Positions 1-64,000 of a DNA stretch of 64,000 bases are shown piece by piece. Source of the stretch: Bradymonadia bacterium (GTDB lineage: Bacteria > Myxococcota_A > Bradymonadia > UBA7976 > UBA1532). Both the position numbers and the translations under genes were made by a program. Under the pieces are notes generated by a model. It was given only the letters and a program-made list of their open reading frames with translations. It ran no database searches and was not told the origin of the DNA. How positions within the stretch are numbered: the stretch's first letter is position 1; each line of letters starts with the position of its first letter. The stretch lies in the NCBI GenBank assembly GCA_046290225.1, contig JBKAGE010000080.1:3619-67618 (forward strand), read 5' to 3'.

Positions 1-759
1 GAGCTGACCTTCGACTACCGCTGCCCCGGGGCGTGGTATTGCCGCGCGTACGGTCCGGTCCGCTTGGACGCCGCAGAAGACTTCGAGCGGGATCTCTACA
101 TCTCTGCGGCTCCCATGGGCGACGCCGGCTGGGCCCTCACCACCGACAACGTGCGGCGCATGACCATCGACGGTGGAGCGCTCATCGATGCAGGTATCAC
201 CACCCTGCTCGTGGACGAGCAGATGTTCGAGGTGGAAGCAGGCCCCATGGTCATCGGCCCCACCGAGGGGAAGCGCCCTGGGCAGCACGGCCCGCTGGAC
301 GAGGCGTTCTATCGGCCTTTCTGTTTTGTCTACGACACCTCGACGCCGGCCTACGCCGAGATCGCTGCGCACCTGACCACATACTGGTCCTTCATCGGCA
401 ACGGACAAGCCTGCGCGGTGCCCTTTGATCTGATCAACAGTGCTGACTTGGATGGCTACAACCGCATCTACCTCGGAGTGCCAGCCGAAGACCTCGACGC
501 CACGCCTGACGGCATCACCTGGGGCGGTGATACGATCACTGTGGGTGGAGAATCACAAAGCGAGGCGGCGCTGGTGGCGGTTTTCCCTGAAAGTGAGGGG
601 CTCTCGGCCATCTTCTGGGCTACGCCGGGCCATGAATGGCTGCTCCCCCGGGCGAACCCCTTTGGGTCACGACGTAGTCTGCCGGACTATCTGGTGTTTG
701 GCACTGATGGCGGCCGCGCAGCAGGGTTCTTCACGCCTGATTGGCGCCTCTCACGCTGA
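1..759 (+). CDS. 5'-truncated hypothetical protein (C-terminus loosely resembles secreted alpha/beta-hydrolase/peptidase C-terminal regions)
   Basis: Frame 1 is open from base 1 (ELTFDYRCPGAWYCRAYG...) to TGA 757-759, with GC3-rich codons. It ends ...SLPDYLVFG...AAGFF..DW. Confidence 0.6.
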   Translation, partial: ELTFDYRCPGAWYCRAYGPVRLDAAEDFERDLYISAAPMGDAGWALTTDNVRRMTIDGGALIDAGITTLLVDEQMFEVEAGPMVIGPTEGKRPGQHGPLDEAFYRPFCFVYDTSTPAYAEIAAHLTTYWSFIGNGQACAVPFDLINSADLDGYNRIYLGVPAEDLDATPDGITWGGDTITVGGESQSEAALVAVFPESEGLSAIFWATPGHEWLLPRANPFGSRRSLPDYLVFGTDGGRAAGFFTPDWRLSR

Positions 760-860
760 GTGAGAAAGATGTGACTCAAGGCGCCGAGGTCATGCCCCAT
801 GAAGTGTAGCTCATCAGCATACATTGAGTGTCTCGTACGCCAAGAGATCGATGTTGCTAT

Positions 861-2552
861 CTATGGACAGCCAGTATCGTTGAAGAACCGCTCCGGCACA
901 CAATACGGCTGGAACAGCTGAGGTCCAGGCACCGTGCAGCACGTGCCTTCGCCGAACTCCGCGGCGCACTCATTGGCCTCGAAGCACTCTCGGATACAGA
1001 ACAGCCCCTGGTACAGACGGTCCTCGTCGAAAACCCCCAAGCACTCCAGGTCGTCTCGGCAGCCTTGCGCATCGCAGGGCTCACCGGGGCCCGGTCGCAG
1101 ATCTGCGTCGGGCAATTCCATGTCCGGCACCTCGGCGTCCGGAATCTCCACGTCGGGGATCTCCACATCGGGGATCTCCACGTCGGGCACCTCGGCGTCT
1201 GGAATCTCTACATCTGGCACTTCAACATCGGGCACCGACATATCATCGACGCTGACATCGGCCATCAACATCGCATCGGGTACATCAATGTCTGGAATCT
1301 CAACGTCGGGTACGCCTTCGTCGATCATCTCCACGTCGGGCACATCAGCGTCAAACACCTCGGCGTCGGCGATCACACCACCATCCGAGAACACGCCCGC
1401 GTCGAAGGTCTGCTCCAGATCGATGGTGGGTGCCGGCATGCGATCCGTGGCGATGGTGCCACCGCGGCCGCGATCGAAGCGGCCGCCCACCGTCCAGATG
1501 TCTTCACCGGACCAAACCGCGTGCAGTGTCGTCGGGCCGAAGAGTGCTGTGTTCGGCGCCACCAGAGCCGACCACTCCCCTTCGAGGCTCCGGGCCAGCA
1601 GCGTACCGTTCTCACCGCTGGCCAGGGCGCGGCCCGTGGGCTCGACGAAGACCCCGTTCAGCGCCACGTCGAGGGGGGGCGGATCAGCGGTTTGCCATGC
1701 GAAGCCGTCCCAGCTGACAGCTCTTGGACGGTTGAGACCACCCACTGCCAGCGTCTGGCCACCGGGCAGGCCGTGCACCGTGAACAAGATCTCGGGCTCA
1801 CCTGCAGGATCGACACGCTGGAACATGCGACCGTTCCAGAAGAAGGCCACCCCGCCTTCACCGACAATGTGCACCGCGTCGGGGGCCGAGCCCCAGACCT
1901 TGTAGAAGCTCACCGCAGGATCAGTCTGCAAGATGACGTCGTCCACGCGACGCCACACGCCGTCGCCTTCGGAGCGGAGCACAATGTTGCGATCCCCGTC
2001 GGCTCGGGGCGAGCCGCCCACGGCCCAGAGATCGTCGGGGCCCGAGCCCCAGAGGCCCCACAGGCGGGTCTCTTCGGTGAGGCCCGTCTCTTCTTCGACC
2101 CAGCGGCCATCCCTGCGGCGCAGGATCCGACCCTCTTCGCCACAGGCCCAGACGTGATCGTCGTCGGTGCCCCAGATCCACCAGAGCGCGGGGCCCGGCG
2201 GGGTCGCCTCTCGGGCGATCTGCTCGCCATCGAAGCGGGCCACCAGGCCACCCTCGGGGCCCAAGGCGCCCCCGGCGAACCAGACCTGACCAGAGCCTGA
2301 GCCCCACACACCAAGGATCAACGGGTCGAACTCGCCGTCGATGGGTCGGATCTCACCAGGAGGCGGCTCGGCGTCGCGGAGATCTGCGTCGGGGATCGGG
2401 CCCATGTCGGGGATCGGCGCCATATCAGCCACTGGGGGCACGTACCCCCCCGACTCCGCGTCGGATTGATCTTCTTCACAGCCCAGCAATGTCATGGACG
2501 CCGCCAGAGACATCGCCACGTACAAGCCCCTCATACCGCTCATTCCCCTCAT
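861..2552 (-). CDS. Lipoprotein with beta-propeller-like (WG-S/T-xxxx-VW-xxG) repeats, acidic PDVEI linker and Cys-rich C-terminal domain
   Basis: ATG at 2552 overlaps the upstream stop (ATGA). Lipobox LLGC. Repeats VWGSGSGQVWFAG, IWGTDDDHVWACG, LWGSGPDDLWAVG, VWGSAPDAVHIVG. C-terminal 8-Cys domain. Confidence 0.75.
   Translation of the reverse strand: MRGMSGMRGLYVAMSLAASMTLLGCEEDQSDAESGGYVPPVADMAPIPDMGPIPDADLRDAEPPPGEIRPIDGEFDPLILGVWGSGSGQVWFAGGALGPEGGLVARFDGEQIAREATPPGPALWWIWGTDDDHVWACGEEGRILRRRDGRWVEEETGLTEETRLWGLWGSGPDDLWAVGGSPRADGDRNIVLRSEGDGVWRRVDDVILQTDPAVSFYKVWGSAPDAVHIVGEGGVAFFWNGRMFQRVDPAGEPEILFTVHGLPGGQTLAVGGLNRPRAVSWDGFAWQTADPPPLDVALNGVFVEPTGRALASGENGTLLARSLEGEWSALVAPNTALFGPTTLHAVWSGEDIWTVGGRFDRGRGGTIATDRMPAPTIDLEQTFDAGVFSDGGVIADAEVFDADVPDVEMIDEGVPDVEIPDIDVPDAMLMADVSVDDMSVPDVEVPDVEIPDAEVPDVEIPDVEIPDVEIPDAEVPDMELPDADLRPGPGEPCDAQGCRDDLECLGVFDEDRLYQGLFCIRECFEANECAAEFGEGTCCTVPGPQLFQPYCVPERFFNDTGCP
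1100..1370 (-). repeat. Degenerate 15-bp coding tandem repeat (PDVEI/PDAEV pentapeptide)
   Basis: Translation reads ...VPDVEVPDVEIPDAEVPDVEIPDVEIPDVEIPDAEVPDMELPDAD. DNA units are like atctccacgtcgggg. Confidence 0.85.
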
Positions 2553-4318
2553 TCGATGATCCCCAGTCGCGTAATCTCGCTGGGCAGGTCGTACGTCCGG
2601 GGCACGTTGGGCAGCCCCGAGAGCTGGCGGCGCAGGCACGGCAGGCCCTCGGTGAGCTCGCACGGTGGCGGGCTCACGGGGGGCGGCTCCACCACCTCGA
2701 TCGTCTGGTTCGGCGCCACGTCGTCGAGTTCCACCACCCGGCCCGTGGCAGGGAACACCACCCGCACGAAGAGCCCGGCGCCGGGCATGGGCAGATCACC
2801 GAGGCCGAAGTGCTCGATGGGCTCGTCCTGGCTCAGGAAGTTCGACCCGCCCTGGCGCTCGCGCAGCTGCAGCGGGCCCTCTCGATCGCGGCCCACCCAC
2901 ACACGGGCGCCGATGCCGTCCCGGTTCGAATCGAGGCCCCGGACCCTCACCCGGAGCCAGGGGTTCTGGTTGCCGCCCTCGTTGCGATAGAGCACCGGGT
3001 GGCCGGTGTTGTGCACCACGAACAGGTCGAGATCACCGTCGTTGTCGTAGTCGAAGGTGAGCAGGCCCTTGCCCGAGTCGGTGGCCTCGATGCCCACGGC
3101 GTCGGAGACCTCGGTGAAGGTGCCGTCGCCGTTGTTCTGCCAGAACCGCATCGGATCTTCGTTGTAGATGTCGTCTTCGTCGTAATTGGGCACGTCGAAG
3201 CCGTTGGTCATCACCAAATCGAGATCGCCGTCATTGTCGTAATCGAAGAAGGTGGTGCCCCACCCCCAAAAGCCCTCGCGAACACCGGCTTCGTCGGTGA
3301 CGTCGGTGAAGACCCGATCGCCGTCGTTCCGGTAGAGCCGGTTGCCCGAGTAGCCCCAGAAGCAGCGGTTGCCCTCGCCATCGCAGGTCTCGTTCTCGTC
3401 GGAGATCGAGGTCACAAACCAGTCGAGATCGCCGTCGTTGTCGTAATCGCCCAGGGCGGCGCCCATGCCGTTCTCGTCGGTGCCCACCTGAGAGGCCTCG
3501 GTGGTGTCGACGAAGATGCCCTGGCCCTCGTTGAAGAACAGCCGGCTGGTGCCGAAGTCACCTGCGAGGGCCAGATCGGGCCAGCCGTCGTTGTCGAGAT
3601 CGGCGATGCGGGCGGTGAAGGAGAACAGCCCGGGGATAAAGCCCAGGGTGGGGTCGATCTCCAAACCACGGGGGTTGGTCTCGTCCCTGAAGTGACCGGG
3701 GTTGAGAGCGCCGAGGTTCATCATGAGGGCGGCGCCGTTCTCCGGGATCGTGCCGGGGACCACGCCCCTGGGGCTCCAGGCGGTGGTGAAGGCGTCGAGC
3801 CAGCCATCGCGATCGACGTCGCCGAAAGTGATGCTGAAGCCCTGGTGATCGAAGGCCGAGGTCCGCTCGGCGCCTCGGGCGTTGGCCTCTTCGGTGAAGT
3901 GGCACCGGCCATCGTTGATGAAGAGGTAGTACCGGTTGTGGGTCATGACGCTGACGTACAGATCGAGATCGCCGTCGTTGTCGATGTCACCCCATGCGGC
4001 ACCGTTCGTAGGCTGATCGATCACGATGCCGGCCTCGGCTGCGCCCTCGACGAAGGTGCCGTCGCCGTTGTTGACGAAGAGCACATCGGTGTTGAACAGC
4101 CGGGTGGCGAAGAGATCGACATCTCCGTCGTTGTCACAGTCACCGGCGACGGCGCCCCCTGACTCGTACCAGGCCTCTCTGAGGCGGGGCTCCTCGGGCA
4201 GCTCGTACTGCAGGTAGTCCACCCCGGCTTCTTGTGTGGCGTCGACGAAGCCCACCTGCCCCGAAGCGAGCGCGGGCAGGCTCACGAGCAAGATGAGCAG
4301 ATGAAGATGTACGCGCAC
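2549..4318 (-). CDS. CRTAC1 family protein (FG-GAP/VCBS repeats + ASPIC/UnbV C-terminus), secreted
   Basis: Multiple DxDNDGDxDL repeats and C-terminal NRDGIGARV...GGSNFLSQ...EHFGLG. GTG 4318 follows GGAG and starts a hydrophobic signal peptide. Confidence 0.9.
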   Translation of the reverse strand: MRVHLHLLILLVSLPALASGQVGFVDATQEAGVDYLQYELPEEPRLREAWYESGGAVAGDCDNDGDVDLFATRLFNTDVLFVNNGDGTFVEGAAEAGIVIDQPTNGAAWGDIDNDGDLDLYVSVMTHNRYYLFINDGRCHFTEEANARGAERTSAFDHQGFSITFGDVDRDGWLDAFTTAWSPRGVVPGTIPENGAALMMNLGALNPGHFRDETNPRGLEIDPTLGFIPGLFSFTARIADLDNDGWPDLALAGDFGTSRLFFNEGQGIFVDTTEASQVGTDENGMGAALGDYDNDGDLDWFVTSISDENETCDGEGNRCFWGYSGNRLYRNDGDRVFTDVTDEAGVREGFWGWGTTFFDYDNDGDLDLVMTNGFDVPNYDEDDIYNEDPMRFWQNNGDGTFTEVSDAVGIEATDSGKGLLTFDYDNDGDLDLFVVHNTGHPVLYRNEGGNQNPWLRVRVRGLDSNRDGIGARVWVGRDREGPLQLRERQGGSNFLSQDEPIEHFGLGDLPMPGAGLFVRVVFPATGRVVELDDVAPNQTIEVVEPPPVSPPPCELTEGLPCLRRQLSGLPNVPRTYDLPSEITRLGIIE

Positions 4319-4531
4319 GCGATCTCCGCATGTGGGTTCGTGGAGGTGTTTATAGCCGGCAGTGGCGGTCGAGATCATCTACAGCATCGTACTCAAAGCA
4401 ATCATCTGCTCGAGCGTCGACCCACCATTCGGTAACCCTCGCCGGCTACGCGTTACCCCACCGACACACCAAACACGCTCTCGACCAGTGCCTGGGGCAG
4501 AGACTTTCGTATTCCCGAGGGTTTCGAAAGC

Positions 4532-4546
4532 TGGCACGGCCTTTGA
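4532..4546 (+). promoter_or_regulatory. Candidate sigma54 (-24/-12) promoter of the cco operon
   Basis: TGGCACG-GCCT-TTGA versus consensus TGGCACG-N4-TTGC (one mismatch at -12), 52 bp before the ccoS ATG. Confidence 0.45.
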
Positions 4547-4598
4547 GAAGAGGTGCCTCCGAGGCCCGTTTGGGCTCGTCCACGCATTCGGAGGCCCC

Positions 4599-4838
4599 AT
4601 GGGCGTCATCTACCTGCTCATCCCTTTGGCGCTCGGCATCATGATCGCCGCCGTGCTCACCTTCTGGTGGGCCGCCCGCGACGGCCAGTTCGACGACATG
4701 GACACCCCCGCCGTCCGCGTCCTCTTCGACGACGCCCACACATCACACGCACAAAACGCCGCACCCCAAAACGCCGCGGGTGCACCCACCACCCCAGCGC
4801 ATCGAGGCTTCGATCGCAGCAGGGAGGAGATGGCATGA
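4599..4838 (+). CDS. ccoS: cbb3-type cytochrome oxidase assembly protein CcoS
   Basis: [12 protein letters not shown]...[24 protein letters not shown] is the FixS/CcoS signature. GGAGG RBS. Confidence 0.92.
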
Positions 4839-7072
4839 GCCAAAACGTCGAGACCTTCAGATACGACGACGCGATCGTACGAAAGTTCGCCGTCGCCACC
4901 GCGATATGGGGGGTGGTCGGCATGCTTGTCGGCCTCATCGCCGCATATCAGTTCGTCATGCCCGAGCTGAACCTCGGCATGCCCTACACCACCTTCAGCC
5001 GGATCAGGCCGCTGCACACCAACGCGGTCATCTTCGCCTTCGTGGGCAACGGCATGTTCGCGGGCGTTTATTACTCGTCTCAGCGGCTGCTCAAGGCCCG
5101 CATGTTCAGCGACACCCTGTCGAAGATTCACTTCTGGGGCTGGCAGCTCATCATCGTCGCCGCCGCCATCAGCTTCCCGCTGGGCATCAGCCAGTCCAAA
5201 GAGTACGCCGAGCTCGAGTGGCCCATCGATATCGCCATCGCCGTGGTGTGGGTGATCTTCGCCATCAACTTCTTCGGCACCATCGCCAGGCGCCGCGAGC
5301 GCCACATGTACGTGGCGATCTGGTTCTACATCGCGTCGATCGTCACCGTGGCCCTGCTGCACATCGTCAACAACCTCGTGCTCCCCGTCTCGGCCCTGAA
5401 GAGCTACAGCATCTTCGCCGGCGTTCAGGACGGCCTCGTGCAGTGGTGGTACGGCCACAACGCCGTGGCCTTCTTCCTCACCACCCCCTACCTCGGGCTG
5501 ATGTACTACTTCATGCCCAAGGCCGCCGAGCGCCCCGTCTACAGCTACCGGCTGTCGATCATCCACTTCTGGTCGCTGATCTTCATCTACATCTGGGCGG
5601 GCCCCCACCACCTGCTCTACACCTCGCTGCCCGACTGGGCCCAGACCCTGGGCATGGTGTTCTCGCTGATGCTCATCGCCCCCAGCTGGGGCGGCATGAT
5701 CAACGGCCTGCTCACCCTGCGCGGCGCCTGGGACAAGCTGCGGACCGATCCGATCATCAAGTTCTTCGTCGTGGCCATCACCTTCTATGGGATGTCCACC
5801 TTCGAGGGGCCCATGATGTCCATCAAGTCGGTGAACGCCCTGAGCCACTACACCAACTGGACCATCGGTCACGTGCACTCCGGGGCCCTCGGCTGGAACG
5901 GGTTCCTGACCTTCGGCATGCTCTACTGGCTGATCCCCAGGCTCTGGAAGACCAGGCTCTACAGCATGACCCTCGCCACCACCCACTTCTGGATCGGGCT
6001 GGTGGGCATCGGCCTCTATGTGTTGTCGATGTGGGTGGCCGGTGTCTCCGAGGGCCTCATGTGGCGCGCCTTCGATGAGGAGGGCAAGCTCGTCTACAGC
6101 AGCTGGATGCAGATGGTGACCACCCTGATGCCCACCTACTGGGTCCGGGCCATCGGCGGCACGCTGTACCTCGGCGGCGCCATCATCATGCTCTACAACC
6201 TGTTCATGACCATCCGGCAGGGCACTGCCGGCGAGGATGAAGAGGCGAGCGCCCCGGCCCTCAAGCCCGCGGTGGCCCACCCTGGCGCCCACTGGCACAC
6301 CATCATCGAAGGCAAGCCCTTCAAGTTCACCGTGCTCACCGTGGTGGCCGTGGCCATCGGCGGCGCCTTCGAGATCGTGCCCACCCTGGCCATCGACTCG
6401 AACGTGCCCACCATCGCCTCGGTGAAGCCCTACACCCCCCTCGAGCTCGAGGGCCGAGACATCTACCTCGCCGAGGGCTGTTATGTCTGCCACTCGCAGA
6501 TGGTGCGCCCCTTCCGGAGCGAGACTGAGCGCTATGGCGAGTACAGCAAGGCTGGCGAGTTCGTCTACGACCGCCCCTTCCAGTTCGGCTCGCGACGCAT
6601 CGGGCCCGATCTGCACCGCCTCGGGGGCAAGTACCCGCACCTGTGGCACTACAAACACATGATGGATCCGACGAGTACGTCGGAGGGCTCGATCATGCCC
6701 CCCTACCCCTGGCTCTTCGAGGACGAGCTCGATCTCAGCCTCGTGAGCGCCAAGGTGAACGCCCACGAGATCCTCGGCGCCCCGTACACCGAGGCCCAGA
6801 TCGACAACGCCGCCCAGCTCGCTCAGAGCCAGGCCGACGTCATCGCCCGTGAGCTCGCCGACGCCGGCGTAACCGGCACCGACGAGCAGCCGATGCGCTA
6901 CGAGACGCTGCGCACACGTCAGATCGTGGCCCTCATCGCCTACCTGCAGCGCCTGGGCACCGACATCAAGCTCGCCCCCAAGGCGGGTGAAGGTGGCAAG
7001 GACACGGCTGAGCAGAAAGACGGCGACCAGAATGGAGCGATGCCCGACGAGCACGCCAGCGTGAAGCCATGA
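4835..7072 (+). CDS. ccoN: cbb3-type cytochrome c oxidase, fused subunits I+II (CcoN-CcoO)
   Basis: [40 protein letters not shown], followed by Cco[14 protein letters not shown] and GSRRIGPDL. Confidence 0.97.
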
Positions 7073-7266
7073 TGAAGGAACTCATCAACGAGACAGATCA
7101 GCTCATCTTTCCGCTCATCTCGGCGGTGATGTTTCTGTCGATGTTCGTCGCCGCCCTCTTCTGGGTCTATCGAAAAGGCGGCCGGGAAGTCTACGCCCGT
7201 CGGAGCCAGATGGTGTTTCACGACGGCACCGTGAAGGGCACACAGAAGGAGACAGATCATGTCTGA
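7069..7266 (+). CDS. ccoQ: cbb3 oxidase subunit CcoQ
   Basis: 65-aa single-TM protein between ccoO and ccoP with overlapping start/stop codons. Confidence 0.8.
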
Positions 7267-7837
7267 CAAATACGCCGTCACAGACGAGCTGCTCGACCAC
7301 GATTACGACGGCATCCGGGAATACGACAACCCGCTGCCCCGGTGGTGGCTGTACATGTTCTACATCACCATCGCCTTCGCCATCGCCTACGTGGGCTACT
7401 TCATCCTGGGCCCGGGGCCAGACTCGAGGACTGAGTACGAGATGGAAATGGCCGCCGCGGCGGTGATGTATCCCGACGAAGATCCGGCTTCGAACATCGA
7501 GCTGCTCACCGCCGCTCTGGGCAACCCGAAGTTCATCGGTGAGGGCAAGGGCATCTTCGCCACCAACTGCGCCGCATGCCACGGTCCCGACGGCGGCGGC
7601 ATCGTGGGGCCCAACCTCACCGACGACTTCTGGCTGCACGGCAAGGGTGACATCGCCGGTGTGGTGCGCGTGGTGGCCGACGGGGTGCCCGAGAAGGGCA
7701 TGATCGCCTGGAAGAAGCAGCTCAAGGTCAAAGAGATGGTGGCTGTCTCGGCCTACATCATGAGCCTGCGCGGGACCACCCCCGCCAATCCCAAGGCCCC
7801 ACAGGGCGAAAAGATGCCGCGTCAGGCGGCGAACTGA
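7259..7837 (+). CDS. ccoP: cbb3 oxidase subunit III CcoP (short, mono-heme)
   Basis: HDYDGIREYDNPLPRWW N-terminus, single CAACH, GPNLTDDFWLHG, GMIAW. Confidence 0.93.
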   Translation: MSDKYAVTDELLDHDYDGIREYDNPLPRWWLYMFYITIAFAIAYVGYFILGPGPDSRTEYEMEMAAAAVMYPDEDPASNIELLTAALGNPKFIGEGKGIFATNCAACHGPDGGGIVGPNLTDDFWLHGKGDIAGVVRVVADGVPEKGMIAWKKQLKVKEMVAVSAYIMSLRGTTPANPKAPQGEKMPRQAAN

Positions 7838-7852
7838 TCAGGCGAGGCCCCC

Positions 7853-9277
7853 ATGCCACTGCAAGGCAACGATACTGTCACCACCATCGGCCAGTCGGGC
7901 AGCCGTGTCTGGCTCTACCCCCTGTTGGTGGCCGGCCGCTACGTGAAGGCCCGTCGTGTGGTGGGCTGGGCCCTCATCGTCTTCTTGCTCATCGCCCCCT
8001 GGGTCGACATCAACGGACACCCAGCCATGATGTTCGATCTGCCCAACCGGCGGTTCTACTTCTGGGGGCTGAGCCTCTTCGCCACCGACGCCACCTACCT
8101 GCTGTTTCTCTGCGGGCTCATCGTCTTCGGGGTGTTCCTGTTCACCGCCCTCTTCGGGCGCATCTGGTGCGGATGGTCCTGCCCGCAGACGGTGTTCATG
8201 GAGCTCGTGATACGCCCCATCGAGCAGCTGGTCGAAGGCAAGCCCAGCGCCCGGAAGAAGCTCGACAAGGCCCCGTGGGGCCCATCGAAGATCTTCAAAA
8301 AGAGCCTGAAATGGGCGGCGTTCCTGGTGGTCTCTGGGGCTCTGTCCACCACCCTGGTGGCCTACTTCCTCGGCCGCGACGGCATCGTCGAGGCCCAGCT
8401 CGACCCCTGGAGCCACCCTGTAGGCACCAGCATCTTCATCTTCTTCACCGGACTGTTCTTCTTCGACTTCGCCTGGTTCCGAGAGCAGACCTGCATCGTG
8501 GTCTGCCCTTATGGCCGGCTGCAATCGGTGCTGATGGATCAAGACTCCCTCACCATCAACTACGACGCGGGCCGAGGCGAGCCCAGAGGCAAGCCCAAGA
8601 AGAAAGCAGACGGCACCCCCCTTGGGGACTGCATCGACTGCAGAAAATGCGTACAGGTCTGCCCCACGGGGATCGACATCCGCAAAGGCGTACAGATGGA
8701 GTGCGTGAACTGCGCTGTCTGCATCGACGCCTGCGACGAGATGATGGACAAGATCGGGCGGCCCCGGGGCCTGATTCGATACACATCGGAGGCCCAGCTC
8801 GCCGGCAAACCCCGGCGCTTCGCCCGACCCCGGACGCTGGCGTACACCGTGGCCCTCACGGCGGTCATCGTCGCCATGAGCGTCACGCTGGTCACCCGGC
8901 AGCCCATCGAGATGATCATGACCCGGCAGGTGGGGGCCCCCTACCTGACCCTGCCCGACGGCAGGGTCCAGAACATGACCAACCTGAACATCGCCAACAA
9001 GACCCGGGAGACCCGTCACCTCAAAGTGCGGGCTCTCACCGAGGGAGGCGAGGTCATCGTCCCCGGCAAAGCGCTGGTGCTCAAGCCCGAGGCCCTCATC
9101 AACGTGCCTGTCTTCTTGATTCAGCCTGATCCCAAGGAGCCAGACGGTGAGGGGGTGTTCTCCATCGAGATCACCGACGATCAGGGTTTCAAGCAGGTGA
9201 TGACCTACCCCTTCCTCTCGAAGCCCGACGCCGCTCGGGCCTCGAAGGCAGCAACGCGCAAGGAGAAAGGCGCATGA
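7853..9277 (+). CDS. ccoG: Cytochrome c oxidase accessory protein CcoG (FixG, 4Fe-4S)
   Basis: GRIWCGWSCPQTVF, CIVVCPYGRLQS, CIDCRKCVQVCPTGIDIR, ECVNCAVCIDAC. Confidence 0.95.
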   Translation: MPLQGNDTVTTIGQSGSRVWLYPLLVAGRYVKARRVVGWALIVFLLIAPWVDINGHPAMMFDLPNRRFYFWGLSLFATDATYLLFLCGLIVFGVFLFTALFGRIWCGWSCPQTVFMELVIRPIEQLVEGKPSARKKLDKAPWGPSKIFKKSLKWAAFLVVSGALSTTLVAYFLGRDGIVEAQLDPWSHPVGTSIFIFFTGLFFFDFAWFREQTCIVVCPYGRLQSVLMDQDSLTINYDAGRGEPRGKPKKKADGTPLGDCIDCRKCVQVCPTGIDIRKGVQMECVNCAVCIDACDEMMDKIGRPRGLIRYTSEAQLAGKPRRFARPRTLAYTVALTAVIVAMSVTLVTRQPIEMIMTRQVGAPYLTLPDGRVQNMTNLNIANKTRETRHLKVRALTEGGEVIVPGKALVLKPEALINVPVFLIQPDPKEPDGEGVFSIEITDDQGFKQVMTYPFLSKPDAARASKAATRKEKGA

Positions 9278-9816
9278 GCGGGAGCGCGATCATGAGCGAC
9301 GCACCGAAGAAGCGTGCCTCCAAGGGCAAGTTCAACCCCTGGCCGTGGGGCATCGGCCTCGGCCTGACCATCGTGGTGGTGGTGAACCTCTACGTGGTCT
9401 ACCTCTCCCGGCAGAACGCCCCCACCCTGACCCGGTCGGACTACTATCAGGCGGGCGTCGACTTCGAGCAGACCCTCGAAGCAAAGCGGGCTTCACAGGC
9501 GCTCGGGTGGCAGCCCGAGGTGAGCGTGTGCCCCGCGGGCTCTTCTGAGGGGATCTGCGAGGTGGCCTTCCGCCTGAAAGACGCCGACGGGCGCGCCCTC
9601 GCAGGTCTCTCCGGCACCCTCGTCGCGCGGCGGGCCGACAGCGCCACCCACGACGCCAAAGTGGGCTTCGACGACATGGGCCACGGGCTCTACATCGCCA
9701 AAGTGCCCATCTCCAAGACCGGCTACTGGCGCCTCGCAACGACTTTCACCGCCGAAGGCCAGACACCCTGGCTCGATGCTCGCAGAGTGCACATCGACAG
9801 CGCGGCTCACCCCTGA
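9274..9816 (+). CDS. ccoH: FixH/CcoH family protein
   Basis: WPWGI + TM helix + DYYQAG; located directly after ccoG. Confidence 0.8.
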   Translation: MSGSAIMSDAPKKRASKGKFNPWPWGIGLGLTIVVVVNLYVVYLSRQNAPTLTRSDYYQAGVDFEQTLEAKRASQALGWQPEVSVCPAGSSEGICEVAFRLKDADGRALAGLSGTLVARRADSATHDAKVGFDDMGHGLYIAKVPISKTGYWRLATTFTAEGQTPWLDARRVHIDSAAHP

Positions 9817-9851
9817 AGGGCGCCCGCAGAAGATCACACGAGGAGCACCCC

Positions 9852-10655
9852 ATGAGCATCATCGCCGTTCTCAGCGCCAGCCTGCTCGGCAGCCTGCACT
9901 GCGTGGGCATGTGCGGCGGCTTCGTCGCCCTCTACTCCGCCCCGGGCACCGGCGGCTGGCGCGCCCAGAGCGCCTACCACCTCGGGCGCCTGATCTCCTA
10001 CGCCACCCTTGGCGCCCTGGCAGGCTTTGCAGGCTCCCATCTCGATCTCGCCGGGGAGACCCTGCTCGGGGTGCAGCAAGTGGCGGCGGTGGCCATGGGC
10101 GGACTGCTCATTTTCATGGGCATCAAAGCCTTGGGTCTGTTCCCCGCAGCCCAGCGCGCGGCTCAGCACGACACCCCACTCGTACACATAGAAGACCGCA
10201 AGCGCCCGGGGCTGCTCGCCCGTATGCGCCACCGGGTCTCCACGCTCTACCGCAGCAAGGGCCCTGGTCCGGCCTTCGCCGTAGGTCTGTTGTCCACAGT
10301 ACTGCCCTGTGGCTGGCTCTGGGGATTCGTCGCCGTCGCTGCGGCCACGGGCTCGGCCTGGATGGGGGCAGTCTGGATGGCGGCCTTCTGGGTGGGCACG
10401 GTGCCCGCGCTGGGCTCCCTCGGCGTCGCCACCAGGTTGATGGGCAGCGCCCTACGCCCTTACGCCCCCCGCCTCACAGCGGCCGTCATGATCGGCTTCG
10501 GCGTGCTGGCCCTCGCAGGCAAAATGCCTCGCCCCGCCATGGCCCAACACCATCACCACGCCCCAGCAGCCACCACCCACGGCGAGCACACCACCCCTCA
10601 CAACAAGGCCGCACAACCCGAGCTCCCCACCCCCGGCGAGCACCACTGTCACTGA
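9852..10655 (+). CDS. DsbD_2/TauE-SafE-like membrane protein of cco clusters, His-rich tail
   Basis: GSLHCVGMCGG, YHLGRLISY, LPCGWLW, AFWVGTVP. AGGAG RBS. Confidence 0.88.
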   Translation: MSIIAVLSASLLGSLHCVGMCGGFVALYSAPGTGGWRAQSAYHLGRLISYATLGALAGFAGSHLDLAGETLLGVQQVAAVAMGGLLIFMGIKALGLFPAAQRAAQHDTPLVHIEDRKRPGLLARMRHRVSTLYRSKGPGPAFAVGLLSTVLPCGWLWGFVAVAAATGSAWMGAVWMAAFWVGTVPALGSLGVATRLMGSALRPYAPRLTAAVMIGFGVLALAGKMPRPAMAQHHHHAPAATTHGEHTTPHNKAAQPELPTPGEHHCH

Positions 10656-10726
10656 TCGCGCTCCCCCTCACCATTCCGTAACCCCCTCCCCCACAAGCGT
10701 TACCCAAACACCACACCCACAATCAG

Positions 10727-10912
10727 AATCCAGGGCAGGCCATGGGTCCAGAGTCGAACAGTGGCCAGCCCTCCGGGTGTCTTTCCGCTCCCTCCGGCCG
10801 GCTACGCCGCCCTCCACTCGCTCCAAGACATGCAGCCTCAGGCTGCACTGTCCACATCCGTAAAACTCGTGCCCGTGCCCGTGCCCGTGCCCGTGCCCGA
10901 AACTCTCTCTCC
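10727..10912. repeat. Degenerate/solo copy of the (GGCACG)5 fold-back element
   Basis: aactc-(gtgccc)5-gaaactctctct at 10864-10910. Upstream fragments aatccagggcaggccatgggtccag and cctccactcgctccaagacatgcagcctcaggctg resemble the interior of the full copies. Confidence 0.8.
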
Positions 10913-10976
10913 CAACCACCAGCGGCACAGAACCTGCTTCCCCCTCAAAGAAAGCCACCCCAAAGAGGCACCCCCC

Positions 10977-13481
10977 TTGGCATTGAGCGAGACCCACGTG
11001 CCATCCCAGGCAGCCCTCGAAGCAGTGCACTGCACCCACTGCGGGCTCCCGGTCCCCGAAGGCCTCATCGTCGGTGATCGAGAGGGCCCGCAGTTCTGCT
11101 GCAATGGCTGCCGCGCCGTGTATCAGATCATGTCCGACAACGGCCTCGGTGGGTTCTACGGACTGCGAGATCGTACAGGGGGCGCCCCCCGTGGCGTCGC
11201 CGTCGACGAAGAGTCCCTCGCCGGCGCCGACGCATACGCTCACTATGACGATCCCACCTTCATCGACGCCCACACCCGAGCCCACACCGAAGGTCAGCGC
11301 ACCATCGACCTGTATGCCGACGGCGTGCACTGCGCAGCCTGCGTGTGGGTCATGGAGCGGTTGCCCCAGGTGATGCCTGGGGTCGACACAGCCAGTCTGT
11401 CCCTCGCCGATCAGCGACTGCGTTTGAGCTGGTGGCCCGAGCAGGTCTCATTGGGGCAGATCGGTGGCTTCCTGCATCGACTCGGCTACGCCACCCATCC
11501 GCTCGGAGAGGCCGCTGATGCCGCCCGCAAAGCGGCCCGACGTGGCACTCTGATCCGGCTGGCCGTGGCCTTCGCCCTCGCAGGCAACACCATGCTCCTC
11601 GCCGCAGCGCTCTATGCCGGCGAGGGCACCCTCGATCCCACCATGGCCCGGTTCTTCGAATGGCTCAGCTTCGGCCTCGCCATCCCCGCAGTGACCTATG
11701 GCGCCTGGCCCTTTTACAGGGGCGCGCTCTCAGGTCTGCGGATGGGTCGGCCCCACATGGACCTCCCCGTGTCGCTGGGGCTGCTCGGCGGCTTCTTCGC
11801 CAGCGCCTATGCCACCATCACTCACCAGGGGCATGTCTACTTCGACTCGGTCACCGTATTGGTGTTTCTGTTATTGCTCGGCCGCTATGTGCAAAGCCGC
11901 GGACAGCAAGCTGCCATGACCGGCACCGAGCTCATGACCGCCCTCACGCCAGGGACCGCTTGGCGACGCATCGAGTTCGACGGGGCCCTCGAGTTTCGCC
12001 CCGCCTCGGTGAACACGCTGGTGGCAGGCGACGTGGTCCGGGTCCGCGCTGGGGAGACCTGCCCGGTGGATGGCAAAATCCACATCGGTGAGACCCACGT
12101 CGACGCCAGCCTGCTCACCGGTGAGAGCCGACCAGTGCCCGTAGGGCCTGGCGCCCCTGTGTATGCCGGCACGGTGAACATCGACGACGAGGTGCTCATC
12201 GAAGTGCAGGCCTCAGGGGCCTCGACCCGACTGGGGCGCCTCGCCGCTCTCGTCGACCAGGCTGATCCACATCGCGCTCCAGTGGTGCGGCTCTCAGATC
12301 GCATCGCCGGCATCTTCGTCTCCGTGGTCATCGGTCTCGCCGTCGCCGGGGGCGTGGCGTGGAGCTTCATCGACGCCGAGCGGATCTTCGACGTGGTGGT
12401 GTCGCTGCTGGTGGTCTCGTGCCCGTGTGCTCTGGGCCTCGCCACCCCCGTGGCCCTCGCCGTGGCTCGGGGCCGCGCCGCCCGCTCGGGCATTCTGATT
12501 CGCTCCACCACCGCGTTGGAGCGGCTGGTCCGTGTGCAGCAGGTCGTGCTCGACAAGACCGGCACCCTCACCGAAGGGCAGCTCACCGTCTCAGGTGCAC
12601 ACTGGAGCCCTCATGTCGAGCCCGCCCACCTGTGCGCCAGCATCGAAGCCCTCGAGCGACGCTCCAGCCATCCCGTGGCCCGGGCGGTGGCGCAGTGGGC
12701 TGGCCAGCACGCAGGCCTCTCCTCAACGCTCCAGGTCACTGACGTGCAAGAGCAGCCCAGCAAGGGGATCGCCGGTCGCATAGAAGATCGCCACATCATC
12801 GTGGGTCGGCTGGGATGGGCCGAGGGCGACAAGACCCTACCCCCTGATCTACACACCGCCGCAGATCAGGCGCTCCGTGCCGGCCACAGCGTCGTGCTCG
12901 TCGTCTGTGAGGGTGAGCCCGTGGGCGTCCTGGTCATGTCCGATCAGATTCGGCAGGACACACCTGCAGCCCTGAGCCGGCTCAGGGCTCTGGGGCTCGG
13001 CCTCTCGGTCCAGAGTGGCGATCACCCGCACGTGGTGGCCGAGATCGCCCGTCGGCTCGAGATCGACCAGGCCACAGGGGCGGCCAGCCCGGAAGACAAG
13101 GCCGCCGCTGTCACCGAGAGCCCCCACGTGGCCATGATCGGCGATGGGATCAACGACGCGCCAGCCCTACGTCAGGCCGAGGTGGGCATCGCCGTCGCCG
13201 GCGGCGCCGAAGCCGCGCTGCAGGTGGCCGACGTCTACCTCACCCGGCCGGGCCTCGACACCGTGGCCGACGTCTTCGAGGGTGCCCACCGTACCTTCGC
13301 CATCATCCGCCGAAACCTCGTCTTCTCGTTGCTCTACAACGTGCTGTTCGCCTCGCTGGCCCTCGCCGGTGAGATCACCCCCCTCGCCGCGGCGGTGCTG
13401 ATGCCCATCAGCAGTCTCACCGTCGTGGCTTCTTCTGTCTTCGGCCGTACCTGGCGGCCTCACCGTGAGCACCGGTCATGA
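10977..13481 (+). CDS. ccoI: Cu-translocating P1B-type ATPase CcoI/FixI
   Basis: CTHCGLPVP...FCCNGC, HCAAC, TGES, CPCALGL, DKTGT, HP, GDGINDAP, YN..M. Start uncertain: TTG 10977 after GAGG; the longer ORF-track start runs through the repeat. Confidence 0.93.
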   Translation: MALSETHVPSQAALEAVHCTHCGLPVPEGLIVGDREGPQFCCNGCRAVYQIMSDNGLGGFYGLRDRTGGAPRGVAVDEESLAGADAYAHYDDPTFIDAHTRAHTEGQRTIDLYADGVHCAACVWVMERLPQVMPGVDTASLSLADQRLRLSWWPEQVSLGQIGGFLHRLGYATHPLGEAADAARKAARRGTLIRLAVAFALAGNTMLLAAALYAGEGTLDPTMARFFEWLSFGLAIPAVTYGAWPFYRGALSGLRMGRPHMDLPVSLGLLGGFFASAYATITHQGHVYFDSVTVLVFLLLLGRYVQSRGQQAAMTGTELMTALTPGTAWRRIEFDGALEFRPASVNTLVAGDVVRVRAGETCPVDGKIHIGETHVDASLLTGESRPVPVGPGAPVYAGTVNIDDEVLIEVQASGASTRLGRLAALVDQADPHRAPVVRLSDRIAGIFVSVVIGLAVAGGVAWSFIDAERIFDVVVSLLVVSCPCALGLATPVALAVARGRAARSGILIRSTTALERLVRVQQVVLDKTGTLTEGQLTVSGAHWSPHVEPAHLCASIEALERRSSHPVARAVAQWAGQHAGLSSTLQVTDVQEQPSKGIAGRIEDRHIIVGRLGWAEGDKTLPPDLHTAADQALRAGHSVVLVVCEGEPVGVLVMSDQIRQDTPAALSRLRALGLGLSVQSGDHPHVVAEIARRLEIDQATGAASPEDKAAAVTESPHVAMIGDGINDAPALRQAEVGIAVAGGAEAALQVADVYLTRPGLDTVADVFEGAHRTFAIIRRNLVFSLLYNVLFASLALAGEITPLAAAVLMPISSLTVVASSVFGRTWRPHREHRS

Positions 13482-14890
13482 ACCACCGACTTGCCCCCCC
13501 AGAGGCCCTGCCCCGCCTCGAAGCGGACCTGATTCAGAAGATGAACGTCCGCGGACCTCGGTACACCAGCTACCCTCCGGTGCCACTCTGGACATCTGAC
13601 TTCGGGGCTCCGGATCTCGAAGCGGCCCTGTCGACGGCTGCACAGGCGGGGGCCAAAGCACCACTCTCGCTCTACATTCACGTACCGTTCTGCAAATCGC
13701 TCTGCACGTATTGTGGCTGCAACGTGGTGGTGAGCCGGGATCGGGCTCGAATGGACGCCTACGTCGATCGGGTGCTCGTAGAGCTCGACCTGCTCGCGGA
13801 GCGGCTCGGTGATCGCAACACCCTCTCCCGGATTCATTGGGGCGGGGGCACCCCCACCTGGCTCGACGACGATCAGCTCAAACGACTCTGGTATGGGATC
13901 CAGAGCAGCTTCACCCTGCAAAAGGGCGCCGAGATCGCCGTGGAGCTCCACCCGGGCATCACCGACATCGAGCGCTTGCAGCGACTTCGAGGGCTGGGCT
14001 TCAACCGGTTGTCCATGGGTGTGCAGGACTTCGACCCCGCTGTGCAGCAGGCCATCGGCCGGGTCCAGAGCATCAGCCACACCGCTTGTCTCGTGAGCGC
14101 CGCCCGAGCGCTGGGTTTCGAGAGCATCAACTTCGACCTCGTCTACGGGCTGCCAGCCCAGACCCTGAAAACCTGGCAGCACACCCTCGACGTCGTCGCC
14201 GATATGGCCCCCGACCGGCTCGCCATCTATGGCTTCGCCTACCTGCCGGAGCAACGGGCCAATCAGCGTAAAATCGATGCCAGCCAGCTGCCGACCCCCG
14301 CAACCCGTGTCGAGCTGTTCACCGCAGCCTATGGCCATTTCGTCGAACACGGCATGGTGCCCATCGGCATGGATCACTTCGCCCGGCCCGACGACGAGCT
14401 CGCTGTGGCCCAACGGGCCCGGCGGCTGTGGCGCGACTTTCAGGGCTACACCGTCAAACGGGCCCACGACACCATCGCCGTGGGGGCCACGGCCATCAGC
14501 GACGTCGGCGGCGCCTATGCACAGAACGTGAGCCGGCTCGGGGTGTACGGCGAGCACGTCGATCGCGGTGAGCTGCCCGTCGCTCGGGGCATCAAGCTCA
14601 CCGCTGAGGACCAGCTGCGACGACAGCTCATCACCCAGATCATGTGCAATTTCTGGGTCGATCTCGCCGACTTCTCCCCAGAGGGCCGCGATGTGGCCAC
14701 GGTGCACGCCCGATATGCCCACGAGCTCGAAGCCCTCGAGCCCCTTGTCGCCGACGATCTGGTCGATTGTGAAGGCACCGAGTTGAGCCTGACACCGCGA
14801 GGTCGGCTGTTCGTCCGCAATCTGGCCATGATCTTCGATCCTCATCTGCAGACTGGAAGGCCTCAGGCCCGATACTCACGGACCATCTGA
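13478..14890 (+). CDS. hemN: Oxygen-independent coproporphyrinogen III oxidase
   Basis: GPRYTSYP, YIHVPFCKSLCTYCGC (radical SAM), HWGGGTPT, GMDHFA, RDFQGY. Confidence 0.95.
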   Translation: MNHRLAPPEALPRLEADLIQKMNVRGPRYTSYPPVPLWTSDFGAPDLEAALSTAAQAGAKAPLSLYIHVPFCKSLCTYCGCNVVVSRDRARMDAYVDRVLVELDLLAERLGDRNTLSRIHWGGGTPTWLDDDQLKRLWYGIQSSFTLQKGAEIAVELHPGITDIERLQRLRGLGFNRLSMGVQDFDPAVQQAIGRVQSISHTACLVSAARALGFESINFDLVYGLPAQTLKTWQHTLDVVADMAPDRLAIYGFAYLPEQRANQRKIDASQLPTPATRVELFTAAYGHFVEHGMVPIGMDHFARPDDELAVAQRARRLWRDFQGYTVKRAHDTIAVGATAISDVGGAYAQNVSRLGVYGEHVDRGELPVARGIKLTAEDQLRRQLITQIMCNFWVDLADFSPEGRDVATVHARYAHELEALEPLVADDLVDCEGTELSLTPRGRLFVRNLAMIFDPHLQTGRPQARYSRTI

Positions 14891-14988
14891 CCGCAGAGCG
14901 AGGCAACCCCTCGGGCTTTTGGCCGGATTCTTAGAGCCTGGAGAGAACCGTGATATGAACTGAATCGTCAGCGTCGGAGAGTACGTGC

Positions 14989-15366
14989 ATGTCGCTCATG
15001 GACATGTCCCCCCAGGACATTCTGGTCATAGATGACGAGGAGCTGCTCCGCGGCACCTTGAATCGGTTGCTCACTCACCTTGGCCACACAGTGACCGAGG
15101 CCCGAGATGGTATCGAAGCGCTCAACATATATGACGGAGCCACTCGGTCCCCATTGGTGATCCTCGACATCAACATGCCAGGTCTGACACCAGAAGAGAT
15201 CGTAGCGGGCATCATCGAGCGCAACCCCGGCGCCCGCATCATCCTCACATCTGGCGAATACGACGCCTCCCGCATCGAACAGCTGTGCGCCCGTGGGGCC
15301 GAGCAGTTTCTCGCCAAGCCCTTCAGCCTCGAAGAGCTCACCCGGGCCCTCAAACCCTGCACATGA
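14989..15366 (+). CDS. Single-domain response regulator (CheY-like)
   Basis: ILVIDDE, VILDINMPG, LTSG, FLAKPF. Confidence 0.9.
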   Translation: MSLMDMSPQDILVIDDEELLRGTLNRLLTHLGHTVTEARDGIEALNIYDGATRSPLVILDINMPGLTPEEIVAGIIERNPGARIILTSGEYDASRIEQLCARGAEQFLAKPFSLEELTRALKPCT

Positions 15367-15370
15367 CACC

Positions 15371-15931
15371 ATGAAGCGCTCCGCCCGCGAGAGACGGTAC
15401 ATGCAGCGCATGGCCATGCGGGCGTGGTGGCTCTCTCGAGCCCCTGTCATCGCTCTGCTGGGCTGGCTCACCGTCGAGCTCATCCTGGGTGCCGACTGGG
15501 TGTTCCTCGACTACGTCAACCTCGCCCTCCACGAAGGCGGGCATATGTTCTTTCGGTGGGCCGGGCAGACCATGCACTTGCTCGGCGGCACTCTCGGGCA
15601 GCTGCTCTTCCCCATCCTCTTCGCGATCTACTTCTTCAGGCGATCCGCCTGGTTTTCGGTCGTCGCCATGATCTGGTGGTGGTTTCAGAGCAGCATCAAC
15701 GTCGCCCGGTATATGGCAGACGCCCTGCCTCAGCGATTGCCACTCGTCGGTGGAGAGATCCACGACTGGGCCACCCTCATGAGCCAGTGGGGGCTCCTGT
15801 TCGAAGCAGACGACATCGCTCAATGGATCAGGGTCATCGGCATGGTGGGCATGGTGCTCTCGCTGGGCATCATGACATGGTGGACCGTGTTCCCCTCACC
15901 AGAAGAGCTGGAGCACAGCGTTCGCGGCTGA
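15371..15931 (+). CDS. Membrane protein with HExxH motif (M50-like peptidase family)
   Basis: VNLALHEGGH, LGGTLGQ, IHDW; several TM segments. Confidence 0.7.
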   Translation: MKRSARERRYMQRMAMRAWWLSRAPVIALLGWLTVELILGADWVFLDYVNLALHEGGHMFFRWAGQTMHLLGGTLGQLLFPILFAIYFFRRSAWFSVVAMIWWWFQSSINVARYMADALPQRLPLVGGEIHDWATLMSQWGLLFEADDIAQWIRVIGMVGMVLSLGIMTWWTVFPSPEELEHSVRG

Positions 15932-15950
15932 GCCTGCCACATGTCTCGGG

Positions 15951-16018
15951 CAGAAGCAGTGCCTGACAGAAGCAGTCCCTGACAACATCGATTCCTGACA
16001 ACATCGATTCCTGACAGC
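15951..16018. repeat. Intergenic 16-bp tandem repeat (CCTGACA core x4)
   Basis: cctgaca starts at 15962, 15978, 15994 and 16010. The middle two units are identical (cctgacaacatcgatt). Confidence 0.85.
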
Positions 16019-16337
16019 ACGCCCTGTCCCTTCAGGACCTCGTTTCAGTGACGCCCTCAGGCCTGTTCCATGGACTTTTCAGCATGGCGGGCCACCCCCG
16101 CACACCTCTTTTTTTTATTCAACCTCTAAAATCGCCACCTCATAATTTGAGCGGCGAATCAAACAAAACACGCCCACCACGCTCTAAGCACCTATAACCA
16201 TTACCAAAAGCAAAAACAGTCGTTTGGTTGCGCATATTTCTCGGGTGTCAACGCTTAATTTATTTTTTTGATACCTACACCTCGGCACACTACCTTCACA
16301 AACGTACTCGAACCGACCAGTCATCCATGTGCAGTGT

Positions 16338-16366
16338 ATACACAGGTGAGTGTTTCATCTGTGTAT
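16338..16366 (+). promoter_or_regulatory. 12-bp inverted repeat just upstream of an RBS (operator or 5'UTR hairpin)
   Basis: atacacaggtga-gtgtt-tcatctgtgtat, about 12 nt before the GAGGAG RBS of the 16391 gene. Confidence 0.45.
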
Positions 16367-16390
16367 CAAGACAAACTAGAGGAGTGTTAT

Positions 16391-17692
16391 ATGCAGATGC
16401 GTCTCAACCGTACCCTTGTGTCCGTTCTTGGTGCTGGCGCGCTTTCCATTGGTGCCCTGAGTGGTTGCGCCGAGGAGACCGACCAGTCAGAAGTGCAGAG
16501 CAGCCAGGAGGCGCTCTCCTCCGCCACCATCAAGGGGCGGGTCTTCGACATGATGGACCTCCCGGTAGCCGGTGCAGAGGCGATTGTGATGAACGGCTCT
16601 CAGCAGACTGAGTACCGCACCTTCGTGGGGGCCGACGGGAGCTACACACTCCGCGACGTGCCCGTGAACCTTCTCTTGAACAAAGAGGCGGTCATCCTCT
16701 TTGTGACCCCCAAGGTGGACCTGCCACCTCTGGGCACGGTGGAGGGTGACTACATCCACGAGATGCCCATGACCATCAACCAGTTCATCGAGCCCCTGGA
16801 GATCGGGGTCAAGGAAGAGATCATGGCCCGGCCGGCCTATGTACCTCTCCAGGCGAAGGGATACACCCTGACCCCCGAGGTGATGGCCAACGGCGGTGAC
16901 TTCACCTGGACCTACCCCGACGACGGGCTCCGCGGTGAGCTGACGGTGACGCTGCGGGTGGCCCCCGGCGCGATGAACGTGCCCGAGGACGTCGACTACC
17001 AGAACGAGCTCACCATGACCCCCGTCGACTACTTCAAGACCCCCATGCGGATCCCCAACGGCGGCGCCGGGGCCCTCTGGACCATCCAGCCTCGGGAGAT
17101 CACCTTCGATCCCCCCGCAGAGATCACCCTCGTGGGCGATCGCGGCGCCCTGCTGGGCTCCCTCTCTGCCGATTCCGAGATCGGCGACGCCATCGAGCTG
17201 TACGGGGCGACCTATGTAGAGGGGTGGTACAAGTTCGGTGACGCGCACATCGCCGATCTCACCGAGGACAAGGTCACCATCGACTCCAACGGCGGCATCA
17301 TCCCCAAGGGCGCCTGGGGCCACGTGCTCGGTGCCGAGGGCGTGAACGCCGCGGTCATCGTGCACTGCAAGGACTGCGACGCCGACGGCAACCTTGTCCC
17401 CGTGGCCTGCCAGATCGACCGTGACCTCTCCGTGGCCCCTCGCCAGCCCGACTGGACCGATGACCAGGTCATGCGCACCGACAACGAGATCCGCGCCCGT
17501 GCCGCCGGCGTCGATCCCTTCGCCATGGCAGCCGTGGGCCTCTGGCTCACCAACGACGGCGCTCAGGCCCGCCTGCACATCACTCAGGCCGACACTCAGG
17601 AAGCCTGGACCTTCACGGCCTACGACGTCGACGTGAACGAGCGCCGCGTGCTCGAAGCCAACTTCTGCGCCGTGGATGGCTTCTACCCCTGA
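16391..17692 (+). CDS. Lipoprotein with carboxypeptidase-regulatory-like (Ig/prealbumin) domain
   Basis: GAGGAG RBS, lipobox LSGC, TIKGRVFD..DLPVAGA...GADGSYTLRDVP. Confidence 0.75.
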   Translation: MQMRLNRTLVSVLGAGALSIGALSGCAEETDQSEVQSSQEALSSATIKGRVFDMMDLPVAGAEAIVMNGSQQTEYRTFVGADGSYTLRDVPVNLLLNKEAVILFVTPKVDLPPLGTVEGDYIHEMPMTINQFIEPLEIGVKEEIMARPAYVPLQAKGYTLTPEVMANGGDFTWTYPDDGLRGELTVTLRVAPGAMNVPEDVDYQNELTMTPVDYFKTPMRIPNGGAGALWTIQPREITFDPPAEITLVGDRGALLGSLSADSEIGDAIELYGATYVEGWYKFGDAHIADLTEDKVTIDSNGGIIPKGAWGHVLGAEGVNAAVIVHCKDCDADGNLVPVACQIDRDLSVAPRQPDWTDDQVMRTDNEIRARAAGVDPFAMAAVGLWLTNDGAQARLHITQADTQEAWTFTAYDVDVNERRVLEANFCAVDGFYP

Positions 17693-17747
17693 TCTCCTGC
17701 TCGCCCCCCTCGCCTCGATCCGTTCACCTCATCTCGGGAGTATTTAC

Positions 17748-18218
17748 ATGAGCCGTCTCATCATGATCGTGTTGTGTGTACTGTCAGGTGCCCTCTTTGG
17801 GTGCGTCGAGGCGACGGATGTGCCCGAGCCTCTCCACGGTGTGCAAATGGGGCAGGACCCCCTCGGGGTCTACAACCCCATCGCCAATGGGGAAGAGATC
17901 CCCGTCATCTACGGCTACCAGGGTGGGTTCCATCTCCCCATGGCCATCCAGGCAGCCGGCGCCGAGCACGGTGAGGTGCTGGAGATGTGGTTCACGGTCA
18001 CCGACATCTCCACGGACGAGGTGGTGGCTCAAAATCGCTTCCTCCGCCAGGTCGACGACATCGACGAGAATGGGAACTTCATCGTCGGCGGGCTCTATGT
18101 GCTCGTCGAGGGTCCCGATCTCGTCGCTGACCGCAAGCTGCGCATTACAGCGGAGATCTCCGATGGCGATGCCGTGTCGTCCGTGGAACGCTGGGTCTGG
18201 TGCGTGAACGAGCACTGA
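17748..18218 (+). CDS. Lipoprotein, myxobacterial-type YG-x-QGGFH family
   Basis: GGGAG RBS, lipobox LFGC, GEEIPVIYGYQGGFHL. Confidence 0.75.
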   Translation: MSRLIMIVLCVLSGALFGCVEATDVPEPLHGVQMGQDPLGVYNPIANGEEIPVIYGYQGGFHLPMAIQAAGAEHGEVLEMWFTVTDISTDEVVAQNRFLRQVDDIDENGNFIVGGLYVLVEGPDLVADRKLRITAEISDGDAVSSVERWVWCVNEH

Positions 18219-18609
18219 TCAGGCTGTGTCTTCGGCAACCTCTCCATGGCCCATGCGCCACCCCCCACCTCCCCCTCGCCTCACTTCGAACACGCCTCCC
18301 TCCTCACGACCAGTCTCTTCCCTTCCTGTGTCTTCATCCCCCTGTTCAACCTGATCGTCCTCTACATTCGGATCGAGTGTGGGTGCAAAGGACGATGAGT
18401 CCATGACACGCTCAACACGTGGCACGACACTGTTGTGTGTTTGCGGTCATGGCGGGCTTCGATGACTCAAGAGTATCTTTCATTTCATTGTATTCCGGCG
18501 CAAAACAGCCTCGGCACCGCGCAGCACATAACACACTGAACTGATTAAACAATCCCCCTAGCCCGAACAAAGCAAAAACAGTTCAGCACGTCAACCTGGC
18601 CTCACCGAC

Positions 18610-18637
18610 TTGCACACACAGTCAACCACACTACAAT
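18610..18637 (+). promoter_or_regulatory. Candidate sigma70 promoter
   Basis: TTGCAC-N16-TACAAT in an AT-rich intergenic region. Confidence 0.5.
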
Positions 18638-18965
18638 ACTCCCTCAGATTCTCACCGGCCAGCAACCCGATGACTCAAATGCACAAGCATGATGGTGTGT
18701 GTGCATCTCATTGATGGGAGATACTCATGAAGATGTTCAACAATGACTCGATGTCCGCGAACAGCACCTCCACCCTGGTCGCCCTCCTGTGCACGAGGCC
18801 CCAGGAAAGAAAACGAACTGACACCAGACGCTCGATAGAGGTCAGGCCAAAGGCGCCTGCATGTGCGGTGAGGGCCACCTGAGCCCACTCTCTGCTCCAT
18901 CGCCGACCACACTCAAGATGACCTCTTATCGTGCCCTACCCCTTTCGATACTCAGGAGTCAGTTC

Positions 18966-19475
18966 ATGCACATCAGCGCACTTCACACCCTTCAGATCTC
19001 TGTGCGAGCCCGCCTGGGCCTTCAGAACAACCACTTGAAGGCCCTCGGTCTCGTAGCGCCCGAATATTCACCGCTCTCGGCCAGCCTGGTCGTCGATCGA
19101 GCCGGGCACGCTTTGGAGCATTTGGCGCCCGACGCCCGAGTGCCCCTCGTGTATGGCTTCTGGCGGCAAGGATGCCTGCCCTTGGGGTTGATGGTGACTC
19201 ACCATGGCACGTCACGGCCCATCGAGGTGTGGCTTTCCCTGACCGACGCATACACAGGGGAGACGCTGGCCCGACATCGTTTCATACGCAAGACCCGAAG
19301 TCATGAGCACCCGGAGGTGCAGATGCTCATGGGCCTCTATCTGCCTGTGGATCAGTCTTCGGAGATGATTGGGCGAAACGCTCAGCTCAGCTTTCGGGTC
19401 ACCCTCGGCGATGCACAGTACGAGGACAGCCGCCGCATCGTCATCACGCAGCCGGAGCAGGGTGCCCGAGCGTGA
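18966..19475 (+). CDS. Hypothetical protein, paralog of 17748-18218 without a lipobox
   Basis: AGGAG RBS 7 nt before ATG. VPLVYGF..., EVWLSLTDAYTGETLARHRFIR and GLYLPV align with IPVIYGY..., EMWFTVTDISTDEVVAQNRFLR and GLYVLV. Confidence 0.7.
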   Translation: MHISALHTLQISVRARLGLQNNHLKALGLVAPEYSPLSASLVVDRAGHALEHLAPDARVPLVYGFWRQGCLPLGLMVTHHGTSRPIEVWLSLTDAYTGETLARHRFIRKTRSHEHPEVQMLMGLYLPVDQSSEMIGRNAQLSFRVTLGDAQYEDSRRIVITQPEQGARA

Positions 19476-19478
19476 GGC

Positions 19479-20627
19479 TCATTGACCGTCGATGATGCTC
19501 TCTCCGAGCGGACCTGCAGGGGGCAGGCTGGAATCGGCGACGTGTTTGAGCATCGATGCGCGCGTCAACTCACCACGCGTGACCACACCGATGATGTTGT
19601 TCATCTCGTTGATCACCACCGCTCCACTGTGACCCCCACGGACCATCTGAAGCTCCACCTGAGCCAGATCAGCGTCTGAATCCACGATGAGGGGCTTCGA
19701 GGGCAACATGTCACCCACCTTGCGGTTGCCTCCGGTACCGGATTGCAGGTCCTGAGGCAGCAACACTCCACGAATGCCCTCGAGATCACGGACCAGGGCC
19801 ACCGTGGCCCCTTGCAGCAACATGTGACGGGCCACGGCGGTGGCGGCCCGATGAGGCTCGACGGTGGCCACTCGGGTGAGCAACGCCTGATCGGCCCTCA
19901 AGCCCGTGAGGCGGCTCTGACGTACGGCGGCGGCCTCTTCGGCCGTGGCGCCGAGGAAGACGAAGCCGGCGATGAGCAGCAAGCTGGGATCGAAAGGCGG
20001 GAACACGGCGAAGACAGCACCGATGACGGCGAGGGCCCTGCCGACGGTTGCGGCGGCGCGGGTAGCCTCCACCGGGCCCAGGCGCGTCTCCAAGAGGGCC
20101 TTCAAGATGCGCCCACCGTCCATGGGGAACGCCGGCAGCAAGTTGAAGAGGGCCAGCGCGCCGTTGGCGACGAAGACCAGGAGAGCAGCCATCTGCAATG
20201 CGGGCAACCCGAAGGTGACCCGAAGCCCGAGTAATCCCAAGGCCCCCAGCAGGATGCTCACCAAAGGGCCGGCGAAGGCCACCTTGGCCTGCTGCATCGG
20301 CGTGGCATTGTCGTGTTCGAGCTGTGTGATCCCGCCAAGGAGCATCAGGGTGATGTGGCGCACCTTGCCGCCGAGGGCCAAAGCTGCGAGGGCATGACCC
20401 AACTCATGCAGGAGCACGGAGAAGAACACCACCAGTGGCAACAGCAGCCCCCACACCGGGCGTGGCAGCACGAGATCGGCCACCTCAAGACCGAGGATGT
20501 GGGCGGCGTAGCTCACCCCCTGCGTGGCGAAAGCCACGGCCATGAGCGGCACGATGAGGAGCAGCGAGGCATGCAGTCGGAGAGGGATGCCTTTGAGGTG
20601 ACCGATGGTCCAGCTGGCTTTGAACAT
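19479..20627 (-). CDS. Site-2 protease (M50) with CBS domains
   Basis: GIPLRLH, LLHELGH, AGPLVS, FNLLPAFPMDGGRIL, C-terminal CBS pair. GAGGAGG RBS. Confidence 0.92.
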   Translation of the reverse strand: MFKASWTIGHLKGIPLRLHASLLLIVPLMAVAFATQGVSYAAHILGLEVADLVLPRPVWGLLLPLVVFFSVLLHELGHALAALALGGKVRHITLMLLGGITQLEHDNATPMQQAKVAFAGPLVSILLGALGLLGLRVTFGLPALQMAALLVFVANGALALFNLLPAFPMDGGRILKALLETRLGPVEATRAAATVGRALAVIGAVFAVFPPFDPSLLLIAGFVFLGATAEEAAAVRQSRLTGLRADQALLTRVATVEPHRAATAVARHMLLQGATVALVRDLEGIRGVLLPQDLQSGTGGNRKVGDMLPSKPLIVDSDADLAQVELQMVRGGHSGAVVINEMNNIIGVVTRGELTRASMLKHVADSSLPPAGPLGESIIDGQ

Positions 20628-20820
20628 CTCAACCTCCTCGCGATGACACCGTCTATAAACACGAGACGGACTTCTCTTAGTCCGATGCAAACACCCACTG
20701 AACGTTTCGGTGGGGCAAGGGATCTCGAAGACCCTGATTTGAAGCATCGGCGTCCGCGAGAGGCGGGTTGAGCCCTCGGGCGTGGTGCGAGGATTCGAGA
20801 GAGGCAGGCGTGGGGCGGGA

Positions 20821-22377
20821 TCAGAGCGGGGCGTTGAGCAGCTTTTCGACCTCGGCCACAGCGCCTTCGATGCTGATGCGGCGCTGCTCCATGGTGTCTC
20901 GATCGCGGATGGTGATGGTGTCATCCTGCATGGTCTGGCCATCGATGGTCAGACAGAAGGGCGTGCCGATCTCGTCGTGACGACGGTAGCGGCGGCCGAT
21001 GGCGTGCTGCTCGTCGTACTTGGCGTTGATGCCCTTCTCGAAGAAGGCCTGCATCACCTGACGGGCCTTCTCGGGCATGCCGTCTTTCTTCACGAGGGGC
21101 AGCACCGCCACCTTCACCGGGGCGAGCCGGGGGTGCAGCTTGAGCACCACGCGGGTCTCGGGACCCTTCGAGCCCTGGACCTCTTCCTCGGTGTAGGCGT
21201 CGATGAGGTACACCAGCACACCACGGGTGGCGCCGGCAGCAGGCTCGATGACGTAGGGGGTGTACTTCTTCTTCTCGACAGGATCGAAGTACTCGAGCTT
21301 CTGGCCGCTGTGCTTGGCGTGCTTGTTGAGATCGTAGTCGGTGCGGTTGGCCACACCCTCGAGCTCACCCCAGCCCCAGGGGTACTCGTACTCGATGTCG
21401 TAGCAACCCTTGGCGTAGTGGGCGAGCTCGTCGTCCTCGTGGGCCCGGAACACGAACTTCTCGGGGTGGTTGGCGTACTGCTTCCACCACCGCATGCGCT
21501 CCTCTTTCCAGTAGTCCCCCCACTCCTCGTCGGTGCCGGGCTCGCAGAAGAACTCCATCTCCATCTGCTCGAACTCGCAGCTGCGGAAGATGAAGTGCTC
21601 GACGGTGATCTCGTTGCGGAACGACTTGCCCATCTGGGCGATGCCGAAGGGGATCTTCATCGCCATGGACTGCTGGATGTTCGAGAACTGCACGAACATG
21701 GCCTGGGCGGTCTCGGGGCGCAGGTACACGGCGCTCTGGTTGGCGATGGCCTCGACGGCGGTGCGCAGCTCGTCGCCGCTCTTGCCCTCGAATTCCCCCC
21801 GCTGGATCGCCGCGGTGAGATCACCGAGGGGATCAGTGGCCCCGATGCTGGACTTGAACATCAGGTTGAACTGACGCTCGTCGCTGAGGAAAGGCGAGCC
21901 GCAGTTGGGGCACACATAGCCCTGCTCACCAGCCACAGCGCCGTGCAACTCCTTGCCGCGGCGGGTGACCTCGACGCCGAGCTGCTCTTTGACGAGGGTC
22001 TCGGCCACCTTGGCCTTGCCCTTGTCGGGGAAGGTCATCACCGCGGCTTCACCGGCGGCCACGGCGGGGGCCTTGTCGGACCGGAAGCGCTCCTTGCACA
22101 CCTTGCAGTCCACCATGGGATCGGAGAACCCGGCGAGGTGGCCGGAGGCGTGCCAGACCTTGGGGTGCATGATGATCGAGGCGTCGAGGCCCACGACGTT
22201 CTCCCGGCCGTGGACCATGTCGCGCCACCACTCGTTCATGAGGTTGCGCTTGAGCTCAACACCGAGCGGCCCGTAGTCATATGCGCTCTTCAGGCCACCG
22301 TAGATCTCGGAGGACTGAAAGACGAAGCCGCGGCGCTTGCACAGCGAGACGATTTTCTGCATCAGGTCGGAAGACAT
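20821..22377 (-). CDS. glyQS: Glycine--tRNA ligase, alpha2 (eukaryote/archaea-type)
   Basis: LCKRRGFVFQSSEIYGG, YDYGPLG, YLRPETAQ, GKSFRNEI, EFEQMEMEFF, GRRYRRHDEIGTPFC. Confidence 0.96.
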   Translation of the reverse strand: MSSDLMQKIVSLCKRRGFVFQSSEIYGGLKSAYDYGPLGVELKRNLMNEWWRDMVHGRENVVGLDASIIMHPKVWHASGHLAGFSDPMVDCKVCKERFRSDKAPAVAAGEAAVMTFPDKGKAKVAETLVKEQLGVEVTRRGKELHGAVAGEQGYVCPNCGSPFLSDERQFNLMFKSSIGATDPLGDLTAAIQRGEFEGKSGDELRTAVEAIANQSAVYLRPETAQAMFVQFSNIQQSMAMKIPFGIAQMGKSFRNEITVEHFIFRSCEFEQMEMEFFCEPGTDEEWGDYWKEERMRWWKQYANHPEKFVFRAHEDDELAHYAKGCYDIEYEYPWGWGELEGVANRTDYDLNKHAKHSGQKLEYFDPVEKKKYTPYVIEPAAGATRGVLVYLIDAYTEEEVQGSKGPETRVVLKLHPRLAPVKVAVLPLVKKDGMPEKARQVMQAFFEKGINAKYDEQHAIGRRYRRHDEIGTPFCLTIDGQTMQDDTITIRDRDTMEQRRISIEGAVAEVEKLLNAPL

Positions 22378-22504
22378 GGACCTCTCCGGTCAGGTACGTG
22401 AACGCCCCATGCTCGGGGGCGAGACCGCGGGATGGTAGCGATCCACCGAGAGAGAGACAACATCGAGCGATGGATGGCTGCTCCGCCTGCCCTGCCCTAC
22501 AGCA

Positions 22505-23365
22505 TCAAACGCGGGCTTGATGTGTCAGCGTGAGCAGCGCCTCGGCGTATCCACGGGGGTTGTCGAGGGGCAGAAAGTGGCCGCCGGGGATGATGATCGA
22601 CTCGCACGTCTGTGGGAGCAACGACTCGAGCCGACGCCCCACGGTGAGCCACGGCTGGTAGTGATCACCATCGGCCCAGAGCAGCCCCGTGGGCACCTTA
22701 AGAGACTTCAGCGCCGGTGCTGCTTCCACGGTCTGTCGAGGGTCGAGGGCCTTCAAGTGACGGGCAAAGGCTCTGCGACCCACAGGTGCGCTCACCTTGG
22801 GACCCCAGAACACCTCTGAGGCCTCTTCGGGCTTCACGGGTCTGCTCATCCCCTTCGCCAACGCCCGACGGGCATAGAAGTTGGGCATCAGGCCCAGAGC
22901 ACACAGCGCCGGATAGAGCCCTGCCCACGCCACCCACCGAAACAGCTTCACGGGCAGGACCGGCCAGCTGTCTTCGGCGACGGTGTCACCGAGGGTGAGG
23001 CCGCTGATCAGATGGGGTGTACGGGCTGCGACGATCTGCGCCACACCGCCACCGAGATCGTGGCCCACCAACCAGGGCGGCCGACCACCTACATCGACCA
23101 TCTGCCCCAGCCACGTGCTCACGAGGGCAGCAGCACCCCCGAGGCTGTGATCAGCATCCGCAGAGATTCGGCTCTGGCCATATCCAGGCAGATCGGGGGC
23201 CCACACGCGCCATCCGGCCTGGGCGAGGATGGGCATCACGCCACACCACAGCCCGCTGTTCGCCGGAATCCCGTGCAGCAAGACCATGGGCAGCCCCTGC
23301 TCGGGCCCCGCCACCCTCGCGGAGAGCACGGCATCGGCCACGGGGATTTCGATGCGTTCGATCAT
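22505..23365 (-). CDS. Alpha/beta fold hydrolase
   Basis: LLHGIP, PDLPGYG, VGHDLGG (Asp nucleophile), GGHF. Confidence 0.88.
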   Translation of the reverse strand: MIERIEIPVADAVLSARVAGPEQGLPMVLLHGIPANSGLWCGVMPILAQAGWRVWAPDLPGYGQSRISADADHSLGGAAALVSTWLGQMVDVGGRPPWLVGHDLGGGVAQIVAARTPHLISGLTLGDTVAEDSWPVLPVKLFRWVAWAGLYPALCALGLMPNFYARRALAKGMSRPVKPEEASEVFWGPKVSAPVGRRAFARHLKALDPRQTVEAAPALKSLKVPTGLLWADGDHYQPWLTVGRRLESLLPQTCESIIIPGGHFLPLDNPRGYAEALLTLTHQARV

Positions 23366-23499
23366 CACTTCGCCTTTTGGACCCGCACGGAGGTGTTGGG
23401 GCCTGTGGACATCACCTGGGTCATGTCGACCCCTGCAATTCTGGGACACCCTGGTCTCAGTTCTCTTCTCGAAGGCCCTCAAGCACAAGGGCCGCGACC

Positions 23500-23515
23500 C
23501 GGCACACTGGTTGCT
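23500..23515 (+). promoter_or_regulatory. sigma54 (-24/-12) promoter
   Basis: CGGCAC-ACTGG-TTGCT matches YGGCAC-N5-TTGCW, 78 bp upstream of ATG 23594. Confidence 0.65.
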
Positions 23516-23593
23516 AAAAGCATACGTTCAGTGCCCAATAGACACGGGCCACATGGCCCTCAGAGCCGTGTTCGAGACAAGGGGTCGACCCAC

Positions 23594-25741
23594 ATGAAGC
23601 ACTTTAACTTTACCCTGCACAGCCTGTTGCTCCTCGCAGCAGCGCAGCTCACAGGCTGCGCTCAGGGCACCGAAGAGGCACCCCTCGACGTGAGCGATGG
23701 CGTGCCTCTCACCCGGGAGATCGAGGTCAGCAAGGATCGCCTGGTCGAGGCACCGGTGAACCTCGAAGTGCAGCTCATCGACTTGCTGCCTGGTGAGAGC
23801 CCGGAGGCGGCGATCCGCCGCGTATACGGCAACCTGCAGATCGTCAGCGACACCTCGATCCTCATCGAGGCGCAGCTCGAGGAGCAGGGCCTGCTCAACC
23901 CTCAAGGACAGACCGAGAACGATCCCGCCGCACAGGACGAGCAGCTCGATCTGGAGTCTGGCCCTCAAGGTGGGCCGCGCCTCGGGCAGCCATGTTTTGC
24001 CGAGAGCCAGTGGGGCACATGCGCTACGGGGCAGTCCTGCGCAGGCACCCCTGTGGGCAACATCTGTCAGGGTGATGGCGTGAGTTGCTGTATCGAGGCC
24101 TCGAACCCGCCCGAGCAAATGCCGCCCGAAGAGATGCCCCCAGAGCAAATGCCTCCAGAGCAGATGCCGCCTGAAGAGATGCCCCCAGAGCAAATGCCAC
24201 CTGTGGGGGATGACATGGTGTGCAACAACAGCTGCTTCACCGCCAATGACGAGGTGTGTGACGACGGCGGCGAGGGCAGCAACTTCGATGTCTGCCCCAT
24301 GGGCACCGACTGCGCCGACTGTGGTCCTCGCCAACGAGGTGAGGCCCCGCGTCAGGGGCCGCCGCAGCCAGATCCGCCTCAGCAAGATCCGCCGCAGCAA
24401 GATCCACCGCAGCAAGATCCACCGCAGCAGGATCCCCCACGGCAGGACCCCCCGCAGCAAGATCCACAACAGCCTCCTCAACAGCAGGCCCCTCAGGACA
24501 ATGATCCTCTCGGCACGCGCTGCACCGCTCAGGGCGTCGCCGGCACCTGTCAGAACGTCGACCGCTGCCGGGACGGCGCCGGGCTGGAGCCCATCCCTGG
24601 CCATTGCCCGGGCGATCACACGGTGCAGTGCTGCATTCCACAAGCACAGCCTCAGAACAACACCAACAACCATGACGGCCAGCGGCCTTATGGCGCCGGT
24701 GAGGCATGCACCGCGTATGGTCAGCGGGGCGTGTGTGGCACCCCCAACGACTGCATGGGTGGCCGACGAGAGGCGGGGTTCTGTCCTGGCGACGACGACA
24801 TCCAGTGCTGTCTCGAAGACAACGCGTCACAGCCTGCCCCTGGGCAGCTGCCGCAGCTTGGTCAGGCCTGTGTCGCCAACGGTGAGGCCGGCGTCTGTTC
24901 CCGTGTTCAGAGCTGCGCAGGCACCCCTACCCCGGGGTACTGCGCTGGAGACAACAGCATCCAGTGCTGCATCGAGGGTGAAGAGAAGCTTGCCTGGTTT
25001 GCCGTGCCACTGGTCATTGAAGGGGCCAGCCTGGCCATCGCCCTCTATCGCGGCTACCGCGCGGCCCGTCTCGTCGGCACCGTGATCACCACCACTCGAA
25101 ATGCCCAGGCGGTGCGGGTGGGCATCTACACAGGTGCTCAGTCCATCGATCGCGCCCGCCGGCTCGGTTACGCAGGTGGACGCACACTGGAGAGCCGCAT
25201 CGGCAATGTGGTGGACAACTTCTACAGAGCTGCTGCTCTCGCCGCCGCAGCGGAGCGGCTCAGCGACATGGGAGGCATGTGCCGCCCCGATGATCTCAAC
25301 GCCTACAGTGATGGACGCCGGGACAGTGGCAGCTGCAGCCCGGAGGATCACTGCCAGCTCGCGAACATCAAAACGCAGAAGTGCGACCAGCAACCCCACA
25401 GCTGCAATGGCATCGGCGACAACCAGGTCAACAGCATCACCAGCCGGCTGCGGAACAACCCGAGCCTTGTCCTGCCCCCTACGGAGCGCGAGCTCGTGAG
25501 GGCATGGTGTGAGCTCGCTCAGAGCAGAATCGACAACGGCGCCGAGTGCCTGGGCTGGCGGCAACGGATCAGCGAGGAGTGCTTCAGCGGTCGCCCAGAT
25601 CCCCGCGATCACGCCAGCGCCGAGCAGCAGGTCCTCGACGCGGGGAACAGGTGTCGCCGCAGCATGGAGCGAAACCTGTGCGACAACTTCCTCTCCAACG
25701 CACTCATGCGACTCGACATCGGTCCTGTCGATCTGGACTGA
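23594..25741 (+). CDS. Cys-rich lipoprotein with Pro/Gln linkers and a putative Ntox16-like C-terminal toxin domain
   Basis: Lipobox LTGC. Four C..G.C....C....G.C.G....QCC modules. Hydrophobic WFAVPLVIEGASLAIAL segment. C-terminal SCSPEDH..L....QKC..SC...C...RIDNGAECL..RQRI.EECF.G...H......RC. Confidence 0.7.
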   Translation: MKHFNFTLHSLLLLAAAQLTGCAQGTEEAPLDVSDGVPLTREIEVSKDRLVEAPVNLEVQLIDLLPGESPEAAIRRVYGNLQIVSDTSILIEAQLEEQGLLNPQGQTENDPAAQDEQLDLESGPQGGPRLGQPCFAESQWGTCATGQSCAGTPVGNICQGDGVSCCIEASNPPEQMPPEEMPPEQMPPEQMPPEEMPPEQMPPVGDDMVCNNSCFTANDEVCDDGGEGSNFDVCPMGTDCADCGPRQRGEAPRQGPPQPDPPQQDPPQQDPPQQDPPQQDPPRQDPPQQDPQQPPQQQAPQDNDPLGTRCTAQGVAGTCQNVDRCRDGAGLEPIPGHCPGDHTVQCCIPQAQPQNNTNNHDGQRPYGAGEACTAYGQRGVCGTPNDCMGGRREAGFCPGDDDIQCCLEDNASQPAPGQLPQLGQACVANGEAGVCSRVQSCAGTPTPGYCAGDNSIQCCIEGEEKLAWFAVPLVIEGASLAIALYRGYRAARLVGTVITTTRNAQAVRVGIYTGAQSIDRARRLGYAGGRTLESRIGNVVDNFYRAAALAAAAERLSDMGGMCRPDDLNAYSDGRRDSGSCSPEDHCQLANIKTQKCDQQPHSCNGIGDNQVNSITSRLRNNPSLVLPPTERELVRAWCELAQSRIDNGAECLGWRQRISEECFSGRPDPRDHASAEQQVLDAGNRCRRSMERNLCDNFLSNALMRLDIGPVDLD
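24107..24472 (+). repeat. Two 15-bp coding tandem arrays: (PPEQM/PPEEM)x6 and (DPPQQ)x7
   Basis: Arrays at 24107-24202 and 24371-24472. Confidence 0.9.
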
Positions 25742-25772
25742 TTTTCCAAGACCCAGCATCTCGCTGAGCAGC

Positions 25773-26660
25773 TCACTTGTGACAGATCGGCCCCTTGGCC
25801 CGCACCATCACCCCGTCGGCCTCGAGCGACTGCACCACCCCCACTCCGCTTGCCGCAGGTGTGAGGCACACATCGACCTCGAGCAACCGGGTCAGCTTGA
25901 GCAGGGGCTCCACCGATGCCACCGCGGTCATCCGTGCTCTCAAGCGCTCGAGCGCTGGCGTCTCGGCGAGGGGCTCGAGATCGACCAGTCGGGGGTTGAA
26001 CGACACATCGAGCTCGGTGAGCGCCTTCTTACCTGCGAGGGGGCTCAGATCTTTCAAGCGGTTGCCGGCGAGGTTGAGCTGAGTGAGCTGCGAGAGCCCC
26101 GCGAGGGGTTTGATCTCCCTGATCCCCGCGCCATCGAGCGACAACACCTTCAAAGCAGTGCAGCCCTGCAGCCCCTCGAGGTTCTGCACATCACTGTTGT
26201 CGATCACCAGATGCGTGAGCAGCTTCAGGGCTGCGAGAGGCTTCAGCGTGCGGGGCTTCGCACTGACCAGCGTCAATGACTCCAGCGACTTCAATGCGCT
26301 CAAGGGGGTCAGATCTTCAATGTGCGTGCGCTCGTCGATGCTCGTGGCCCAGGGCGGCGGGCCGATGGAGAGCGCGCTCAACTTCGGCAACGCCGAGAGT
26401 GGGCTCAAATCGCCACCTGGCACATCGTAGAGGCTGAGAGAGGTGAGCGACTCGAGCTTCTCGATGCCTGCGAGGTTGCGCACAGGCTCGACGAACCTCA
26501 GGGCAGTGACCTCGGAGAGATCACGACAGCTCTTCTCCACGGGCAGAGCGCGTCGAATCGCCGCCCGCACGTGCACCGAGGGCACCTGGTCCGCGATCTC
26601 GGGGCAAGGTTCGATGGGGTCTCCCGGTTGGAGCAGCGCGATCAGAATCATCGGGATCAT
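25773..26660 (-). CDS. Leucine-rich repeat protein (internalin-like), probably secreted
   Basis: 22-aa LxxLxLxxNxIxDLxPL repeats; short hydrophobic N-terminus. Confidence 0.85.
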
Positions 26661-26739
26661 GCGCCTACTTTCCCAGAATCGATCGCCTCCCTACAATGCT
26701 CTGTCTTTACATCGCGTTTACATGCTCCAGGAGCACCCC

Positions 26740-29700
26740 ATGAGCCCCCCCGATCCGAGCCCCACAATCGACCCTGGCTCGACCACCCAGCCTGCACTCG
26801 AGGGGCCGAGCCGCTCGGTCCGCTTCGTCACCGCCGCCAGCCTCTTCGACGGCCATGACGCCTCGATCAACATCATGCGGCGCATTCTGCAGGCCAAGGG
26901 TGCCGAGGTGATCCACCTGGGTCACGATCGGGCGGTGCAGGATCTCGTGGAGGCCGCCATCGAAGAGGACGCCGACGGCGTCGCGGTGTCGTCCTACCAG
27001 GGCGGCCACATGGAGTACTTCACCTACCTCGTCGACCAGCTCGCCGCCCGGGGGCGGCCCGACATCAAGGTCTTCGGCGGTGGCGGTGGCACCATCACCG
27101 ACAAGGAGATCGCCGAGCTGCACCGCCGCGGGGTCACCCGCATCTATTCCGTGGAAGACGGCCGCCGCTTGGGCCTCGAGGGCATGATCCAGGACATGAT
27201 CGATCAGGCCCGGGCCACCGCCACCACCCCGCTGAGTGTGGTCCCGCTGCCCAGCGGCCTCGTCGAGGGTGATCCGGCCACGGTGGCCCGCACCCTCACC
27301 GCCCTCGAAGATCTGCACGCCGCCGAGGACACCACGACGCTGAGCCGCTTCCGAGAAGCGGTGAACGCACACCTTGGCGACACGCGCCCCCTCGTTCTGG
27401 GCATCACCGGGGTCGGCGGCGCCGGCAAGTCGTCCCTCACCGACGAGCTGGTGCGCCGCATCAAGGGCGCCTTTCCCGATCGCTCTGTGGCGGTGCTCTC
27501 TGTCGATCCGTCTCGGCGTCGTACGGGTGGCGCTCTGCTCGGTGATCGCATCCGCATGAACACGGCGACGGGCGCTCGGGTCTTCATGCGCTCGATGGCC
27601 ACCCGGCAGGCCAACGCCGCGGTGCCGGTCACCGTGGCCAGTGCCCTGCTGGCCCTGAAGGCCGCCCGCTTCGACTTGGTGATCCTCGAGACCGCGGGCA
27701 TCGGCCAGAGCGGCAGCGAGGTCACTGATCTCAGCGATGTGTCGCTCTATGTGATGACCCCGGAGTTCGGCGCCCCCACCCAGCTCGAGAAGATCGACAT
27801 GCTCGATTACGCCGACGTGGTGGCGGTGAACAAAGCCGACAAGCGCGGGGCCACGGACGCGGTGAAGTACGTGGCCAAGCAGGTTCAGCGCAACCGCGGC
27901 GACTTCAGCACCCTACCGTCGCAGATGCCGGTCTTCGGCTGCATCGCCAGCCGCTTCGGCGACGCCGGCGTCGACGCCCTCTTCGGTCATCTGATGAGCA
28001 TCCTGAACACCCGCAGCGCCCAATGGTCGGTTCCCCCCGCAGGGGAGCGGGCCCCGGACATGCCCGTGGTGGTGCCCCCGGCGCGCGTGCGCTACCTGTC
28101 CGAGATCGCCGGCGCGGTCCGTGGTCATCACGCCTGGACCTCGACACAGGCCCAGCGGGCGGCCACCGCCGACGGTCTGCGGCGCACCCTCGCCGATCTC
28201 GGCGACGTGGTGCCCGAGGTGGGCCAGCTCTACGCTGACGATCTGCTTGAGACTGGGGCAAGCCCCGAGGTGCTGATGCTGCGCAAGCGCTACAACGAGC
28301 GCCTGGGCCAGCTCGACGCTGACTGCCGCAAGATGCTGGCGGAGATCCCCGACCTCAAGGCCCGCTACCGCGCTCCGCAGAACCACTACAGCGTGCGCGG
28401 GCGTACCTTCGAGGTGGAGAACTACACCGAGAGCCTCAGCGGGAACGACATCGCCAAGGTGGCCCTGCCCCAGACCGAGGACTGGGGCGATCTGATGCGC
28501 TGGGTGCTCACAGAGAACGTACCTGGGGCCTGGCCGTACACCGCGGGGGTGTTCCCCTACAAGCGCACCGGCGAAGATCCCACGCGCATGTTCGCCGGCG
28601 AGGGCACCCCGGAGCGGACCAATCGCCGGTTCCACTATCTGTCCCGAGGCAGCGCCGCAGCCCGGCTGTCGACGGCCTTCGACTCGGTGACGCTCTACGG
28701 TCGTGATCCTGCTCTGCGCCCCGACATTTACGGCAAGGTGGGCAACTCCGGGGTGAGCGTGGCCACCCTGGACGACGCCAAGCGTCTGTACTCGGGCTTC
28801 GATCTCACCGCCCCCACCACCAGCGTGTCGATGACCATCAACGGCCCAGCGCCGATCATCCTGGCGATGTTCTTCAACACCGCCATCGATCAGGCGGTGG
28901 AGCGCCGGCTCAAAGAGACGGGTCGCTGGGCTGAGGCTCAAGAGAAGATCAAAGCCCTCACACCTCACGATCCGGCTTACCGCACTGACCTGCCCGAGGG
29001 GCACAACGGCGAAGGGCTGGGCCTGCTCGGCGTGAGCGGTGATCAGCTGCTGAGCGCGGAAGAGTACGCCGAGGTGCGCGCCGCCACCCTCACCCAGGTG
29101 CGGGGCACGGTGCAGGCCGACATTTTGAAAGAGGATCAGGCTCAGAACACCTGCATCTTCAGCACCGACTTCGCCCTGAAGATGATGGGCGACATTCAAG
29201 CGTGGTTCATCGACCACGGGGTGCGCAACTTCTACTCGGTGTCGATCAGCGGCTATCACATCGCCGAGGCAGGGGCGAACCCCATCAGCCAGCTGGCCTT
29301 CACCCTGGCCAACGGCTTCACCTTCGTGGAGTACTATCGGGCCCGAGGCATGCAGGTGGACGACTTCGCCCGCAACCTCAGCTTCTTCTTCAGCAACGGC
29401 GTCGACCCGGAGTACGCGGTCATCGGTCGAGTGGCCCGCCGCATCTGGGCGGTGGCCATGAAGAAGCTCTATGGCGCCGGCCCCCGCAGCCAGCAGCTGA
29501 AGTATCACATCCAGACGTCGGGCCGCTCGCTCCACGCTCAGGAGATCGACTTCAACGACATCCGCACCACGCTGCAGGCCCTCTACGCCCTGGCAGACAA
29601 CTGCAACAGCTTGCACACCAACGCCTACGATGAGGCCATCACCACGCCCACGGAGGCCTCGGTCCGGCGGGCCCTGGCGATCCAGCTCATCATCAACCGC

Positions 29701-30201
29701 GAGCTGGGCATGATGAAGAACGAGAACCCCTTCCAGGGCAGCTACTTCATCGAGCAGCTCACCGATCTCGTAGAAGAGGCGGTGCTCAAAGAGTTCGACC
29801 GCATCACGGATCGCGGTGGGGTGCTCGGCGCCATGGAGGTGATGTACCAGCGGGGCAAGATCCAAGAGGAGAGCCTGCTCTACGAGAGCCGTAAGCACAG
29901 CGGTGAGATGCCCATCATCGGGGTGAACACCTTCCTGGATCCCAATCCCTCGGAGGGCGTCGTGGAGGTGGATCTGATCCGATCCACTGAAGCAGAGAAG
30001 CAGGCGCAGATCGACGGGGTGCAAACGTTCCAACAACGCGATGCTGATCGCTCTGCCAAGGCCCTCGAGCGCCTGAAGCGCGTGGCCTGGTCAGGTGGCA
30101 ATGTCTTCGCCGAGCTGATGGAGACGGTGAAGTGGTGCTCTCTGGGGCAAATCTCCGAGGCCCTCTTCGAGGTGGGCGGTCAGTACCGCCGGAACATGTG
30201 A
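26740..30201 (+). CDS. icmF: Fused isobutyryl-CoA mutase/MeaB-like GTPase IcmF
   Basis: FDGHDAS (B12-binding), [52 protein letters not shown]. Confidence 0.96.
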
Positions 30202-30209
30202 GACTGACG

Positions 30210-30509
30210 ATGTATCCGCAATCAGGTGGCCCCACTGAGCCCCCGATCATGCTGCGCAGCTTGCGCTATGCGCTCATCAGCTTCTTCGTCTGCGCCATCG
30301 TGGTGGCGGGGCTGGTGACGCCCTTTCGGGATCTGGTCATCGGCAACCGCACGCTGTCGATGCTGATGATGATGGCCCCCCTCATCATCAGCTTCCCCTT
30401 TGCCTTTGCTGTGGGGTTGATGGCCCGGAAGCACAATCTGACGTTGTTCCCGGCCATGGGGGCGGTGTTTCGGGTGATTACGTTTCGTAAGGCGGTGAAG
30501 GGGGGCTGA
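30210..30509 (+). CDS. Small membrane protein
   Basis: Two hydrophobic helices. Start at 30210 or 30249. Confidence 0.55.
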   Translation: MYPQSGGPTEPPIMLRSLRYALISFFVCAIVVAGLVTPFRDLVIGNRTLSMLMMMAPLIISFPFAFAVGLMARKHNLTLFPAMGAVFRVITFRKAVKGG

Positions 30510-30511
30510 GG

Positions 30512-30850
30512 GGGCGCTCCGCGGGTAAGAGAGTTTGTCGGGCACGGGCACGGGCACGGGCACGGGCACGAGTTGATACATACCTGGACCGGTGGCCCTT
30601 CCTGGATTCAGGGCGCAGGTTGTCATTGAGGCTGAGATGGTGCGCTTCAGAACAGCCTGAGAATTCAGGTCTTGGGGTGTATGGAGGTCAAAAGCCTCCA
30701 TTGAGAAGTAGGTGGGGCCAAGCAGAGCCTCCACCATCCCAAACCTACGAGCAGAGTCATACAGGGCCACCGGTCCAGGTATGTATCAACTCGTGCCCGT
30801 GCCCGTGCCCGTGCCCGTGCCCGAAAAACTCTCTTACCCGCGGAGCGCCC
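30512..30850. mobile_element. Fold-back (MITE/REPIN-like) element copy 1 with 88-bp arms containing (GGCACG)5
   Basis: 30512-30599 is the reverse complement of 30763-30850 with one mismatch. The interior is homologous, in inverted orientation, to copies 2 and 3. Confidence 0.85.
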
Positions 30851-30919
30851 TCCACAACACCAAACCACCCACCCCCCTCACGAAATTGACGCCAAGAGCA
30901 GATCACCCACACTGCCCCC

Positions 30920-32113
30920 ATGGCACCTTCCCACCCGTTCAAACGTTGGACCGCCGGCTTCGCTGCCAGCGTCGCCATGGTGGTGGCCACCTTCGTGCCC
31001 TGGGCCCCTGGAGACGGCAGCTTCGGGATGCACGAGGGCATCGCCGGGGCCCCAGGCGTGCGATTTCTCGCTGGGCAGATCGCCCTCGGCACCGGCGTAC
31101 TCTCACTGGCCCTGTGGTTGCTCAGTCGCGCCCGCCTCGGGGGGCTGATGGCCCTCGCTGGTGGCGCCACGGCGATGTGTGGGCTGGGCTTCGTGCCCAC
31201 GCTGAGCCTCGGTGGCGAGCCGCTCTGGGGATTCTGGCTCTATGTCGTCACCGCGGGCCTGGCGACGGTGCTCTCCGTCAGCCAGCCGCTGCGCAGCAAA
31301 GCCGACGTGCGGGCCCTCAAAGACACCATCGACCATCGGCTCAACCCCCAGACGGGTGACAGCCGCTTCGTCGACACCCTCATCATCACCCTCATCGCCA
31401 TCAACATCGTGCTGGTGATGTTGGAGACAGAGCCGGAGATTGCCCACCAGTACGGCCCGAGCTTTCTCGTGGCGGAGACGATCTCCACCTGGGTATTCGC
31501 CGTAGAGTATCTGCTGCGGGTGTGGGTGGTGGACGTCACTGACGATCGCCGCATGCCCCGGCTGCGCTATATGTTCAGCGTGATGGCCATCATCGACCTG
31601 GTGGCCATCGCCCCGTTCTTCTTGCAGTTCATGCAGATGGACCTCCGCATCGCCCGGGCGATCCGCCTGATGCGTCTGCTCCGCATCTTGAAGATGGGCC
31701 GCTACGCCCGGGCGGTCCGCACCCTGGCCAACGTGGTGGTGAGCAAGCGCGAGGAGCTGGCGATCTCCACCTTCGTGAGCTCGATGGTGCTGATCTTGTC
31801 GGCGAGCGCGATGTACTTCGCGGAGCACGAGGCCCAGCCGGAGGCGTTCCGCAGCATCCCCTCGACGATGTGGTGGGCGGTGGTGACGCTGACGAGCGTG
31901 GGCTACGGAGATGTGTCGCCGGTGACGGGGGTCGGGCAGCTCATCGGGGCGGTGGTCTGCTTGTCGGGGGTGCTGCTGGTGGCCCTGCCCACGGGCATTC
32001 TGGCCTCGGGCTTTCTGGAAGAGATGCGCCGTCAGCGCATGGGCAACGAGAGCGAAGTGTTCGGGTTCTGCCCTCACTGCGGGAAGAGGCTGCTGCCTCA
32101 TGAGGAGGATTGA
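30920..32113 (+). CDS. Voltage-gated potassium channel-like ion transporter with an extra N-terminal TM domain
   Basis: S4 RAIRLMRLLRILK, filter TLTSVGYGD, C-terminal CPHCG. Confidence 0.9.
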   Translation: MAPSHPFKRWTAGFAASVAMVVATFVPWAPGDGSFGMHEGIAGAPGVRFLAGQIALGTGVLSLALWLLSRARLGGLMALAGGATAMCGLGFVPTLSLGGEPLWGFWLYVVTAGLATVLSVSQPLRSKADVRALKDTIDHRLNPQTGDSRFVDTLIITLIAINIVLVMLETEPEIAHQYGPSFLVAETISTWVFAVEYLLRVWVVDVTDDRRMPRLRYMFSVMAIIDLVAIAPFFLQFMQMDLRIARAIRLMRLLRILKMGRYARAVRTLANVVVSKREELAISTFVSSMVLILSASAMYFAEHEAQPEAFRSIPSTMWWAVVTLTSVGYGDVSPVTGVGQLIGAVVCLSGVLLVALPTGILASGFLEEMRRQRMGNESEVFGFCPHCGKRLLPHEED

Positions 32114-32180
32114 GGGCCTTTCCCGATCGGTCCTATGAGGCTCTTGAGTTGGATGACTGGCTTTCCCTCAGAAGTTTACC

Positions 32181-32220
32181 GTACACTTGTCAGTACGCTT
32201 GAACGTACTCTTAAGGGCAC
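32181..32220 (+). promoter_or_regulatory. Putative antitoxin operator: GTAC cores phased every 12 bp
   Basis: GTAC at 32181, 32193 and 32205 (each followed by nCTT), plus GCAC at 32217, directly before the antitoxin ATG. Confidence 0.65.
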
Positions 32221-32225
32221 TCAGG

Positions 32226-32510
32226 ATGTCGAGAATCCCTGCCATCATCCCAGTCACTGATCTCAGGCAAGACTCTGCTGCAGTGCTTGAGAAGCTCAAA
32301 CACTCTGACGAACCTGTCGTCATCACCCAACGCGGCCGCGCAGCGGCTGTTTTGCTCGATGTCGATGCATACGAGCGCCTGGCCAACGAGCGCGATCTAC
32401 TTCTGGCCCTCGCCGAGGGTGAGCGGGCAATTCGTAGGGGTGAGGTTTCAACGGCCAAAGAGGTATTCGACGACTTGGATACGTTGTTTGATGAGGACGC
32501 ACCCGAGTGA
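32226..32510 (+). CDS. Type II antitoxin, Phd/YefM family
   Basis: IIPVTDLRQD...EPVVITQRGRAAAVLLDVDAYE. Confidence 0.92.
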   Translation: MSRIPAIIPVTDLRQDSAAVLEKLKHSDEPVVITQRGRAAAVLLDVDAYERLANERDLLLALAEGERAIRRGEVSTAKEVFDDLDTLFDEDAPE

Positions 32511-32794
32511 AGAAAGTTGTCTTCGCTGACCCAGCTCGCAAAGCGCTCATTGCACAGCTCAAGTACATACGTCAGCGCAATCCCAACGCAGCTCGCCGGA
32601 TCAAGGACGAGGTCAAACAGGCCACCCTACGGCTATCAGAGTCTCCACACTCGGGACGCCCACTCTCAGAGTTTCCGCACGCCCAATATCGCGAAGTCAT
32701 TGTAAGGCCGCTGAGGTTGTTCTATCGGCTAGAGGATGATGTTGTACTCATTGTAGCCGTTTGGCATACGTCACAATCCGCTGATGAACCGTGA
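32507..32794 (+). CDS. Type II toxin, RelE/ParE family
   Basis: GTGA overlap with the antitoxin; YIRQRNPNAA...P.SGR...YREVI...LFYR....IVAVWH. Confidence 0.9.
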   Translation: MKKVVFADPARKALIAQLKYIRQRNPNAARRIKDEVKQATLRLSESPHSGRPLSEFPHAQYREVIVRPLRLFYRLEDDVVLIVAVWHTSQSADEP

Positions 32795-32814
32795 GACGAC
32801 TATCCAGACAACAG

Positions 32815-33556
32815 TCAACCAACATCAGAGCCCTCCTCAAAGGCCATAGAATTCAGAGTGCGATGAAGCATACTCCAATCAAGTTCAAGCCGGCCGTCTC
32901 TACATACATAGTAGTCACCCCCCAAAGACTCATAGGCGGAATGACGGTTTGAGGACAGAGGGTTCCAGAGACCAGCGAATCCAGGCCAAACGATTTCAGC
33001 TTCTCCAGACTTCATGAGAGTTCCCAAGCGCTCACGCCTTGCAGGCGTTGACTCTTGAGAGAGTGCGGTATGAGGCAAAAGCTGCATCTCATACAAGCAA
33101 TAACTTACGAGAAAAGACGAAAGGCTCTCAGACAAAATAACACGTTTTGACGCCCTTCTTTCTTCAGAATCTACGCATCCTGACTCGTAGCCACTGCAGT
33201 CACTCACCCATACCGGTGGGTCTTCTCCATAGGGAAGAGTGCCACATGACCAAACACACTGGTTCTCGAGGGCAAATATCAGTTCACCGCTTGAGCTGGG
33301 TTGCCAGAGAACAAATTCATTCTGCATGCCCAGTACCGATTCAGCAGCGGGGTGAATGCTCTGAGGCGGCGACCACCGAAGCGCATACCCATACAACCGC
33401 CTCAATGGCATCGGTAGTTGATACTTGTCCAACTCTTCAGACGGTACGCCATACTCGGGCTTCCACGGCCCGAGCCACCACGCCATGAACGCGCACAGCG
33501 CGTCCATCCTCTCTGCGGCTGTCCTTGCCCCCCATCAAATCCGGGCGCTCGCCCAT
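32815..33556 (-). pseudogene. SMI1/KNR4 (SUKH)-like immunity protein, apparently frameshifted near the 5' end
   Basis: LPMPLRRLY..QN..LIFALENQCVW..GEDPPVW..LSESLSSFL. A strong GGGAGGT RBS with ATG 33556 is out of frame by one base at a G6 run. An ORF from ATG 33507 remains intact. Confidence 0.55.
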
Positions 33557-33575
33557 GCCCCACCTCCCGGTCAGC

Positions 33576-34601
33576 TCACCAGCGGCCCTGAATGTTGCCC
33601 ATGAAGTTGTAGGGATACCCAGGCTCCACGGCGCTCGCGTCGTCGAGGGCCTTCATCTGCGCCTCCGTCAGCTTCAGATCACCCGCAGGCAGGTTGTCTT
33701 CCAGCTGAGCCACTGAGCGAGCGCCGAAGATCACCGAGGTCACCGCAGGCTTGTGCAGGAGCCACGCCAGCGACACCTGGGCCGGCGTCGACTCTGTCTC
33801 TGCGGCCACAGCGTCCACCGCGGCGAGGATCTTCCAGTTCCGCTCCGAATCCATGCGGGCGTAGCGATCCTTCCAGTGCTCCAGGCGGGCGCCCGCAGGA
33901 GGCTCTTGCCCCTTGCGGTATTTCCCTGTGAGGAACCCGCTCGCCAGCGGAGACCAGGGGATGATGCCCAGGCCCCACTGCTCGCTCAGAGGCACATGCT
34001 CTCTCTCGAGGCCTCGCTCCAACAGGCTGTATTGCATCTGCAGGGCCACGTAGCGGTTCATGCGCTGATCGCGGCTCGTCCAGAGGCTGTCCACGAGACG
34101 ATAGGCGGCGTAGTTACTCGCCCCGGTGTAGAGCACCTTGCCCTGGCGCACAAGATCGTCCAGGGCCCGGAGCGTCTCCTCCTCGGGCGTGTCCACGTCC
34201 TGCATGTGTATCTGATACAGGTCGATGTAGTCCGTCTTCAGGCGGCGCAGGCTGTCTTCACACGCCTTGATGATGCGACGACGGCTCGCCCCAGTGCCCA
34301 GAGGGCCCGGGGCCATGCGGAACCGGCACTTGGTGGCCAGGACCACCTCGTCCCGACGGCCTGTGGCCTCGAACCAGTCGCCGATGACCCGCTCCGAGAG
34401 CCCCGCCTGGCCGTACACGTCGGCGGTGTCGAAGAAGTTCACCCCAGCGTCGAGGGCCCGGCTCATGATTTCGTGGCTGGTGGCGGCGGTGCTGCCCACC
34501 TTATGCATGAACGACGTCTCGTCGGCCTCGCCAAAGGTCATGGTCCCCAGGCACAGGGTCGACACCTTCAGGCCGCTGTGGCCCAGTCGTCGGTACTCCA
34601 T
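33576..34601 (-). CDS. Aldo/keto reductase
   Basis: LGHSGLKVSTLCLGTMTFG, FFDTADVYG, LATK, SLRRLKTDYIDLYQIH, WSPLASGFLTGKY. Confidence 0.95.
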   Translation of the reverse strand: MEYRRLGHSGLKVSTLCLGTMTFGEADETSFMHKVGSTAATSHEIMSRALDAGVNFFDTADVYGQAGLSERVIGDWFEATGRRDEVVLATKCRFRMAPGPLGTGASRRRIIKACEDSLRRLKTDYIDLYQIHMQDVDTPEEETLRALDDLVRQGKVLYTGASNYAAYRLVDSLWTSRDQRMNRYVALQMQYSLLERGLEREHVPLSEQWGLGIIPWSPLASGFLTGKYRKGQEPPAGARLEHWKDRYARMDSERNWKILAAVDAVAAETESTPAQVSLAWLLHKPAVTSVIFGARSVAQLEDNLPAGDLKLTEAQMKALDDASAVEPGYPYNFMGNIQGRW

Positions 34602-34685
34602 CTCGCGCTCCTCAATGGTTCGCGGTGAACCATAGCGAGCCAGGGTTTCATTTGCGATGAAGCTGACAGTGTGGGTTGTCGGAGC

Positions 34686-35294
34686 TTACTTGAAGTCTTT
34701 GCGGGCCTTGTGTCGGCCATCGCACCAGGGCTTGTTCGCCGAGCGGCCGCAGCGGCAGAGAGTGCCGCGGTTCTCGGGCTGACGCTCGTGCAACTCGGCG
34801 TTGATGGTGAAGGCCTCGAGGAGCCTGATCTCGCCACCCTCCATGATGTCGATGCTCACGCTCGGCACCTTGGCTTCGGGCTCTATGGCGTCGGGGGTCT
34901 TCACCTCGTAGCTCAGGGCGCCGGAGGGGCACTCCCCCACCACCTTCATGATCTCCGTCGCCGCGATGGCGTCGCCGGCCAGCTCGCGCTCTCGCAGCTC
35001 TTTGAGGGGCTTGCAGTAGAACACGTGCATGCAGGTGTTGGCGTTGAAGAAGGTGCGCAGGGTCTGGCCTTCCCACACCCGGATCTCTTTCTGGGCCGGT
35101 GGCTCGCTGGTGCCCTTGAAGCCCACCTTGCTGTGTGATCCGTCACAGAACGGGGCGTTCTGACTCTCGCCACAACGACACAGATAGATGTCACCGTCGA
35201 CTGGCACGGCGTTGCCGCAAAAATTCACAGTCTCAGCGTTGCTGACTTTGATGGGCCCATCAGGAATGACGAAGACATCGATCTGCTCGGACAT
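34686..35294 (-). CDS. CDGSH iron-sulfur domain protein (two CDGSH motifs + divergent 4Fe-4S domain)
   Basis: CRCGESQNAPFCDGSH, CMH..C...CPSGAL, CRCGRSANKPWCDGRH. Confidence 0.9.
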   Translation of the reverse strand: MSEQIDVFVIPDGPIKVSNAETVNFCGNAVPVDGDIYLCRCGESQNAPFCDGSHSKVGFKGTSEPPAQKEIRVWEGQTLRTFFNANTCMHVFYCKPLKELRERELAGDAIAATEIMKVVGECPSGALSYEVKTPDAIEPEAKVPSVSIDIMEGGEIRLLEAFTINAELHERQPENRGTLCRCGRSANKPWCDGRHKARKDFK

Positions 35295-35424
35295 GGTGAC
35301 TCCCGTAAATGTCGCGCTGTGCCCGCCCTGGTCTTCAAGGGGGCAGAGGTAGGAGGCACCACGATCTGGAAAGTTGCAAGAAGAGACGCTGCGCTCACAG
35401 CAGGTGCTATGACAGGCAGATCTC

Positions 35425-36657
35425 TCAGTACGGATACAGCTTCGCCAGACGCGGATCAGCCTTCGTCACCTCCATGAGGCCATCTTCCGTCTCGGTGCCC
35501 AACCACCAGAACCACTTCAGCTTCGGCAGAGCGCCGTCGGCGATCTGCTTCAGATGAGCCTTGCCAAAACCATTGCCGAACCGGATCCGCTCCAGCTTCT
35601 GCATGGATGGCGCCTGCAGCAGGGTCGTCACCCCCGCCTCAGTGAGCTGCGTGCCGACAATGTCGAGACCTGTCAGCTCGATGCCCGTGTCGACAAGCGC
35701 TTGAGCATGGGCGTCGGTGAAGGGCGTGTTGTCGACCTTCACTGACTTGATGGTCTCCGGCAGCTTCGAAATGAGCGTGCTCAAACCGGCCTCGTTGAAC
35801 CCTGTCTGCTCGATGTCGAGCAGCTCGAGGTTGGGCAGCTCACCAAGCCAGCTCTCGGGTGCCCGCCCGAGGGGGTTGTTGGGCATGTGCAACTCACGCA
35901 TCTGCGACAGCGCCCCATCGGCCGCGAGGCAGGTGAAGGCCTCGTCGCTCAGCTCGTTGTATTCGAGGTTGATCCGCTCGAGAGACCTCAGCCACGACGC
36001 CCCAGCGAGGTGCTGTGCGCCTTCGAGGCCGATCCCGTTGAGGCCGAGATGCAGCGCCTTGAGGCCTTCGAGCCCAGGGGCCTTGGCCAGAGCTTTGGCG
36101 CCATCGGCGCGGATCCAGTTCTGGGTGAGCACGAGGCTCTCGAGGGCGGCCCAGTCGATCTTGGCGACGAGCTTGAGCTGTGTGGGCTTGAGCTCGCAGT
36201 ACCACAGTCGGAACACCTTCCAGTGCTGCCACGGACCATCACCCTTGAAGAGCTTCAGGAACGTGCCTGGGGGCTTCACCTGATCGAAGCCCACCTGTGC
36301 CACATTGCGCAACTCGGCGTCGGGGCTGATCACTTGGGGGAGCTTCTGATCCCGTAGAGGTCGCCGCGGGCTCTCCAGAATGCGGATCAACCGATGCTTG
36401 GGCTGATGGTTCCCGGTGTAGACCTCTTTGACCCAGTGCAATGGGGCACGGCGCATCTCGTAGTCAGGGCTGCCGTTGATGCCGGACCAGCCATCGACCC
36501 GGCTGGGCCAATGCTCGGATGCCTTCTCGAAGGCAATGACCGCACCAGCCTGCTTGCTCGCAGGCATCCGGTCGAAGATCTCGACGACCTTCTTCCACTT
36601 GTTGTTCTCGTACGTCGGCATGCCCTGGGCGAGCTGCTCAAGCTTCGTGATCGACAT
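35425..36657 (-). CDS. Leucine-rich repeat protein (RI-like)
   Basis: LESLVLTQNWI..DGAKALA, LKALHLGLNGIG..GA..LA, LERINLEYNEL. GAGG RBS. Confidence 0.8.
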   Translation of the reverse strand: MSITKLEQLAQGMPTYENNKWKKVVEIFDRMPASKQAGAVIAFEKASEHWPSRVDGWSGINGSPDYEMRRAPLHWVKEVYTGNHQPKHRLIRILESPRRPLRDQKLPQVISPDAELRNVAQVGFDQVKPPGTFLKLFKGDGPWQHWKVFRLWYCELKPTQLKLVAKIDWAALESLVLTQNWIRADGAKALAKAPGLEGLKALHLGLNGIGLEGAQHLAGASWLRSLERINLEYNELSDEAFTCLAADGALSQMRELHMPNNPLGRAPESWLGELPNLELLDIEQTGFNEAGLSTLISKLPETIKSVKVDNTPFTDAHAQALVDTGIELTGLDIVGTQLTEAGVTTLLQAPSMQKLERIRFGNGFGKAHLKQIADGALPKLKWFWWLGTETEDGLMEVTKADPRLAKLYPY

Positions 36658-36722
36658 GTATCAACCTCTGTTCGGGTAAAGGGCACCGCGATGAGATGAG
36701 GGGTAGAATCTCGCGTTGGTGA

Positions 36723-37391
36723 TCAGCTGGGCATGACGTTGGGGCCGCCTTTGGCCTCGGCCTCCTGGTAGCCAGCGCGGGCCTGTACTCGCTCCAGCCA
36801 GCCCTTCAGCTTTGGGGTCTTGGTGCCTCCGCGATGCAAGAGCGCCTGAACCGGGTAGGACATCTGCACATCGGCGGCGCTGAAAGCAGCGCCGGCAAAC
36901 CACGCGTGCTCCGTGAGGTGGGCTTCCATGAACTCGGTGTGCAGTGCCAGCTCGGGATCGGTGTAGGCCTCGTCCACCTTGGTCACGAGGGTCTTGGCGA
37001 TGGGCTTGATGAAGAAGGGCAGTGGGGCCTTCTTGATGCGGTCGAAGATGAGCCGCACCAGCAGCGGCGGCATCAGCGAGCCTTCGGCGTAGTGCATCCA
37101 GTAGCGGTAGTGAGCCAGCGACTGGGCATCCGTGGGCTTGAGCTTGCCCCCACCAGGACCATCGACGAGGGCCTCGATGACCGCCCCGGACTCCGCCATC
37201 ACTACACCGTCGATGACGACGATGGGCGCCTTGCCCAGCGCGTGCACCTCTCTGAGCGCCGGATCAGCCCGCATGGTCTCCGGGTGGCGCTCGTAGGTCT
37301 TGAGCGTGTACTCGAGGCCCAGCTCGGCGAGCAGCCACAAGATGCGGTGAGATCTGGACTTCTCGAGGTGATGAACGACGATCTCGGCCAT
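36723..37391 (-). CDS. Glutathione S-transferase (GTT1-like)
   Basis: HHLEKSRSHRILWLLAELG, HALGKAP, ESGAV, HYAEGSLMP, FSAADVQM. Confidence 0.93.
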   Translation of the reverse strand: MAEIVVHHLEKSRSHRILWLLAELGLEYTLKTYERHPETMRADPALREVHALGKAPIVVIDGVVMAESGAVIEALVDGPGGGKLKPTDAQSLAHYRYWMHYAEGSLMPPLLVRLIFDRIKKAPLPFFIKPIAKTLVTKVDEAYTDPELALHTEFMEAHLTEHAWFAGAAFSAADVQMSYPVQALLHRGGTKTPKLKGWLERVQARAGYQEAEAKGGPNVMPS

Positions 37392-37481
37392 GGCCCGGCC
37401 TCTCCTTCGGTGTGTGATGTGCGGCGACGTTCACACGGGCTGTAGAGAGATCGCAAGGCCCCTTGCCTGTGGTGCGCGCTG

Positions 37482-39491
37482 ATGGAGAATCAACCCATGG
37501 ATCCCCTCGCCCATCGCCGACTCGTGGTCTGTCGTGGCGCGCCCGAAGAGACCCTTCACCACGCCCACAGGCTGGTGGCCGACCTCGACCCTGCCCGCGT
37601 GCTGTGGATCAGCCCTGTAGATCCAGCACCGGCGGTGGACTTCCAGTCGCTGCGTCATCATCTGGGTGGTACCTTCGACGCGGTGGTCTTCGACGCCCAC
37701 CACGGGGTGCTCCCCGATGCCCTGGGCCAGGCCCATGGCCTGATCCGCGGCGGCGGTGCCCTGCTCTTGAGGCGCCCCGAGGGCCCACTCTCCACAGGAC
37801 CTGCTCTGCGAGAGCAACTCACTGTTCAGCCCTGGCCCGCAGATGCAGTCGGCAATCGATATCAACGCTTCTTCGAGTCAGTCGTCGACTCGCCCTGCAG
37901 TGATGCGCTGGTGAAGCCACCTATGGCCCCGATTGTGGGCACCTCGGAACAGCGAGCGCTCTCTGAACGCCTCGCTCATATCTTTGCTGGCAACGAGCCG
38001 AGCCTCACAGTGCTCACCGCCGATCGTGGCCGGGGCAAATCCAGCGCCCTCGGCCTCGCCCTCGCGCGGACCCACCGACGGTGTGCCATCACCGCCCTCA
38101 ACGCCCGGGCCGCAGCAGAGGTGATCCGCTTCGCGGGCCCCCAGCACAGCTTTGTACCGCTCCATGGGCTGCTCCACGCCACCGAGACGCCACCTGAGGT
38201 CATCGTCATCGACGAGGCCGCTCAAATCGGCGTGCCCCTGCTTCAACGCATCGTACGCGCCCACCCGAGAGCCCACATCGCCTTCGCCACGACGACCACG
38301 GGCTACGAGGGCACAGGCCGGGGCTTCGTGCTCAAGTTCGTGGCGTGGCTGCGTGCGCTTTCGACAGAGACCTGCCCACTGCACATGCTCACGTTGAAGA
38401 CGCCGATTCGCTGGGCATCGGGTGATCCGCTCGAAGCCTGCGTCCGTCGAGCGCTCCTCCTCGAAGCCGTACCGCCGCCACCCACCGCGCTCTCAGGCCC
38501 CATTGAGCACATCATCCTCGATCGCGACGTGCTCCTAGAGCAGCCCACACAGCTGCAAGACTTCTTCGGGATCCTCGTACACGCCCACTATCGCACCACG
38601 CCGAGCGATCTCCTGCGCATGCTCGATGCCCCCAATGTGGAGCTGCACGCCCTGCAGATGGGGCAGCGCATCGTCGGCGCCAGCCTCGTGGCTCGAGAAG
38701 GCAACCTCGGAGCTGAGCGCTCGCGCGCCGTGCTCGAAGGTCGGCTGAGCCTCAGGGGCCACGCCCTGCCCGAGATGCTCATCGGCCATGGTGGCTGGCT
38801 CGAAGCAGGCGACATGCAAATGGTGCGCAGCGTGCGCATCGCCGTGCACCCCGCCTTGAGGCGCCGCGGTCTCGGGGCCCGACTCGCTGAGGGCGTGCAT
38901 CACAGCACCCGACCCGACCTCTTCGGCACCCTCTTCGGCGCCACGCCCGAGCTGATCGCCTTCAGGCGCAGCCTGGGCTACCACCTCGTACAGCTCGGGG
39001 TCTCTGCAGGCCAGAGCACAGGTGTGCCCAGCGCCGTCATGGTCAAGCCAGCCTCTTCACGGGCCTTCAAGCTCGTAGAACGCATGGGCAGCGCCCTCGC
39101 CCGGGACCTTCCGCTGCAGTTGGCGCTGATGCAAGCCGGTGATCACGTGGTGCTCGACCCTGAGCTGTGCACCACAGCGCTCTCTGCTTGCCCCGAACCT
39201 TCGCCTCTCAGCGAGGCCGAGCGCGACGCCATCACCTGCTCTGTCACCCACGGCCGGAGGCCTTTCGAGTCGGGTGCGGTGGCCGTCCGGGCCTTTGTCT
39301 CAGCCCATTATGAGGCACTCGAGACCCTGGCACCTGTAGAGCAACAATTGATCACCTGGCGGGTCATTCAAGGTCGCAGCTGGTCGGAGATGACTCACAT
39401 TGCCGGACACCCGTCTATTCGAGGGGCAATGAGGGGCCTCCGCAGGGCCTTGAAACGGTTGGTGGAGCACACATTGGGGCCTCCGTGGTGA
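37482..39491 (+). CDS. tmcA: tRNA(Met) cytidine acetyltransferase TmcA
   Basis: TADRGRGKSS, IDEAA, TTTTGYEGTGRGF, PIRWA.GDPLE, AHYRTTPSDL, RIAVHP..RRRGLG. Confidence 0.9.
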   Translation: MENQPMDPLAHRRLVVCRGAPEETLHHAHRLVADLDPARVLWISPVDPAPAVDFQSLRHHLGGTFDAVVFDAHHGVLPDALGQAHGLIRGGGALLLRRPEGPLSTGPALREQLTVQPWPADAVGNRYQRFFESVVDSPCSDALVKPPMAPIVGTSEQRALSERLAHIFAGNEPSLTVLTADRGRGKSSALGLALARTHRRCAITALNARAAAEVIRFAGPQHSFVPLHGLLHATETPPEVIVIDEAAQIGVPLLQRIVRAHPRAHIAFATTTTGYEGTGRGFVLKFVAWLRALSTETCPLHMLTLKTPIRWASGDPLEACVRRALLLEAVPPPPTALSGPIEHIILDRDVLLEQPTQLQDFFGILVHAHYRTTPSDLLRMLDAPNVELHALQMGQRIVGASLVAREGNLGAERSRAVLEGRLSLRGHALPEMLIGHGGWLEAGDMQMVRSVRIAVHPALRRRGLGARLAEGVHHSTRPDLFGTLFGATPELIAFRRSLGYHLVQLGVSAGQSTGVPSAVMVKPASSRAFKLVERMGSALARDLPLQLALMQAGDHVVLDPELCTTALSACPEPSPLSEAERDAITCSVTHGRRPFESGAVAVRAFVSAHYEALETLAPVEQQLITWRVIQGRSWSEMTHIAGHPSIRGAMRGLRRALKRLVEHTLGPPW

Positions 39492-39769
39492 CACAGTTGT
39501 GTGACAATGCGATGAAAAGGGCTGAAAAGTGCAGTAAGAGTTGACTCTCGACCTCGAAAACCTTGTAGACTGGCGCGCAGAAAGATCATCTCAGCAATTT
39601 CGAGTTGAGTGATCAGTCTTCGAGCGCCGACACAAAGCCCCGTCGGAGTTCGAATTGTGAAGGCCCTCGCATGGTGCGCAATCCCGCCACAAGACCGAGA
39701 GCCCCGAGTCGCTTCTCGTAATTGCGAGAGGCATAGGACGCCAGTGTGCGTCAGGAGAGAGTGAAAGAG

Positions 39770-40123
39770 ATGGGTAACAAACTTTTCGTAGGCGGGTTGG
39801 CCTGGGCCACTTCTGATGAGAGCCTCCGCGAAGCCTTCGAGCAGTTCGGTGAGGTCGCCGACGCCAAGGTGATCACCGATCGCGAGACCGGCCGCAGCCG
39901 CGGCTTCGGTTTCGTCACCTTCGCCGAGGGTGGCATCGCTGCAACGGCCAAGGAGGCCATGGACGGTGCTGAGCTCGATGGTCGTCGCATCCGTGTCGAC
40001 GAGGCTGAGGATCGCCGTGGTGGTGGTGGCGGCGGCGGCGGTCGTGGCGGTCGTGGCGGCGGTGGCGGCGGCGGTGGCTACCGCGGTGGTCACGGCGGCG
40101 GTGGCGGCGGTGGCCGCTGGTAA
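39770..40123 (+). CDS. RRM RNA-binding protein with Gly-rich tail
   Basis: KLFVGGL (RNP2), RGFGFVTF (RNP1), RGG tail. Confidence 0.95.
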   Translation: MGNKLFVGGLAWATSDESLREAFEQFGEVADAKVITDRETGRSRGFGFVTFAEGGIAATAKEAMDGAELDGRRIRVDEAEDRRGGGGGGGGRGGRGGGGGGGGYRGGHGGGGGGGRW

Positions 40124-40140
40124 GTCGACCTGACTCTACG

Positions 40141-40166
40141 AGGCTCGCTTAGGCGGGCCTTTTTTT
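40141..40166 (+). terminator. Intrinsic terminator
   Basis: aggctcgc-ttag-gcgggcct followed by a T-run, 17 bp after the RRM stop. Confidence 0.85.
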
Positions 40167-40194
40167 ATGCCCGCAAGCCAACCTCCTGATCTGC

Positions 40195-41388
40195 TCACCC
40201 CTTGCGCTCGACCCGACCGTCAGCGTGCAGAGCGAACCTGCCCTCTTCTCGCTGATGCACCGGATCAGGCCTCGGCCAGGGCCACCCCCCGAAACGTGTG
40301 CGTTGATAATCGACGAAGGCCTGCCTGATCTCATTGGGGGTGTTCATGACGAATGGTCCCCGACGAGCGATGGGCTCTTTGATGGGCCTGCCTTGCAACA
40401 AGAGCATCTGTACCGGCGCCGCGCCCGCCTCGATCGGTACCGGCAAGCCCCCCGCCAGCACCACCCGATGGCCACGCTTCACCTCTCGGCCGGCGATCTT
40501 CACCGTGTCGCCGAGGAATACGTACAGCGAGCGCTCAACGTCGTCTTCGACCTCGGGCATCACCCACCTTGTCCCTGGATCGAGCTTCATCGTCCAGATG
40601 GCCACTTTGGCCTCTGGCCGTGAGGCCCAGGAGCTCGGGGGCGGGCTCTGAGGCACCTGACCATCGAGGGCCCCAGCGACGGTGGTGATCTCGATGGCTC
40701 GCCCAGCGTCGTCCGTCAACGCATGGGTGGGGATCCCCTCTCGCCAGAGCATCGTGAAGTGAGGCTCCACCATTTTGTTGGCCTTGGGCAGGTTGAGCCA
40801 GATCTGGAACAGCTCGCAGGGGTTGTCCTCTGCTTGGGAGCGCAGCGGGAACATCTCGGCGTGCACGATGCCTCGACCGGCGGTCATCCATTGAGCGTCG
40901 CCTGTTCCAAAGCGTGCGGTAGCCCCCATGGAGTCGCTGTGATCGATGAAGCCCTTCCGGGCGAGGGTGACGGTTTCGAAGCCCCGGTGTGGATGCTGTG
41001 GAAACCCGGGGACCTCTTCGCCGTGGTACATCGACCAGCCATCCTTGCCGCCGAAGTCCATGCCGATGCGCCGGCCGGCGAGCGACACCGCAGGACCCAT
41101 CTTCTCGTTGCCCTTGGGGTAGGCGTCATCGTGATGGGCGCAGAACAAGAACGGATCGGAGGTCTGCCATGGAAACGTCAATGGCTCCACGGCCTGAATG
41201 AGCTGATCTGCGTTCACCTGAACCTCCTGGGTATTGGATGAAGTCTTGTCTGGCTGAGGATCTGGAGCGGCACTCGCCTCTGGCGCAGTGGTACTGCACC
41301 CCACAGCACTCACAGTGGCGCTGGTGGCGGCGACGGCTTTCATGAAGTCTCGGCGGCTGACGTCCTCTGTCTGGCTGGGCTTTGACAT
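40195..41388 (-). CDS. Pirin family protein with Tat/lipoprotein signal
   Basis: DPFLFCAHH, GFPQHPHRGFETVT, WMTAGRGIVHAE, QIWLNLP, GPFVMNT. N-terminal SRRDFMK...AVGC. AGGAG RBS. Confidence 0.9.
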   Translation of the reverse strand: MSKPSQTEDVSRRDFMKAVAATSATVSAVGCSTTAPEASAAPDPQPDKTSSNTQEVQVNADQLIQAVEPLTFPWQTSDPFLFCAHHDDAYPKGNEKMGPAVSLAGRRIGMDFGGKDGWSMYHGEEVPGFPQHPHRGFETVTLARKGFIDHSDSMGATARFGTGDAQWMTAGRGIVHAEMFPLRSQAEDNPCELFQIWLNLPKANKMVEPHFTMLWREGIPTHALTDDAGRAIEITTVAGALDGQVPQSPPPSSWASRPEAKVAIWTMKLDPGTRWVMPEVEDDVERSLYVFLGDTVKIAGREVKRGHRVVLAGGLPVPIEAGAAPVQMLLLQGRPIKEPIARRGPFVMNTPNEIRQAFVDYQRTRFGGWPWPRPDPVHQREEGRFALHADGRVERKG

Positions 41389-41548
41389 GGGGCACTCCTG
41401 GCGAATCTCTGACATGTGTTGATGCTCTGACACTATGGGCCGCCGCAGCGCCTTGGAAAGGGCGCCACAGGAAACACACCGTTCCTGTCGTCTCGAGTCG
41501 GCCTCTGTCGCCCATATCGATGTTGATCACTTCATGAGGCATCGATCC

Positions 41549-44500
41549 ATGCATCAGACCCACGCAGCCCCTCTCCGCCTCGAGCCCACCACCACCCACG
41601 GCGCCCCTCAGACCGATGCGGCAGCAGGCGCTGTCGGGGCTCAGCTACAGGCCATGGAGCTTTTGGGGCACATGGGTCCACAACACATGGAGATGTCACC
41701 GGTGGCGCAGAGCGCCGCACTGCAGCCCATGGCCCAGCCCACGGGTCCGGCTCGAGCGCCCACGGCGAAGCCCATACCAACACGCCACGGATCATCCTCT
41801 CGAGGGCTCGAAGAAGAGCTCGCGCTCGATGAAGACGAGTTGCCGCCTGAGGCCCCTCCAGAGGATGGCGATGTGGCAACCGCCGAGACTCAGTCAGACC
41901 CTGATGAAGCTGAGGCTCAGGAGGAGACGCCTGTAGAGGCTGAAGCCATAGAGGAGGATGCACCGCCTCCGGAAGAAGAGGTGATCTCCGATGCCCCGAA
42001 CGCCCACGATGGAGAGGCACACACCAGCGAAGAAGAGGGCGACGAGGAGGCATCACCCAACCACCCACCTCAGGCTGAGGGCCCCACACACACGGACGCT
42101 GAGCACGCGAACACTGAGCACACGGACGCTGGCCTGGCAGACACAGAGCATACAAGTGCCGAGCAAAACCCACATCCACCCGAGGCGGGTGAGCACACAG
42201 ACGATGTTGGTCCCAAGGATGCTCAAAGCAACGACCCTCAGAGCAAAGACGACACGCAAACGCTCGACGCCCCACCTGAGCTGAGCGCAGCTCTACAACA
42301 CCCAGAAACCACTGGCGCGCCCTCTCCGCTGGAGCAGCACGGGCACGCACCAGCGTTGACACCTGGGGCAGAGCACATGCTCACGCCAGAGCAGAACATG
42401 GCAGTGGATCCACAGCTCAACCTGCCTGCCTCTGCGCCGACACTTGTTGCCCCCGCTGTGATGTCTCCTGCCGTCGGGCAGAAGATGGCGGGGCCCCTCG
42501 CTGGGGTCTCCATCCCCGACAACGTCGTCTCTGAGCAGGTCATGCGTTTCATCGCCCCTGATCTGGCCACCACCCTCGACGAGGCCTCTGACCGTGGCGC
42601 TCAGGGGCTCTCGGAGCAGTTGGACCTCGTCGCGCAGGGAGCGACCTCGGCCGCCCACCCCATCGAGGCGCCCGCCGCTGCGACCACGCCAGACCTCATC
42701 TCAGAGGGCGCAGCCTTGCTGCCAACATCCGATGCCGCAACAACGCTCTCCCCCATTGTCAAGCAAGCGCAAGGCCTTCAAGAGAGCGCCCTCGATGTCT
42801 TCGATGGCCAGGCCAGCGTCGACGCCCTGGTGCAGCGACCCGCTGATGACAGCGCGCCAGAGGGCACCCCACTCGTGGGGGCGCTGGCTGCTCTCAGCGA
42901 GCAGCTGAAGCCGCTCACCGAAGCTGCCGACTCGGCCTTTGCGGAGATCAAGACCAGCGTCACAGGCCATGGCCAGGCGGCGCAGAGCGCCCGCGACGAG
43001 GTACAGAGCTCCATCGCACAGGCTGATACAGAGATGCTGCATACGCCTGAGATAAAGCGACCTGCGCTGGCAGCCTCTCAGCTGGCAACGCCCACTCAAC
43101 CACCCCGCAAGGTTGCGCTGCCCTCTGCGCCCAAGATCAAGTCGCCCGGCCACGCTCGAACAGCATCCGCAGATACACACACAGAAGCCACGCGCTCGAC
43201 GGGCGCAGAGCAGACAGCCACTCCGCCTGTAGCCGCGCCTCAGCCCGTCACCATGGCAGCCCCGACGCCCAAAGCCATGCAGCTCACCCCGCCCCTCCCT
43301 CGCGTCGCGGCGCAGCCGGCGAAGGCGGCAGCGCCAGTGATGGTTGCCCCAGCTGCCGAGGTCTCTGCGGGCGAAACCCCTGCGGCCCTCGACCACAATG
43401 CCGTGGACCTCGCCGTCGAGCCCATGGCGCCCGCGCAGCTCGACGACAAAACAGCGCCTTCTCCAGAGAGCGCGCCACAGTGCGAAGGGTGTGATGCCCC
43501 TGCTGAAGCCCCCGATCGGGGTCACACGCTCACCGAACAAGTGCCGCAGTTCAGCCACACACCCCAACCCATGAGCCCGCTGGCACCACTTGAGGGTGGG
43601 GTTGCGCCTGTAGTGGCGCCGCCTGAAGCCCTGATGGGTATCCCTGTCATTGGAGAAGCCTTCCAGCAACTCGGCGGTGACCTGCACAGTCAGCTCACCG
43701 AAGGCATGTCACACGTGAGCGAGGGCGTACATACACAGCTCGAGGGCACCCGTGGCGATCTCGACGCACAGCTGGGTGAAGCAGCAGAAGGTGCACGTAC
43801 AACCTTCGGCGCTCAAGCAGAGCAGCTCGACGACGCGCTCCATGGACGCCAGGTGGCCCTCACCACAGCCCTGGGAGAGGCCGAGTGCGCTGTGGGGTGT
43901 GGTGCCAACACGCAGCGGGCCAGGGTCGGCCAGCAGGCTGGGGGTCGAACGGCTCAAGCCGAGGCGGCCACAGAGAGTCAGGTCGGCGAGGCCCACGCTC
44001 AGGGCGAAGCAGAGCTGGCGCGCATCACCGAGGAGGGGAAGTCCGGTGTCGCCGGGGCGCGTCGTCACGGCAAGACGGTCGTCACAGGCGTAGACGCCAA
44101 AGCCAAGACGTGCAGCGCTGAGACCAAAGCCCGCCTCGGCGCGCTCGCCACCGAGCTCACCGAGCACGAGGCCGCAGAGCTGACGCGTCTCGACGAGACC
44201 AGGGCGCAGGCCATCAAGGATCTCGACGCGAAGATGGAGAGCGAGCGCCAGCGCATGGTGGACGAGGCCAAAGCCCAGGAGGCCGCCCTCGACGCCGAGA
44301 TCGCCCGACGGGACAGCGAGATCCAAGGTGAGATCACCGAGCGAAAGACGCGACTCGATGAGCACGTGAAGATCGAGCACGGATTCCTCGAGCAATCGGC
44401 GAAGACCGAAAAAGAGGATCTCAACAAGCAGCTCGCCAAGCAAATCGCCGCCATCGACAAAGAAACCACCGCTCAAGACAAGGCCCTCGAAGCTGAAGGC

Positions 44501-46762
44501 ATCAAGCAAGCCAAAGCCGTCACCACCGAGGCACAGACACAGGGCAAGAAGGCCATCGCCATGGGCGAGAAGAAGGCCAAGGAGGCCATCGCCGCCGCCA
44601 ACGCCCGGGCCAGCGGCCTCAGCGACGCCACCGAGGCGAGCAAGGTCCGCAGCCTGGGCTTCGATCGCGCCTCCACCGCCCGCAACCGAGCCAGGTCACG
44701 GGTCAGATCACTGGAGCGTCGGGCCAAGGTGCAATCGTCGGTGATCGCCTTCCAGACCAAGATGAACCGCGCGGGGCTCGTCGTGAGCGCCAAGCAGAAA
44801 AAGACCACTCTACAAGAGACCCACAAGGCCTCGGTCAAGGCCATCGACCAGCAGCTTGCCCACGGCAAGAAAGCTGTGCAGAAGCAAGCAGACGACGGCC
44901 TCAAGGCCATCGAGGCCGATCGCAAGCAGATGCTCGCGGCTCTCGCGCAGCACAAGCAGGACACCCTCGCCAAGATCAACCAGACCATCCAAGATGGGGA
45001 GGCCGAGATCTCCAAGGTGCGTGATGCCGCGCTCCAGAAAATCGAGACCGCCCACCAGAAGGCCGCAGAGCAGATCAAGAAGAAGACCGCCGATGCTCTG
45101 GCGAAGCTCGAGGCTGGATGCGATCGGGATCTCACTCGTCTGGAGCGGATGGCAGAGCGCACCAAGAAGCAGGTCACCGCACAGATCACCACCGCCGAAG
45201 CCAAGATGAAGGGGCATATTCAGGTGGCGGCGCGCCGGGCGAAGCAGAAGATCAACCTGAAGGTGAACGCCATCAAGGCTCAGGGGCGGAAGGCTGTGAA
45301 AGCCGTGAAGACCTTCTCCGACGCAGCCCTGAAAGCCATCGACGCCTCCGCCACCGCGGCTCACATGGCCATCGGCAAGACCGGTACAGAAGAAGAGACC
45401 AAGATCCTGCAGGCCGGCAACATGCTGGAGCAGTCGCTCAAGCTGCTCGGCGACACCTACATGATCAACCTCAAGTCTGATCACAAAGCTCGACTCAAGG
45501 GGCTCAAAGACAGCGGGAAGGCCGCGCGGAAGGGGCTCATCAAACACCGCCAGGCGCTGCGCAAGGACATCGACCAGGAGTGGGCCGACGACGCCCGGCG
45601 CGCAGCAGAGAAGCTGCTCGACGACAACGGTGTCGCCAACGTGGTCACCGACGGCGAGGCCACCGAGGCAGCCCTGATCATGACCAGCCTGCCGGCGAAG
45701 GCCAAGAAGACCGCCTTCAAGGAGATGGACGACGATCGTTTCCAAAACCTGCTCGACGAGTTGCCGAGTGATCGCAAGATGGATCTCTACGCCCACATGA
45801 GCGGCACCGAGGTCTCGGGCCACATCGCCCACAACTTCGCCAAATGGGCCGGTGAAGATGGCTACCTGAGCGCCAAGGAGATCTCGGCTCTGATGGCTGA
45901 CCCAAACATCACAGGCGAAGATGCAGCGGCTCTGGCCACCCTGCGCTCCAAGCTACAGGGCGCGAGCAAGCTCAACAATGACGAGTGGGGAGACGAGACC
46001 ACGGGCATGACCCTCGACGACTTCGCCCACGTGGCCAAGACGAAGGATCTCGACTACGGCTACACCTCGGGACTCGACTCGATCAAAGAGAAGAAGAGCC
46101 AGGGACTGTTCACCGACCCGAAGCGGCAGGTGGACTGGCAGAAGATGAAGCAGAAGAAGATCGGGGATTGTTACTGGCTCGCCGCCCTCAACACACAGAT
46201 CAAGCGAGACCCCGACTTCCCCAACAAGGCCATTCAGGAGAACAAAGACGGCAGCTACACCGTAACCCTGCCCAACCGGGGCACCGTCACCGTCGAGCCC
46301 CTGACCGAGGCGGAGATGGCCACCACGGGCAACGCCGACGGCAACTGGCTCGCGGTGATGGAGAAGGCCTACGCCAAGAGCCGATCCAGCGAGCATGACG
46401 ACGAGTACCAGGCCATCCATGGGGATCCCATCGAGCTGGGCATCAAAGACGCCACGGGCAATGAAGCCAACGTGGACAAGATGAAGGATGTGAAGCCCAC
46501 AGACACGGCGAAGAAGATGGAGGACGCCTTCAAGAACGGCAAGGTGGTCACTGCCTCGATCAGCAAGAGCAACAAGTACAACCTGCCCGACGGCCACGCC
46601 TACACGGTGATGGGCTACGATCCGGTGAAGAAGACCGTCCAGCTGCGCAACCCCTGGGGCCACGGCGAGGGCAGCACCGGCGACGGCAAGAACGATGGGG
46701 TGTTCACGCTCACGCTGGAGGAGTATCACGACATCGTAAGCCGTACGGCGTACGAAGACTGA
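41549..46762 (+). CDS. Very large protein: acidic/Pro-rich N-terminus, long coiled coil, EF-hand-like motif, C-terminal calpain-like (C2) cysteine protease
   Basis: QKKIGDCYWLAAL, W..VMEKAYAK, GHAYTVMG, LRNPWG; DGYLSAKEI. Start uncertain (41435/41534/41549). Confidence 0.85.
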   Translation: MHQTHAAPLRLEPTTTHGAPQTDAAAGAVGAQLQAMELLGHMGPQHMEMSPVAQSAALQPMAQPTGPARAPTAKPIPTRHGSSSRGLEEELALDEDELPPEAPPEDGDVATAETQSDPDEAEAQEETPVEAEAIEEDAPPPEEEVISDAPNAHDGEAHTSEEEGDEEASPNHPPQAEGPTHTDAEHANTEHTDAGLADTEHTSAEQNPHPPEAGEHTDDVGPKDAQSNDPQSKDDTQTLDAPPELSAALQHPETTGAPSPLEQHGHAPALTPGAEHMLTPEQNMAVDPQLNLPASAPTLVAPAVMSPAVGQKMAGPLAGVSIPDNVVSEQVMRFIAPDLATTLDEASDRGAQGLSEQLDLVAQGATSAAHPIEAPAAATTPDLISEGAALLPTSDAATTLSPIVKQAQGLQESALDVFDGQASVDALVQRPADDSAPEGTPLVGALAALSEQLKPLTEAADSAFAEIKTSVTGHGQAAQSARDEVQSSIAQADTEMLHTPEIKRPALAASQLATPTQPPRKVALPSAPKIKSPGHARTASADTHTEATRSTGAEQTATPPVAAPQPVTMAAPTPKAMQLTPPLPRVAAQPAKAAAPVMVAPAAEVSAGETPAALDHNAVDLAVEPMAPAQLDDKTAPSPESAPQCEGCDAPAEAPDRGHTLTEQVPQFSHTPQPMSPLAPLEGGVAPVVAPPEALMGIPVIGEAFQQLGGDLHSQLTEGMSHVSEGVHTQLEGTRGDLDAQLGEAAEGARTTFGAQAEQLDDALHGRQVALTTALGEAECAVGCGANTQRARVGQQAGGRTAQAEAATESQVGEAHAQGEAELARITEEGKSGVAGARRHGKTVVTGVDAKAKTCSAETKARLGALATELTEHEAAELTRLDETRAQAIKDLDAKMESERQRMVDEAKAQEAALDAEIARRDSEIQGEITERKTRLDEHVKIEHGFLEQSAKTEKEDLNKQLAKQIAAIDKETTAQDKALEAEGIKQAKAVTTEAQTQGKKAIAMGEKKAKEAIAAANARASGLSDATEASKVRSLGFDRASTARNRARSRVRSLERRAKVQSSVIAFQTKMNRAGLVVSAKQKKTTLQETHKASVKAIDQQLAHGKKAVQKQADDGLKAIEADRKQMLAALAQHKQDTLAKINQTIQDGEAEISKVRDAALQKIETAHQKAAEQIKKKTADALAKLEAGCDRDLTRLERMAERTKKQVTAQITTAEAKMKGHIQVAARRAKQKINLKVNAIKAQGRKAVKAVKTFSDAALKAIDASATAAHMAIGKTGTEEETKILQAGNMLEQSLKLLGDTYMINLKSDHKARLKGLKDSGKAARKGLIKHRQALRKDIDQEWADDARRAAEKLLDDNGVANVVTDGEATEAALIMTSLPAKAKKTAFKEMDDDRFQNLLDELPSDRKMDLYAHMSGTEVSGHIAHNFAKWAGEDGYLSAKEISALMADPNITGEDAAALATLRSKLQGASKLNNDEWGDETTGMTLDDFAHVAKTKDLDYGYTSGLDSIKEKKSQGLFTDPKRQVDWQKMKQKKIGDCYWLAALNTQIKRDPDFPNKAIQENKDGSYTVTLPNRGTVTVEPLTEAEMATTGNADGNWLAVMEKAYAKSRSSEHDDEYQAIHGDPIELGIKDATGNEANVDKMKDVKPTDTAKKMEDAFKNGKVVTASISKSNKYNLPDGHAYTVMGYDPVKKTVQLRNPWGHGEGSTGDGKNDGVFTLTLEEYHDIVSRTAYED

Positions 46763-46774
46763 CGAAGGCGACGC

Positions 46775-47554
46775 ATGATCACCAGCAGCACCAACCCCCG
46801 GGTCAAATCAGTGGTCCGGCTCCAGCAAAAAGCCGCGGAGCGCCGGACCACGGGCACCTTCTGCGTGGAGACCCCCCGCACCCTCGAGCGGGCCCTCACC
46901 GCGGGGCTTACCGTGGACACGATCTACTTCGATCCCGACGACGCCCCCCCCATGCACCTGATGGAGCGCGCCCTGGCCTCTGGTGCCAGGGCCATGGAGG
47001 TGAAACGCTCGGTCCTCGAGAAGATGGCGTATCGCAATCACCCCGAGGGCTTCGTGGCGGTGATCCGTGGGCGGTCGACCACGCTGGAGGATCTCGGCGA
47101 GGTGGGCTGGTGCGTGGTGTGCAGCAACGTAGAGAAGCCCGGCAACCTCGGGGCGATCCTCCGTACGGCCGACGGCGCTGGCGCCTCGGCGGTCCTCGTC
47201 GATCAACCTGGCTTCGACCTCTACAACCCCAACTGCATCCGGGCGAGCACGGGGGCGGTCTTCTCGATGCCGGTGATCTGCGACACCGCAGCGCATCTAC
47301 GCACGTGGCTCTCGGATCGAAAAATGCGCTGCGTCGCCGCAACCCCCGAGGCAGATCAGCTCTACACCGAGGCTGATCTCGGCGGCCCTGTGGCGCTGGT
47401 CCTCGGCGCCGAGGCAGAGGGTCTCGATGCGGACTGGAAAGCAGTGGCAGCTCCTGTCCGCCTGCCCATGCACGGCCTCGCGGACTCTCTCAATGTCTCG
47501 GTGACCGCGGGCATTCTGATGTACGAGACGCTGCGCCAGCGATCAGTCCGCTGA
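46775..47554 (+). CDS. TrmH/SpoU family RNA methyltransferase
   Basis: ITSSTNPRVK, EKPGNLGAILRTADGAG, RASTGAVF, LGAEAEGL, DSLNVSV. Confidence 0.93.
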   Translation: MITSSTNPRVKSVVRLQQKAAERRTTGTFCVETPRTLERALTAGLTVDTIYFDPDDAPPMHLMERALASGARAMEVKRSVLEKMAYRNHPEGFVAVIRGRSTTLEDLGEVGWCVVCSNVEKPGNLGAILRTADGAGASAVLVDQPGFDLYNPNCIRASTGAVFSMPVICDTAAHLRTWLSDRKMRCVAATPEADQLYTEADLGGPVALVLGAEAEGLDADWKAVAAPVRLPMHGLADSLNVSVTAGILMYETLRQRSVR

Positions 47555-47815
47555 GGTCTTGAGATCTCTCACCGCCTCGACGGCGGCATCGATGCTGCTC
47601 AACACCCGCCGCGCATGCCGTAAAAAGACCTCCCCCTCCGGCAAAAGCGTGACCCCTTTCGAGGTGCGCTCGAACAGCGGGGTGCCCAGCTCATCTTCCA
47701 GGGCCCGCAGGTGTCGAGTGAGAGGCGGTTGAGATACATGCAATCGCTCTGCGGCTCCACGGAGGCTGCCCTCTTCGGCGATGGCGACGAAGTATTCGAT
47801 TTGGTGCAGGCTCAT
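47543..47815 (-). CDS. Stand-alone LysR HTH protein (no effector domain)
   Basis: YFVAIAEEGS..AAERLHVSQPPLTR.LRALEDELGTPLFERT; 90 aa; AAGGAGG RBS. Confidence 0.85.
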   Translation of the reverse strand: MSLHQIEYFVAIAEEGSLRGAAERLHVSQPPLTRHLRALEDELGTPLFERTSKGVTLLPEGEVFLRHARRVLSSIDAAVEAVRDLKTSAD

Positions 47816-47831
47816 GGGCCCTCCTTCATGA

Positions 47832-48172
47832 AGAGAGAGTTTCGGGCACGGGCACGGGCACGGGCACGGGCACGAGTTGATTCGGGTGTGGACCCGTGGC
47901 CCTGCATGACTCCGCGCGTGGGTTTGTGGTGGTGGAGGCTCTACTCGGCCCCAGCAACTTATCAGTGGAGGTTTTTGCGCTCAATGCGCCCCATGTGCAA
48001 ACGGGAACATGGTTTACAGATCTGGCGAGAGCTGAACTCTCATGGCCTTCTGAAGCGTATCAACTCAGCCTCAATGACAACCATCGCCCTGAGCTCAGGA
48101 TGGGCTGCGGGTCAACATATGTATCAACTCGTGCCCGTGCCCGTGCCCGTGCCCGTGCCCGAAACTCTCTCT
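47832..48172. mobile_element. Fold-back element copy 2
   Basis: agagagagtttcg(ggcacg)5agttgat ... atcaactc(gtgccc)5gaaactctctct; interior homologous to copies 1 and 3. Confidence 0.85.
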
Positions 48173-48176
48173 ACCG

Positions 48177-48191
48177 ATACCCAATCGGTAT
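48177..48191. promoter_or_regulatory. LysR recognition box ATAC-N7-GTAT
   Basis: ATAC-ccaatcg-GTAT between the divergent LysR-HTH gene and map; matches the CatR/BenM-type T-N11-A site. Confidence 0.7.
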
Positions 48192-48227
48192 TGGACACCC
48201 ACCCACCTTCCCGTCACCCTGTGCCGC

Positions 48228-48995
48228 ATGAACGCCATCCAGAAACCAGACGCCGACGCCATGCGCCGTGCTGGGGCCGTGGCCGCCGCTACTCTGGCCA
48301 CCGTGGGCCGCGCCCTTGAGCCTGGCATGAGCACTGCTGACATCGACGCCCTCGTGCGGGCTGACACCGCCCGTCGCGGCGGGCGGCCCAGCCAGCTGGG
48401 ATATCACGGTTTTCCCGCGGCGGTGTGCACCAGTCGTAATCATGTGGTCTGCCATGGGATCCCCAACCCCCAGGAGGTGCTCGAAGATGGTGATATCATC
48501 AACGTAGACATCACCACCTGCGTCGGCGGACATCACGGCGACACCTCGAAGACCTTCTTCATTGGCGAGCCCAGCGCCGAAGCGCGCCATGTGGTCGAGA
48601 GCGCCCGCCGCGCCCGTGACGCTGGCATCTCCGTGGTGCGTCACGGCGCCCGCATCGGCGACATCGGCGCGGCGATTCAAGAGGTGGCCCGAGCGGCGGG
48701 GTGCAGCGTCGTACGGGAGCTGGGCGGCCATGGCATCGGCCAGCGCATGCACCAGCCTCCACATGTGCATCATGTAGGGCGACGAGGGACCGGCTTCAAG
48801 TTGAGAGAGGGCATGTGCATCACCGTGGAGCCCATGTTGAACCTGGGCACCGCAGATGTCGCCGAGCTCGCGGACGGGTGGACCATCGTCACTACCGATG
48901 GGCGGTTGTCGGCGCAGTTCGAGCACACAGTTCTGGTCACCCGGACCGGGTGCGAGATCCTTACGTTGCCCCCTGAGGATCAGGGGACGGGCTGA
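48228..48995 (+). CDS. map: Methionine aminopeptidase type I
   Basis: CTSRNHVVCHGIP, GDIINVDIT..HGDTS, GHGIG..MH, TVEPM, SAQFEHT. Confidence 0.95.
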   Translation: MNAIQKPDADAMRRAGAVAAATLATVGRALEPGMSTADIDALVRADTARRGGRPSQLGYHGFPAAVCTSRNHVVCHGIPNPQEVLEDGDIINVDITTCVGGHHGDTSKTFFIGEPSAEARHVVESARRARDAGISVVRHGARIGDIGAAIQEVARAAGCSVVRELGGHGIGQRMHQPPHVHHVGRRGTGFKLREGMCITVEPMLNLGTADVAELADGWTIVTTDGRLSAQFEHTVLVTRTGCEILTLPPEDQGTG

Positions 48996-50538
48996 CGACG
49001 CTCACCGCAGCGGGTCGCTCGGCGAGCACCTTCCGGGCGGCGGCGATGCCTGACATCAGACAGGGCGCCACGCCACCCCCGTACACGCCGGCGCCGGCGA
49101 GATAGAGGCCTTCGACCGGGGCCTTGGTTCGGAAGCGTCTGCGACCATACTGGTCGAGGGTGGCCGCGGGGCCATACGCGGCCCCTTCGACCGCGCCGGC
49201 GTAATGAGTGTTGGTCAGGGGTGAGGCCACCTCTTCCACCACCACATCGCCCACGAGACCTGGCCAACGATCTTCCACCGCCCCCATGAGCTGGGCCGCC
49301 ACCTCATCCTTGAGCTGGTTGTAATCATCTCCGCGTTTGAACGACTTGCTGTCGGCCCACTGCGCAAAGGGCGCATGAGGACACAGCGTCACCACCTCGA
49401 GGGTGCTCCCCCCAGCAGGGGCCATGGAGTTGCTGTCGTCCTTGAGAGAGTTCGGCGACAAAAAGAAGAACCACTCCTCGGGGATCTTGCCCTCAAAGGC
49501 CGGCGCATAGAGCCGCTCGAGATCGAAGTGGGGGTAGTCCCAGACGTTGAAGGCTCCGAGGCCGTGTTTGCTGAGATCACGCTGCATGCCCAGGAACACG
49601 CACACGCTGCCCACCGAGGATTCGGTGTTGTCGACCTTGGTCTGCAGCCGCTCGCTCAGCGTGCCCTCGGGGAGCAGCTTGCCCAGGGTGAGGGTGGGAT
49701 CGATGGCCGAAACGACGATGTCAGCGTCGATGCGCTCTCCCGTGGTGAGGGTGACCCCTGAGACCCGGCCATTGTCGAGCTCGATGGAGGCCACGGCCGC
49801 CCGGCGGCGATAGCTCGCCCCGAGGCTGCGACCACGCTCCACGAGGGCGTCTCGAAAGACCCCACTGCCCCCACGGGGGAACCACGCGCCGCTGGCGTAG
49901 TGCATCATGAGCCCCATGCCCAGCACCGCCGGGGTGCGGCTCGGCGGCAGCGCATAGTCACCACACTGACCGGCGAGCACTGAGCGCAGCTCCGGGTTCT
50001 TGATGTACTCCGCGAGCAGCTCGGCGAAGCTGCGCTCAAGCCACTTCGCTGCAAACGAGAGCCCCGTGACGGCACCGAGATCACCGATACGCCGCGAGGC
50101 CCCGATGGTCTTGCGGGAGATGAAGTTCGACACTCGATCAAAACGCTTGAGCACCTTGAAGAGCTTGTCGATGTCGCCCTTGTCTTCGGGGAACTGCGAT
50201 CGCAGCCGCTGGCGATAATTGTCGATGCCCTTGGGCACCCTCACCTCGAGGCCCGGGAATCGGATCATGTCGAGGCAATCGTCGTCCATGGGGCAGAAGA
50301 GCTGCTGGGCGTCGAGGCCGAGCTTCTCCAGGGTGAGGGTCATGCTCTGCCCCGGGCCAAGCTGTCCGATGTAGTGCACGCCCGGGTCGAAGTGGTAGTG
50401 CCGGCGAGCGAAGGGGTTGAGGAATCCTCCGAGCTGTTTGGCGGCCTCGAGGGCGACGACATCGTGCCCCTGCTCGGCGAGGCCGATGGCCGCGGCGAGC
50501 CCCCCGGCCCCGGTTCCGATGACGACAGCTTTCGACAT
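48961..50538 (-). CDS. FAD-dependent oxidoreductase, phytoene desaturase/retinol saturase family
   Basis: VVIGTGAGGL, LGG...FDPGVHY, FPRGGS, SPLTN.HY...GAAYG, GLYLAG. GAGGAG RBS. Confidence 0.9.
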   Translation of the reverse strand: MSKAVVIGTGAGGLAAAIGLAEQGHDVVALEAAKQLGGFLNPFARRHYHFDPGVHYIGQLGPGQSMTLTLEKLGLDAQQLFCPMDDDCLDMIRFPGLEVRVPKGIDNYRQRLRSQFPEDKGDIDKLFKVLKRFDRVSNFISRKTIGASRRIGDLGAVTGLSFAAKWLERSFAELLAEYIKNPELRSVLAGQCGDYALPPSRTPAVLGMGLMMHYASGAWFPRGGSGVFRDALVERGRSLGASYRRRAAVASIELDNGRVSGVTLTTGERIDADIVVSAIDPTLTLGKLLPEGTLSERLQTKVDNTESSVGSVCVFLGMQRDLSKHGLGAFNVWDYPHFDLERLYAPAFEGKIPEEWFFFLSPNSLKDDSNSMAPAGGSTLEVVTLCPHAPFAQWADSKSFKRGDDYNQLKDEVAAQLMGAVEDRWPGLVGDVVVEEVASPLTNTHYAGAVEGAAYGPAATLDQYGRRRFRTKAPVEGLYLAGAGVYGGGVAPCLMSGIAAARKVLAERPAAVSVVSPSPDPQGAT

Positions 50539-50611
50539 GGTGCAACTCCTCGACCAGACCCTCTGAGGTACCGTGCGCGCAACCTCGCACGTCATGCATG
50601 CTCCATCAGGT

Positions 50612-51379
50612 ATGCGCTCAGCACAATACGACCACCTGCAAAATGTCTGTATCCAGGGTGCCAGCCGGGGCATCGGCCTCGCCCTCGTCGGCCGCATGCT
50701 TCAACGGCCTTCCGTAGGCCATGTCATCGCCACAGCGCGTCGGCCCGAGGCCTCGGAGGGGCTCTTCGCCCTCACCCAGCGCCATCCGGACCGCCTCATC
50801 ACCCTCACTGTAGATGTCACCGACGAAGGCTCGATGGCTGAAGCTGCCCGGATCTCCACAGCGCGGGTGGGGCGTTTGCACCTGCTGATGAACGTCGCGG
50901 GTCTGCTCCACGCCCCCGACGGTATGGCGCCCGAGAAACGCATCGAGGCCCTCGATCCCGGTTTTCTGGCGCGCGCGTTCGCCGTGAACGCAACGGGGCC
51001 AGCGTTAATGGTTAAACACATGCTCCCGCTACTCCGGCACGACGAGCGGGCAGTCATCGCCAACCTCTCGGCACGGGTGGGCAGCATCGAGGACAACGGC
51101 CTCGGGGGCTGGTATGGCTACAGGGCGTCGAAGGCTGCGCAGAACCAGCTCACCCGCACCCTGGCCATCGAGCTGCGGCGTCGGGCAAAGCACGTGATCT
51201 GCGTGGCATTGCATCCCGGCACGGTGGACACAGCGCTCTCACGACCTTTTCGAGGCGGGGCGAAGCGCCGCTTCACCCCCGACGAGGCCGCAGGCCATCT
51301 GCTCGACGTGATCGATGGCCTGGGCCCGGAAGACACTGGGGCGTTCTTCGCTTGGGACGGTTCACGGATCCCCTGGTGA
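50612..51379 (+). CDS. Short-chain dehydrogenase, CsgA/C-factor-like
   Basis: GASRGIG, PEKRI, SARVGSIEDN.LGGWYGYRASK, LHPGTVDT.LS.PF, FFAWDG..IPW. Confidence 0.9.
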   Translation: MRSAQYDHLQNVCIQGASRGIGLALVGRMLQRPSVGHVIATARRPEASEGLFALTQRHPDRLITLTVDVTDEGSMAEAARISTARVGRLHLLMNVAGLLHAPDGMAPEKRIEALDPGFLARAFAVNATGPALMVKHMLPLLRHDERAVIANLSARVGSIEDNGLGGWYGYRASKAAQNQLTRTLAIELRRRAKHVICVALHPGTVDTALSRPFRGGAKRRFTPDEAAGHLLDVIDGLGPEDTGAFFAWDGSRIPW

Positions 51380-51581
51380 GAAATCCTGGCATAACCGTTC
51401 TTGTCGCCAAATATGCATCGCTGTTGAGGTCAACCAAACGAAGGTGCCCGATGGGCAACTCTTCTTCGCTCTGCTGTTTTGTCAACAGCCTCCAAATCAG
51501 AGGAATACAGGCTCTTCTTATGGTGTATCTGATACGAGAGCCTCCGAGAGGCGAGGGCTCTTGTGGATTGGGGAGATACAC

Positions 51582-52601
51582 ATGGCAGACGATCAGGCAC
51601 TGACCGGCCCAGACATTGAGCGGCTGGTCAAACGCTACCATCTTGAGCGTGCACGATACGAGCAGGCTGCAGTACAAGTCGGCACCCGTATCAGTGCTGC
51701 GCTGAGGCGCGAGGCCCGCCTGAGATTCATGATCTCGACCCGGGCCAAACATCCTCAGGACCTCAAAGGTAAGCTCCATCGCAAGCGCGAAAATCCGAAA
51801 TATACATTCGCGGCGCTTGACGAAAACCTCAACGCCATCGTCAACGACCTGGCTGGATGCCGTGTCGTAGTTTACTCCGCTGAAGATCTACAGCAGGTGA
51901 CTCGGATCATCGATGGCCTGTTCGACATCCCAGATCTGCCAGATACACACCTCGACAAGAGCCAGGAAAAAGAAGGGTACCGTGCTACCCATCGGCTCGT
52001 AGCCCTCCCGAATGATGAGAACTCGTCAACATCAGGGGCGATCTGTGAAGTGCAAATCTGTACCGTCGCAGCTCACCTGTTCAACGAGCTTGAGCATGAC
52101 ATCACGTATAAAACACATGGGGTGAAACCAACCCCGGAAGCCTGTTCGTTGCTCGATGATCTGCGATGGCTCTCTCTGGTGTCTGATCACACAGCAAGTC
52201 GCCTGATTCAGGCACAACAAGTCGCACGCGCCAACATGGAAGAGCTGACCTCACCGGATACGCTCAGATTTGCCCTTGAAGGCGCTCTCGGACGCCCCAT
52301 GAGTGGTGACTTCACACGCCTACTGTCACTGCTTGGCTCCATATTGGAGACCGTGAATCTCAGCATCCTGCACTCTTTGGGAGGCGTCCACCAGCTTCTG
52401 AAATGCGGACGAGCGCTTTCACACACATTATCTCTCGAACACACCGATGATGTGATCTACATCACGCTGGGACTCACCGAGCAATTCGGCGAGGAGCTCG
52501 TCGAGCTCTCCTCGATGTGGTCAAAGCCCGAGCTGCCTCTGAGAGCAGCACTGCTCACATGGGCATCTGCTAGGTCAACTGTGCACGAGAGCGCTGAATG
52601 A
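51582..52601 (+). CDS. RelA/SpoT synthetase-domain protein (small alarmone synthetase-like) with C-terminal helical extension
   Basis: RAK...LKGK, DLAGCRVV, GYRATH, EVQICT, HLFNELEHDITYK. GGGAG RBS. AT-richer codon usage. Confidence 0.85.
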   Translation: MADDQALTGPDIERLVKRYHLERARYEQAAVQVGTRISAALRREARLRFMISTRAKHPQDLKGKLHRKRENPKYTFAALDENLNAIVNDLAGCRVVVYSAEDLQQVTRIIDGLFDIPDLPDTHLDKSQEKEGYRATHRLVALPNDENSSTSGAICEVQICTVAAHLFNELEHDITYKTHGVKPTPEACSLLDDLRWLSLVSDHTASRLIQAQQVARANMEELTSPDTLRFALEGALGRPMSGDFTRLLSLLGSILETVNLSILHSLGGVHQLLKCGRALSHTLSLEHTDDVIYITLGLTEQFGEELVELSSMWSKPELPLRAALLTWASARSTVHESAE

Positions 52602-52639
52602 GGCACACTGCCTGTGTCGATGCAAACAAGGAGATCCAC

Positions 52640-53155
52640 ATGGCCCCTCGCTTGACCATCACCAACGCCATCGAAGCACTGGAGAAATTCAACCAGCGCT
52701 ATGACACACTGGATGTGTTCGCGGACGACCTTTACGAACTCCAACAATTCAGACGGGATGGCTCACCTCCACCAGGGCTGCAGGTCAGTGGAAGCCATAC
52801 ACTCACGGTTGTCGACACCCCCTATGAAATTGAACTCCTTCCTGAGAATGGGGTCGCGCGCATTCAACGGGTTCGTTCATCTGTCAGCCCTCACAAAATC
52901 ATCGCAGGGGCAGCGATCGGGGGCATCATCGGCGCGACCCTCGAAACGGCTGTGACAGAAAAGGAGGGTGTCGGTGCCCTCGGCCTACTCCTCGGCCTGC
53001 TCGTTGGAGGTACTCTTGCTTCACATCAGAGCACAGCCCCGAGCGTTCGACGGGTCTTCACCCTCAACTTCGACTCAGAAGAGCAAAAGTGGAGGGCCTA
53101 TGATGGTGGCCTCGTAGATTGGATGAAGATGAAACTGTTGCCCGCTGCCTCATGA
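52640..53155 (+). CDS. Hypothetical protein with a two-helix glycine-zipper membrane segment
   Basis: AAGGAG RBS; IIAGAAIGGIIGATL and GVGALGLLLGLLVGGTLA. Confidence 0.75.
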   Translation: MAPRLTITNAIEALEKFNQRYDTLDVFADDLYELQQFRRDGSPPPGLQVSGSHTLTVVDTPYEIELLPENGVARIQRVRSSVSPHKIIAGAAIGGIIGATLETAVTEKEGVGALGLLLGLLVGGTLASHQSTAPSVRRVFTLNFDSEEQKWRAYDGGLVDWMKMKLLPAAS

Positions 53156-55260
53156 GCACCCTGGAAGCACAGCAAGCGGCAACCACCATAGACATGGATC
53201 TCGACGATCTGCTCGAGCTATACATCGACGACGCCCTCAAGGCCCTCGATCGAGAGACCGCCGAGCGCAAACAGCTCCGGGCCGCCTTCGAATCGGGCAC
53301 TCCGCTCACCGCCAAGGTGCAGCTCGATCTCTACGATCCGATCGACGGTGAGATCGTCACCGTCCCTGCCGGCGCAGTGGTGCACGTGGCCGAGCACCAA
53401 GGCGACATTTTGATCGGCAAGCTCTCCGACAACACCCACAGCCTCGCCGTCGTCTACGAGCCCCCGGGTCGTTGGATCCCCCGAAAGCACTTTCTGCCCC
53501 TGAGCACACTCGTCGATCGCACCCGCATCACTCAAGGCGAGTCACCGAGCGTGAAGAGCGCGGGCCCCGGTGGCTTCAAAGGCGCCGGCCTCAAGGGCCT
53601 CGACGATGGCACCGCCCTGGCGATCCAGAGCATCGACGCCCTGAACGCCCGAGACGCCTTCGCTGTGCTGCCTCGGGGCACCCGGATTTTGATCGACGCC
53701 GCTCAATTGCAGCTCGAAGAGGGCGCCCCGACCCCAAGCGGTGAGATTTGGGTAGAGGTCACCGCCGCCGTGGGCGACGTGCGTGACAAAGCGGGCGTCA
53801 CCGAGATGCCCGAGATCCCGATCCGCATCACTGGGGGTCCTTCGGGCACCCTGCCCTTCGAGGCGCTGCAGCCGCTGAGCTTCAAGACCCACGTGCTCAC
53901 CCCCGTGGCCTACGCCCAATATCTGGTGGAGCAGCGGGGCCGTCGGCGGTTCTTGCGGCGGATGACCGGCGCGGGCCTCGCCGCAGCCTTCCTGGCCATG
54001 GACGGCATCTGGTGGACCACTTCGAAGGCGGAGTGGCCCCCCAACGCACCTCCTGCAGATCGGGTGCTCTCGGCGATGATCCCTCAGCTCGGCGCCTTGC
54101 TGGGCTACCTGCGGGCCGGCGGCAAGTACTGGTTCGAGCTCGACGGCCCGCTGATGTCGCTCAGAGAAGCCCGCCGCGGCCCCGCTGTACGTGCGCTCTC
54201 CGACGCCCTCGATCAAATCGCAGCCATCTCGGATCACACATGGGATCTCTGGCGTGGCGCGTTCTATCGCCGAGTGCACGTGGGCTGGAACGAGCACAAA
54301 CACTATCGCACTGACAAAGACGGCAAACGGACTTACACCCACTCCACCTGGACCAAGAGCTACCGCAAGATCTGGTGCGAGCCCCCCGGACTCTCGGGCA
54401 CCTGGTCCGTGCTCCAAGACTGGGACACAGCGGATGACTGGCGTCGCTCCAAGGGGCATCGCATGCTCAACGTGCCCATCTTTCAGCTGCTCGAATGCAC
54501 CCCAGAAGAAGCAGAGTCCCAGTTTCGCACCATGCGGATGGACGTCTCCTTCGCTCGGGAGGCCACGATCTCCGCGGTGACGGCAGCCCTGTGCAGCGCC
54601 CCGGCGGCCTTCTACAGCGACATCCTCGGGGCCTTCAACGGCGTTTCTCAGATGCCCCACCCTGCCCAGAGCCGCTTCCCCGCTCAAAAGCCAGCCTTGC
54701 TGGCTATGGGGGCCATCGCTGGGGCCTTCATCGCTCAGAGCAGTCATCGAAAGCAGGCTGCGGAGCTGGGTCAGAACAAGAAGGCCCTCGGCGCGCTGCT
54801 CGAAACGCAGCTGCGTACGGTGCCGGAGATGGACTTCGAGCAGGCCTGGAATGCTTTCTTTGGGATCCCGAGCTCACAGGCGGTGGTGCAGACCACTGCC
54901 GAGCGCGGCCCGGAGACCCACGATCTGGGCCGCCGCGCTCAGAGTTTCACGTATGTGCACAGCGGAGGGTTCGACCGAGGGCGGCCGCTGGACTCGATCT
55001 ACGTGGATGCTGGGCCGGTGAAGACCTACTTCCCGGAGATCGCCCAACGATGGGGACAGGCGTCACAGGCGCTCGCTGACGCGTTGCGCGAAGCGGAGGT
55101 GTTGTTGCCTGTGCTTCAGAACGTGGTGGGTACTGATATTCTCAATGCCCGGATCCGGGAAGATGCCTCTGAGGCCAGCAGCGGTGGATGGAAGCAATCG
55201 CTGTGGTTCGCGGCGCCGATTTGGGGTGCTGCGTTGCTTGATGGATTGCTCAAACGCTGA
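53152..55260 (+). CDS. Hypothetical membrane protein
   Basis: Long GC3-rich ORF; ATGA overlap with the upstream gene (alternative start 53194); internal RRRFLRR + hydrophobic helix. Confidence 0.75.
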   Translation: MSTLEAQQAATTIDMDLDDLLELYIDDALKALDRETAERKQLRAAFESGTPLTAKVQLDLYDPIDGEIVTVPAGAVVHVAEHQGDILIGKLSDNTHSLAVVYEPPGRWIPRKHFLPLSTLVDRTRITQGESPSVKSAGPGGFKGAGLKGLDDGTALAIQSIDALNARDAFAVLPRGTRILIDAAQLQLEEGAPTPSGEIWVEVTAAVGDVRDKAGVTEMPEIPIRITGGPSGTLPFEALQPLSFKTHVLTPVAYAQYLVEQRGRRRFLRRMTGAGLAAAFLAMDGIWWTTSKAEWPPNAPPADRVLSAMIPQLGALLGYLRAGGKYWFELDGPLMSLREARRGPAVRALSDALDQIAAISDHTWDLWRGAFYRRVHVGWNEHKHYRTDKDGKRTYTHSTWTKSYRKIWCEPPGLSGTWSVLQDWDTADDWRRSKGHRMLNVPIFQLLECTPEEAESQFRTMRMDVSFAREATISAVTAALCSAPAAFYSDILGAFNGVSQMPHPAQSRFPAQKPALLAMGAIAGAFIAQSSHRKQAAELGQNKKALGALLETQLRTVPEMDFEQAWNAFFGIPSSQAVVQTTAERGPETHDLGRRAQSFTYVHSGGFDRGRPLDSIYVDAGPVKTYFPEIAQRWGQASQALADALREAEVLLPVLQNVVGTDILNARIREDASEASSGGWKQSLWFAAPIWGAALLDGLLKR

Positions 55261-55341
55261 GTGCAGGTCTCAATGCCCGTAGAGTGGTCAGATGGATGTA
55301 CATTGATGACTGATGCTCTCCTTGCCTCTCGATGTGGGGCT

Positions 55342-55671
55342 CGCTCCGCGGGCAAGAGAGTTTTTCGGGCACGGGCACGGGCACGGGCACGGGCACGAGT
55401 TGATACATACCTGGACCCGTGGTCCTGCATGGCGCCGCTCCTAGGCTCTTGGTGGTGGAGGTTCTACTCGGCCCCATATATCTCTCATTGGAGGTTTTGG
55501 CCTCCATACACCCCAAGAACTGAACGAACTGAGAGTTCAGGCATACATCATCTCAGCTCAATGACTGCCTTCGTCCTGAGTTTAGGATGGGTCACGGGTC
55601 CAGGTATGTATCAACTCGTGCCCGTGCCCGTGCCCGTGCCCGTGCCCGAAAACTCTCTTGCCAGCGGAGCG
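55342..55671. mobile_element. Fold-back element copy 3
   Basis: cgctccgcgggcaagagagtttttcg(ggcacg)5agttgatacatacctggacccgtg ... cacgggtccaggtatgtatcaactc(gtgccc)5gaaaactctcttgccagcggagcg. Confidence 0.85.
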
Positions 55672-55776
55672 CTCCCCATATCAGCCAATACACACCAACT
55701 CAGCAACCACAGTCACCCCACAGCCCAACACTCACATCGAGCATCAACAGTATGACTCACCTAATAAACGCTCGAC

Positions 55777-64000: not shown

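Follow-up and report, generated by a model that had tools for sequence, protein, structure and literature searches.

We suggest that the gene described here, P0001, encodes a fixed-tip lipoprotein of the Bradymonadia that may serve as an effector, under regulation and borne on the cell surface or on vesicles, with bacteria other than kin, that is, prey, as its targets. We hold this reading tentatively and give it slightly less than an even chance of being right. The protein is likely to be aimed at other species, because its relatives, in contrast to the classic kin-killing toxins, have a constant tip and no antidote gene in common beside them. The host is a marine bacterium, and a predatory lifestyle of its uncultured lineage is what we infer from its class. 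P0001 lies in a window of 64,000 nucleotides, by which we mean the whole stretch of DNA analysed, and belongs to a genome (G000) of 8.58 Mb with a GC content of 64% and a completeness of 99%.

Gene, promoter and layout

The earlier note had described a sigma54-driven lipoprotein with Cys-rich modules on Pro/Gln spacers, a pre-toxin-like hydrophobic segment and a terminal domain with a characteristic pattern of Cys, Arg and His residues, and each of these elements was recovered (Table 1). The promoter-like site is conserved upstream of relatives, and rpoN was found in G000; the signal peptide ends in a lipobox; five modules, four with six Cys ending in CC and one of the CDDG/GTDC type, are carried on PEQMP and QDPPQ spacers; the segment WFAVPLVIEGASLAIAL is the sole 19-residue window past the signal peptide to exceed 1.2 on the Kyte-Doolittle scale, with a value of 1.96; and the terminal domain is present as described. 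The sigma54 pattern has a single match in the whole window, and since at least one match was also obtained in 16 of 100 shuffles of the sequence, the P0001 site is weak when taken alone. Searches of Pfam and NCBIfam with the N-terminal domain returned no match.

The gene stands alone, because the upstream neighbour, an alpha/beta hydrolase gene, is divergent and the downstream gene, which encodes an internalin-like leucine-rich repeat (LRR) protein, is convergent; a search for a terminator-like site between P0001 and the LRR gene found none. N-domain, hydrophobic region and tip are each present once in G000. In the comparison with a near-identical strain, 13 of the 17 differences listed are synonymous.

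Table 1. Features of P0001 and its downstream neighbour, in window coordinates.
Feature	Position	Strand	Basis or remark
sigma54 -24/-12 promoter-like site, CGGCAC-N5-TTGCT	23500..23515	+	94 bp 5' of the P0001 ATG
P0001 CDS, 715-aa lipoprotein, start MKHFNF	23594..25741	+	ORF; orthologues
Signal peptide II, lipobox LTG↓C22	23594..23659	+	sequence; lipobox-like Cys also in orthologues
Family-specific N-terminal domain (V.K...PGE....A.R..G)	23699..23851	+	31-45% identity to 6 relatives
Six-Cys module 1 (ends in CC)	23993..24091	+	sequence
PPEQM/PPEEM repeat spacer	24107..24202	+	sequence
Second Cys module type (C...C...D..CDDG...C..GTDC.DC)	24221..24322	+	common in relatives
QDPPQ repeat spacer	24350..24496	+	sequence
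Six-Cys modules 2-4, CLIP-like, candidate wall-targeting (24521-24634, 24707-24811, 24869-24970)	24521..24970	+	also on relatives' lipoproteins
Pre-toxin-like region: basic residue (EEK↓L), hydrophobic helix (24989-25045), cationic and Ala-rich linker	24974..25273	+	profile matches family members alone
Ntox16-like tip: eight conserved Cys, invariant R656, D669-x3-H673, predicted helical bundle	25325..25693	+	Pfam, alignment, AlphaFold2
Internalin-like LRR gene, convergent, hydrophobic N-terminus; weak immunity candidate	25773..26660	-	Pfam LRR_4

Identity of the tip

The Pfam model of Ntox16 (PF15523) is the only family matched by the P0001 tip, at 18.6 bits (E=0.0022) under a cut-off of 25. 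The same model is passed by four of the eight family tips scanned (L022, 41.1 bits; P0002, 37.3; L057, 32.9; L023, 27.9), and it gave about 14 bits on each of the two copies in L024 and no match on the tip of L056. Judged by its sequence relatives, the P0001 tip is a divergent Ntox16, an identity established at the level of the family through the orthologous tips; the Pfam match foreseen in the earlier note was reached by half of the family tips scanned and fell short of the cut-off for the P0001 tip itself. Run against G000, PF15523 missed the P0001 gene, so that all family counts based on this model are lower bounds.

An alignment of 15 tips shows six Cys and the Arg at R656 to be invariant (Arg in 15/15) and two further Cys to be nearly so. 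The tip borne by an RHS protein, L063, lacks the latter two together, which suggests that they form a disulfide. The D..H motif, surveyed over 23 tips, takes the form DxxH in 14 by pattern and in two more by eye, and the form DxxxH in three, including P0001; it is absent from the remaining four. All of the motif-less tips belong to the P0001 family, where they make up four of nine (L056 being read by eye), and such a loss would be odd for a catalytic site.

AlphaFold2 models the P0001 tip with a pLDDT of 90.9 and a pTM of 0.80 as five helices and no strands, with a helical insertion of roughly 30 residues relative to the published Ntox16. A Foldseek search of PDB and BFVD with this model returned nothing at E<=0.001, and the best VIA Z, 8.7 (rmsd 3.3, 98 aligned), went to Atg1 MIT, Not5/CNOT3 and spectrin repeats, a score that the tool itself declares not meaningful for helical bundles, so that a nuclease is neither shown nor excluded by fold matches. 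The tip profile had no match in a sequence search of PDB and one match among 187 short proteins; phmmer with the P0001 tip against 1.84 billion representatives gave four matches, one of them (P0003) spurious. Feature matches of the tip to Ntox16 clusters in the Atlas (0.80 and 0.78) are leads only.

Ntox16 is filed under "Predicted metal-independent RNase toxins", in line with the earlier note, and is given no immunity protein (Zhang 2012, PMC3482391). The description there is of an all-alpha domain in which an Arg is conserved and a D..H motif, [DNE]xxH, occurs; the all-alpha model and R656 of the P0001 tip agree with it, and the P0001 tip has DxxxH in place of DxxH. The hosts of the domain include Delta-proteobacteria. 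Within the literature searched, Ntox16 is named by Zhang 2012 alone, and activity has been demonstrated for no Ntox16. Its RNase function is thus a prediction of 2012, and it remains a prediction because the tip is a predicted helical bundle without a telling structural match.

Constancy of the tip

All 31 genomes of the order were searched with three profiles, one each for the N-domain, the pre-toxin region and the tip. The N-domain profile matched at seven places in five of them, a patchy distribution, and all six complete N-domain genes end in an Ntox16-like tip, the seventh being cut by a contig end; four of the six helped to build the profiles, and the two genes of genome G041 are the independent ones. 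When the N-domain was compared with 5.8 billion proteins (8000 candidates scored), eight matches were obtained, of which the four that are full-length all keep the tip and the other four are N-terminal fragments, uninformative on tips. When metagenomes were scanned for the N-domain, 536 stretches matched and two were confirmed, both of which proved on translation to be unrelated proteins. The sample of N-domains is small, and rare tip swaps may have escaped it. The polymorphic-toxin architecture put forward in the earlier note fails on this point, as every complete N-domain gene keeps an Ntox16-like tip and an invariant C-terminus is what the note itself had set against its proposal. Variation within the P0001 family lies in how many Cys modules there are and of which kind, and the CDDG/GTDC-type module differs in copy number between orthologues.

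Across species, divergence is faster in the tip than in the stem, with 43% against 79% identity between P0001 and P0002; within species the tip is conserved. Six alleles differ from P0007 at two to three of 103 tip residues, in a cluster that is at least 90% identical by construction, and one low-depth marine metagenome contig has seven of eight changes within 25273-25501 synonymous. As far as these substitutions indicate, the tip is evolving under purifying selection. The tree of tips is mostly unresolved (four of 20 branches starred) and a single clade for the tips of the P0001 family is not rejected (p-AU 0.16), so that a swap of one Ntox16 for another is neither shown nor excluded.

Neighbours and delivery machinery

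The flanks of 10 loci, up to 5 kb on each side, hold no common gene, the single match being a generic domain. The LRR gene lies 31 bp from P0001, adjoins no P0001 orthologue and is a singleton: at E<=1e-10 it is present in a single genome out of the 31 in the order, with the other 30 having no close homologue. Two family members in G041 (L056 and L057) have same-strand downstream genes that are mutually unrelated and could be private immunity genes.

With regard to delivery, TraA-N (TIGR04566) was not found in G000 or in 11 other family genomes (0/12), in a search that gave 223.8 bits for the positive control genome G164 and that a very divergent TraA could escape. A search of G000 for a T6SS sheath found none, and its positive control matched. 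P0001 has no NCBIfam match to the SitA escort domain, and TIGR02269, which we take to be SitA6, was matched in 0/5, searched without a positive control.

Cysteine modules and pre-toxin-like region

Five other proteins with six-Cys modules were scanned, and their further domains were Amidase_2 (two), FGE-sulfatase-like (two) and extensin-like (one, below cut-off). Because the FGE-sulfatase-like proteins carry the module too, it is not specific to wall hydrolases. An Atlas model of the last six-Cys module of P0001 matched C39 and fungal lysozyme clusters at a TM of 0.84 each and NlpC/P60 clusters at 0.81, the matches at TM 0.81-0.84 spanning 42-43 residues and comparing predicted with predicted structures; SH3_3 clusters followed at 0.74 and arthropod CLIP-protease clusters at 0.64-0.66. 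A feature search with this module gave no usable match, and a PDB sequence search with the Cys modules gave none. The predicted fold is alike to that of the small Cys-rich modules of fungal lysozymes and NlpC/P60 peptidases and of arthropod CLIP domains, whereas the module differs from the SH3-like wall-binding domain of 73 aa and two disulfides described in PMC10394673. We infer from the modelled fold that the six-Cys modules may bind the cell wall, and only infer it, because the module matches are short and predicted-to-predicted.

The pre-toxin-like region of P0001 is modelled by AlphaFold2 at a pLDDT below 50, that is, as no resolved structure. A segment with a Kyte-Doolittle value of at least 1.86 stands ahead of the Ntox16-like tip in 14 of the 16 proteins scanned, with weaker segments in L023 (1.23) and L062 (1.66); in L059, L060, L072, L094 and L095 the segment is long and Gly/Ala-rich.

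Other Ntox16 carriers and their sigma54 sites

Ntox16-like tips were found in eight of 113 genomes of the class and in 13 of 401 genomes sampled from the phylum; most of these genomes contributed to the profile, the independent ones being G080, G233 and G237. Within the Bradymonadia, three unrelated lipoprotein stems bear such a tip, namely the P0001 family, an acidic-linker type (G025, G026) and a short type (G264), the last in a cluster that has an Ntox16 tip three times and another tip once, free of intervening immunity genes. A relaxed sigma54 pattern occurs 47-94 bp upstream of nine of 13 Bradymonadia genes from the three families, a set that includes a contig-cut gene and the different-tip paralogue and whose kin are not independent; the background in G000 is 107 of 5486 ORFs (2.0%), or 27 of 473 lipoprotein-like ORFs (5.7%). 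The pattern was relaxed after some of the upstream regions had been seen, and among the six that were unseen, four matched.

Outside the class, the domain appears from its gene contexts to behave as an ordinary toxin tip. In the Myxococcota RHS protein L063 it follows DPxG, and in the coiled-coil carrier L066 the tip gene is followed by a Cys_rich_CPCC/DUF6714 gene. In the Polyangiaceae the tip stands at the protein end and a signal-less ankyrin gene follows in three of three loci; there one stem carries two tips (G251), the paralogue bearing a different one. The case for the ankyrin as an Ntox16-specific immunity protein is weakened because a paralogous ankyrin, 58% identical, lies two genes after a different tip. 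The Polyangiaceae ankyrin had no tblastn match in G000. Two further carriers, L094 and L095, have no adjoining same-strand gene, one Myxococcota carrier bears LDL-receptor class A repeats, and in L093 the domain is internal and followed by about 200 more residues.

Proposed mechanism and alternatives

We posit that sigma54, together with an enhancer-binding protein, would switch P0001 on under a specific signal. Sec would export the product, which would be lipidated at C22 and oxidized, so that modules and tip become disulfide-stapled. It would then be displayed on the cell or on outer-membrane vesicles, where the spacers would hold out the CLIP-like modules for binding to the wall of the target. 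Cleavage after a basic residue (K↓L in P0001, RR or QK in relatives) would yield a fragment of roughly 250 aa, whose leading hydrophobic helix may insert in the target membrane and carry the tip across, where it would damage an intracellular target; RNase activity is the published guess. The producer would have no need of an antidote, because its tip would fold only after export and never reach siblings. Cultured bradymonabacteria are reported to kill by contact, to have no T6SS and to leave no lethal substance in the culture liquor (PMC11509652), the last of which weighs against a freely released toxin; vesicles of M. xanthus are reported to fuse with prey and less with the producer (PMC10141889). 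A wider proposal, which we regard as rather doubtful, is that the Bradymonadia and other Myxococcota have repeatedly built sigma54-controlled, immunity-free predation toxins by setting an Ntox16 tip on unrelated lipoprotein stems. Such a toxin would combine CLIP-like modules that bind the wall, a helix that a protease releases and that inserts in the membrane, and a disulfide-stapled tip armed only after export.

The fixed tip, the single copy, the purifying selection and the lack of an immunity gene would all suit a non-toxic surface protein (an adhesin, receptor or signal) in which an Ntox16-like bundle, stapled by disulfides, has been domesticated for binding and the helix serves to anchor or oligomerise; so would the loss of D..H in four of nine family tips, the generic helical-bundle fold and the internal position of the domain in L093. 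This we consider unlikely, if a serious contender, given that an RHS protein is capped by the same domain, that other tips take its place in the Polyangiaceae and in the G264 cluster, that its Arg is invariant throughout the aligned tips, and that a hydrophobic segment precedes it in unrelated carriers. That segment is near-universal and in some carriers long and Gly/Ala-rich, and the putative catalytic motif varies, all of which would agree with a membrane-damaging, bacteriocin-like effector whose hydrophobic and cationic helix kills, the tip binding a receptor or stabilising the protein. However, L063 and L066 have no such segment beside the tip and P0001 has a single 19-residue helix, and we think this account improbable. 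Scarcely better placed is a toxin against eukaryotes such as grazing protists or fungi. It would account for the missing immunity, as the text of Zhang 2012 (PMC3482391) gives no Ntox16 immunity protein and, for Ntox43, reads the missing immunity as a sign of eukaryotic targets, and the LDL-receptor class A repeats of one Myxococcota carrier would fit it; the Cys modules, however, point to bacterial walls, and the likely cytosolic partner gene after the Polyangiaceae copies implies a bacterial target there.

Lowest of all we place a SitA-like kin-discrimination toxin that outer-membrane exchange delivers and to which the convergent LRR gene, or else an unlinked one, would confer immunity, and we regard it as very unlikely. 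P0001 resembles SitA of Myxococcus (PMC8546572) in being a lipoprotein whose N-terminal region is specific to its family and whose C-terminus is a predicted nuclease; its stem is conserved, its tip diverges faster than the stem, and the singleton LRR gene close by belongs to a listed immunity class. SitA toxins are described as polymorphic at the tip, as always sharing an operon with sitI and as dependent on TraAB, and a genome has 25-80 sitAI loci (PMC8546572). P0001, in contrast, has a fixed Cys-rich tip that shows no swapping, no operonic sitI or other same-strand downstream partner, no conserved neighbour, a single copy in its genome and a sigma54 site of its own, and TraA was not found in any of the 12 family genomes. 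The outer-membrane-exchange route that the earlier note had envisaged is therefore largely refuted, although its reading of P0001 as a new family of lipoprotein-borne candidate effectors seems to us fair.

Comparison with known systems and significance

P0001 shares with RHS and classical polymorphic toxins the order of a basic or cleavage-like site, a hydrophobic segment and a toxin domain, but has no RHS cage, T6SS sheath, exchangeable cassettes or immunity arrays, and it is not a member of the SitA or the classical polymorphic systems. The Ntox16 carriers given in Zhang 2012 (PMC3482391) are RHS, PVC-metallopeptidase and signal-peptide (T2SS/Sec) proteins, as against a lipoprotein with Cys modules here, and the literature searched for related systems held no description of a lipoprotein of the P0001 type. 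What appears new at the level of sequence is hence a lipoprotein carrier architecture and a regulatory context for a known toxin domain, itself predicted; new also are several unrelated Bradymonadia lipoprotein families with a hydrophobic segment, an Ntox16 tip and, in nine of 13 genes, an upstream sigma54 site. As a putatively regulated lipoprotein that ends in a toxin-type tip, has no conserved immunity gene and carries modules likely to bind walls, P0001 is a directly testable candidate for an effector delivered to prey.

To our knowledge, the effectors that contact-killing Myxococcota deliver to their prey are largely unknown. Were the proposal of repeated invention to hold, these lipoproteins would be candidates for the killing factors of contact-dependent bradymonad predators, Ntox16 would gain its first function, as a helical-bundle toxin unlike known RNase folds, and the Polyangiaceae ankyrin, at present a candidate Ntox16 antidote, would be its first immunity protein. 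For a domain named in 2012 and with no solved relative, the analysis supplies a confident AlphaFold2 model, and small natural carriers of 245-715 aa, easy to express, are now at hand.

Tip exchange and a candidate immunity gene

The cluster of short lipoprotein genes in G264, another Bradymonadia genome, carries Ntox16 tips on three of its four paralogues and an unrelated Cys-containing tip, for which no Pfam family was found, on the fourth; three of the four also have a sigma54 site of their own, and no immunity genes lie between them. This cluster is a real exchange of tips, with immunity absent. In the Polyangiaceae, an ankyrin gene follows Ntox16 immediately at all three loci (L062, L088 and L089), and we propose its product as a candidate for what may be the first Ntox16 immunity protein. 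A paralogue of this ankyrin gene (58%) occurs at a further locus, L100, at one gene's distance after a different Cys-rich tip.

Features of the window, of its genome (G000) and of other loci (L)
Feature	Position	Strand	Details
Short lipoprotein genes	L072:5096-11581 (G264)		Four paralogues flanking a helicase gene
Ankyrin gene	L062:1813-2499		Directly 3' of Ntox16, Polyangiaceae
Ankyrin gene	L088:658-1341		Directly 3' of Ntox16, Polyangiaceae
Ankyrin gene	L089:2835-3005		Directly 3' of Ntox16, Polyangiaceae
Carrier	L094:1-1878		LDL-receptor class A repeats, hydrophobic segment, Ntox16 tip
Carrier	L093:877-2397		Ntox16 internal, with Cys-rich extension
Carrier	L066:1462-3249		Secreted helical protein; CPCC/DUF6714 gene next
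Phage-tail-tube genes (PF06841)	G000:C82:195903-199360		Two genes
Tandem distant paralogues	window 17676-18218 and 18861-19475	+	Aligned across 98 aa at 24% identity (E=3e-12)
Internalin-like LRR protein gene	window 25773-26660	-	Hydrophobic N-terminus
Inverted repeat	window 30512-30599 and 30763-30850		Two 88-nt arms, 99%

Tip subtypes

The tips at L024 and L057 and in protein P0008 have GLGH in place of GGDxxH, together with a 7-residue insertion ending in ERTEND, and their acid/His pair is possibly rearranged. A lipoprotein-like protein (P0013/P0004) bears two Ntox16-like domains in tandem, the first without the D..H motif.

The host genome and the window

Among the 473 lipoprotein-like ORFs of G000, 27 have a sigma54-like site upstream, about three times the rate of all ORFs, and several of these 27 contain GKAD-like motifs. 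The paired PF06841 genes, which suggest an extracellular contractile injection system, are unlinked to the gene for the 715-aa lipoprotein. Within the window, the LRR protein has no close homologue in the 30 other genomes of the order; no Pfam family was found for the tandem paralogues, the first of which has a lipobox. The arms of the inverted repeat, 163 nt apart and with (GGGCAC)n runs inside, match 62 stretches of 70 nt or more, spread over 26 contigs of the host genome, which makes the repeat probably a REP- or MITE-like element.

Follow-up and report, generated by a model that had tools for sequence, protein, structure and literature searches.

The window analysed here, 64,000 nt of contig JBKAGE010000080.1 (C80) from a Bradymonadia bacterium (assembly GCA_046290225.1, hereafter G000), holds a non-coding hairpin repeat in four copies, three of them full fold-backs and one truncated, all lying between ORFs and all carrying perfect (GGCACG)5 arms; no rRNA was found in the 64 kb. 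The flanking genes that could be named are IcmF, Map, a P-type ATPase and K+-channel-like and RlmB-like genes; two flanking ORFs are unnamed. Copy 1 is flanked by the IcmF ORF (26443-30201), a 125-aa ORF ending at 30509 and the K+-channel-like ORF, which begins at 30920. Copy 2 lies between the Map start at 48228 and a minus-strand ORF starting at 47815, which is preceded by GGAGG (47822-47826) and whose N-terminus is LysR-type-regulator-like as judged by direct reading rather than a family search. Copy 3 is situated between the convergent ORFs 53119-55260 (+) and 55777-57384 (-). The repeats and their arms, the latter all exact matches, are placed as follows:

10726..10910, minus strand: truncated copy, comprising core tail, one B unit, one arm and terminal GAAACTCTCTC
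30510..30852, minus strand: full copy 1, core in reverse orientation, limits including the outer stems
30541..30570, plus strand: left arm of copy 1, perfect (GGCACG)5
30792..30821, minus strand: right arm of copy 1, perfect (GGCACG)5
47830..48174, plus strand: full copy 2, limits including outer sequence
47845..47874, plus strand: left arm of copy 2, (GGCACG)5
48130..48159, minus strand: right arm of copy 2, (GGCACG)5
55336..55677, plus strand: full copy 3, limits including the outer stems
55368..55397, plus strand: left arm of copy 3, (GGCACG)5
55617..55646, minus strand: right arm of copy 3, (GGCACG)5

Copy 1 features, in order, an outer stem, GAGAGTTT, (GGCACG)5, AGTTGAT, a variable 10-nt block, the inner stem GGACC(G)GTGGCCC and an interior of ~150 nt, followed by the mirror image of the same series. 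In copy 2 the outer stem is absent beyond GAAGAGAGAG, and the spacer measures 255 nt with an interior that carries a ~35-nt insertion. Missing from the truncated copy are the left arm and the bulk of the core, of which the final ~30 nt (10726-10756) remain, joined to a B unit (10757-10863) and a perfect arm (10868-10897, minus strand), the 102-nt B unit being 97.2% identical to the reference B unit (match at C80:14375-14481). Seven arms account for the 14 exact (GGCACG)4 matches in the window, two overlapping per arm, against a chance expectation of 0.00 and with no match in any of 100 shuffles. An earlier note on this DNA had described three full intergenic copies, the first inverted relative to the others, and an intergenic remnant; we recover all of them with limits within ~6 nt of those given there, and copy 1 indeed aligns to copies 2 and 3 as the reverse complement (BLAST core orientation -, +, +). 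The remnant, placed by the note at ~10727-10912, is likewise real, but is a truncated composite of core tail, B unit and a single arm.

The family is widely dispersed, as the note had anticipated, and occupies about 60-70 loci in G000, where 127 runs of at least three GGCACG units resolve into 43 convergent pairs and 41 unpaired arms, and where 104 arm+AGTT junctions are found. The unit number is five in 89 of the 127 runs, which is the mode, and at least four in 110. Because 94 of the ~100 five-unit arms are perfect (five have one substitution and none has two to six real ones) while the interiors are only 77% alike (mean 76.7%, range 64-92%, for the cores of 28 copies), it is the arms and not the core that are constrained. 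The core substitutions are ordinary-looking (490 transitions, 235 transversions) and single-nucleotide indels are frequent, 26 of the 184 alignment columns of the ~180-nt interior containing indels. Solo arms, which are unable to form a hairpin, are equally perfect, truncated copies too have kept their arms unaltered, and the non-repetitive flanks GAGAGTTT and AGTT(GAT) are as invariant as the arms themselves; the functional part of the element is probably its ~50-nt terminal arm, composed of GAGAGTTT(T)CG, (GGCACG)5 and AGTT. In most pairs among the 43 the inverted repeat reaches 12-44 nt past the 30-nt arms, and the outer stems fall into subfamilies. Overall the elements are modular and mosaic, assembled from outer stems, B units and alternative interiors, and the core is replaceable by B units, by other modules or by a gene. 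A multicopy insertion targets the arms themselves. None of the 27 other genomes from the bacterial family yielded this element family, and the window copies are members of a lineage-specific family of gene-less, modular fold-backs.

The note had further suggested a look for arms that enclose a four-helix-bundle gene, and this was positive: the segment C72:82300-83328 encloses an intact gene of this kind between (GGCACG)5 arms, and shares with the gene-less copies the arms, the outer stem and the inner stem GGACCC(A/G)TGGCCC, with two B units per side in inverted order. The encoded 141-aa ORF matches PF05635 at E=3.3e-21 and PDB entry 2GSC (XCC0516) at E=1.2e-10, and direct reading places a GGAGG 5 nt upstream of an internal ATG. 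PF05635 is the S23p, or 23S rRNA intervening-sequence (IVS), family of four-helix-bundle proteins related to XCC0516, the structure of which was solved as a homopentamer. A PF05635 ORF is present inside the hairpin in one of the 43 paired copies of G000 and in none of those of the window, and a second PF05635 gene of the genome (C77) sits in a different inverted repeat of ~200 nt.

Elsewhere, PF05635 genes are repeatedly found between inverted repeats. Of the 14 PF05635 matches in the 28 genomes of the bacterial family, 10 are flanked by an inverted repeat of at least 28 nt and four are without a long repeat, and in a phylum sample flanking inverted repeats occur at 13 of the 23 loci having both flanks, with no long repeat at the remaining 10; only 2 of 200 random G000 genes of 300-600 bp reach 25 nt, with a maximum of 28 (Fisher p = 3e-20). 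Tandem arrays of 6-8-nt units occur at 2.30/kb within 250 nt of a PF05635 gene and at 0.11/kb more than 500 nt away, with at least one array at 24 of 41 loci and arrays on both sides at 15 of 41. PF05635 genes between inverted arrays are not confined to this family: other families of the phylum have them, as do cyanobacterial, Azospirillum and Gemmatirosa plasmids, the same architecture being seen at 9 of 10 named plasmid loci (Nostoc, Trichormus, Scytonema, Anabaena, Pseudanabaena, Geminocystis, Picosynechococcus, Azospirillum and Gemmatirosa), and in 50 kb of one Nostoc plasmid such arrays occupy only 3 of ~58 intergenic spaces. One metagenome contig displays the order (CGTGCT)5, PF05635 gene, (AGCACG)12. 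The repeat period follows the PF05635 clade: all 10 hexamer-armed genes fall within one clade of 15 (SH-aLRT 94), 7-8-nt arms are found outside it, and two changes of period are needed against a shuffled mean of ~8. As the pattern is essentially one deep split, it counts as one evolutionary event and not as 22 independent ones.

Genomes with an array-flanked PF05635 gene also hold dozens of gene-less arrays of the matching unit. The unit (CCCTTG)4 has 55 matches in G019 and 38 in G041, both with PF05635 genes so armed, and 0 in G005, 0 in G008 and 1 in G000; (CGTGGT)4 has 70 matches in G041, holder of the cognate gene, and 0, 0, 0 and 3 in the other genomes; many (CCCTTG)n and (CGTGGT)n arrays form convergent pairs 100-330 nt apart. 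G005 is an exception, its gene having (CGCGCCA)3 arms without dispersed copies (the one match is the gene's own flank), and G019 (82% complete) contains about 30 (GGCACG)n arrays, yet no assembled PF05635 gene with such arms. Five units are the mode in two repeat families, those of G000 and of G041 (22 of 42 arrays of at least four units, counted among the (CGTGGT)4 matches listed), and many gene-flanking arms elsewhere have 4, 6, 7, 8 or 12. The pairing of a PF05635 gene with hairpin arms made of tandem repeats recurs in several bacterial phyla; we found in the literature no published account of a PF05635 gene paired with tandem-repeat hairpin arms.

These data support a model, to which we assign a probability of roughly 0.55, in which an IVS-like hairpin cassette gave rise to the gene-less repeats as non-autonomous derivatives, and its ring-forming protein would recognise the tandem units. 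What follows on transcription, on cutting by RNase III, on binding of the repeats by the protein and on any mobility is inferred. The element would be read through from the upstream gene and would fold into a stem of ~85 bp as an rRNA IVS does, providing a likely RNase III substrate; a ring-shaped four-helix-bundle oligomer might recognise the tandem units of the arm, at about one unit per subunit, through TRAP-like binding on single-stranded RNA or DNA. Such recognition could keep more than 90% of the arms letter-perfect while the interiors drift, and may also underlie how copies at the 3' ends of genes, with or without the four-helix-bundle gene, spread or are retained. The notion of one unit per subunit is weakened by the arm unit numbers other than five. 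TRAP is a ring oligomer that reads one short (G/U)AG repeat per subunit on single-stranded RNA; its fold is unrelated to that of PF05635, and the likeness to the binding conjectured here is a mechanistic analogy only. Avd of diversity-generating retroelements is a homologous pentameric four-helix-bundle protein that acts on nucleic acid with repeats, but, in contrast to those systems, no reverse transcriptase lies near any arm (two RVT_1 genes are located at C79:178-181 kb) and the cores display no adenine-specific mutation pattern. The C72 protein would have to act on the other copies, with its gene in only 1 of 43 paired ones, and the four-helix-bundle gene could itself be cargo that landed in pre-existing fold-backs.

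Alternatively, the host may select the hairpins, much like REP/BIME sequences, for stopping transcription in both directions, stabilising mRNA 3' ends or serving as RNase III sites, with per-operon selection keeping them and with the gene as incidental cargo, an explanation that we consider unlikely despite several observations that suit it. The elements start 0-40 nt past stop codons, at the 3' ends of genes, and 18 of 36 copies occupy convergent-gene spaces against 961 of 5138 (18.7%) genome-wide (p = 2e-5), on gene calls from a crude ORF/GC3 caller; core orientation relative to neighbouring genes is unbiased (8 same, 4 opposite in tandem contexts), as would be expected if the function resides in the palindromic arms, and the constancy of the arms in truncated copies also suits host selection. 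The stem is also very stable, copy 3 as RNA reaching -241.5 kcal/mol (z = -21.6) with ~85 bp closing the element. No U-tract follows the closed stem in any of the three full window copies, however, which sets it apart from a canonical intrinsic terminator, and solo arms are just as perfect without hairpin capacity. Host selection further leaves unexplained both the PF05635 genes between arrays across phyla and the by-genome co-occurrence of array unit and cognate gene, and sits poorly with a family not found in 27 related genomes.

Considerably less probable is a family of G-quadruplex repeats, in which (GGGCAC)n with at least four G3 tracts would fold into a G4, with an i-motif on the other strand and the hairpin as competitor, in parallel to the GGGAATC repeats of Xanthomonas, for which a precedent exists (Rehm et al. 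2015, PMC4692102). The arm does read as an array of five G3 tracts with 3-nt loops, and runs of at least four units prevail, but the mode here is five units and not four, and the non-repetitive GAGAGTTT and AGTT(GAT) are no less invariant. Moreover, most arms flanking PF05635 genes elsewhere are without G3 tracts (CGTGGT, CGCGCT, CGTGCT, TCGTAC, TCAGCTT, GTCAGAG, CTGTAGA, ACGAGGA, GGAGATA, ACAGGTG), and quadruplex formation therefore cannot be a shared property of the class.

We give slightly less credence still to an ordinary MITE or REPIN, moved in trans by a DDE, IS200/RAYT or IS110-type transposase encoded elsewhere in the genome, although the long terminal inverted repeats, the many intergenic copies, the outer-stem subfamilies and the multicopy insertion directed at the arms would all agree with one. 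The note was right to describe a dispersed non-coding fold-back family with neither a transposase of its own nor a target-site duplication, no direct repeats being found at the inverted-repeat ends in the 43 pairs, but its REPIN-like reading is not supported, given the zero Y1/RAYT (PF01797) matches in the 99.4%-complete G000, a search that was positive in 6 of 14 control genomes. Nor did G000, an assembly that is incomplete at repeats, yield an IS110-type match or any gene with these ends other than the four-helix-bundle cassette, and the only transposase within a copy (C50) belongs to an IS4-like insertion, which splits the core and has a duplication of its own. Nor do the cores give a sign of recent transposition, none being near-identical and no two more than 92% alike; together with the missing target duplication, this means that the copies could be old and fixed, and for old copies selection for transposition alone does not predict arms far better kept than interiors. 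MITEs, REPINs and BOX/BIME elements, like the copies described here, are small, non-coding, hairpin-forming, intergenic, multi-copy and modular, BOX elements consisting of boxA, a variable number of boxB units and boxC. The present family differs from MITEs, REPINs and BOX elements in its tandem-hexamer arms, in lacking a target duplication as well as any RAYT or transposase partner, and in a partner gene from a family without known catalytic activity.

A structured small RNA family with the ~220-nt core as functional RNA, also raised in the note, is scarcely credible, for although short hairpins recur in the core (TGGAGG...CCTCCA and CCTGA...TCAGG), only the long terminal stem is conserved among the predicted helices, the interior consensus fold amounts to only -8.8 kcal/mol, the three small interior hairpins (helices 3-5) have 0, 0 and 1 compensated pairs with 13-17% unpaired cells, single-nucleotide indels are frequent, the core is replaceable, and the Rfam comparison that the note proposed gave no match at gathering score across the window (Rfam 15) and no element match at E<=1 in ten element or neighbour loci, where the sole match was a tRNA.

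Returning to the IVS-like cassette, its closest known counterpart is the rRNA IVS with an S23p ORF, known in Leptospira, Coxiella, Brucella and Xanthomonas, which according to Warrier et al. 2016 (PMC4990558) is patchily distributed, of unknown origin and long suggested to be a mobile element whose ORF serves mobility. The rRNA IVS and the gene-bearing copy share a PF05635 ORF in a long terminal-inverted-repeat hairpin with no transposase, the Coxiella IVS stem being 28 bp and that described here ~85 bp. The present copies are intergenic after protein-coding genes and not in 23S/16S rRNA helices, and they are mostly gene-less and modular, at ~60 loci per genome and with tandem-hexamer arms; the rRNA IVS is excised by RNase III, an excision that for these copies is a conjecture only. 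In Xanthomonas, GGGAATC sites number ~186 per genome, with 70-75 convergent pairs and four units preferred, lie within 50 bp of stop codons and formed G4 in vitro, and that study reports no insertion-sequence association for the G-rich heptamers GGGAATC / GGGGA(C/T)T of Xanthomonas and Nostoc (PMC4692102). Abundant intergenic 6-7-nt G3 arrays, convergent pairs, proximity to stops and a preferred unit number are common to those heptamers and the GGCACG arms, G000 arms comprising at least four tandem G3 units that are intergenic, near stops and often in convergent pairs, with the quadruplex itself only predicted. Rehm et al. report no associated gene or shared interior, whereas the copies in G000 share a homologous core of ~220 nt, outer stems and B units are present, and one copy bears a gene.

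More tentatively, and with the odds somewhat against it, PF05635 proteins may be sequence-specific partners of short tandem arrays in general, the ORF-between-arrays arrangement being a widespread unrecognised selfish hairpin cassette with the rRNA IVS as one landing site, and the hexamer and heptamer arrays that abound between genes in many bacteria being gene-less derivatives or binding sites. If so, candidate arrays would be the (GGCACG)5 family and, in related genomes, the fold-backs built of (CCCTTG)n and (CGTGGT)n; GGGAATC (Xanthomonas), TAACTGA (Beggiatoaceae, cyanobacteria) and the STRR heptamers (Nostocales) might possibly be added. TAACTGA repeats form dozens to hundreds of intergenic heptamer arrays in Beggiatoaceae, cyanobacteria and Bacteroidetes, and MacGregor 2015 (PMC4679880) raises the possibility that what moves is a so far unidentified protein that binds the repeats; none of the terms 'helix bundle', 'S23' and 'intervening sequence' appears in that text. 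TAACTGA arrays are mostly direct and upstream of genes, whereas the arms described here are inverted. The reverse complement of that heptamer, TCAGTTA, resembles the TCAGxxx heptamers found beside clade-I PF05635 genes.

A search of the window for (GGCACG)4 returned seven arms and no other site (14 overlapping matches, against a chance expectation of 0.00 and no match in any of 100 shuffles), and the three pairs of facing arms enclose spacers of 221, 255 and 219 nt.

Copies of the fold-back element in the window (full copies include outer stems)
30510-30852: full copy 1, inverted relative to copies 2 and 3
47830-48174: full copy 2
55336-55677: full copy 3
10726-10910: truncated composite, made up of the tail of the core, a single 102-nt B unit and a single perfect arm

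The arms, the three fold-backs and the intergenic position of all four copies are thus as the earlier note described them, and the relative inversion of copy 1 likewise holds; the fourth copy, which that note called a remnant, does exist but is better described as a truncated composite. Named neighbours of these copies include IcmF, a K+-channel-like protein, an RlmB-like methyltransferase, Map and a P-type ATPase. A minus-strand ORF starting at 47815 (window 47815-47832), with an N-terminus that by eye resembles LysR-type regulators, has a GGAGG separated from the end of that copy (copy 2) by 4-5 nt, and its promoter must therefore lie within or beyond the element.

The source genome, G000, is an 8.58-Mb draft assembly of 83 contigs (C numbers below) with 64.4% G+C, in which the window corresponds to C80:3619-67618, and holds 127 runs of at least three GGCACG units, with five units in 89, four in 16, three in 17, six in 4 and seven in 1. 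These resolve into 43 convergent pairs, in which the G-rich arm invariably comes first, and 41 unpaired arms, while the junction of arm and AGTT occurs 104 times, in line with the prior expectation of many copies genome-wide. Of the 166 contig ends, 21 have an arm no more than 400 nt away; the real count of complete copies is therefore higher, and fold-back elements evidently break assemblies. Spacers measure 213-223 nt in 28 of the 43 pairs, the remainder including lengths of about 320, 423 and 521 nt (the core with one, two and three B units respectively), as well as 969 nt and 1497 nt. Read inwards from its end, an element has a variable outer stem of several types, GAGAGTTT(T)CG, (GGCACG)5, AGTT(GAT), a variable 10-nt block, an inner stem GGACCCGTGGCCC and a non-palindromic interior of ~150 nt, followed by the mirror image; folded as RNA, copy 3 is predicted to form a stem of ~85 bp (-241.5 kcal/mol, z = -21.6). 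Unpaired arms are truncated copies, or arms fused to other repeated modules. A shared module of ~50 nt, "D", is joined through AGTCGAAG... to single arms in place of the core (C51:52652, C50:74624, C34:548773, C59:38549 and C75:87957) and is followed at C51:52652 by an ORF that, read by eye, resembles a ribbon-helix-helix antitoxin; a further module, "C", comes after arms at C7, C37:247875, C46:8338 and C55:61165.

The constrained part of the element is the arms and not the core. Five-unit arms are perfect in 94 instances and carry a single substitution in 5, and the 3-4 apparent "mismatches" in eight further arms correspond to four-unit arrays. The interiors of 28 copies share a mean identity of 76.7% (range 64-92%), with ordinary substitutions (490 transitions vs 235 transversions) and frequent indels; this alignment takes in 28 of the 30 pairs whose spacers measure 200-260 nt, leaving aside C2:13943, which has no core match, and window copy 2, which has an insertion in its interior. 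The copies closest by core differ in outer-stem type and variable block, which means that modules have been shuffled between copies. Within the variable block, the two sides are usually complementary, with two-sided changes in 8 of the 18 pairs of the helix and mixed combinations besides. Separately, DGR-like adenine mutagenesis of the cores was ruled out by the variability at each consensus base (G 0.14, C 0.13, T 0.18, A 0.17), and a coding core was ruled out by eye, 1-nt indels being frequent.

The 969-nt copy, at C72:82300-83328, contains a gene. Its order is arm, B, B, gene, B', B', arm, its outer and inner stems are those of the gene-less copies, and its ORF matches PF05635, the family of the 23S rRNA intervening-sequence (IVS) protein (E=3.3e-21), as well as the solved structure XCC0516 (2GSC; E=1.2e-10), reported as a homopentamer of four-helix bundles (PMC4990558). 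The search proposed in the earlier note for a copy whose arms enclose a four-helix-bundle gene was thus successful. The second PF05635 gene of G000 (C77:107005-107860; L020:1239-2093) sits inside an inverted repeat of ~200 nt and of other sequence, which is non-repetitive and has arms 88-97% complementary.

Inverted arrays also accompany PF05635 genes elsewhere, in a census of 41 + 10 + 1 loci. Within the bacterial family a flanking inverted repeat of at least 28 nt is found at 10 of 14 hits, the arms being tandem repeats whose unit varies by locus (CGTGGT, CCCTTG, CGCGCT, CGCGCCA, TCAGCTT and others), and at 13 of the 23 phylum-sample loci for which both flanks are present; of 200 randomly drawn G000 genes taken as a control, 2 have a repeat reaching 25 nt. 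Over all 41 loci, the density of 6-8-nt arrays is 21-fold higher in the 250 nt nearest the gene than at distances above 500 nt. One of two metagenome contigs matched by the arm pattern has a PF05635-like ORF between (CGTGCC)8(CGTGCT)5 and (AGCACG)12. Named plasmid loci carry arrays in 9 of 10 cases, inverted in 8 of the 9 and often reaching up to the start and stop codons. Several of these are wedged within operons: on three cyanobacterial plasmids, heptamer-armed four-helix-bundle genes lie between adjacent cas genes, twice in cas6-cas4 (L111 and L116, at the identical position in two different genera) and once in cmr2-cmr3 (L107), in agreement with the 18 such genes reported within cas loci (Zhang et al. 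2013, PMC3936711). Over 50 kb of one Nostoc plasmid, arrays occupy only 3 of ~58 intergenic spaces, and none of the 20 PF05635 loci scanned lies within rRNA.

A 40-protein tree unites all 10 genes with hexamer arms within one clade of 15 (SH-aLRT 94), with 7-8-nt arms outside it; periods were called for arms with an inverted repeat of at least 20 nt and periodicity of at least 0.5, and four loci (L021, L095, L106 and L107) were labelled by eye. As this pattern amounts to about one deep split plus one reversal, the correspondence between repeat period and protein clade is suggestive and not statistical proof. Genomes with a PF05635 gene in (CCCTTG)n or (CGTGGT)n arms hold 38-70 matches of that array, and the other genomes tested hold 0-3; many of the matches form convergent pairs 100-330 nt apart, that is, gene-less fold-backs like the (GGCACG)5 ones. 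A third unit, CGCGCCA, was not dispersed.

The simplest account of the family would be an IVS-like hairpin cassette together with its non-autonomous derivatives. The arms may be what the element, or its protein, needs, which would explain why they stay perfect despite drifting interiors and recombining modules. We propose that a ring oligomer could read the tandem units, an idea prompted by three observations: two independent hexamer families both have a mode of five units, the period follows the protein clade, and units vary from one cassette to another. The variation in unit number elsewhere argues against a strict rule of one unit per subunit. Transcription through the element, cutting by RNase III and any mobility step would follow by analogy with rRNA IVSs (PMC4990558).

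The position of the elements speaks for the cassette account as well as for one rival explanation, which takes them for host-selected hairpins at the 3' ends of genes. With a crude ORF/GC3 gene caller (5218 genes, 82% coding), 36 of the 43 pairs have genes on both sides, the other 7 touching contig ends, and these 36 lie between convergent (18), tandem (14) or divergent (4) genes, as against 961 convergent spaces among 5138 intergenic spaces genome-wide (p = 2e-5). The gap from the stop codon to the arm nearest the gene's 3' end is typically 30-50 nt, so that the outer stem abuts the stop codon, and core orientation in tandem contexts is the same in 8 cases and opposite in 4. Elements at operon ends, and inside cas operons in cyanobacteria, could shape transcript processing. 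The possibility that the outer stems are host terminators with the element inserted in the loop was ruled out, as their motifs hardly ever occur away from arms and the genome contains no short "empty" hairpins of five stem types.

A second rival would liken the family to the G4 repeats described from Xanthomonas (PMC4692102). A third would be a classical MITE or REPIN: no target duplication is visible at the element ends, as had been remarked before, and G000 has no RAYT gene, so the REPIN-like reading in the earlier note is not supported. The genome also has no IS110-type gene, and neither of its two reverse transcriptases is near arms. The 1497-nt copy (C50:55565-57121) has an IS4-like DDE transposase gene (392 aa, PF01609 E=1e-10) interrupting its core, the insertion having its own ~12-nt duplication of core sequence. 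A small-RNA gene is the last alternative; the related suggestion of a structured-RNA family found no support, with 0, 0 and 1 compensated pairs in the interior hairpins of the 28-copy alignment, a weak consensus fold of the interior (-8.8 kcal/mol) and no Rfam match to an element family in the window or in the element loci searched.

Among the 28 genomes of the bacterial family, the junction of arm and AGTT was found in one, G000; the core was found in 0 of 40 relatives. Species-representative contigs gave three matches to the junction (a Streptomyces and two Planctomycetota MAGs), each single and therefore taken as not the element, and the plasmid library contained no element-like DNA. A seawater DNA run partially covers the stretch in short contigs, none bridging an element site; it holds a close relative whose flanking gene differs at 8 of 207 nt and 5 of 165 nt and which likewise has arms with the type-b outer stem, the 36-nt arm unitig reaching a depth of 92.5 vs 2.3-4.5 for other pieces. 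Plain (GGCACG)n arrays also occur in G019, one genome of another genus, as the outermost part of nested fold-backs that also contain (CCTTGA)n arrays. Such nested fold-backs, in G019 (L108, L109, L120-L123) and in the genome G041 (L124), have concentric arms in the order (CGTGCC)5, (CCCTTG)n, (CCTTGA)n, centre and mirror image, with a repeated unit of ~50 nt interspersed.

Intergenic fold-back repeats, S23p-bearing IVSs and convergently paired G-rich heptamer arrays have each been described before. The link that we did not find in print is that of PF05635 genes lying between inverted tandem-repeat arrays that recur, within the genome concerned, in dozens of fold-backs lacking the gene: in the literature searched, with most subscription journals and supplements outside reach, no paper tied such tandem repeats to a neighbouring PF05635 or four-helix-bundle gene, and the gene lists supplementing Rehm et al. 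2015 may be relevant here. MacGregor 2015 (PMC4679880) called for a repeat-binding, possibly mobile, protein behind TAACTGA arrays, and PF05635 is a candidate for this role, given the TCAGxxx heptamers next to its clade-I genes. The role of the IVS protein, the source of rRNA intervening sequences and the hundreds of intergenic 6-7-nt arrays in some bacteria are puzzles open for decades; if the association holds up, the three would become a single question, whether a pentameric protein binds, maintains or spreads its flanking repeats.

Outside the window, G000 also has a multicopy insertion inside hexamer arms at unit boundaries, with 14 junctions of one end (for example on C6, C22, C72, C77 and C82) and 10 of the other (for example on C4, C5, C35, C37, C41, C47, C51 and C67), all within about 90 nt of contig ends and with 1-4 arm units remaining on either side. 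Its interior is absent from the assembly, and no IS110-type transposase was found; the pattern suggests an element with the arms as its specific target. A further intergenic repeat family, "R", is a multi-hairpin sequence of ~200 nt with 51 BLAST hits of at least 100 nt, about 80% alike (for example C75:41870-42120; nearest to the window, and outside it, C80:103541-103723); 7 of these hits have an arm within 600 nt, and the family has no Rfam match. Finally, tRNA genes adjoin truncated arms or R repeats at C35:240450 and C55:60730-60815 (L058:133-214), one of them confirmed by Rfam at 58 bits.

Follow-up and report, generated by a model that had tools for sequence, protein, structure and literature searches.

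A mobile gene pair of a RelA/SpoT-family synthetase and a glycine-zipper protein as a candidate toxin and neutraliser

What might a stand-alone synthetase of the RelA/SpoT family and a small protein with a glycine-zipper hairpin be doing together? The question is raised by two adjacent genes, a compact pair of 1.6 kb, found in a 64-kb stretch of Bradymonadia DNA (64,000 nucleotides, here called the window) where their neighbours are housekeeping genes. We argue that, of several readings, the likeliest is a toxin and its neutraliser, of a type undescribed so far.

Layout and composition of the locus

The locus comprises the following features:

51380..51581, + strand: upstream intergenic region, AT-rich (GC 0.505), bounded by the stop codon of an SDR gene at 51379 and the gene 1 start codon at 51582.
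51582..52601, + strand: gene 1, encoding P0002 (339 aa), a small alarmone synthetase-like pyrophosphokinase, from the Pfam RelA_SpoT match, PDB sequence matches and an AF2 model.
52602..52639, + strand: 38-nt spacer containing an AAGGAG ribosome-binding site, read from the sequence.
52640..53155, + strand: gene 2, encoding P0003 (171 aa), a glycine-zipper partner protein, from its translation and family alignments.

The initial annotation had placed the second gene 38 bp behind the first, and the spacer has precisely this length: the stop codon of gene 1 occupies positions 52599-52601 and the ATG of gene 2 begins at 52640. A GGGGAG motif lies 6 nt ahead of the gene 1 ATG. The segment 51380-51581 presumably contains the promoter and the 5′ untranslated region of the module; a scan with the sigma-70 consensus gave no promoter on the + strand in this region. 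A search of sequencing runs listed no RNA run with this sequence and one DNA run containing 0.05 of the words sampled.

The two genes combined have a GC content of 0.557, where the mean for the window is 0.637 (SD 0.027, windows of equal size), and they rank 15 among 1249 sliding windows; for the entire 51380-53155 segment the value is 0.551. At third codon positions the module has a GC of 0.60 and the flanking genes 0.76-0.82. The two samples from which an AT-rich island had originally been deduced were recounted and gave identical figures (31/60 G+C at 51781-51840, 39/60 at 5641-5700).

Two further elements were considered as parts of the island and discarded. A 702-aa ORF (53152-55260), missed by the initial annotation, overlaps the stop codon of gene 2 through an ATGA sequence. 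It is missing from all 9 genome-contig loci of the pair, occurs in 7 of 24 same-family genomes with no pair beside it, sits on another contig than the pair in genome G017 and has a host-like GC content (0.646). Thus, this ORF is a lineage gene outside the unit. Inverted-repeat elements of 340 nt (47831-48172 and 55331-55682) seemed candidate borders; with at least 40 near-full copies genome-wide, they are unspecific.

The synthetase and its partner

P0002 matches the RelA_SpoT family (PF04607) with 54.7 bits (E 1.4e-14, cut-off 27), as do all 21 members of its family examined. This is its sole Pfam domain; HD hydrolase, TGS and ACT domains are lacking. Pfam searches found no HD domain in gene 2 either, in agreement with the original reading that the module has no hydrolase. 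A separate long RSH (790-aa frame) is encoded on another contig. In the AF2 model (pLDDT 87.4), P0002 consists of a RelQ/RelP-like catalytic core (residues ~8-215) and an all-helical C-terminal domain (~225-338), the latter corresponding to the helical extension noticed initially and amounting to ~115 extra residues. The protein opens straight into a helix of the catalytic domain, with no signal peptide or trafficking domain detected.

The catalytic core was compared by sequence and by modelled fold. The top PDB sequence matches were RelQ/RelP chains (3l9d, E 1.8e-9; 2be3, 5f2v, 6fgk, 6ewz), and a profile search against PDB sequences returned RelQ/RelP with a best E of 5.7e-13; no toxSAS enzyme appeared in the PDB sequence searches at E<=1, RelQ/RelP-type chains being the only ones. 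Foldseek matched the model to 2be3 and 5dec (E 2e-6). With VIA, residues 14-215 superposed on residues 3-197 of RelQ, long helices included (5dec_A, Z 17.4, rmsd 2.7, 182 residues aligned), followed by RelP (6ewz, Z 17.1) and another RelQ/RelP match (Z 16.2), over ~180-190 residues. Scores were lower for toxSAS and exported enzymes: 10.9 for CapRel, 10.2 for the exported synthetase 8vx3, 9.2 for Tas1 (6ox6) and 6.6 for FaRel2. Judged by sequence and modelled fold, the catalytic domain is nearest to the ordinary, non-toxic RelQ/RelP enzymes that make (p)ppGpp.

Ten residues of SaRelP are assigned to donor-ATP binding, Mg binding or catalysis in an excerpt of PMC5794853: R78, K80, S84, K88, R91, D107, R112, Y151, E174 and H190. 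Their equivalents in P0002 are R54, K56, D60, K64, R67, D89, R94, Y133, E156 and H172, so that nine of ten are retained and the exception is S84, replaced by D60. An excerpt of PMC11782079 gives FaRel2 the same donor-site pattern as SaRelP; the form R-x-K-xxx-(S/D)-xxx-K-xx-R with a catalytic Asp is also that of P0002. On this alignment, the donor-ATP/Mg/catalytic site appears intact. Residues R54, K56, D89, R94, Y133, H137, E156, Q158, H172, Y176 and K177 are invariant in the family. The non-canonical motifs listed in the initial annotation are all present (R54-x-K56-xxx-D60, E156-V-Q-I-C160-T and H165-L-F167), and they mark the difference from the RelQ/RelP enzymes (SAS1/SAS2) of Firmicutes, to which identity is only ~20%. 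RelQ and RelP carry Ser at the alpha-phosphate contact, where P0002 has D60, and they have the EIQIRT Arg and NFW, whereas the P0002 family has HLF and has lost the Arg in all 21 members (C, T, A or V in its place). Because the Arg is lost family-wide and the alpha-phosphate contact has changed from Ser to Asp, a non-canonical product is possible. Further differences are the additional helical domain, the obligate downstream partner and the sporadic, mobile distribution; RelQ/RelP are not known for the latter two.

The C-terminal domain matched no Pfam family in any of the 21 members. An Atlas structure search with residues 215-339 gave only HD-type phosphohydrolases at TM 0.33-0.44, and the top VIA match reached Z 4.6. 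A phosphohydrolase assignment was rejected, the TM values falling below 0.5 and the H/HD/D motif not being conserved in the family. An extension beyond the catalytic core is also found in CapRel, a toxSAS enzyme with a fused antitoxin domain. The sole PADLOC model to match was PDC-S33, which 19 of the 21 family members hit with a best E of 1.4e-10 and whose profile length (349) is near that of P0002. Membership was nevertheless discounted, for the match is limited to profile positions 46-173, within the shared catalytic domain, and the C-terminal half is unmatched. The literature searched yielded no mention of PDC-S33.

P0003 consists of a conserved, beta-rich N-terminal part with the motif DVFADD, a hairpin at residues ~86-129 and a conserved C-terminal part (W151, Y154, G156, L158, W161), the hairpin being inserted midway in the beta-rich soluble domain. 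Invariant acidic and aromatic residues of that domain are D25, F27, D29, D30, W151, Y154 and W161. The GxxxG hairpin had been noted from the outset, and its hydrophobicity bears this out: the segment scores 1.83 where the Kyte-Doolittle threshold for a 19-mer is 1.6, a threshold that the hairpin also passes in 25 of 33 homologues. Helix 2 (GLLLGLLVG) is strongly conserved. A polar helix 1 is found in 4 of the 33 homologues and also at locus L007, while the soluble parts remain conserved. Glycine-zipper models matched part of the family at E<=0.05, namely Gly-zipper_Omp in 13 of 33 homologues (best E 8.4e-5) and Rick_17kDa_Anti ("Glycine zipper 2TM") in 9 of 33; P0003 itself was in neither group. 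Together, these features suggest that P0003 is probably membrane-associated. The AF2 model has a pLDDT of 87-94 over residues 1-80 and of 44-56 in the hairpin.

The P0003 family is sizeable, forming 49 clusters when grouped at 90% identity and having 245 representatives at 50%. P0003 had no match in Pfam, PADLOC or NCBIfam, and in fold searches nothing reached Z 4 with VIA (best 3.7) and the best Foldseek E was 0.07. Weak RNA-ligase and CYTH-like matches topped these lists (Foldseek E 0.07-2, VIA Z <=3.7) and were treated as noise. The sequence and fold searches revealed no known antitoxin or immunity domain, though P0003 may be distantly related to one, and no known nucleotide-sensor fold.

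Coupling, spread and neighbourhood of the pair

The proposal that the two genes form a unit linked elsewhere was borne out. The partner lies directly 3′ of a full synthetase in 12 genome loci (8 of 8 on genome contigs, plus L015, L031, L032 and L077) as well as in all 29 of the metagenome loci with at least 100 nt of sequence beyond the synthetase. An intact orphan of either gene was not seen among the genome and metagenome loci examined. At 33 of the 36 related loci the start and stop codons overlap, by 4 nt in 22 of them, whereas the locus studied here has its 38-nt spacer. In the remnants L009, L037, L072 and L073 both genes are lost or broken; this co-loss is compatible with a neutralising and an effector role of gene 2 alike.

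Modelling of the P0002-P0003 complex yielded ipSAE values of 0.41, 0.46 and 0.55 (median 0.46), against 0.00 for the best control, with at least 85% of contacts agreeing between runs and a partner pLDDT of at least 79. Of 157 solved complexes 116 reach the ipSAE mark, as do 2 of 215 mismatched pairs, and among those passing, values up to 0.60 are shared by 18 of the 157 solved complexes and both mismatches. The tool rates this as weak support, and the prediction hints at direct binding.

The pair is rare. The synthetase was found in one of 40 relatives, and full-length gene 2 in 4 genomes of a 401-genome sample of the phylum and in 2 of 301 genomes from a second phylum. At the other loci, the GC content of the module was below that of the flanks in 9 of 9 cases; the flanks vary between loci, with an integrase and a Mu transposase among the genes there. 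Since strict adjacency and overlapping frames are combined with sporadic occurrence and a GC below the flanks, the pair looks like a conserved mobile accessory unit acquired horizontally, and it spreads in this way in Myxococcota and Planctomycetota. A phage origin was considered and dropped, as none of 30 pattern matches in viral contigs proved to be a relative.

The initial annotation had also raised the possibility of a defence function. In raw counts, strong defence-gene neighbours were seen at ~6 of 28 loci; of 19 metagenome loci scanned, one had such a neighbour (L048, a RecQ-like DpdF/PsyrT match). Systems beside other loci are Wadjet JetC (L001), Mokosh MkoA/MkoB (L007), BREX PglZ/BrxD/BrxHI (L008), a type IV restriction enzyme (L009) and the candidate PDC-S01 (L002). 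No PADLOC system includes either gene of the pair, and the link to defence is only suggestive.

Possible roles of the pair

The two genes had been read originally as an undescribed system of a synthetase and a membrane effector. The conserved pairing stood, and a stand-alone RelA/SpoT synthetase coupled to a small glycine-zipper protein is apparently undescribed; the small protein may be an effector, or else a neutraliser or regulator. The latter role fits several results somewhat better, because the two proteins are tentatively predicted to bind and because helix 1 has decayed in some homologues (4/33) with the soluble parts conserved. In the literature searched, nothing related was found that combines a glycine zipper with an alarmone synthetase; for small alarmone synthetases in myxobacteria nothing relevant was among the matches listed, and the myxobacterial RSH subfamily names sought were not found in the excerpts of PMC7229694 and PMC3153485.

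We postulate, with a probability of about 0.45, that the pair is a self-contained, horizontally acquired module of the toxSAS type, in which the enzyme is restrained by a membrane-associated partner. Gene 1 would encode an active ATP-dependent 3′-pyrophosphokinase whose unchecked activity would arrest growth, through overproduction of alarmone or depletion of nucleotides; a less likely route, involving another acceptor substrate, would be pyrophosphorylation of the tRNA 3′ end. Translational coupling would supply the gene 2 product in fixed proportion to the enzyme. The partner would bind the enzyme and hold it inactive, and the glycine-zipper hairpin would tether the complex to the inner side of the membrane until a trigger, for example phage infection or membrane damage, frees or activates the enzyme. 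The helical C-terminal domain of the enzyme may be the docking or sensing surface.

Known toxSAS modules (FaRel2-ATfaRel2, FaRel, PhRel, CapRel) are likewise mobile two-gene units of a stand-alone synthetase and a small partner. According to excerpts of PMC12691689 and PMC7229694, toxSAS enzymes are encoded beside a cognate antitoxin or immunity protein that works through direct binding, and overproduction of (p)ppGpp can by itself be toxic. The retained nine of ten site residues, the obligate pairing with overlapping start and stop codons, the accessory and mobile character, the predicted binding (median ipSAE 0.46) and the loci adjoining defence systems are all consistent with such a module. 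Other observations fit it less well. Sequence and modelled fold are nearest to non-toxic housekeeping enzymes, RelQ/RelP scoring ~17 (Z 17.4/17.1) where CapRel and FaRel2 stay below. By the searches run, P0003 is none of the toxSAS partners pZFD, SAH, Tis1-like and Panacea and is dissimilar to known antitoxin or immunity domains; it has instead a glycine-zipper hairpin, and a membrane-type hairpin is unusual in an antitoxin. With its toxin-first order and no DNA-binding domain, the pair departs from classical type II modules, and the ipSAE values lie where mismatched pairs also occur. Defence neighbours are few at metagenome loci (1/19), the window flanks are housekeeping, and relatives were not found in viral contigs. 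Only a few antitoxin or immunity folds have until now been linked to partnered small alarmone synthetases. Here a RelQ/RelP-like enzyme is paired with a different, probably membrane-associated partner from a family of 245 clusters at 50% identity, and a toxin restrained by such a protein would represent a new mode of toxSAS control, possibly with a membrane-linked trigger.

A rather unlikely alternative is an arrangement like that of CBASS or Pycsar. The synthetase would sense infection, perhaps via its C-terminal domain, and make a diffusible pyrophosphorylated nucleotide; this would bind the beta-rich domain of the gene 2 product, whose glycine-zipper helices would oligomerise and permeabilise the inner membrane, causing abortive infection. 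The operon logic is similar: after the gene for a nucleotide-forming enzyme comes one for a small protein in which two hydrophobic helices accompany a compact, conserved soluble domain. The invariant residues of that domain, the conserved helix 2 with zipper-model matches in 9-13 of 33 homologues, the rare and mobile character, the loci within defence neighbourhoods and the motif losses that could yield an unusual product would all suit such a scheme. However, a pore-forming effector is hard to reconcile with the lost hydrophobicity of helix 1 in 4 of 33 homologues and L007; the hairpin model is of low confidence (pLDDT 44-56), and P0003 showed neither a known nucleotide-sensor fold (best Z 3.7; Foldseek E 0.07) nor a PADLOC effector match. 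CBASS and Pycsar enzymes are CD-NTases or PycC cyclases whereas P0002 is of the RelA/SpoT family, with only distant nucleotidyltransferase-fold matches to CD-NTases (Z 5-6.3) and, among partner homologues, one chance-level match to PycC (1/33, E 0.012). Their hairpin sits at one end of the soluble domain, that of P0003 in the middle. Ordinary (p)ppGpp synthetases are the nearest relatives of the catalytic domain, and since the long RSH of the host also makes (p)ppGpp, a killer gated by this nucleotide would fire during starvation. Strict 1:1 coupling and the tentatively predicted binding are moreover unneeded by the scheme. It is doubtful that the pair is an alarmone-based counterpart of CBASS/Pycsar, in which an abortive-infection signal from a RelA/SpoT-family enzyme, possibly a non-canonical pyrophosphorylated nucleotide, gates a dedicated glycine-zipper membrane effector; if it were, no earlier second messenger of the alarmone type would have had a killing effector of its own.

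Slightly less probable still, a membrane-anchored partner reporting the state of the envelope would switch a RelQ/RelP-type (p)ppGpp synthetase on or off, and the stringent response would thereby gain an extra input through horizontal transfer. The closest relatives in sequence and fold, long helices included (Z 17.4), are indeed RelQ/RelP, the catalytic site looks intact, the partner is probably membrane-associated, the window flanks are housekeeping and most loci are without defence neighbours. Yet a physiological regulator would hardly be expected to occur as sporadically as in 1/40 relatives and in 4/401 and 2/301 genomes, to have a GC content under that of the flanks every time, to jump across phyla and unrelated contexts or to leave behind decayed remnants. 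Sporadic, low-GC, jumping and decaying units have the features of selfish or defence modules.

It is very improbable that the synthetase is an interbacterial toxin delivered to competitors from which gene 2 shields the producer: toxin-first order, a small second ORF and overlapping frames are typical of effector-immunity pairs, and alarmone synthetases that are exported or linked to secretion systems are known (excerpt of PMC12691689; fold matches to Tas1 6ox6, Z 9.2, and 8vx3, Z 10.2), but P0002 lacks a signal peptide or trafficking domain, and instead of recurring secretion-system genes the loci offered a single secretion-related neighbour, an eCIS-core match at L003.

Composition and surroundings of the two-gene module

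The module comprises a gene for a RelA/SpoT-type small alarmone synthetase (gene 1, protein P0002) and one for a glycine-zipper partner (gene 2, protein P0003), in the following arrangement.

50573-51379: short-chain dehydrogenase (SDR) gene, upstream neighbour of the module
Between the SDR stop (51379) and gene 1: AT-rich spacer, 202 nt
51582-52601, + strand: gene 1, P0002, 339 aa, ATG preceded by GGGGAG
52640-53155, + strand: gene 2, P0003, 171 aa, ATG preceded by AAGGAG
53152-55260, + strand: third ORF, P0001, 702 aa, overlapping the gene 2 stop by ATGA

The initial annotation had called this a low-GC island, and a recount returned exactly its G+C values of 31/60 and 39/60. The G+C content of the two genes is 0.557 versus a window mean of 0.637 (SD 0.027 at the same window size; rank 15 of 1249), and their GC3 is 0.60 versus 0.76-0.82 in neighbouring genes. 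The neighbours are of the housekeeping type (methionine aminopeptidase-like, FAD oxidoreductase, SDR, MgsA-type ATPase). Only one other part of the window, at about 31.8-33.7 kb, is equally low (0.545). It harbours a classical type II toxin-antitoxin pair at 32187-32794 (+), made up of a Phd/YefM antitoxin (E 5.6e-17) and a ParE toxin (E 5.4e-19) whose genes overlap by 4 nt; adjoining it is a 230-aa ORF at 32815-33507 (-) with no Pfam match.

P0001, not mentioned in the initial annotation, was rejected as a module component, being absent from all nine genome-contig loci. It has host-like GC, several hydrophobic stretches and no match in Pfam, NCBIfam or PADLOC. Homologues of 40-46% identity occur in 7 of 24 same-family genomes, where they adjoin none of the window neighbours and are not next to the pair either. 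P0001 is a lineage-restricted gene that in the window is probably co-transcribed with the inserted pair.

A MITE-like element some 340 nt long, whose terminal inverted repeats measure 60-78 nt and include (CGGGCA)5, has copies at 47831-48172, 55331-55682 and approximately 30510-30856; the first two flank a 7.2-kb segment that contains the module. The element is present in at least 40 near-full copies spread across the 8.58-Mb genome (40 of 116 candidates scored). A 1775-aa ORF (41435-46762, +) ends in a calpain-type cysteine protease domain (E 1.8e-17); its DNA is strongly skewed towards A over T, with an AT skew of up to 0.50 at 44.0-45.0 kb.

Pairing and distribution

Gene 2 lies directly 3' of the synthetase in all eight genome-contig loci with a full synthetase; the ninth, L009, retains synthetase residues 4-123 only and lacks gene 2. 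The same order is found in G017 (L015), the sole positive among 40 relatives, in two further genomes, G173 (L032) and G195 (L031), in a second Planctomycetota genome (L077), and in 29/29 metagenome loci extending at least 100 nt past the synthetase, a count that leaves aside six loci stopping within 23 nt of it. Three decayed copies (L037, L072, L073) have both genes broken or lost, and no intact orphan of either gene was seen among the loci examined. The linkage of the two genes singled out by the initial annotation is thus conserved. With start codons assigned heuristically, the synthetase and gene 2 frames overlap end to start in 33 of 36 loci, in 22 of them by 4 nt; the 38-nt gap in the window is an exception. 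An all-against-all comparison of flanks disclosed no other conserved gene.

The module is sparsely distributed. Among 401 genomes sampled from the phylum, 4 carry gene 2 at full length, and four additional matches cover the zipper segment only; in the phylum to which locus L008 belongs (labelled Planctomycetota), full-length gene 2 was recovered from 2 of 301 genomes. Named records belong to Polyangiales, Haliangium, Sandaracinaceae, Kofleriaceae and one Planctomycetota MAG; no relatives were found in viral contigs, nor was a second copy of gene 2 in the source genome. Flanks are heterogeneous between loci, and module GC is lower than that of the flanks in 9/9 other loci, by 1.7-7.9 points. 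Five of the nine genome loci have strong PADLOC matches within a few kb.

Strong PADLOC matches near the module
L001: Wadjet JetC
L002: candidate system PDC-S01
L007: Mokosh MkoA and MkoB, directly downstream of the module
L008: BREX PglZ, BrxD and BrxHI, a cluster that stops 48 nt short of the synthetase
L009: type IV restriction enzyme

The matches at L004 and L005, to kinases and ABC proteins, are generic. Scanning 73 ORFs from 19 metagenome loci yielded one strong defence case (L048, a RecQ-like DpdF/PsyrT match); an integrase is encoded at L069 and a Mu-type transposase at L051. With defence neighbours at about 6 of 28 loci as a raw count, a link to defence is suggestive only.

In the Planctomycetota MAG locus L008, the BREX genes occupy 48-5953 (PglZ, E 2.9e-201; BrxD, 9.9e-202; BrxHI, 8e-284) and the module 6001-7508. 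In the Polyangiales MAG locus L007, the gene 2 homologue, its hairpin degenerate, reads without a stop into an MkoA-like protein (7029-11039, +; PADLOC E 3e-225 over ORF residues 168-1321), followed by MkoB. This single case is either a real fusion or the product of a lost stop or an assembly error.

The two proteins and their predicted binding

P0002 belongs to the small stand-alone class of the RelA/SpoT synthetase family. RelA_SpoT is its sole Pfam domain (54.7 bits; cut-off 27), the RelQ (YjbM) equivalog of NCBIfam matches below threshold, and among solved structures its sequence is closest to small alarmone synthetases of the RelQ/RelP type (3l9d, E 1.8e-9; 2be3, E 5.7e-13 in a profile search). 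An existing RelA/SpoT subfamily name may apply. The protein was modelled with AlphaFold on the basis of 21 family members (mean pLDDT 87.4), and the model was compared with known folds.

Fold matches of the P0002 model
RelQ (5dec): Z 17.4, rmsd 2.7 over 182 residues
RelP (6ewz): Z 17.1
Long Rel: Z 13.0
CapRel: Z 10.9
Exported Streptomyces SAS: Z 10.2
Tas1: Z 9.2
FaRel2: Z 6.6

In SaRelP, the adenine of the donor ATP is stacked between R78 and R112, phosphates contact K80, K88 and R91, S84 contacts the alpha-phosphate, D107 and E174 coordinate Mg, H190 interacts with the ribose and Y151 lies in the G-loop (PMC5794853); the FaRel2 donor site is described as following the same pattern (PMC11782079). 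By residue mapping, nine of the ten equivalents in P0002 (R54, K56, D60, K64, R67, D89, R94, Y133, E156, H172) are identical to SaRelP, and these positions are invariant or nearly so across the family. The three motifs for which the initial annotation reported non-canonical residues depart family-wide from the canonical pattern: Asp replaces the alpha-phosphate Ser, the Arg of EIQIRT has given way to C, T, A or V in 21/21 members, and NFW has become HLF. The helical C-terminal extension it described is also seen in the model, where a RelQ-like core (residues 8-215, approximately) precedes an all-helical domain (225-338) with conserved positions of its own (L228, R238, G242, G276, W313, G315, P316). 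Pfam matched this domain in none of the 21 members, and structure searches gave sub-threshold resemblances only.

P0003 has no match in Pfam, NCBIfam or PADLOC, and no solved fold matches it (best Z 3.7; best Foldseek E 0.07). The sequences recovered show a genuine family of considerable size, with 49 clusters at 90% identity and, at 50% identity, 245, 191 or 79 representatives (E<=1e-3, 1e-10 or 1e-30); nearly all of these stand alone at a length of 150-185 aa, and 9 of the best 150 are longer than 200 aa. Conservation in the family alignment centres on an N-terminal DVFADD motif (D25, F27, D29 and D30 invariant), the second hydrophobic helix (GLLLGLLVG) and a C-terminal motif with W151, Y154, G156, L158 and W161. 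In the model, the N- and C-terminal parts form one beta-rich unit (pLDDT 87-94 at residues 1-80), into which the hairpin is inserted at low confidence (pLDDT 44-56). A 19-mer hydrophobicity of at least 1.6 in 25 of 33 homologues supports membrane association of most members; helix 1 is polar in 4 of the 33 and degenerate in L006 and L007. Pfam glycine-zipper models match 13 and 9 of the 33.

Binding of P0002 to P0003 could be considered likely beforehand because their adjacency is obligate and the genes are coupled. Complex prediction gave 0.41, 0.46 and 0.55 (median 0.46) versus 0.00 in all three controls, with at least 85% of contacts agreeing between runs and a partner pLDDT of at least 79. 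For comparison, 116 of 157 solved complexes attained the mark used, as did 2 of 215 mismatched pairs; with a score of 0.60 or under, only 18 of those 157 complexes attained it, together with both passing mismatches, and the verdict is weak support. Binding is accordingly taken as likely.

A proposed restrained pyrophosphokinase and its rivals

By the logic of the field, where a stand-alone synthetase is followed by a small ORF conserved along with it, the first is a toxSAS and the second its antitoxin or immunity protein; such partners bind directly or hydrolyse the product, and overproducing (p)ppGpp can in itself be toxic (PMC12691689; PMC7229694). The best reading, to which we assign a probability of roughly 0.45, is that P0002 is a toxin-like pyrophosphokinase, that P0003 would bind it and hold its activity in check, and that the glycine zipper would anchor the partner at the membrane. 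Neither the partner family nor the pairing was found in PADLOC or in the literature searched.

A CBASS-like arrangement appears a good deal less probable: the active-site changes peculiar to the family would allow for a distinct product, but helix 1 has decayed in some gene 2 members and a (p)ppGpp-gated killer would answer to the cell's own long RSH. Membership of the module in CBASS or Pycsar proper was rejected, as was that of P0002 in the PADLOC candidate system PDC-S33, of which the catalytic domain alone matches. Somewhat less probable again is a horizontally acquired stress regulator, which the RelQ/RelP likeness would fit and the selfish-element pattern does not. An exported effector with its immunity protein is very improbable, P0002 being devoid of any export signal. 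Compared with these, the restrained toxin-like pyrophosphokinase remains our preferred reading.

Elsewhere in the source genome, the long RSH is encoded on contig C34, and two more weak RelA_SpoT matches fall at C73:53233-53487 (L012) and C81:91722-92090 (L013), in frames of 203 and 410 aa, respectively.
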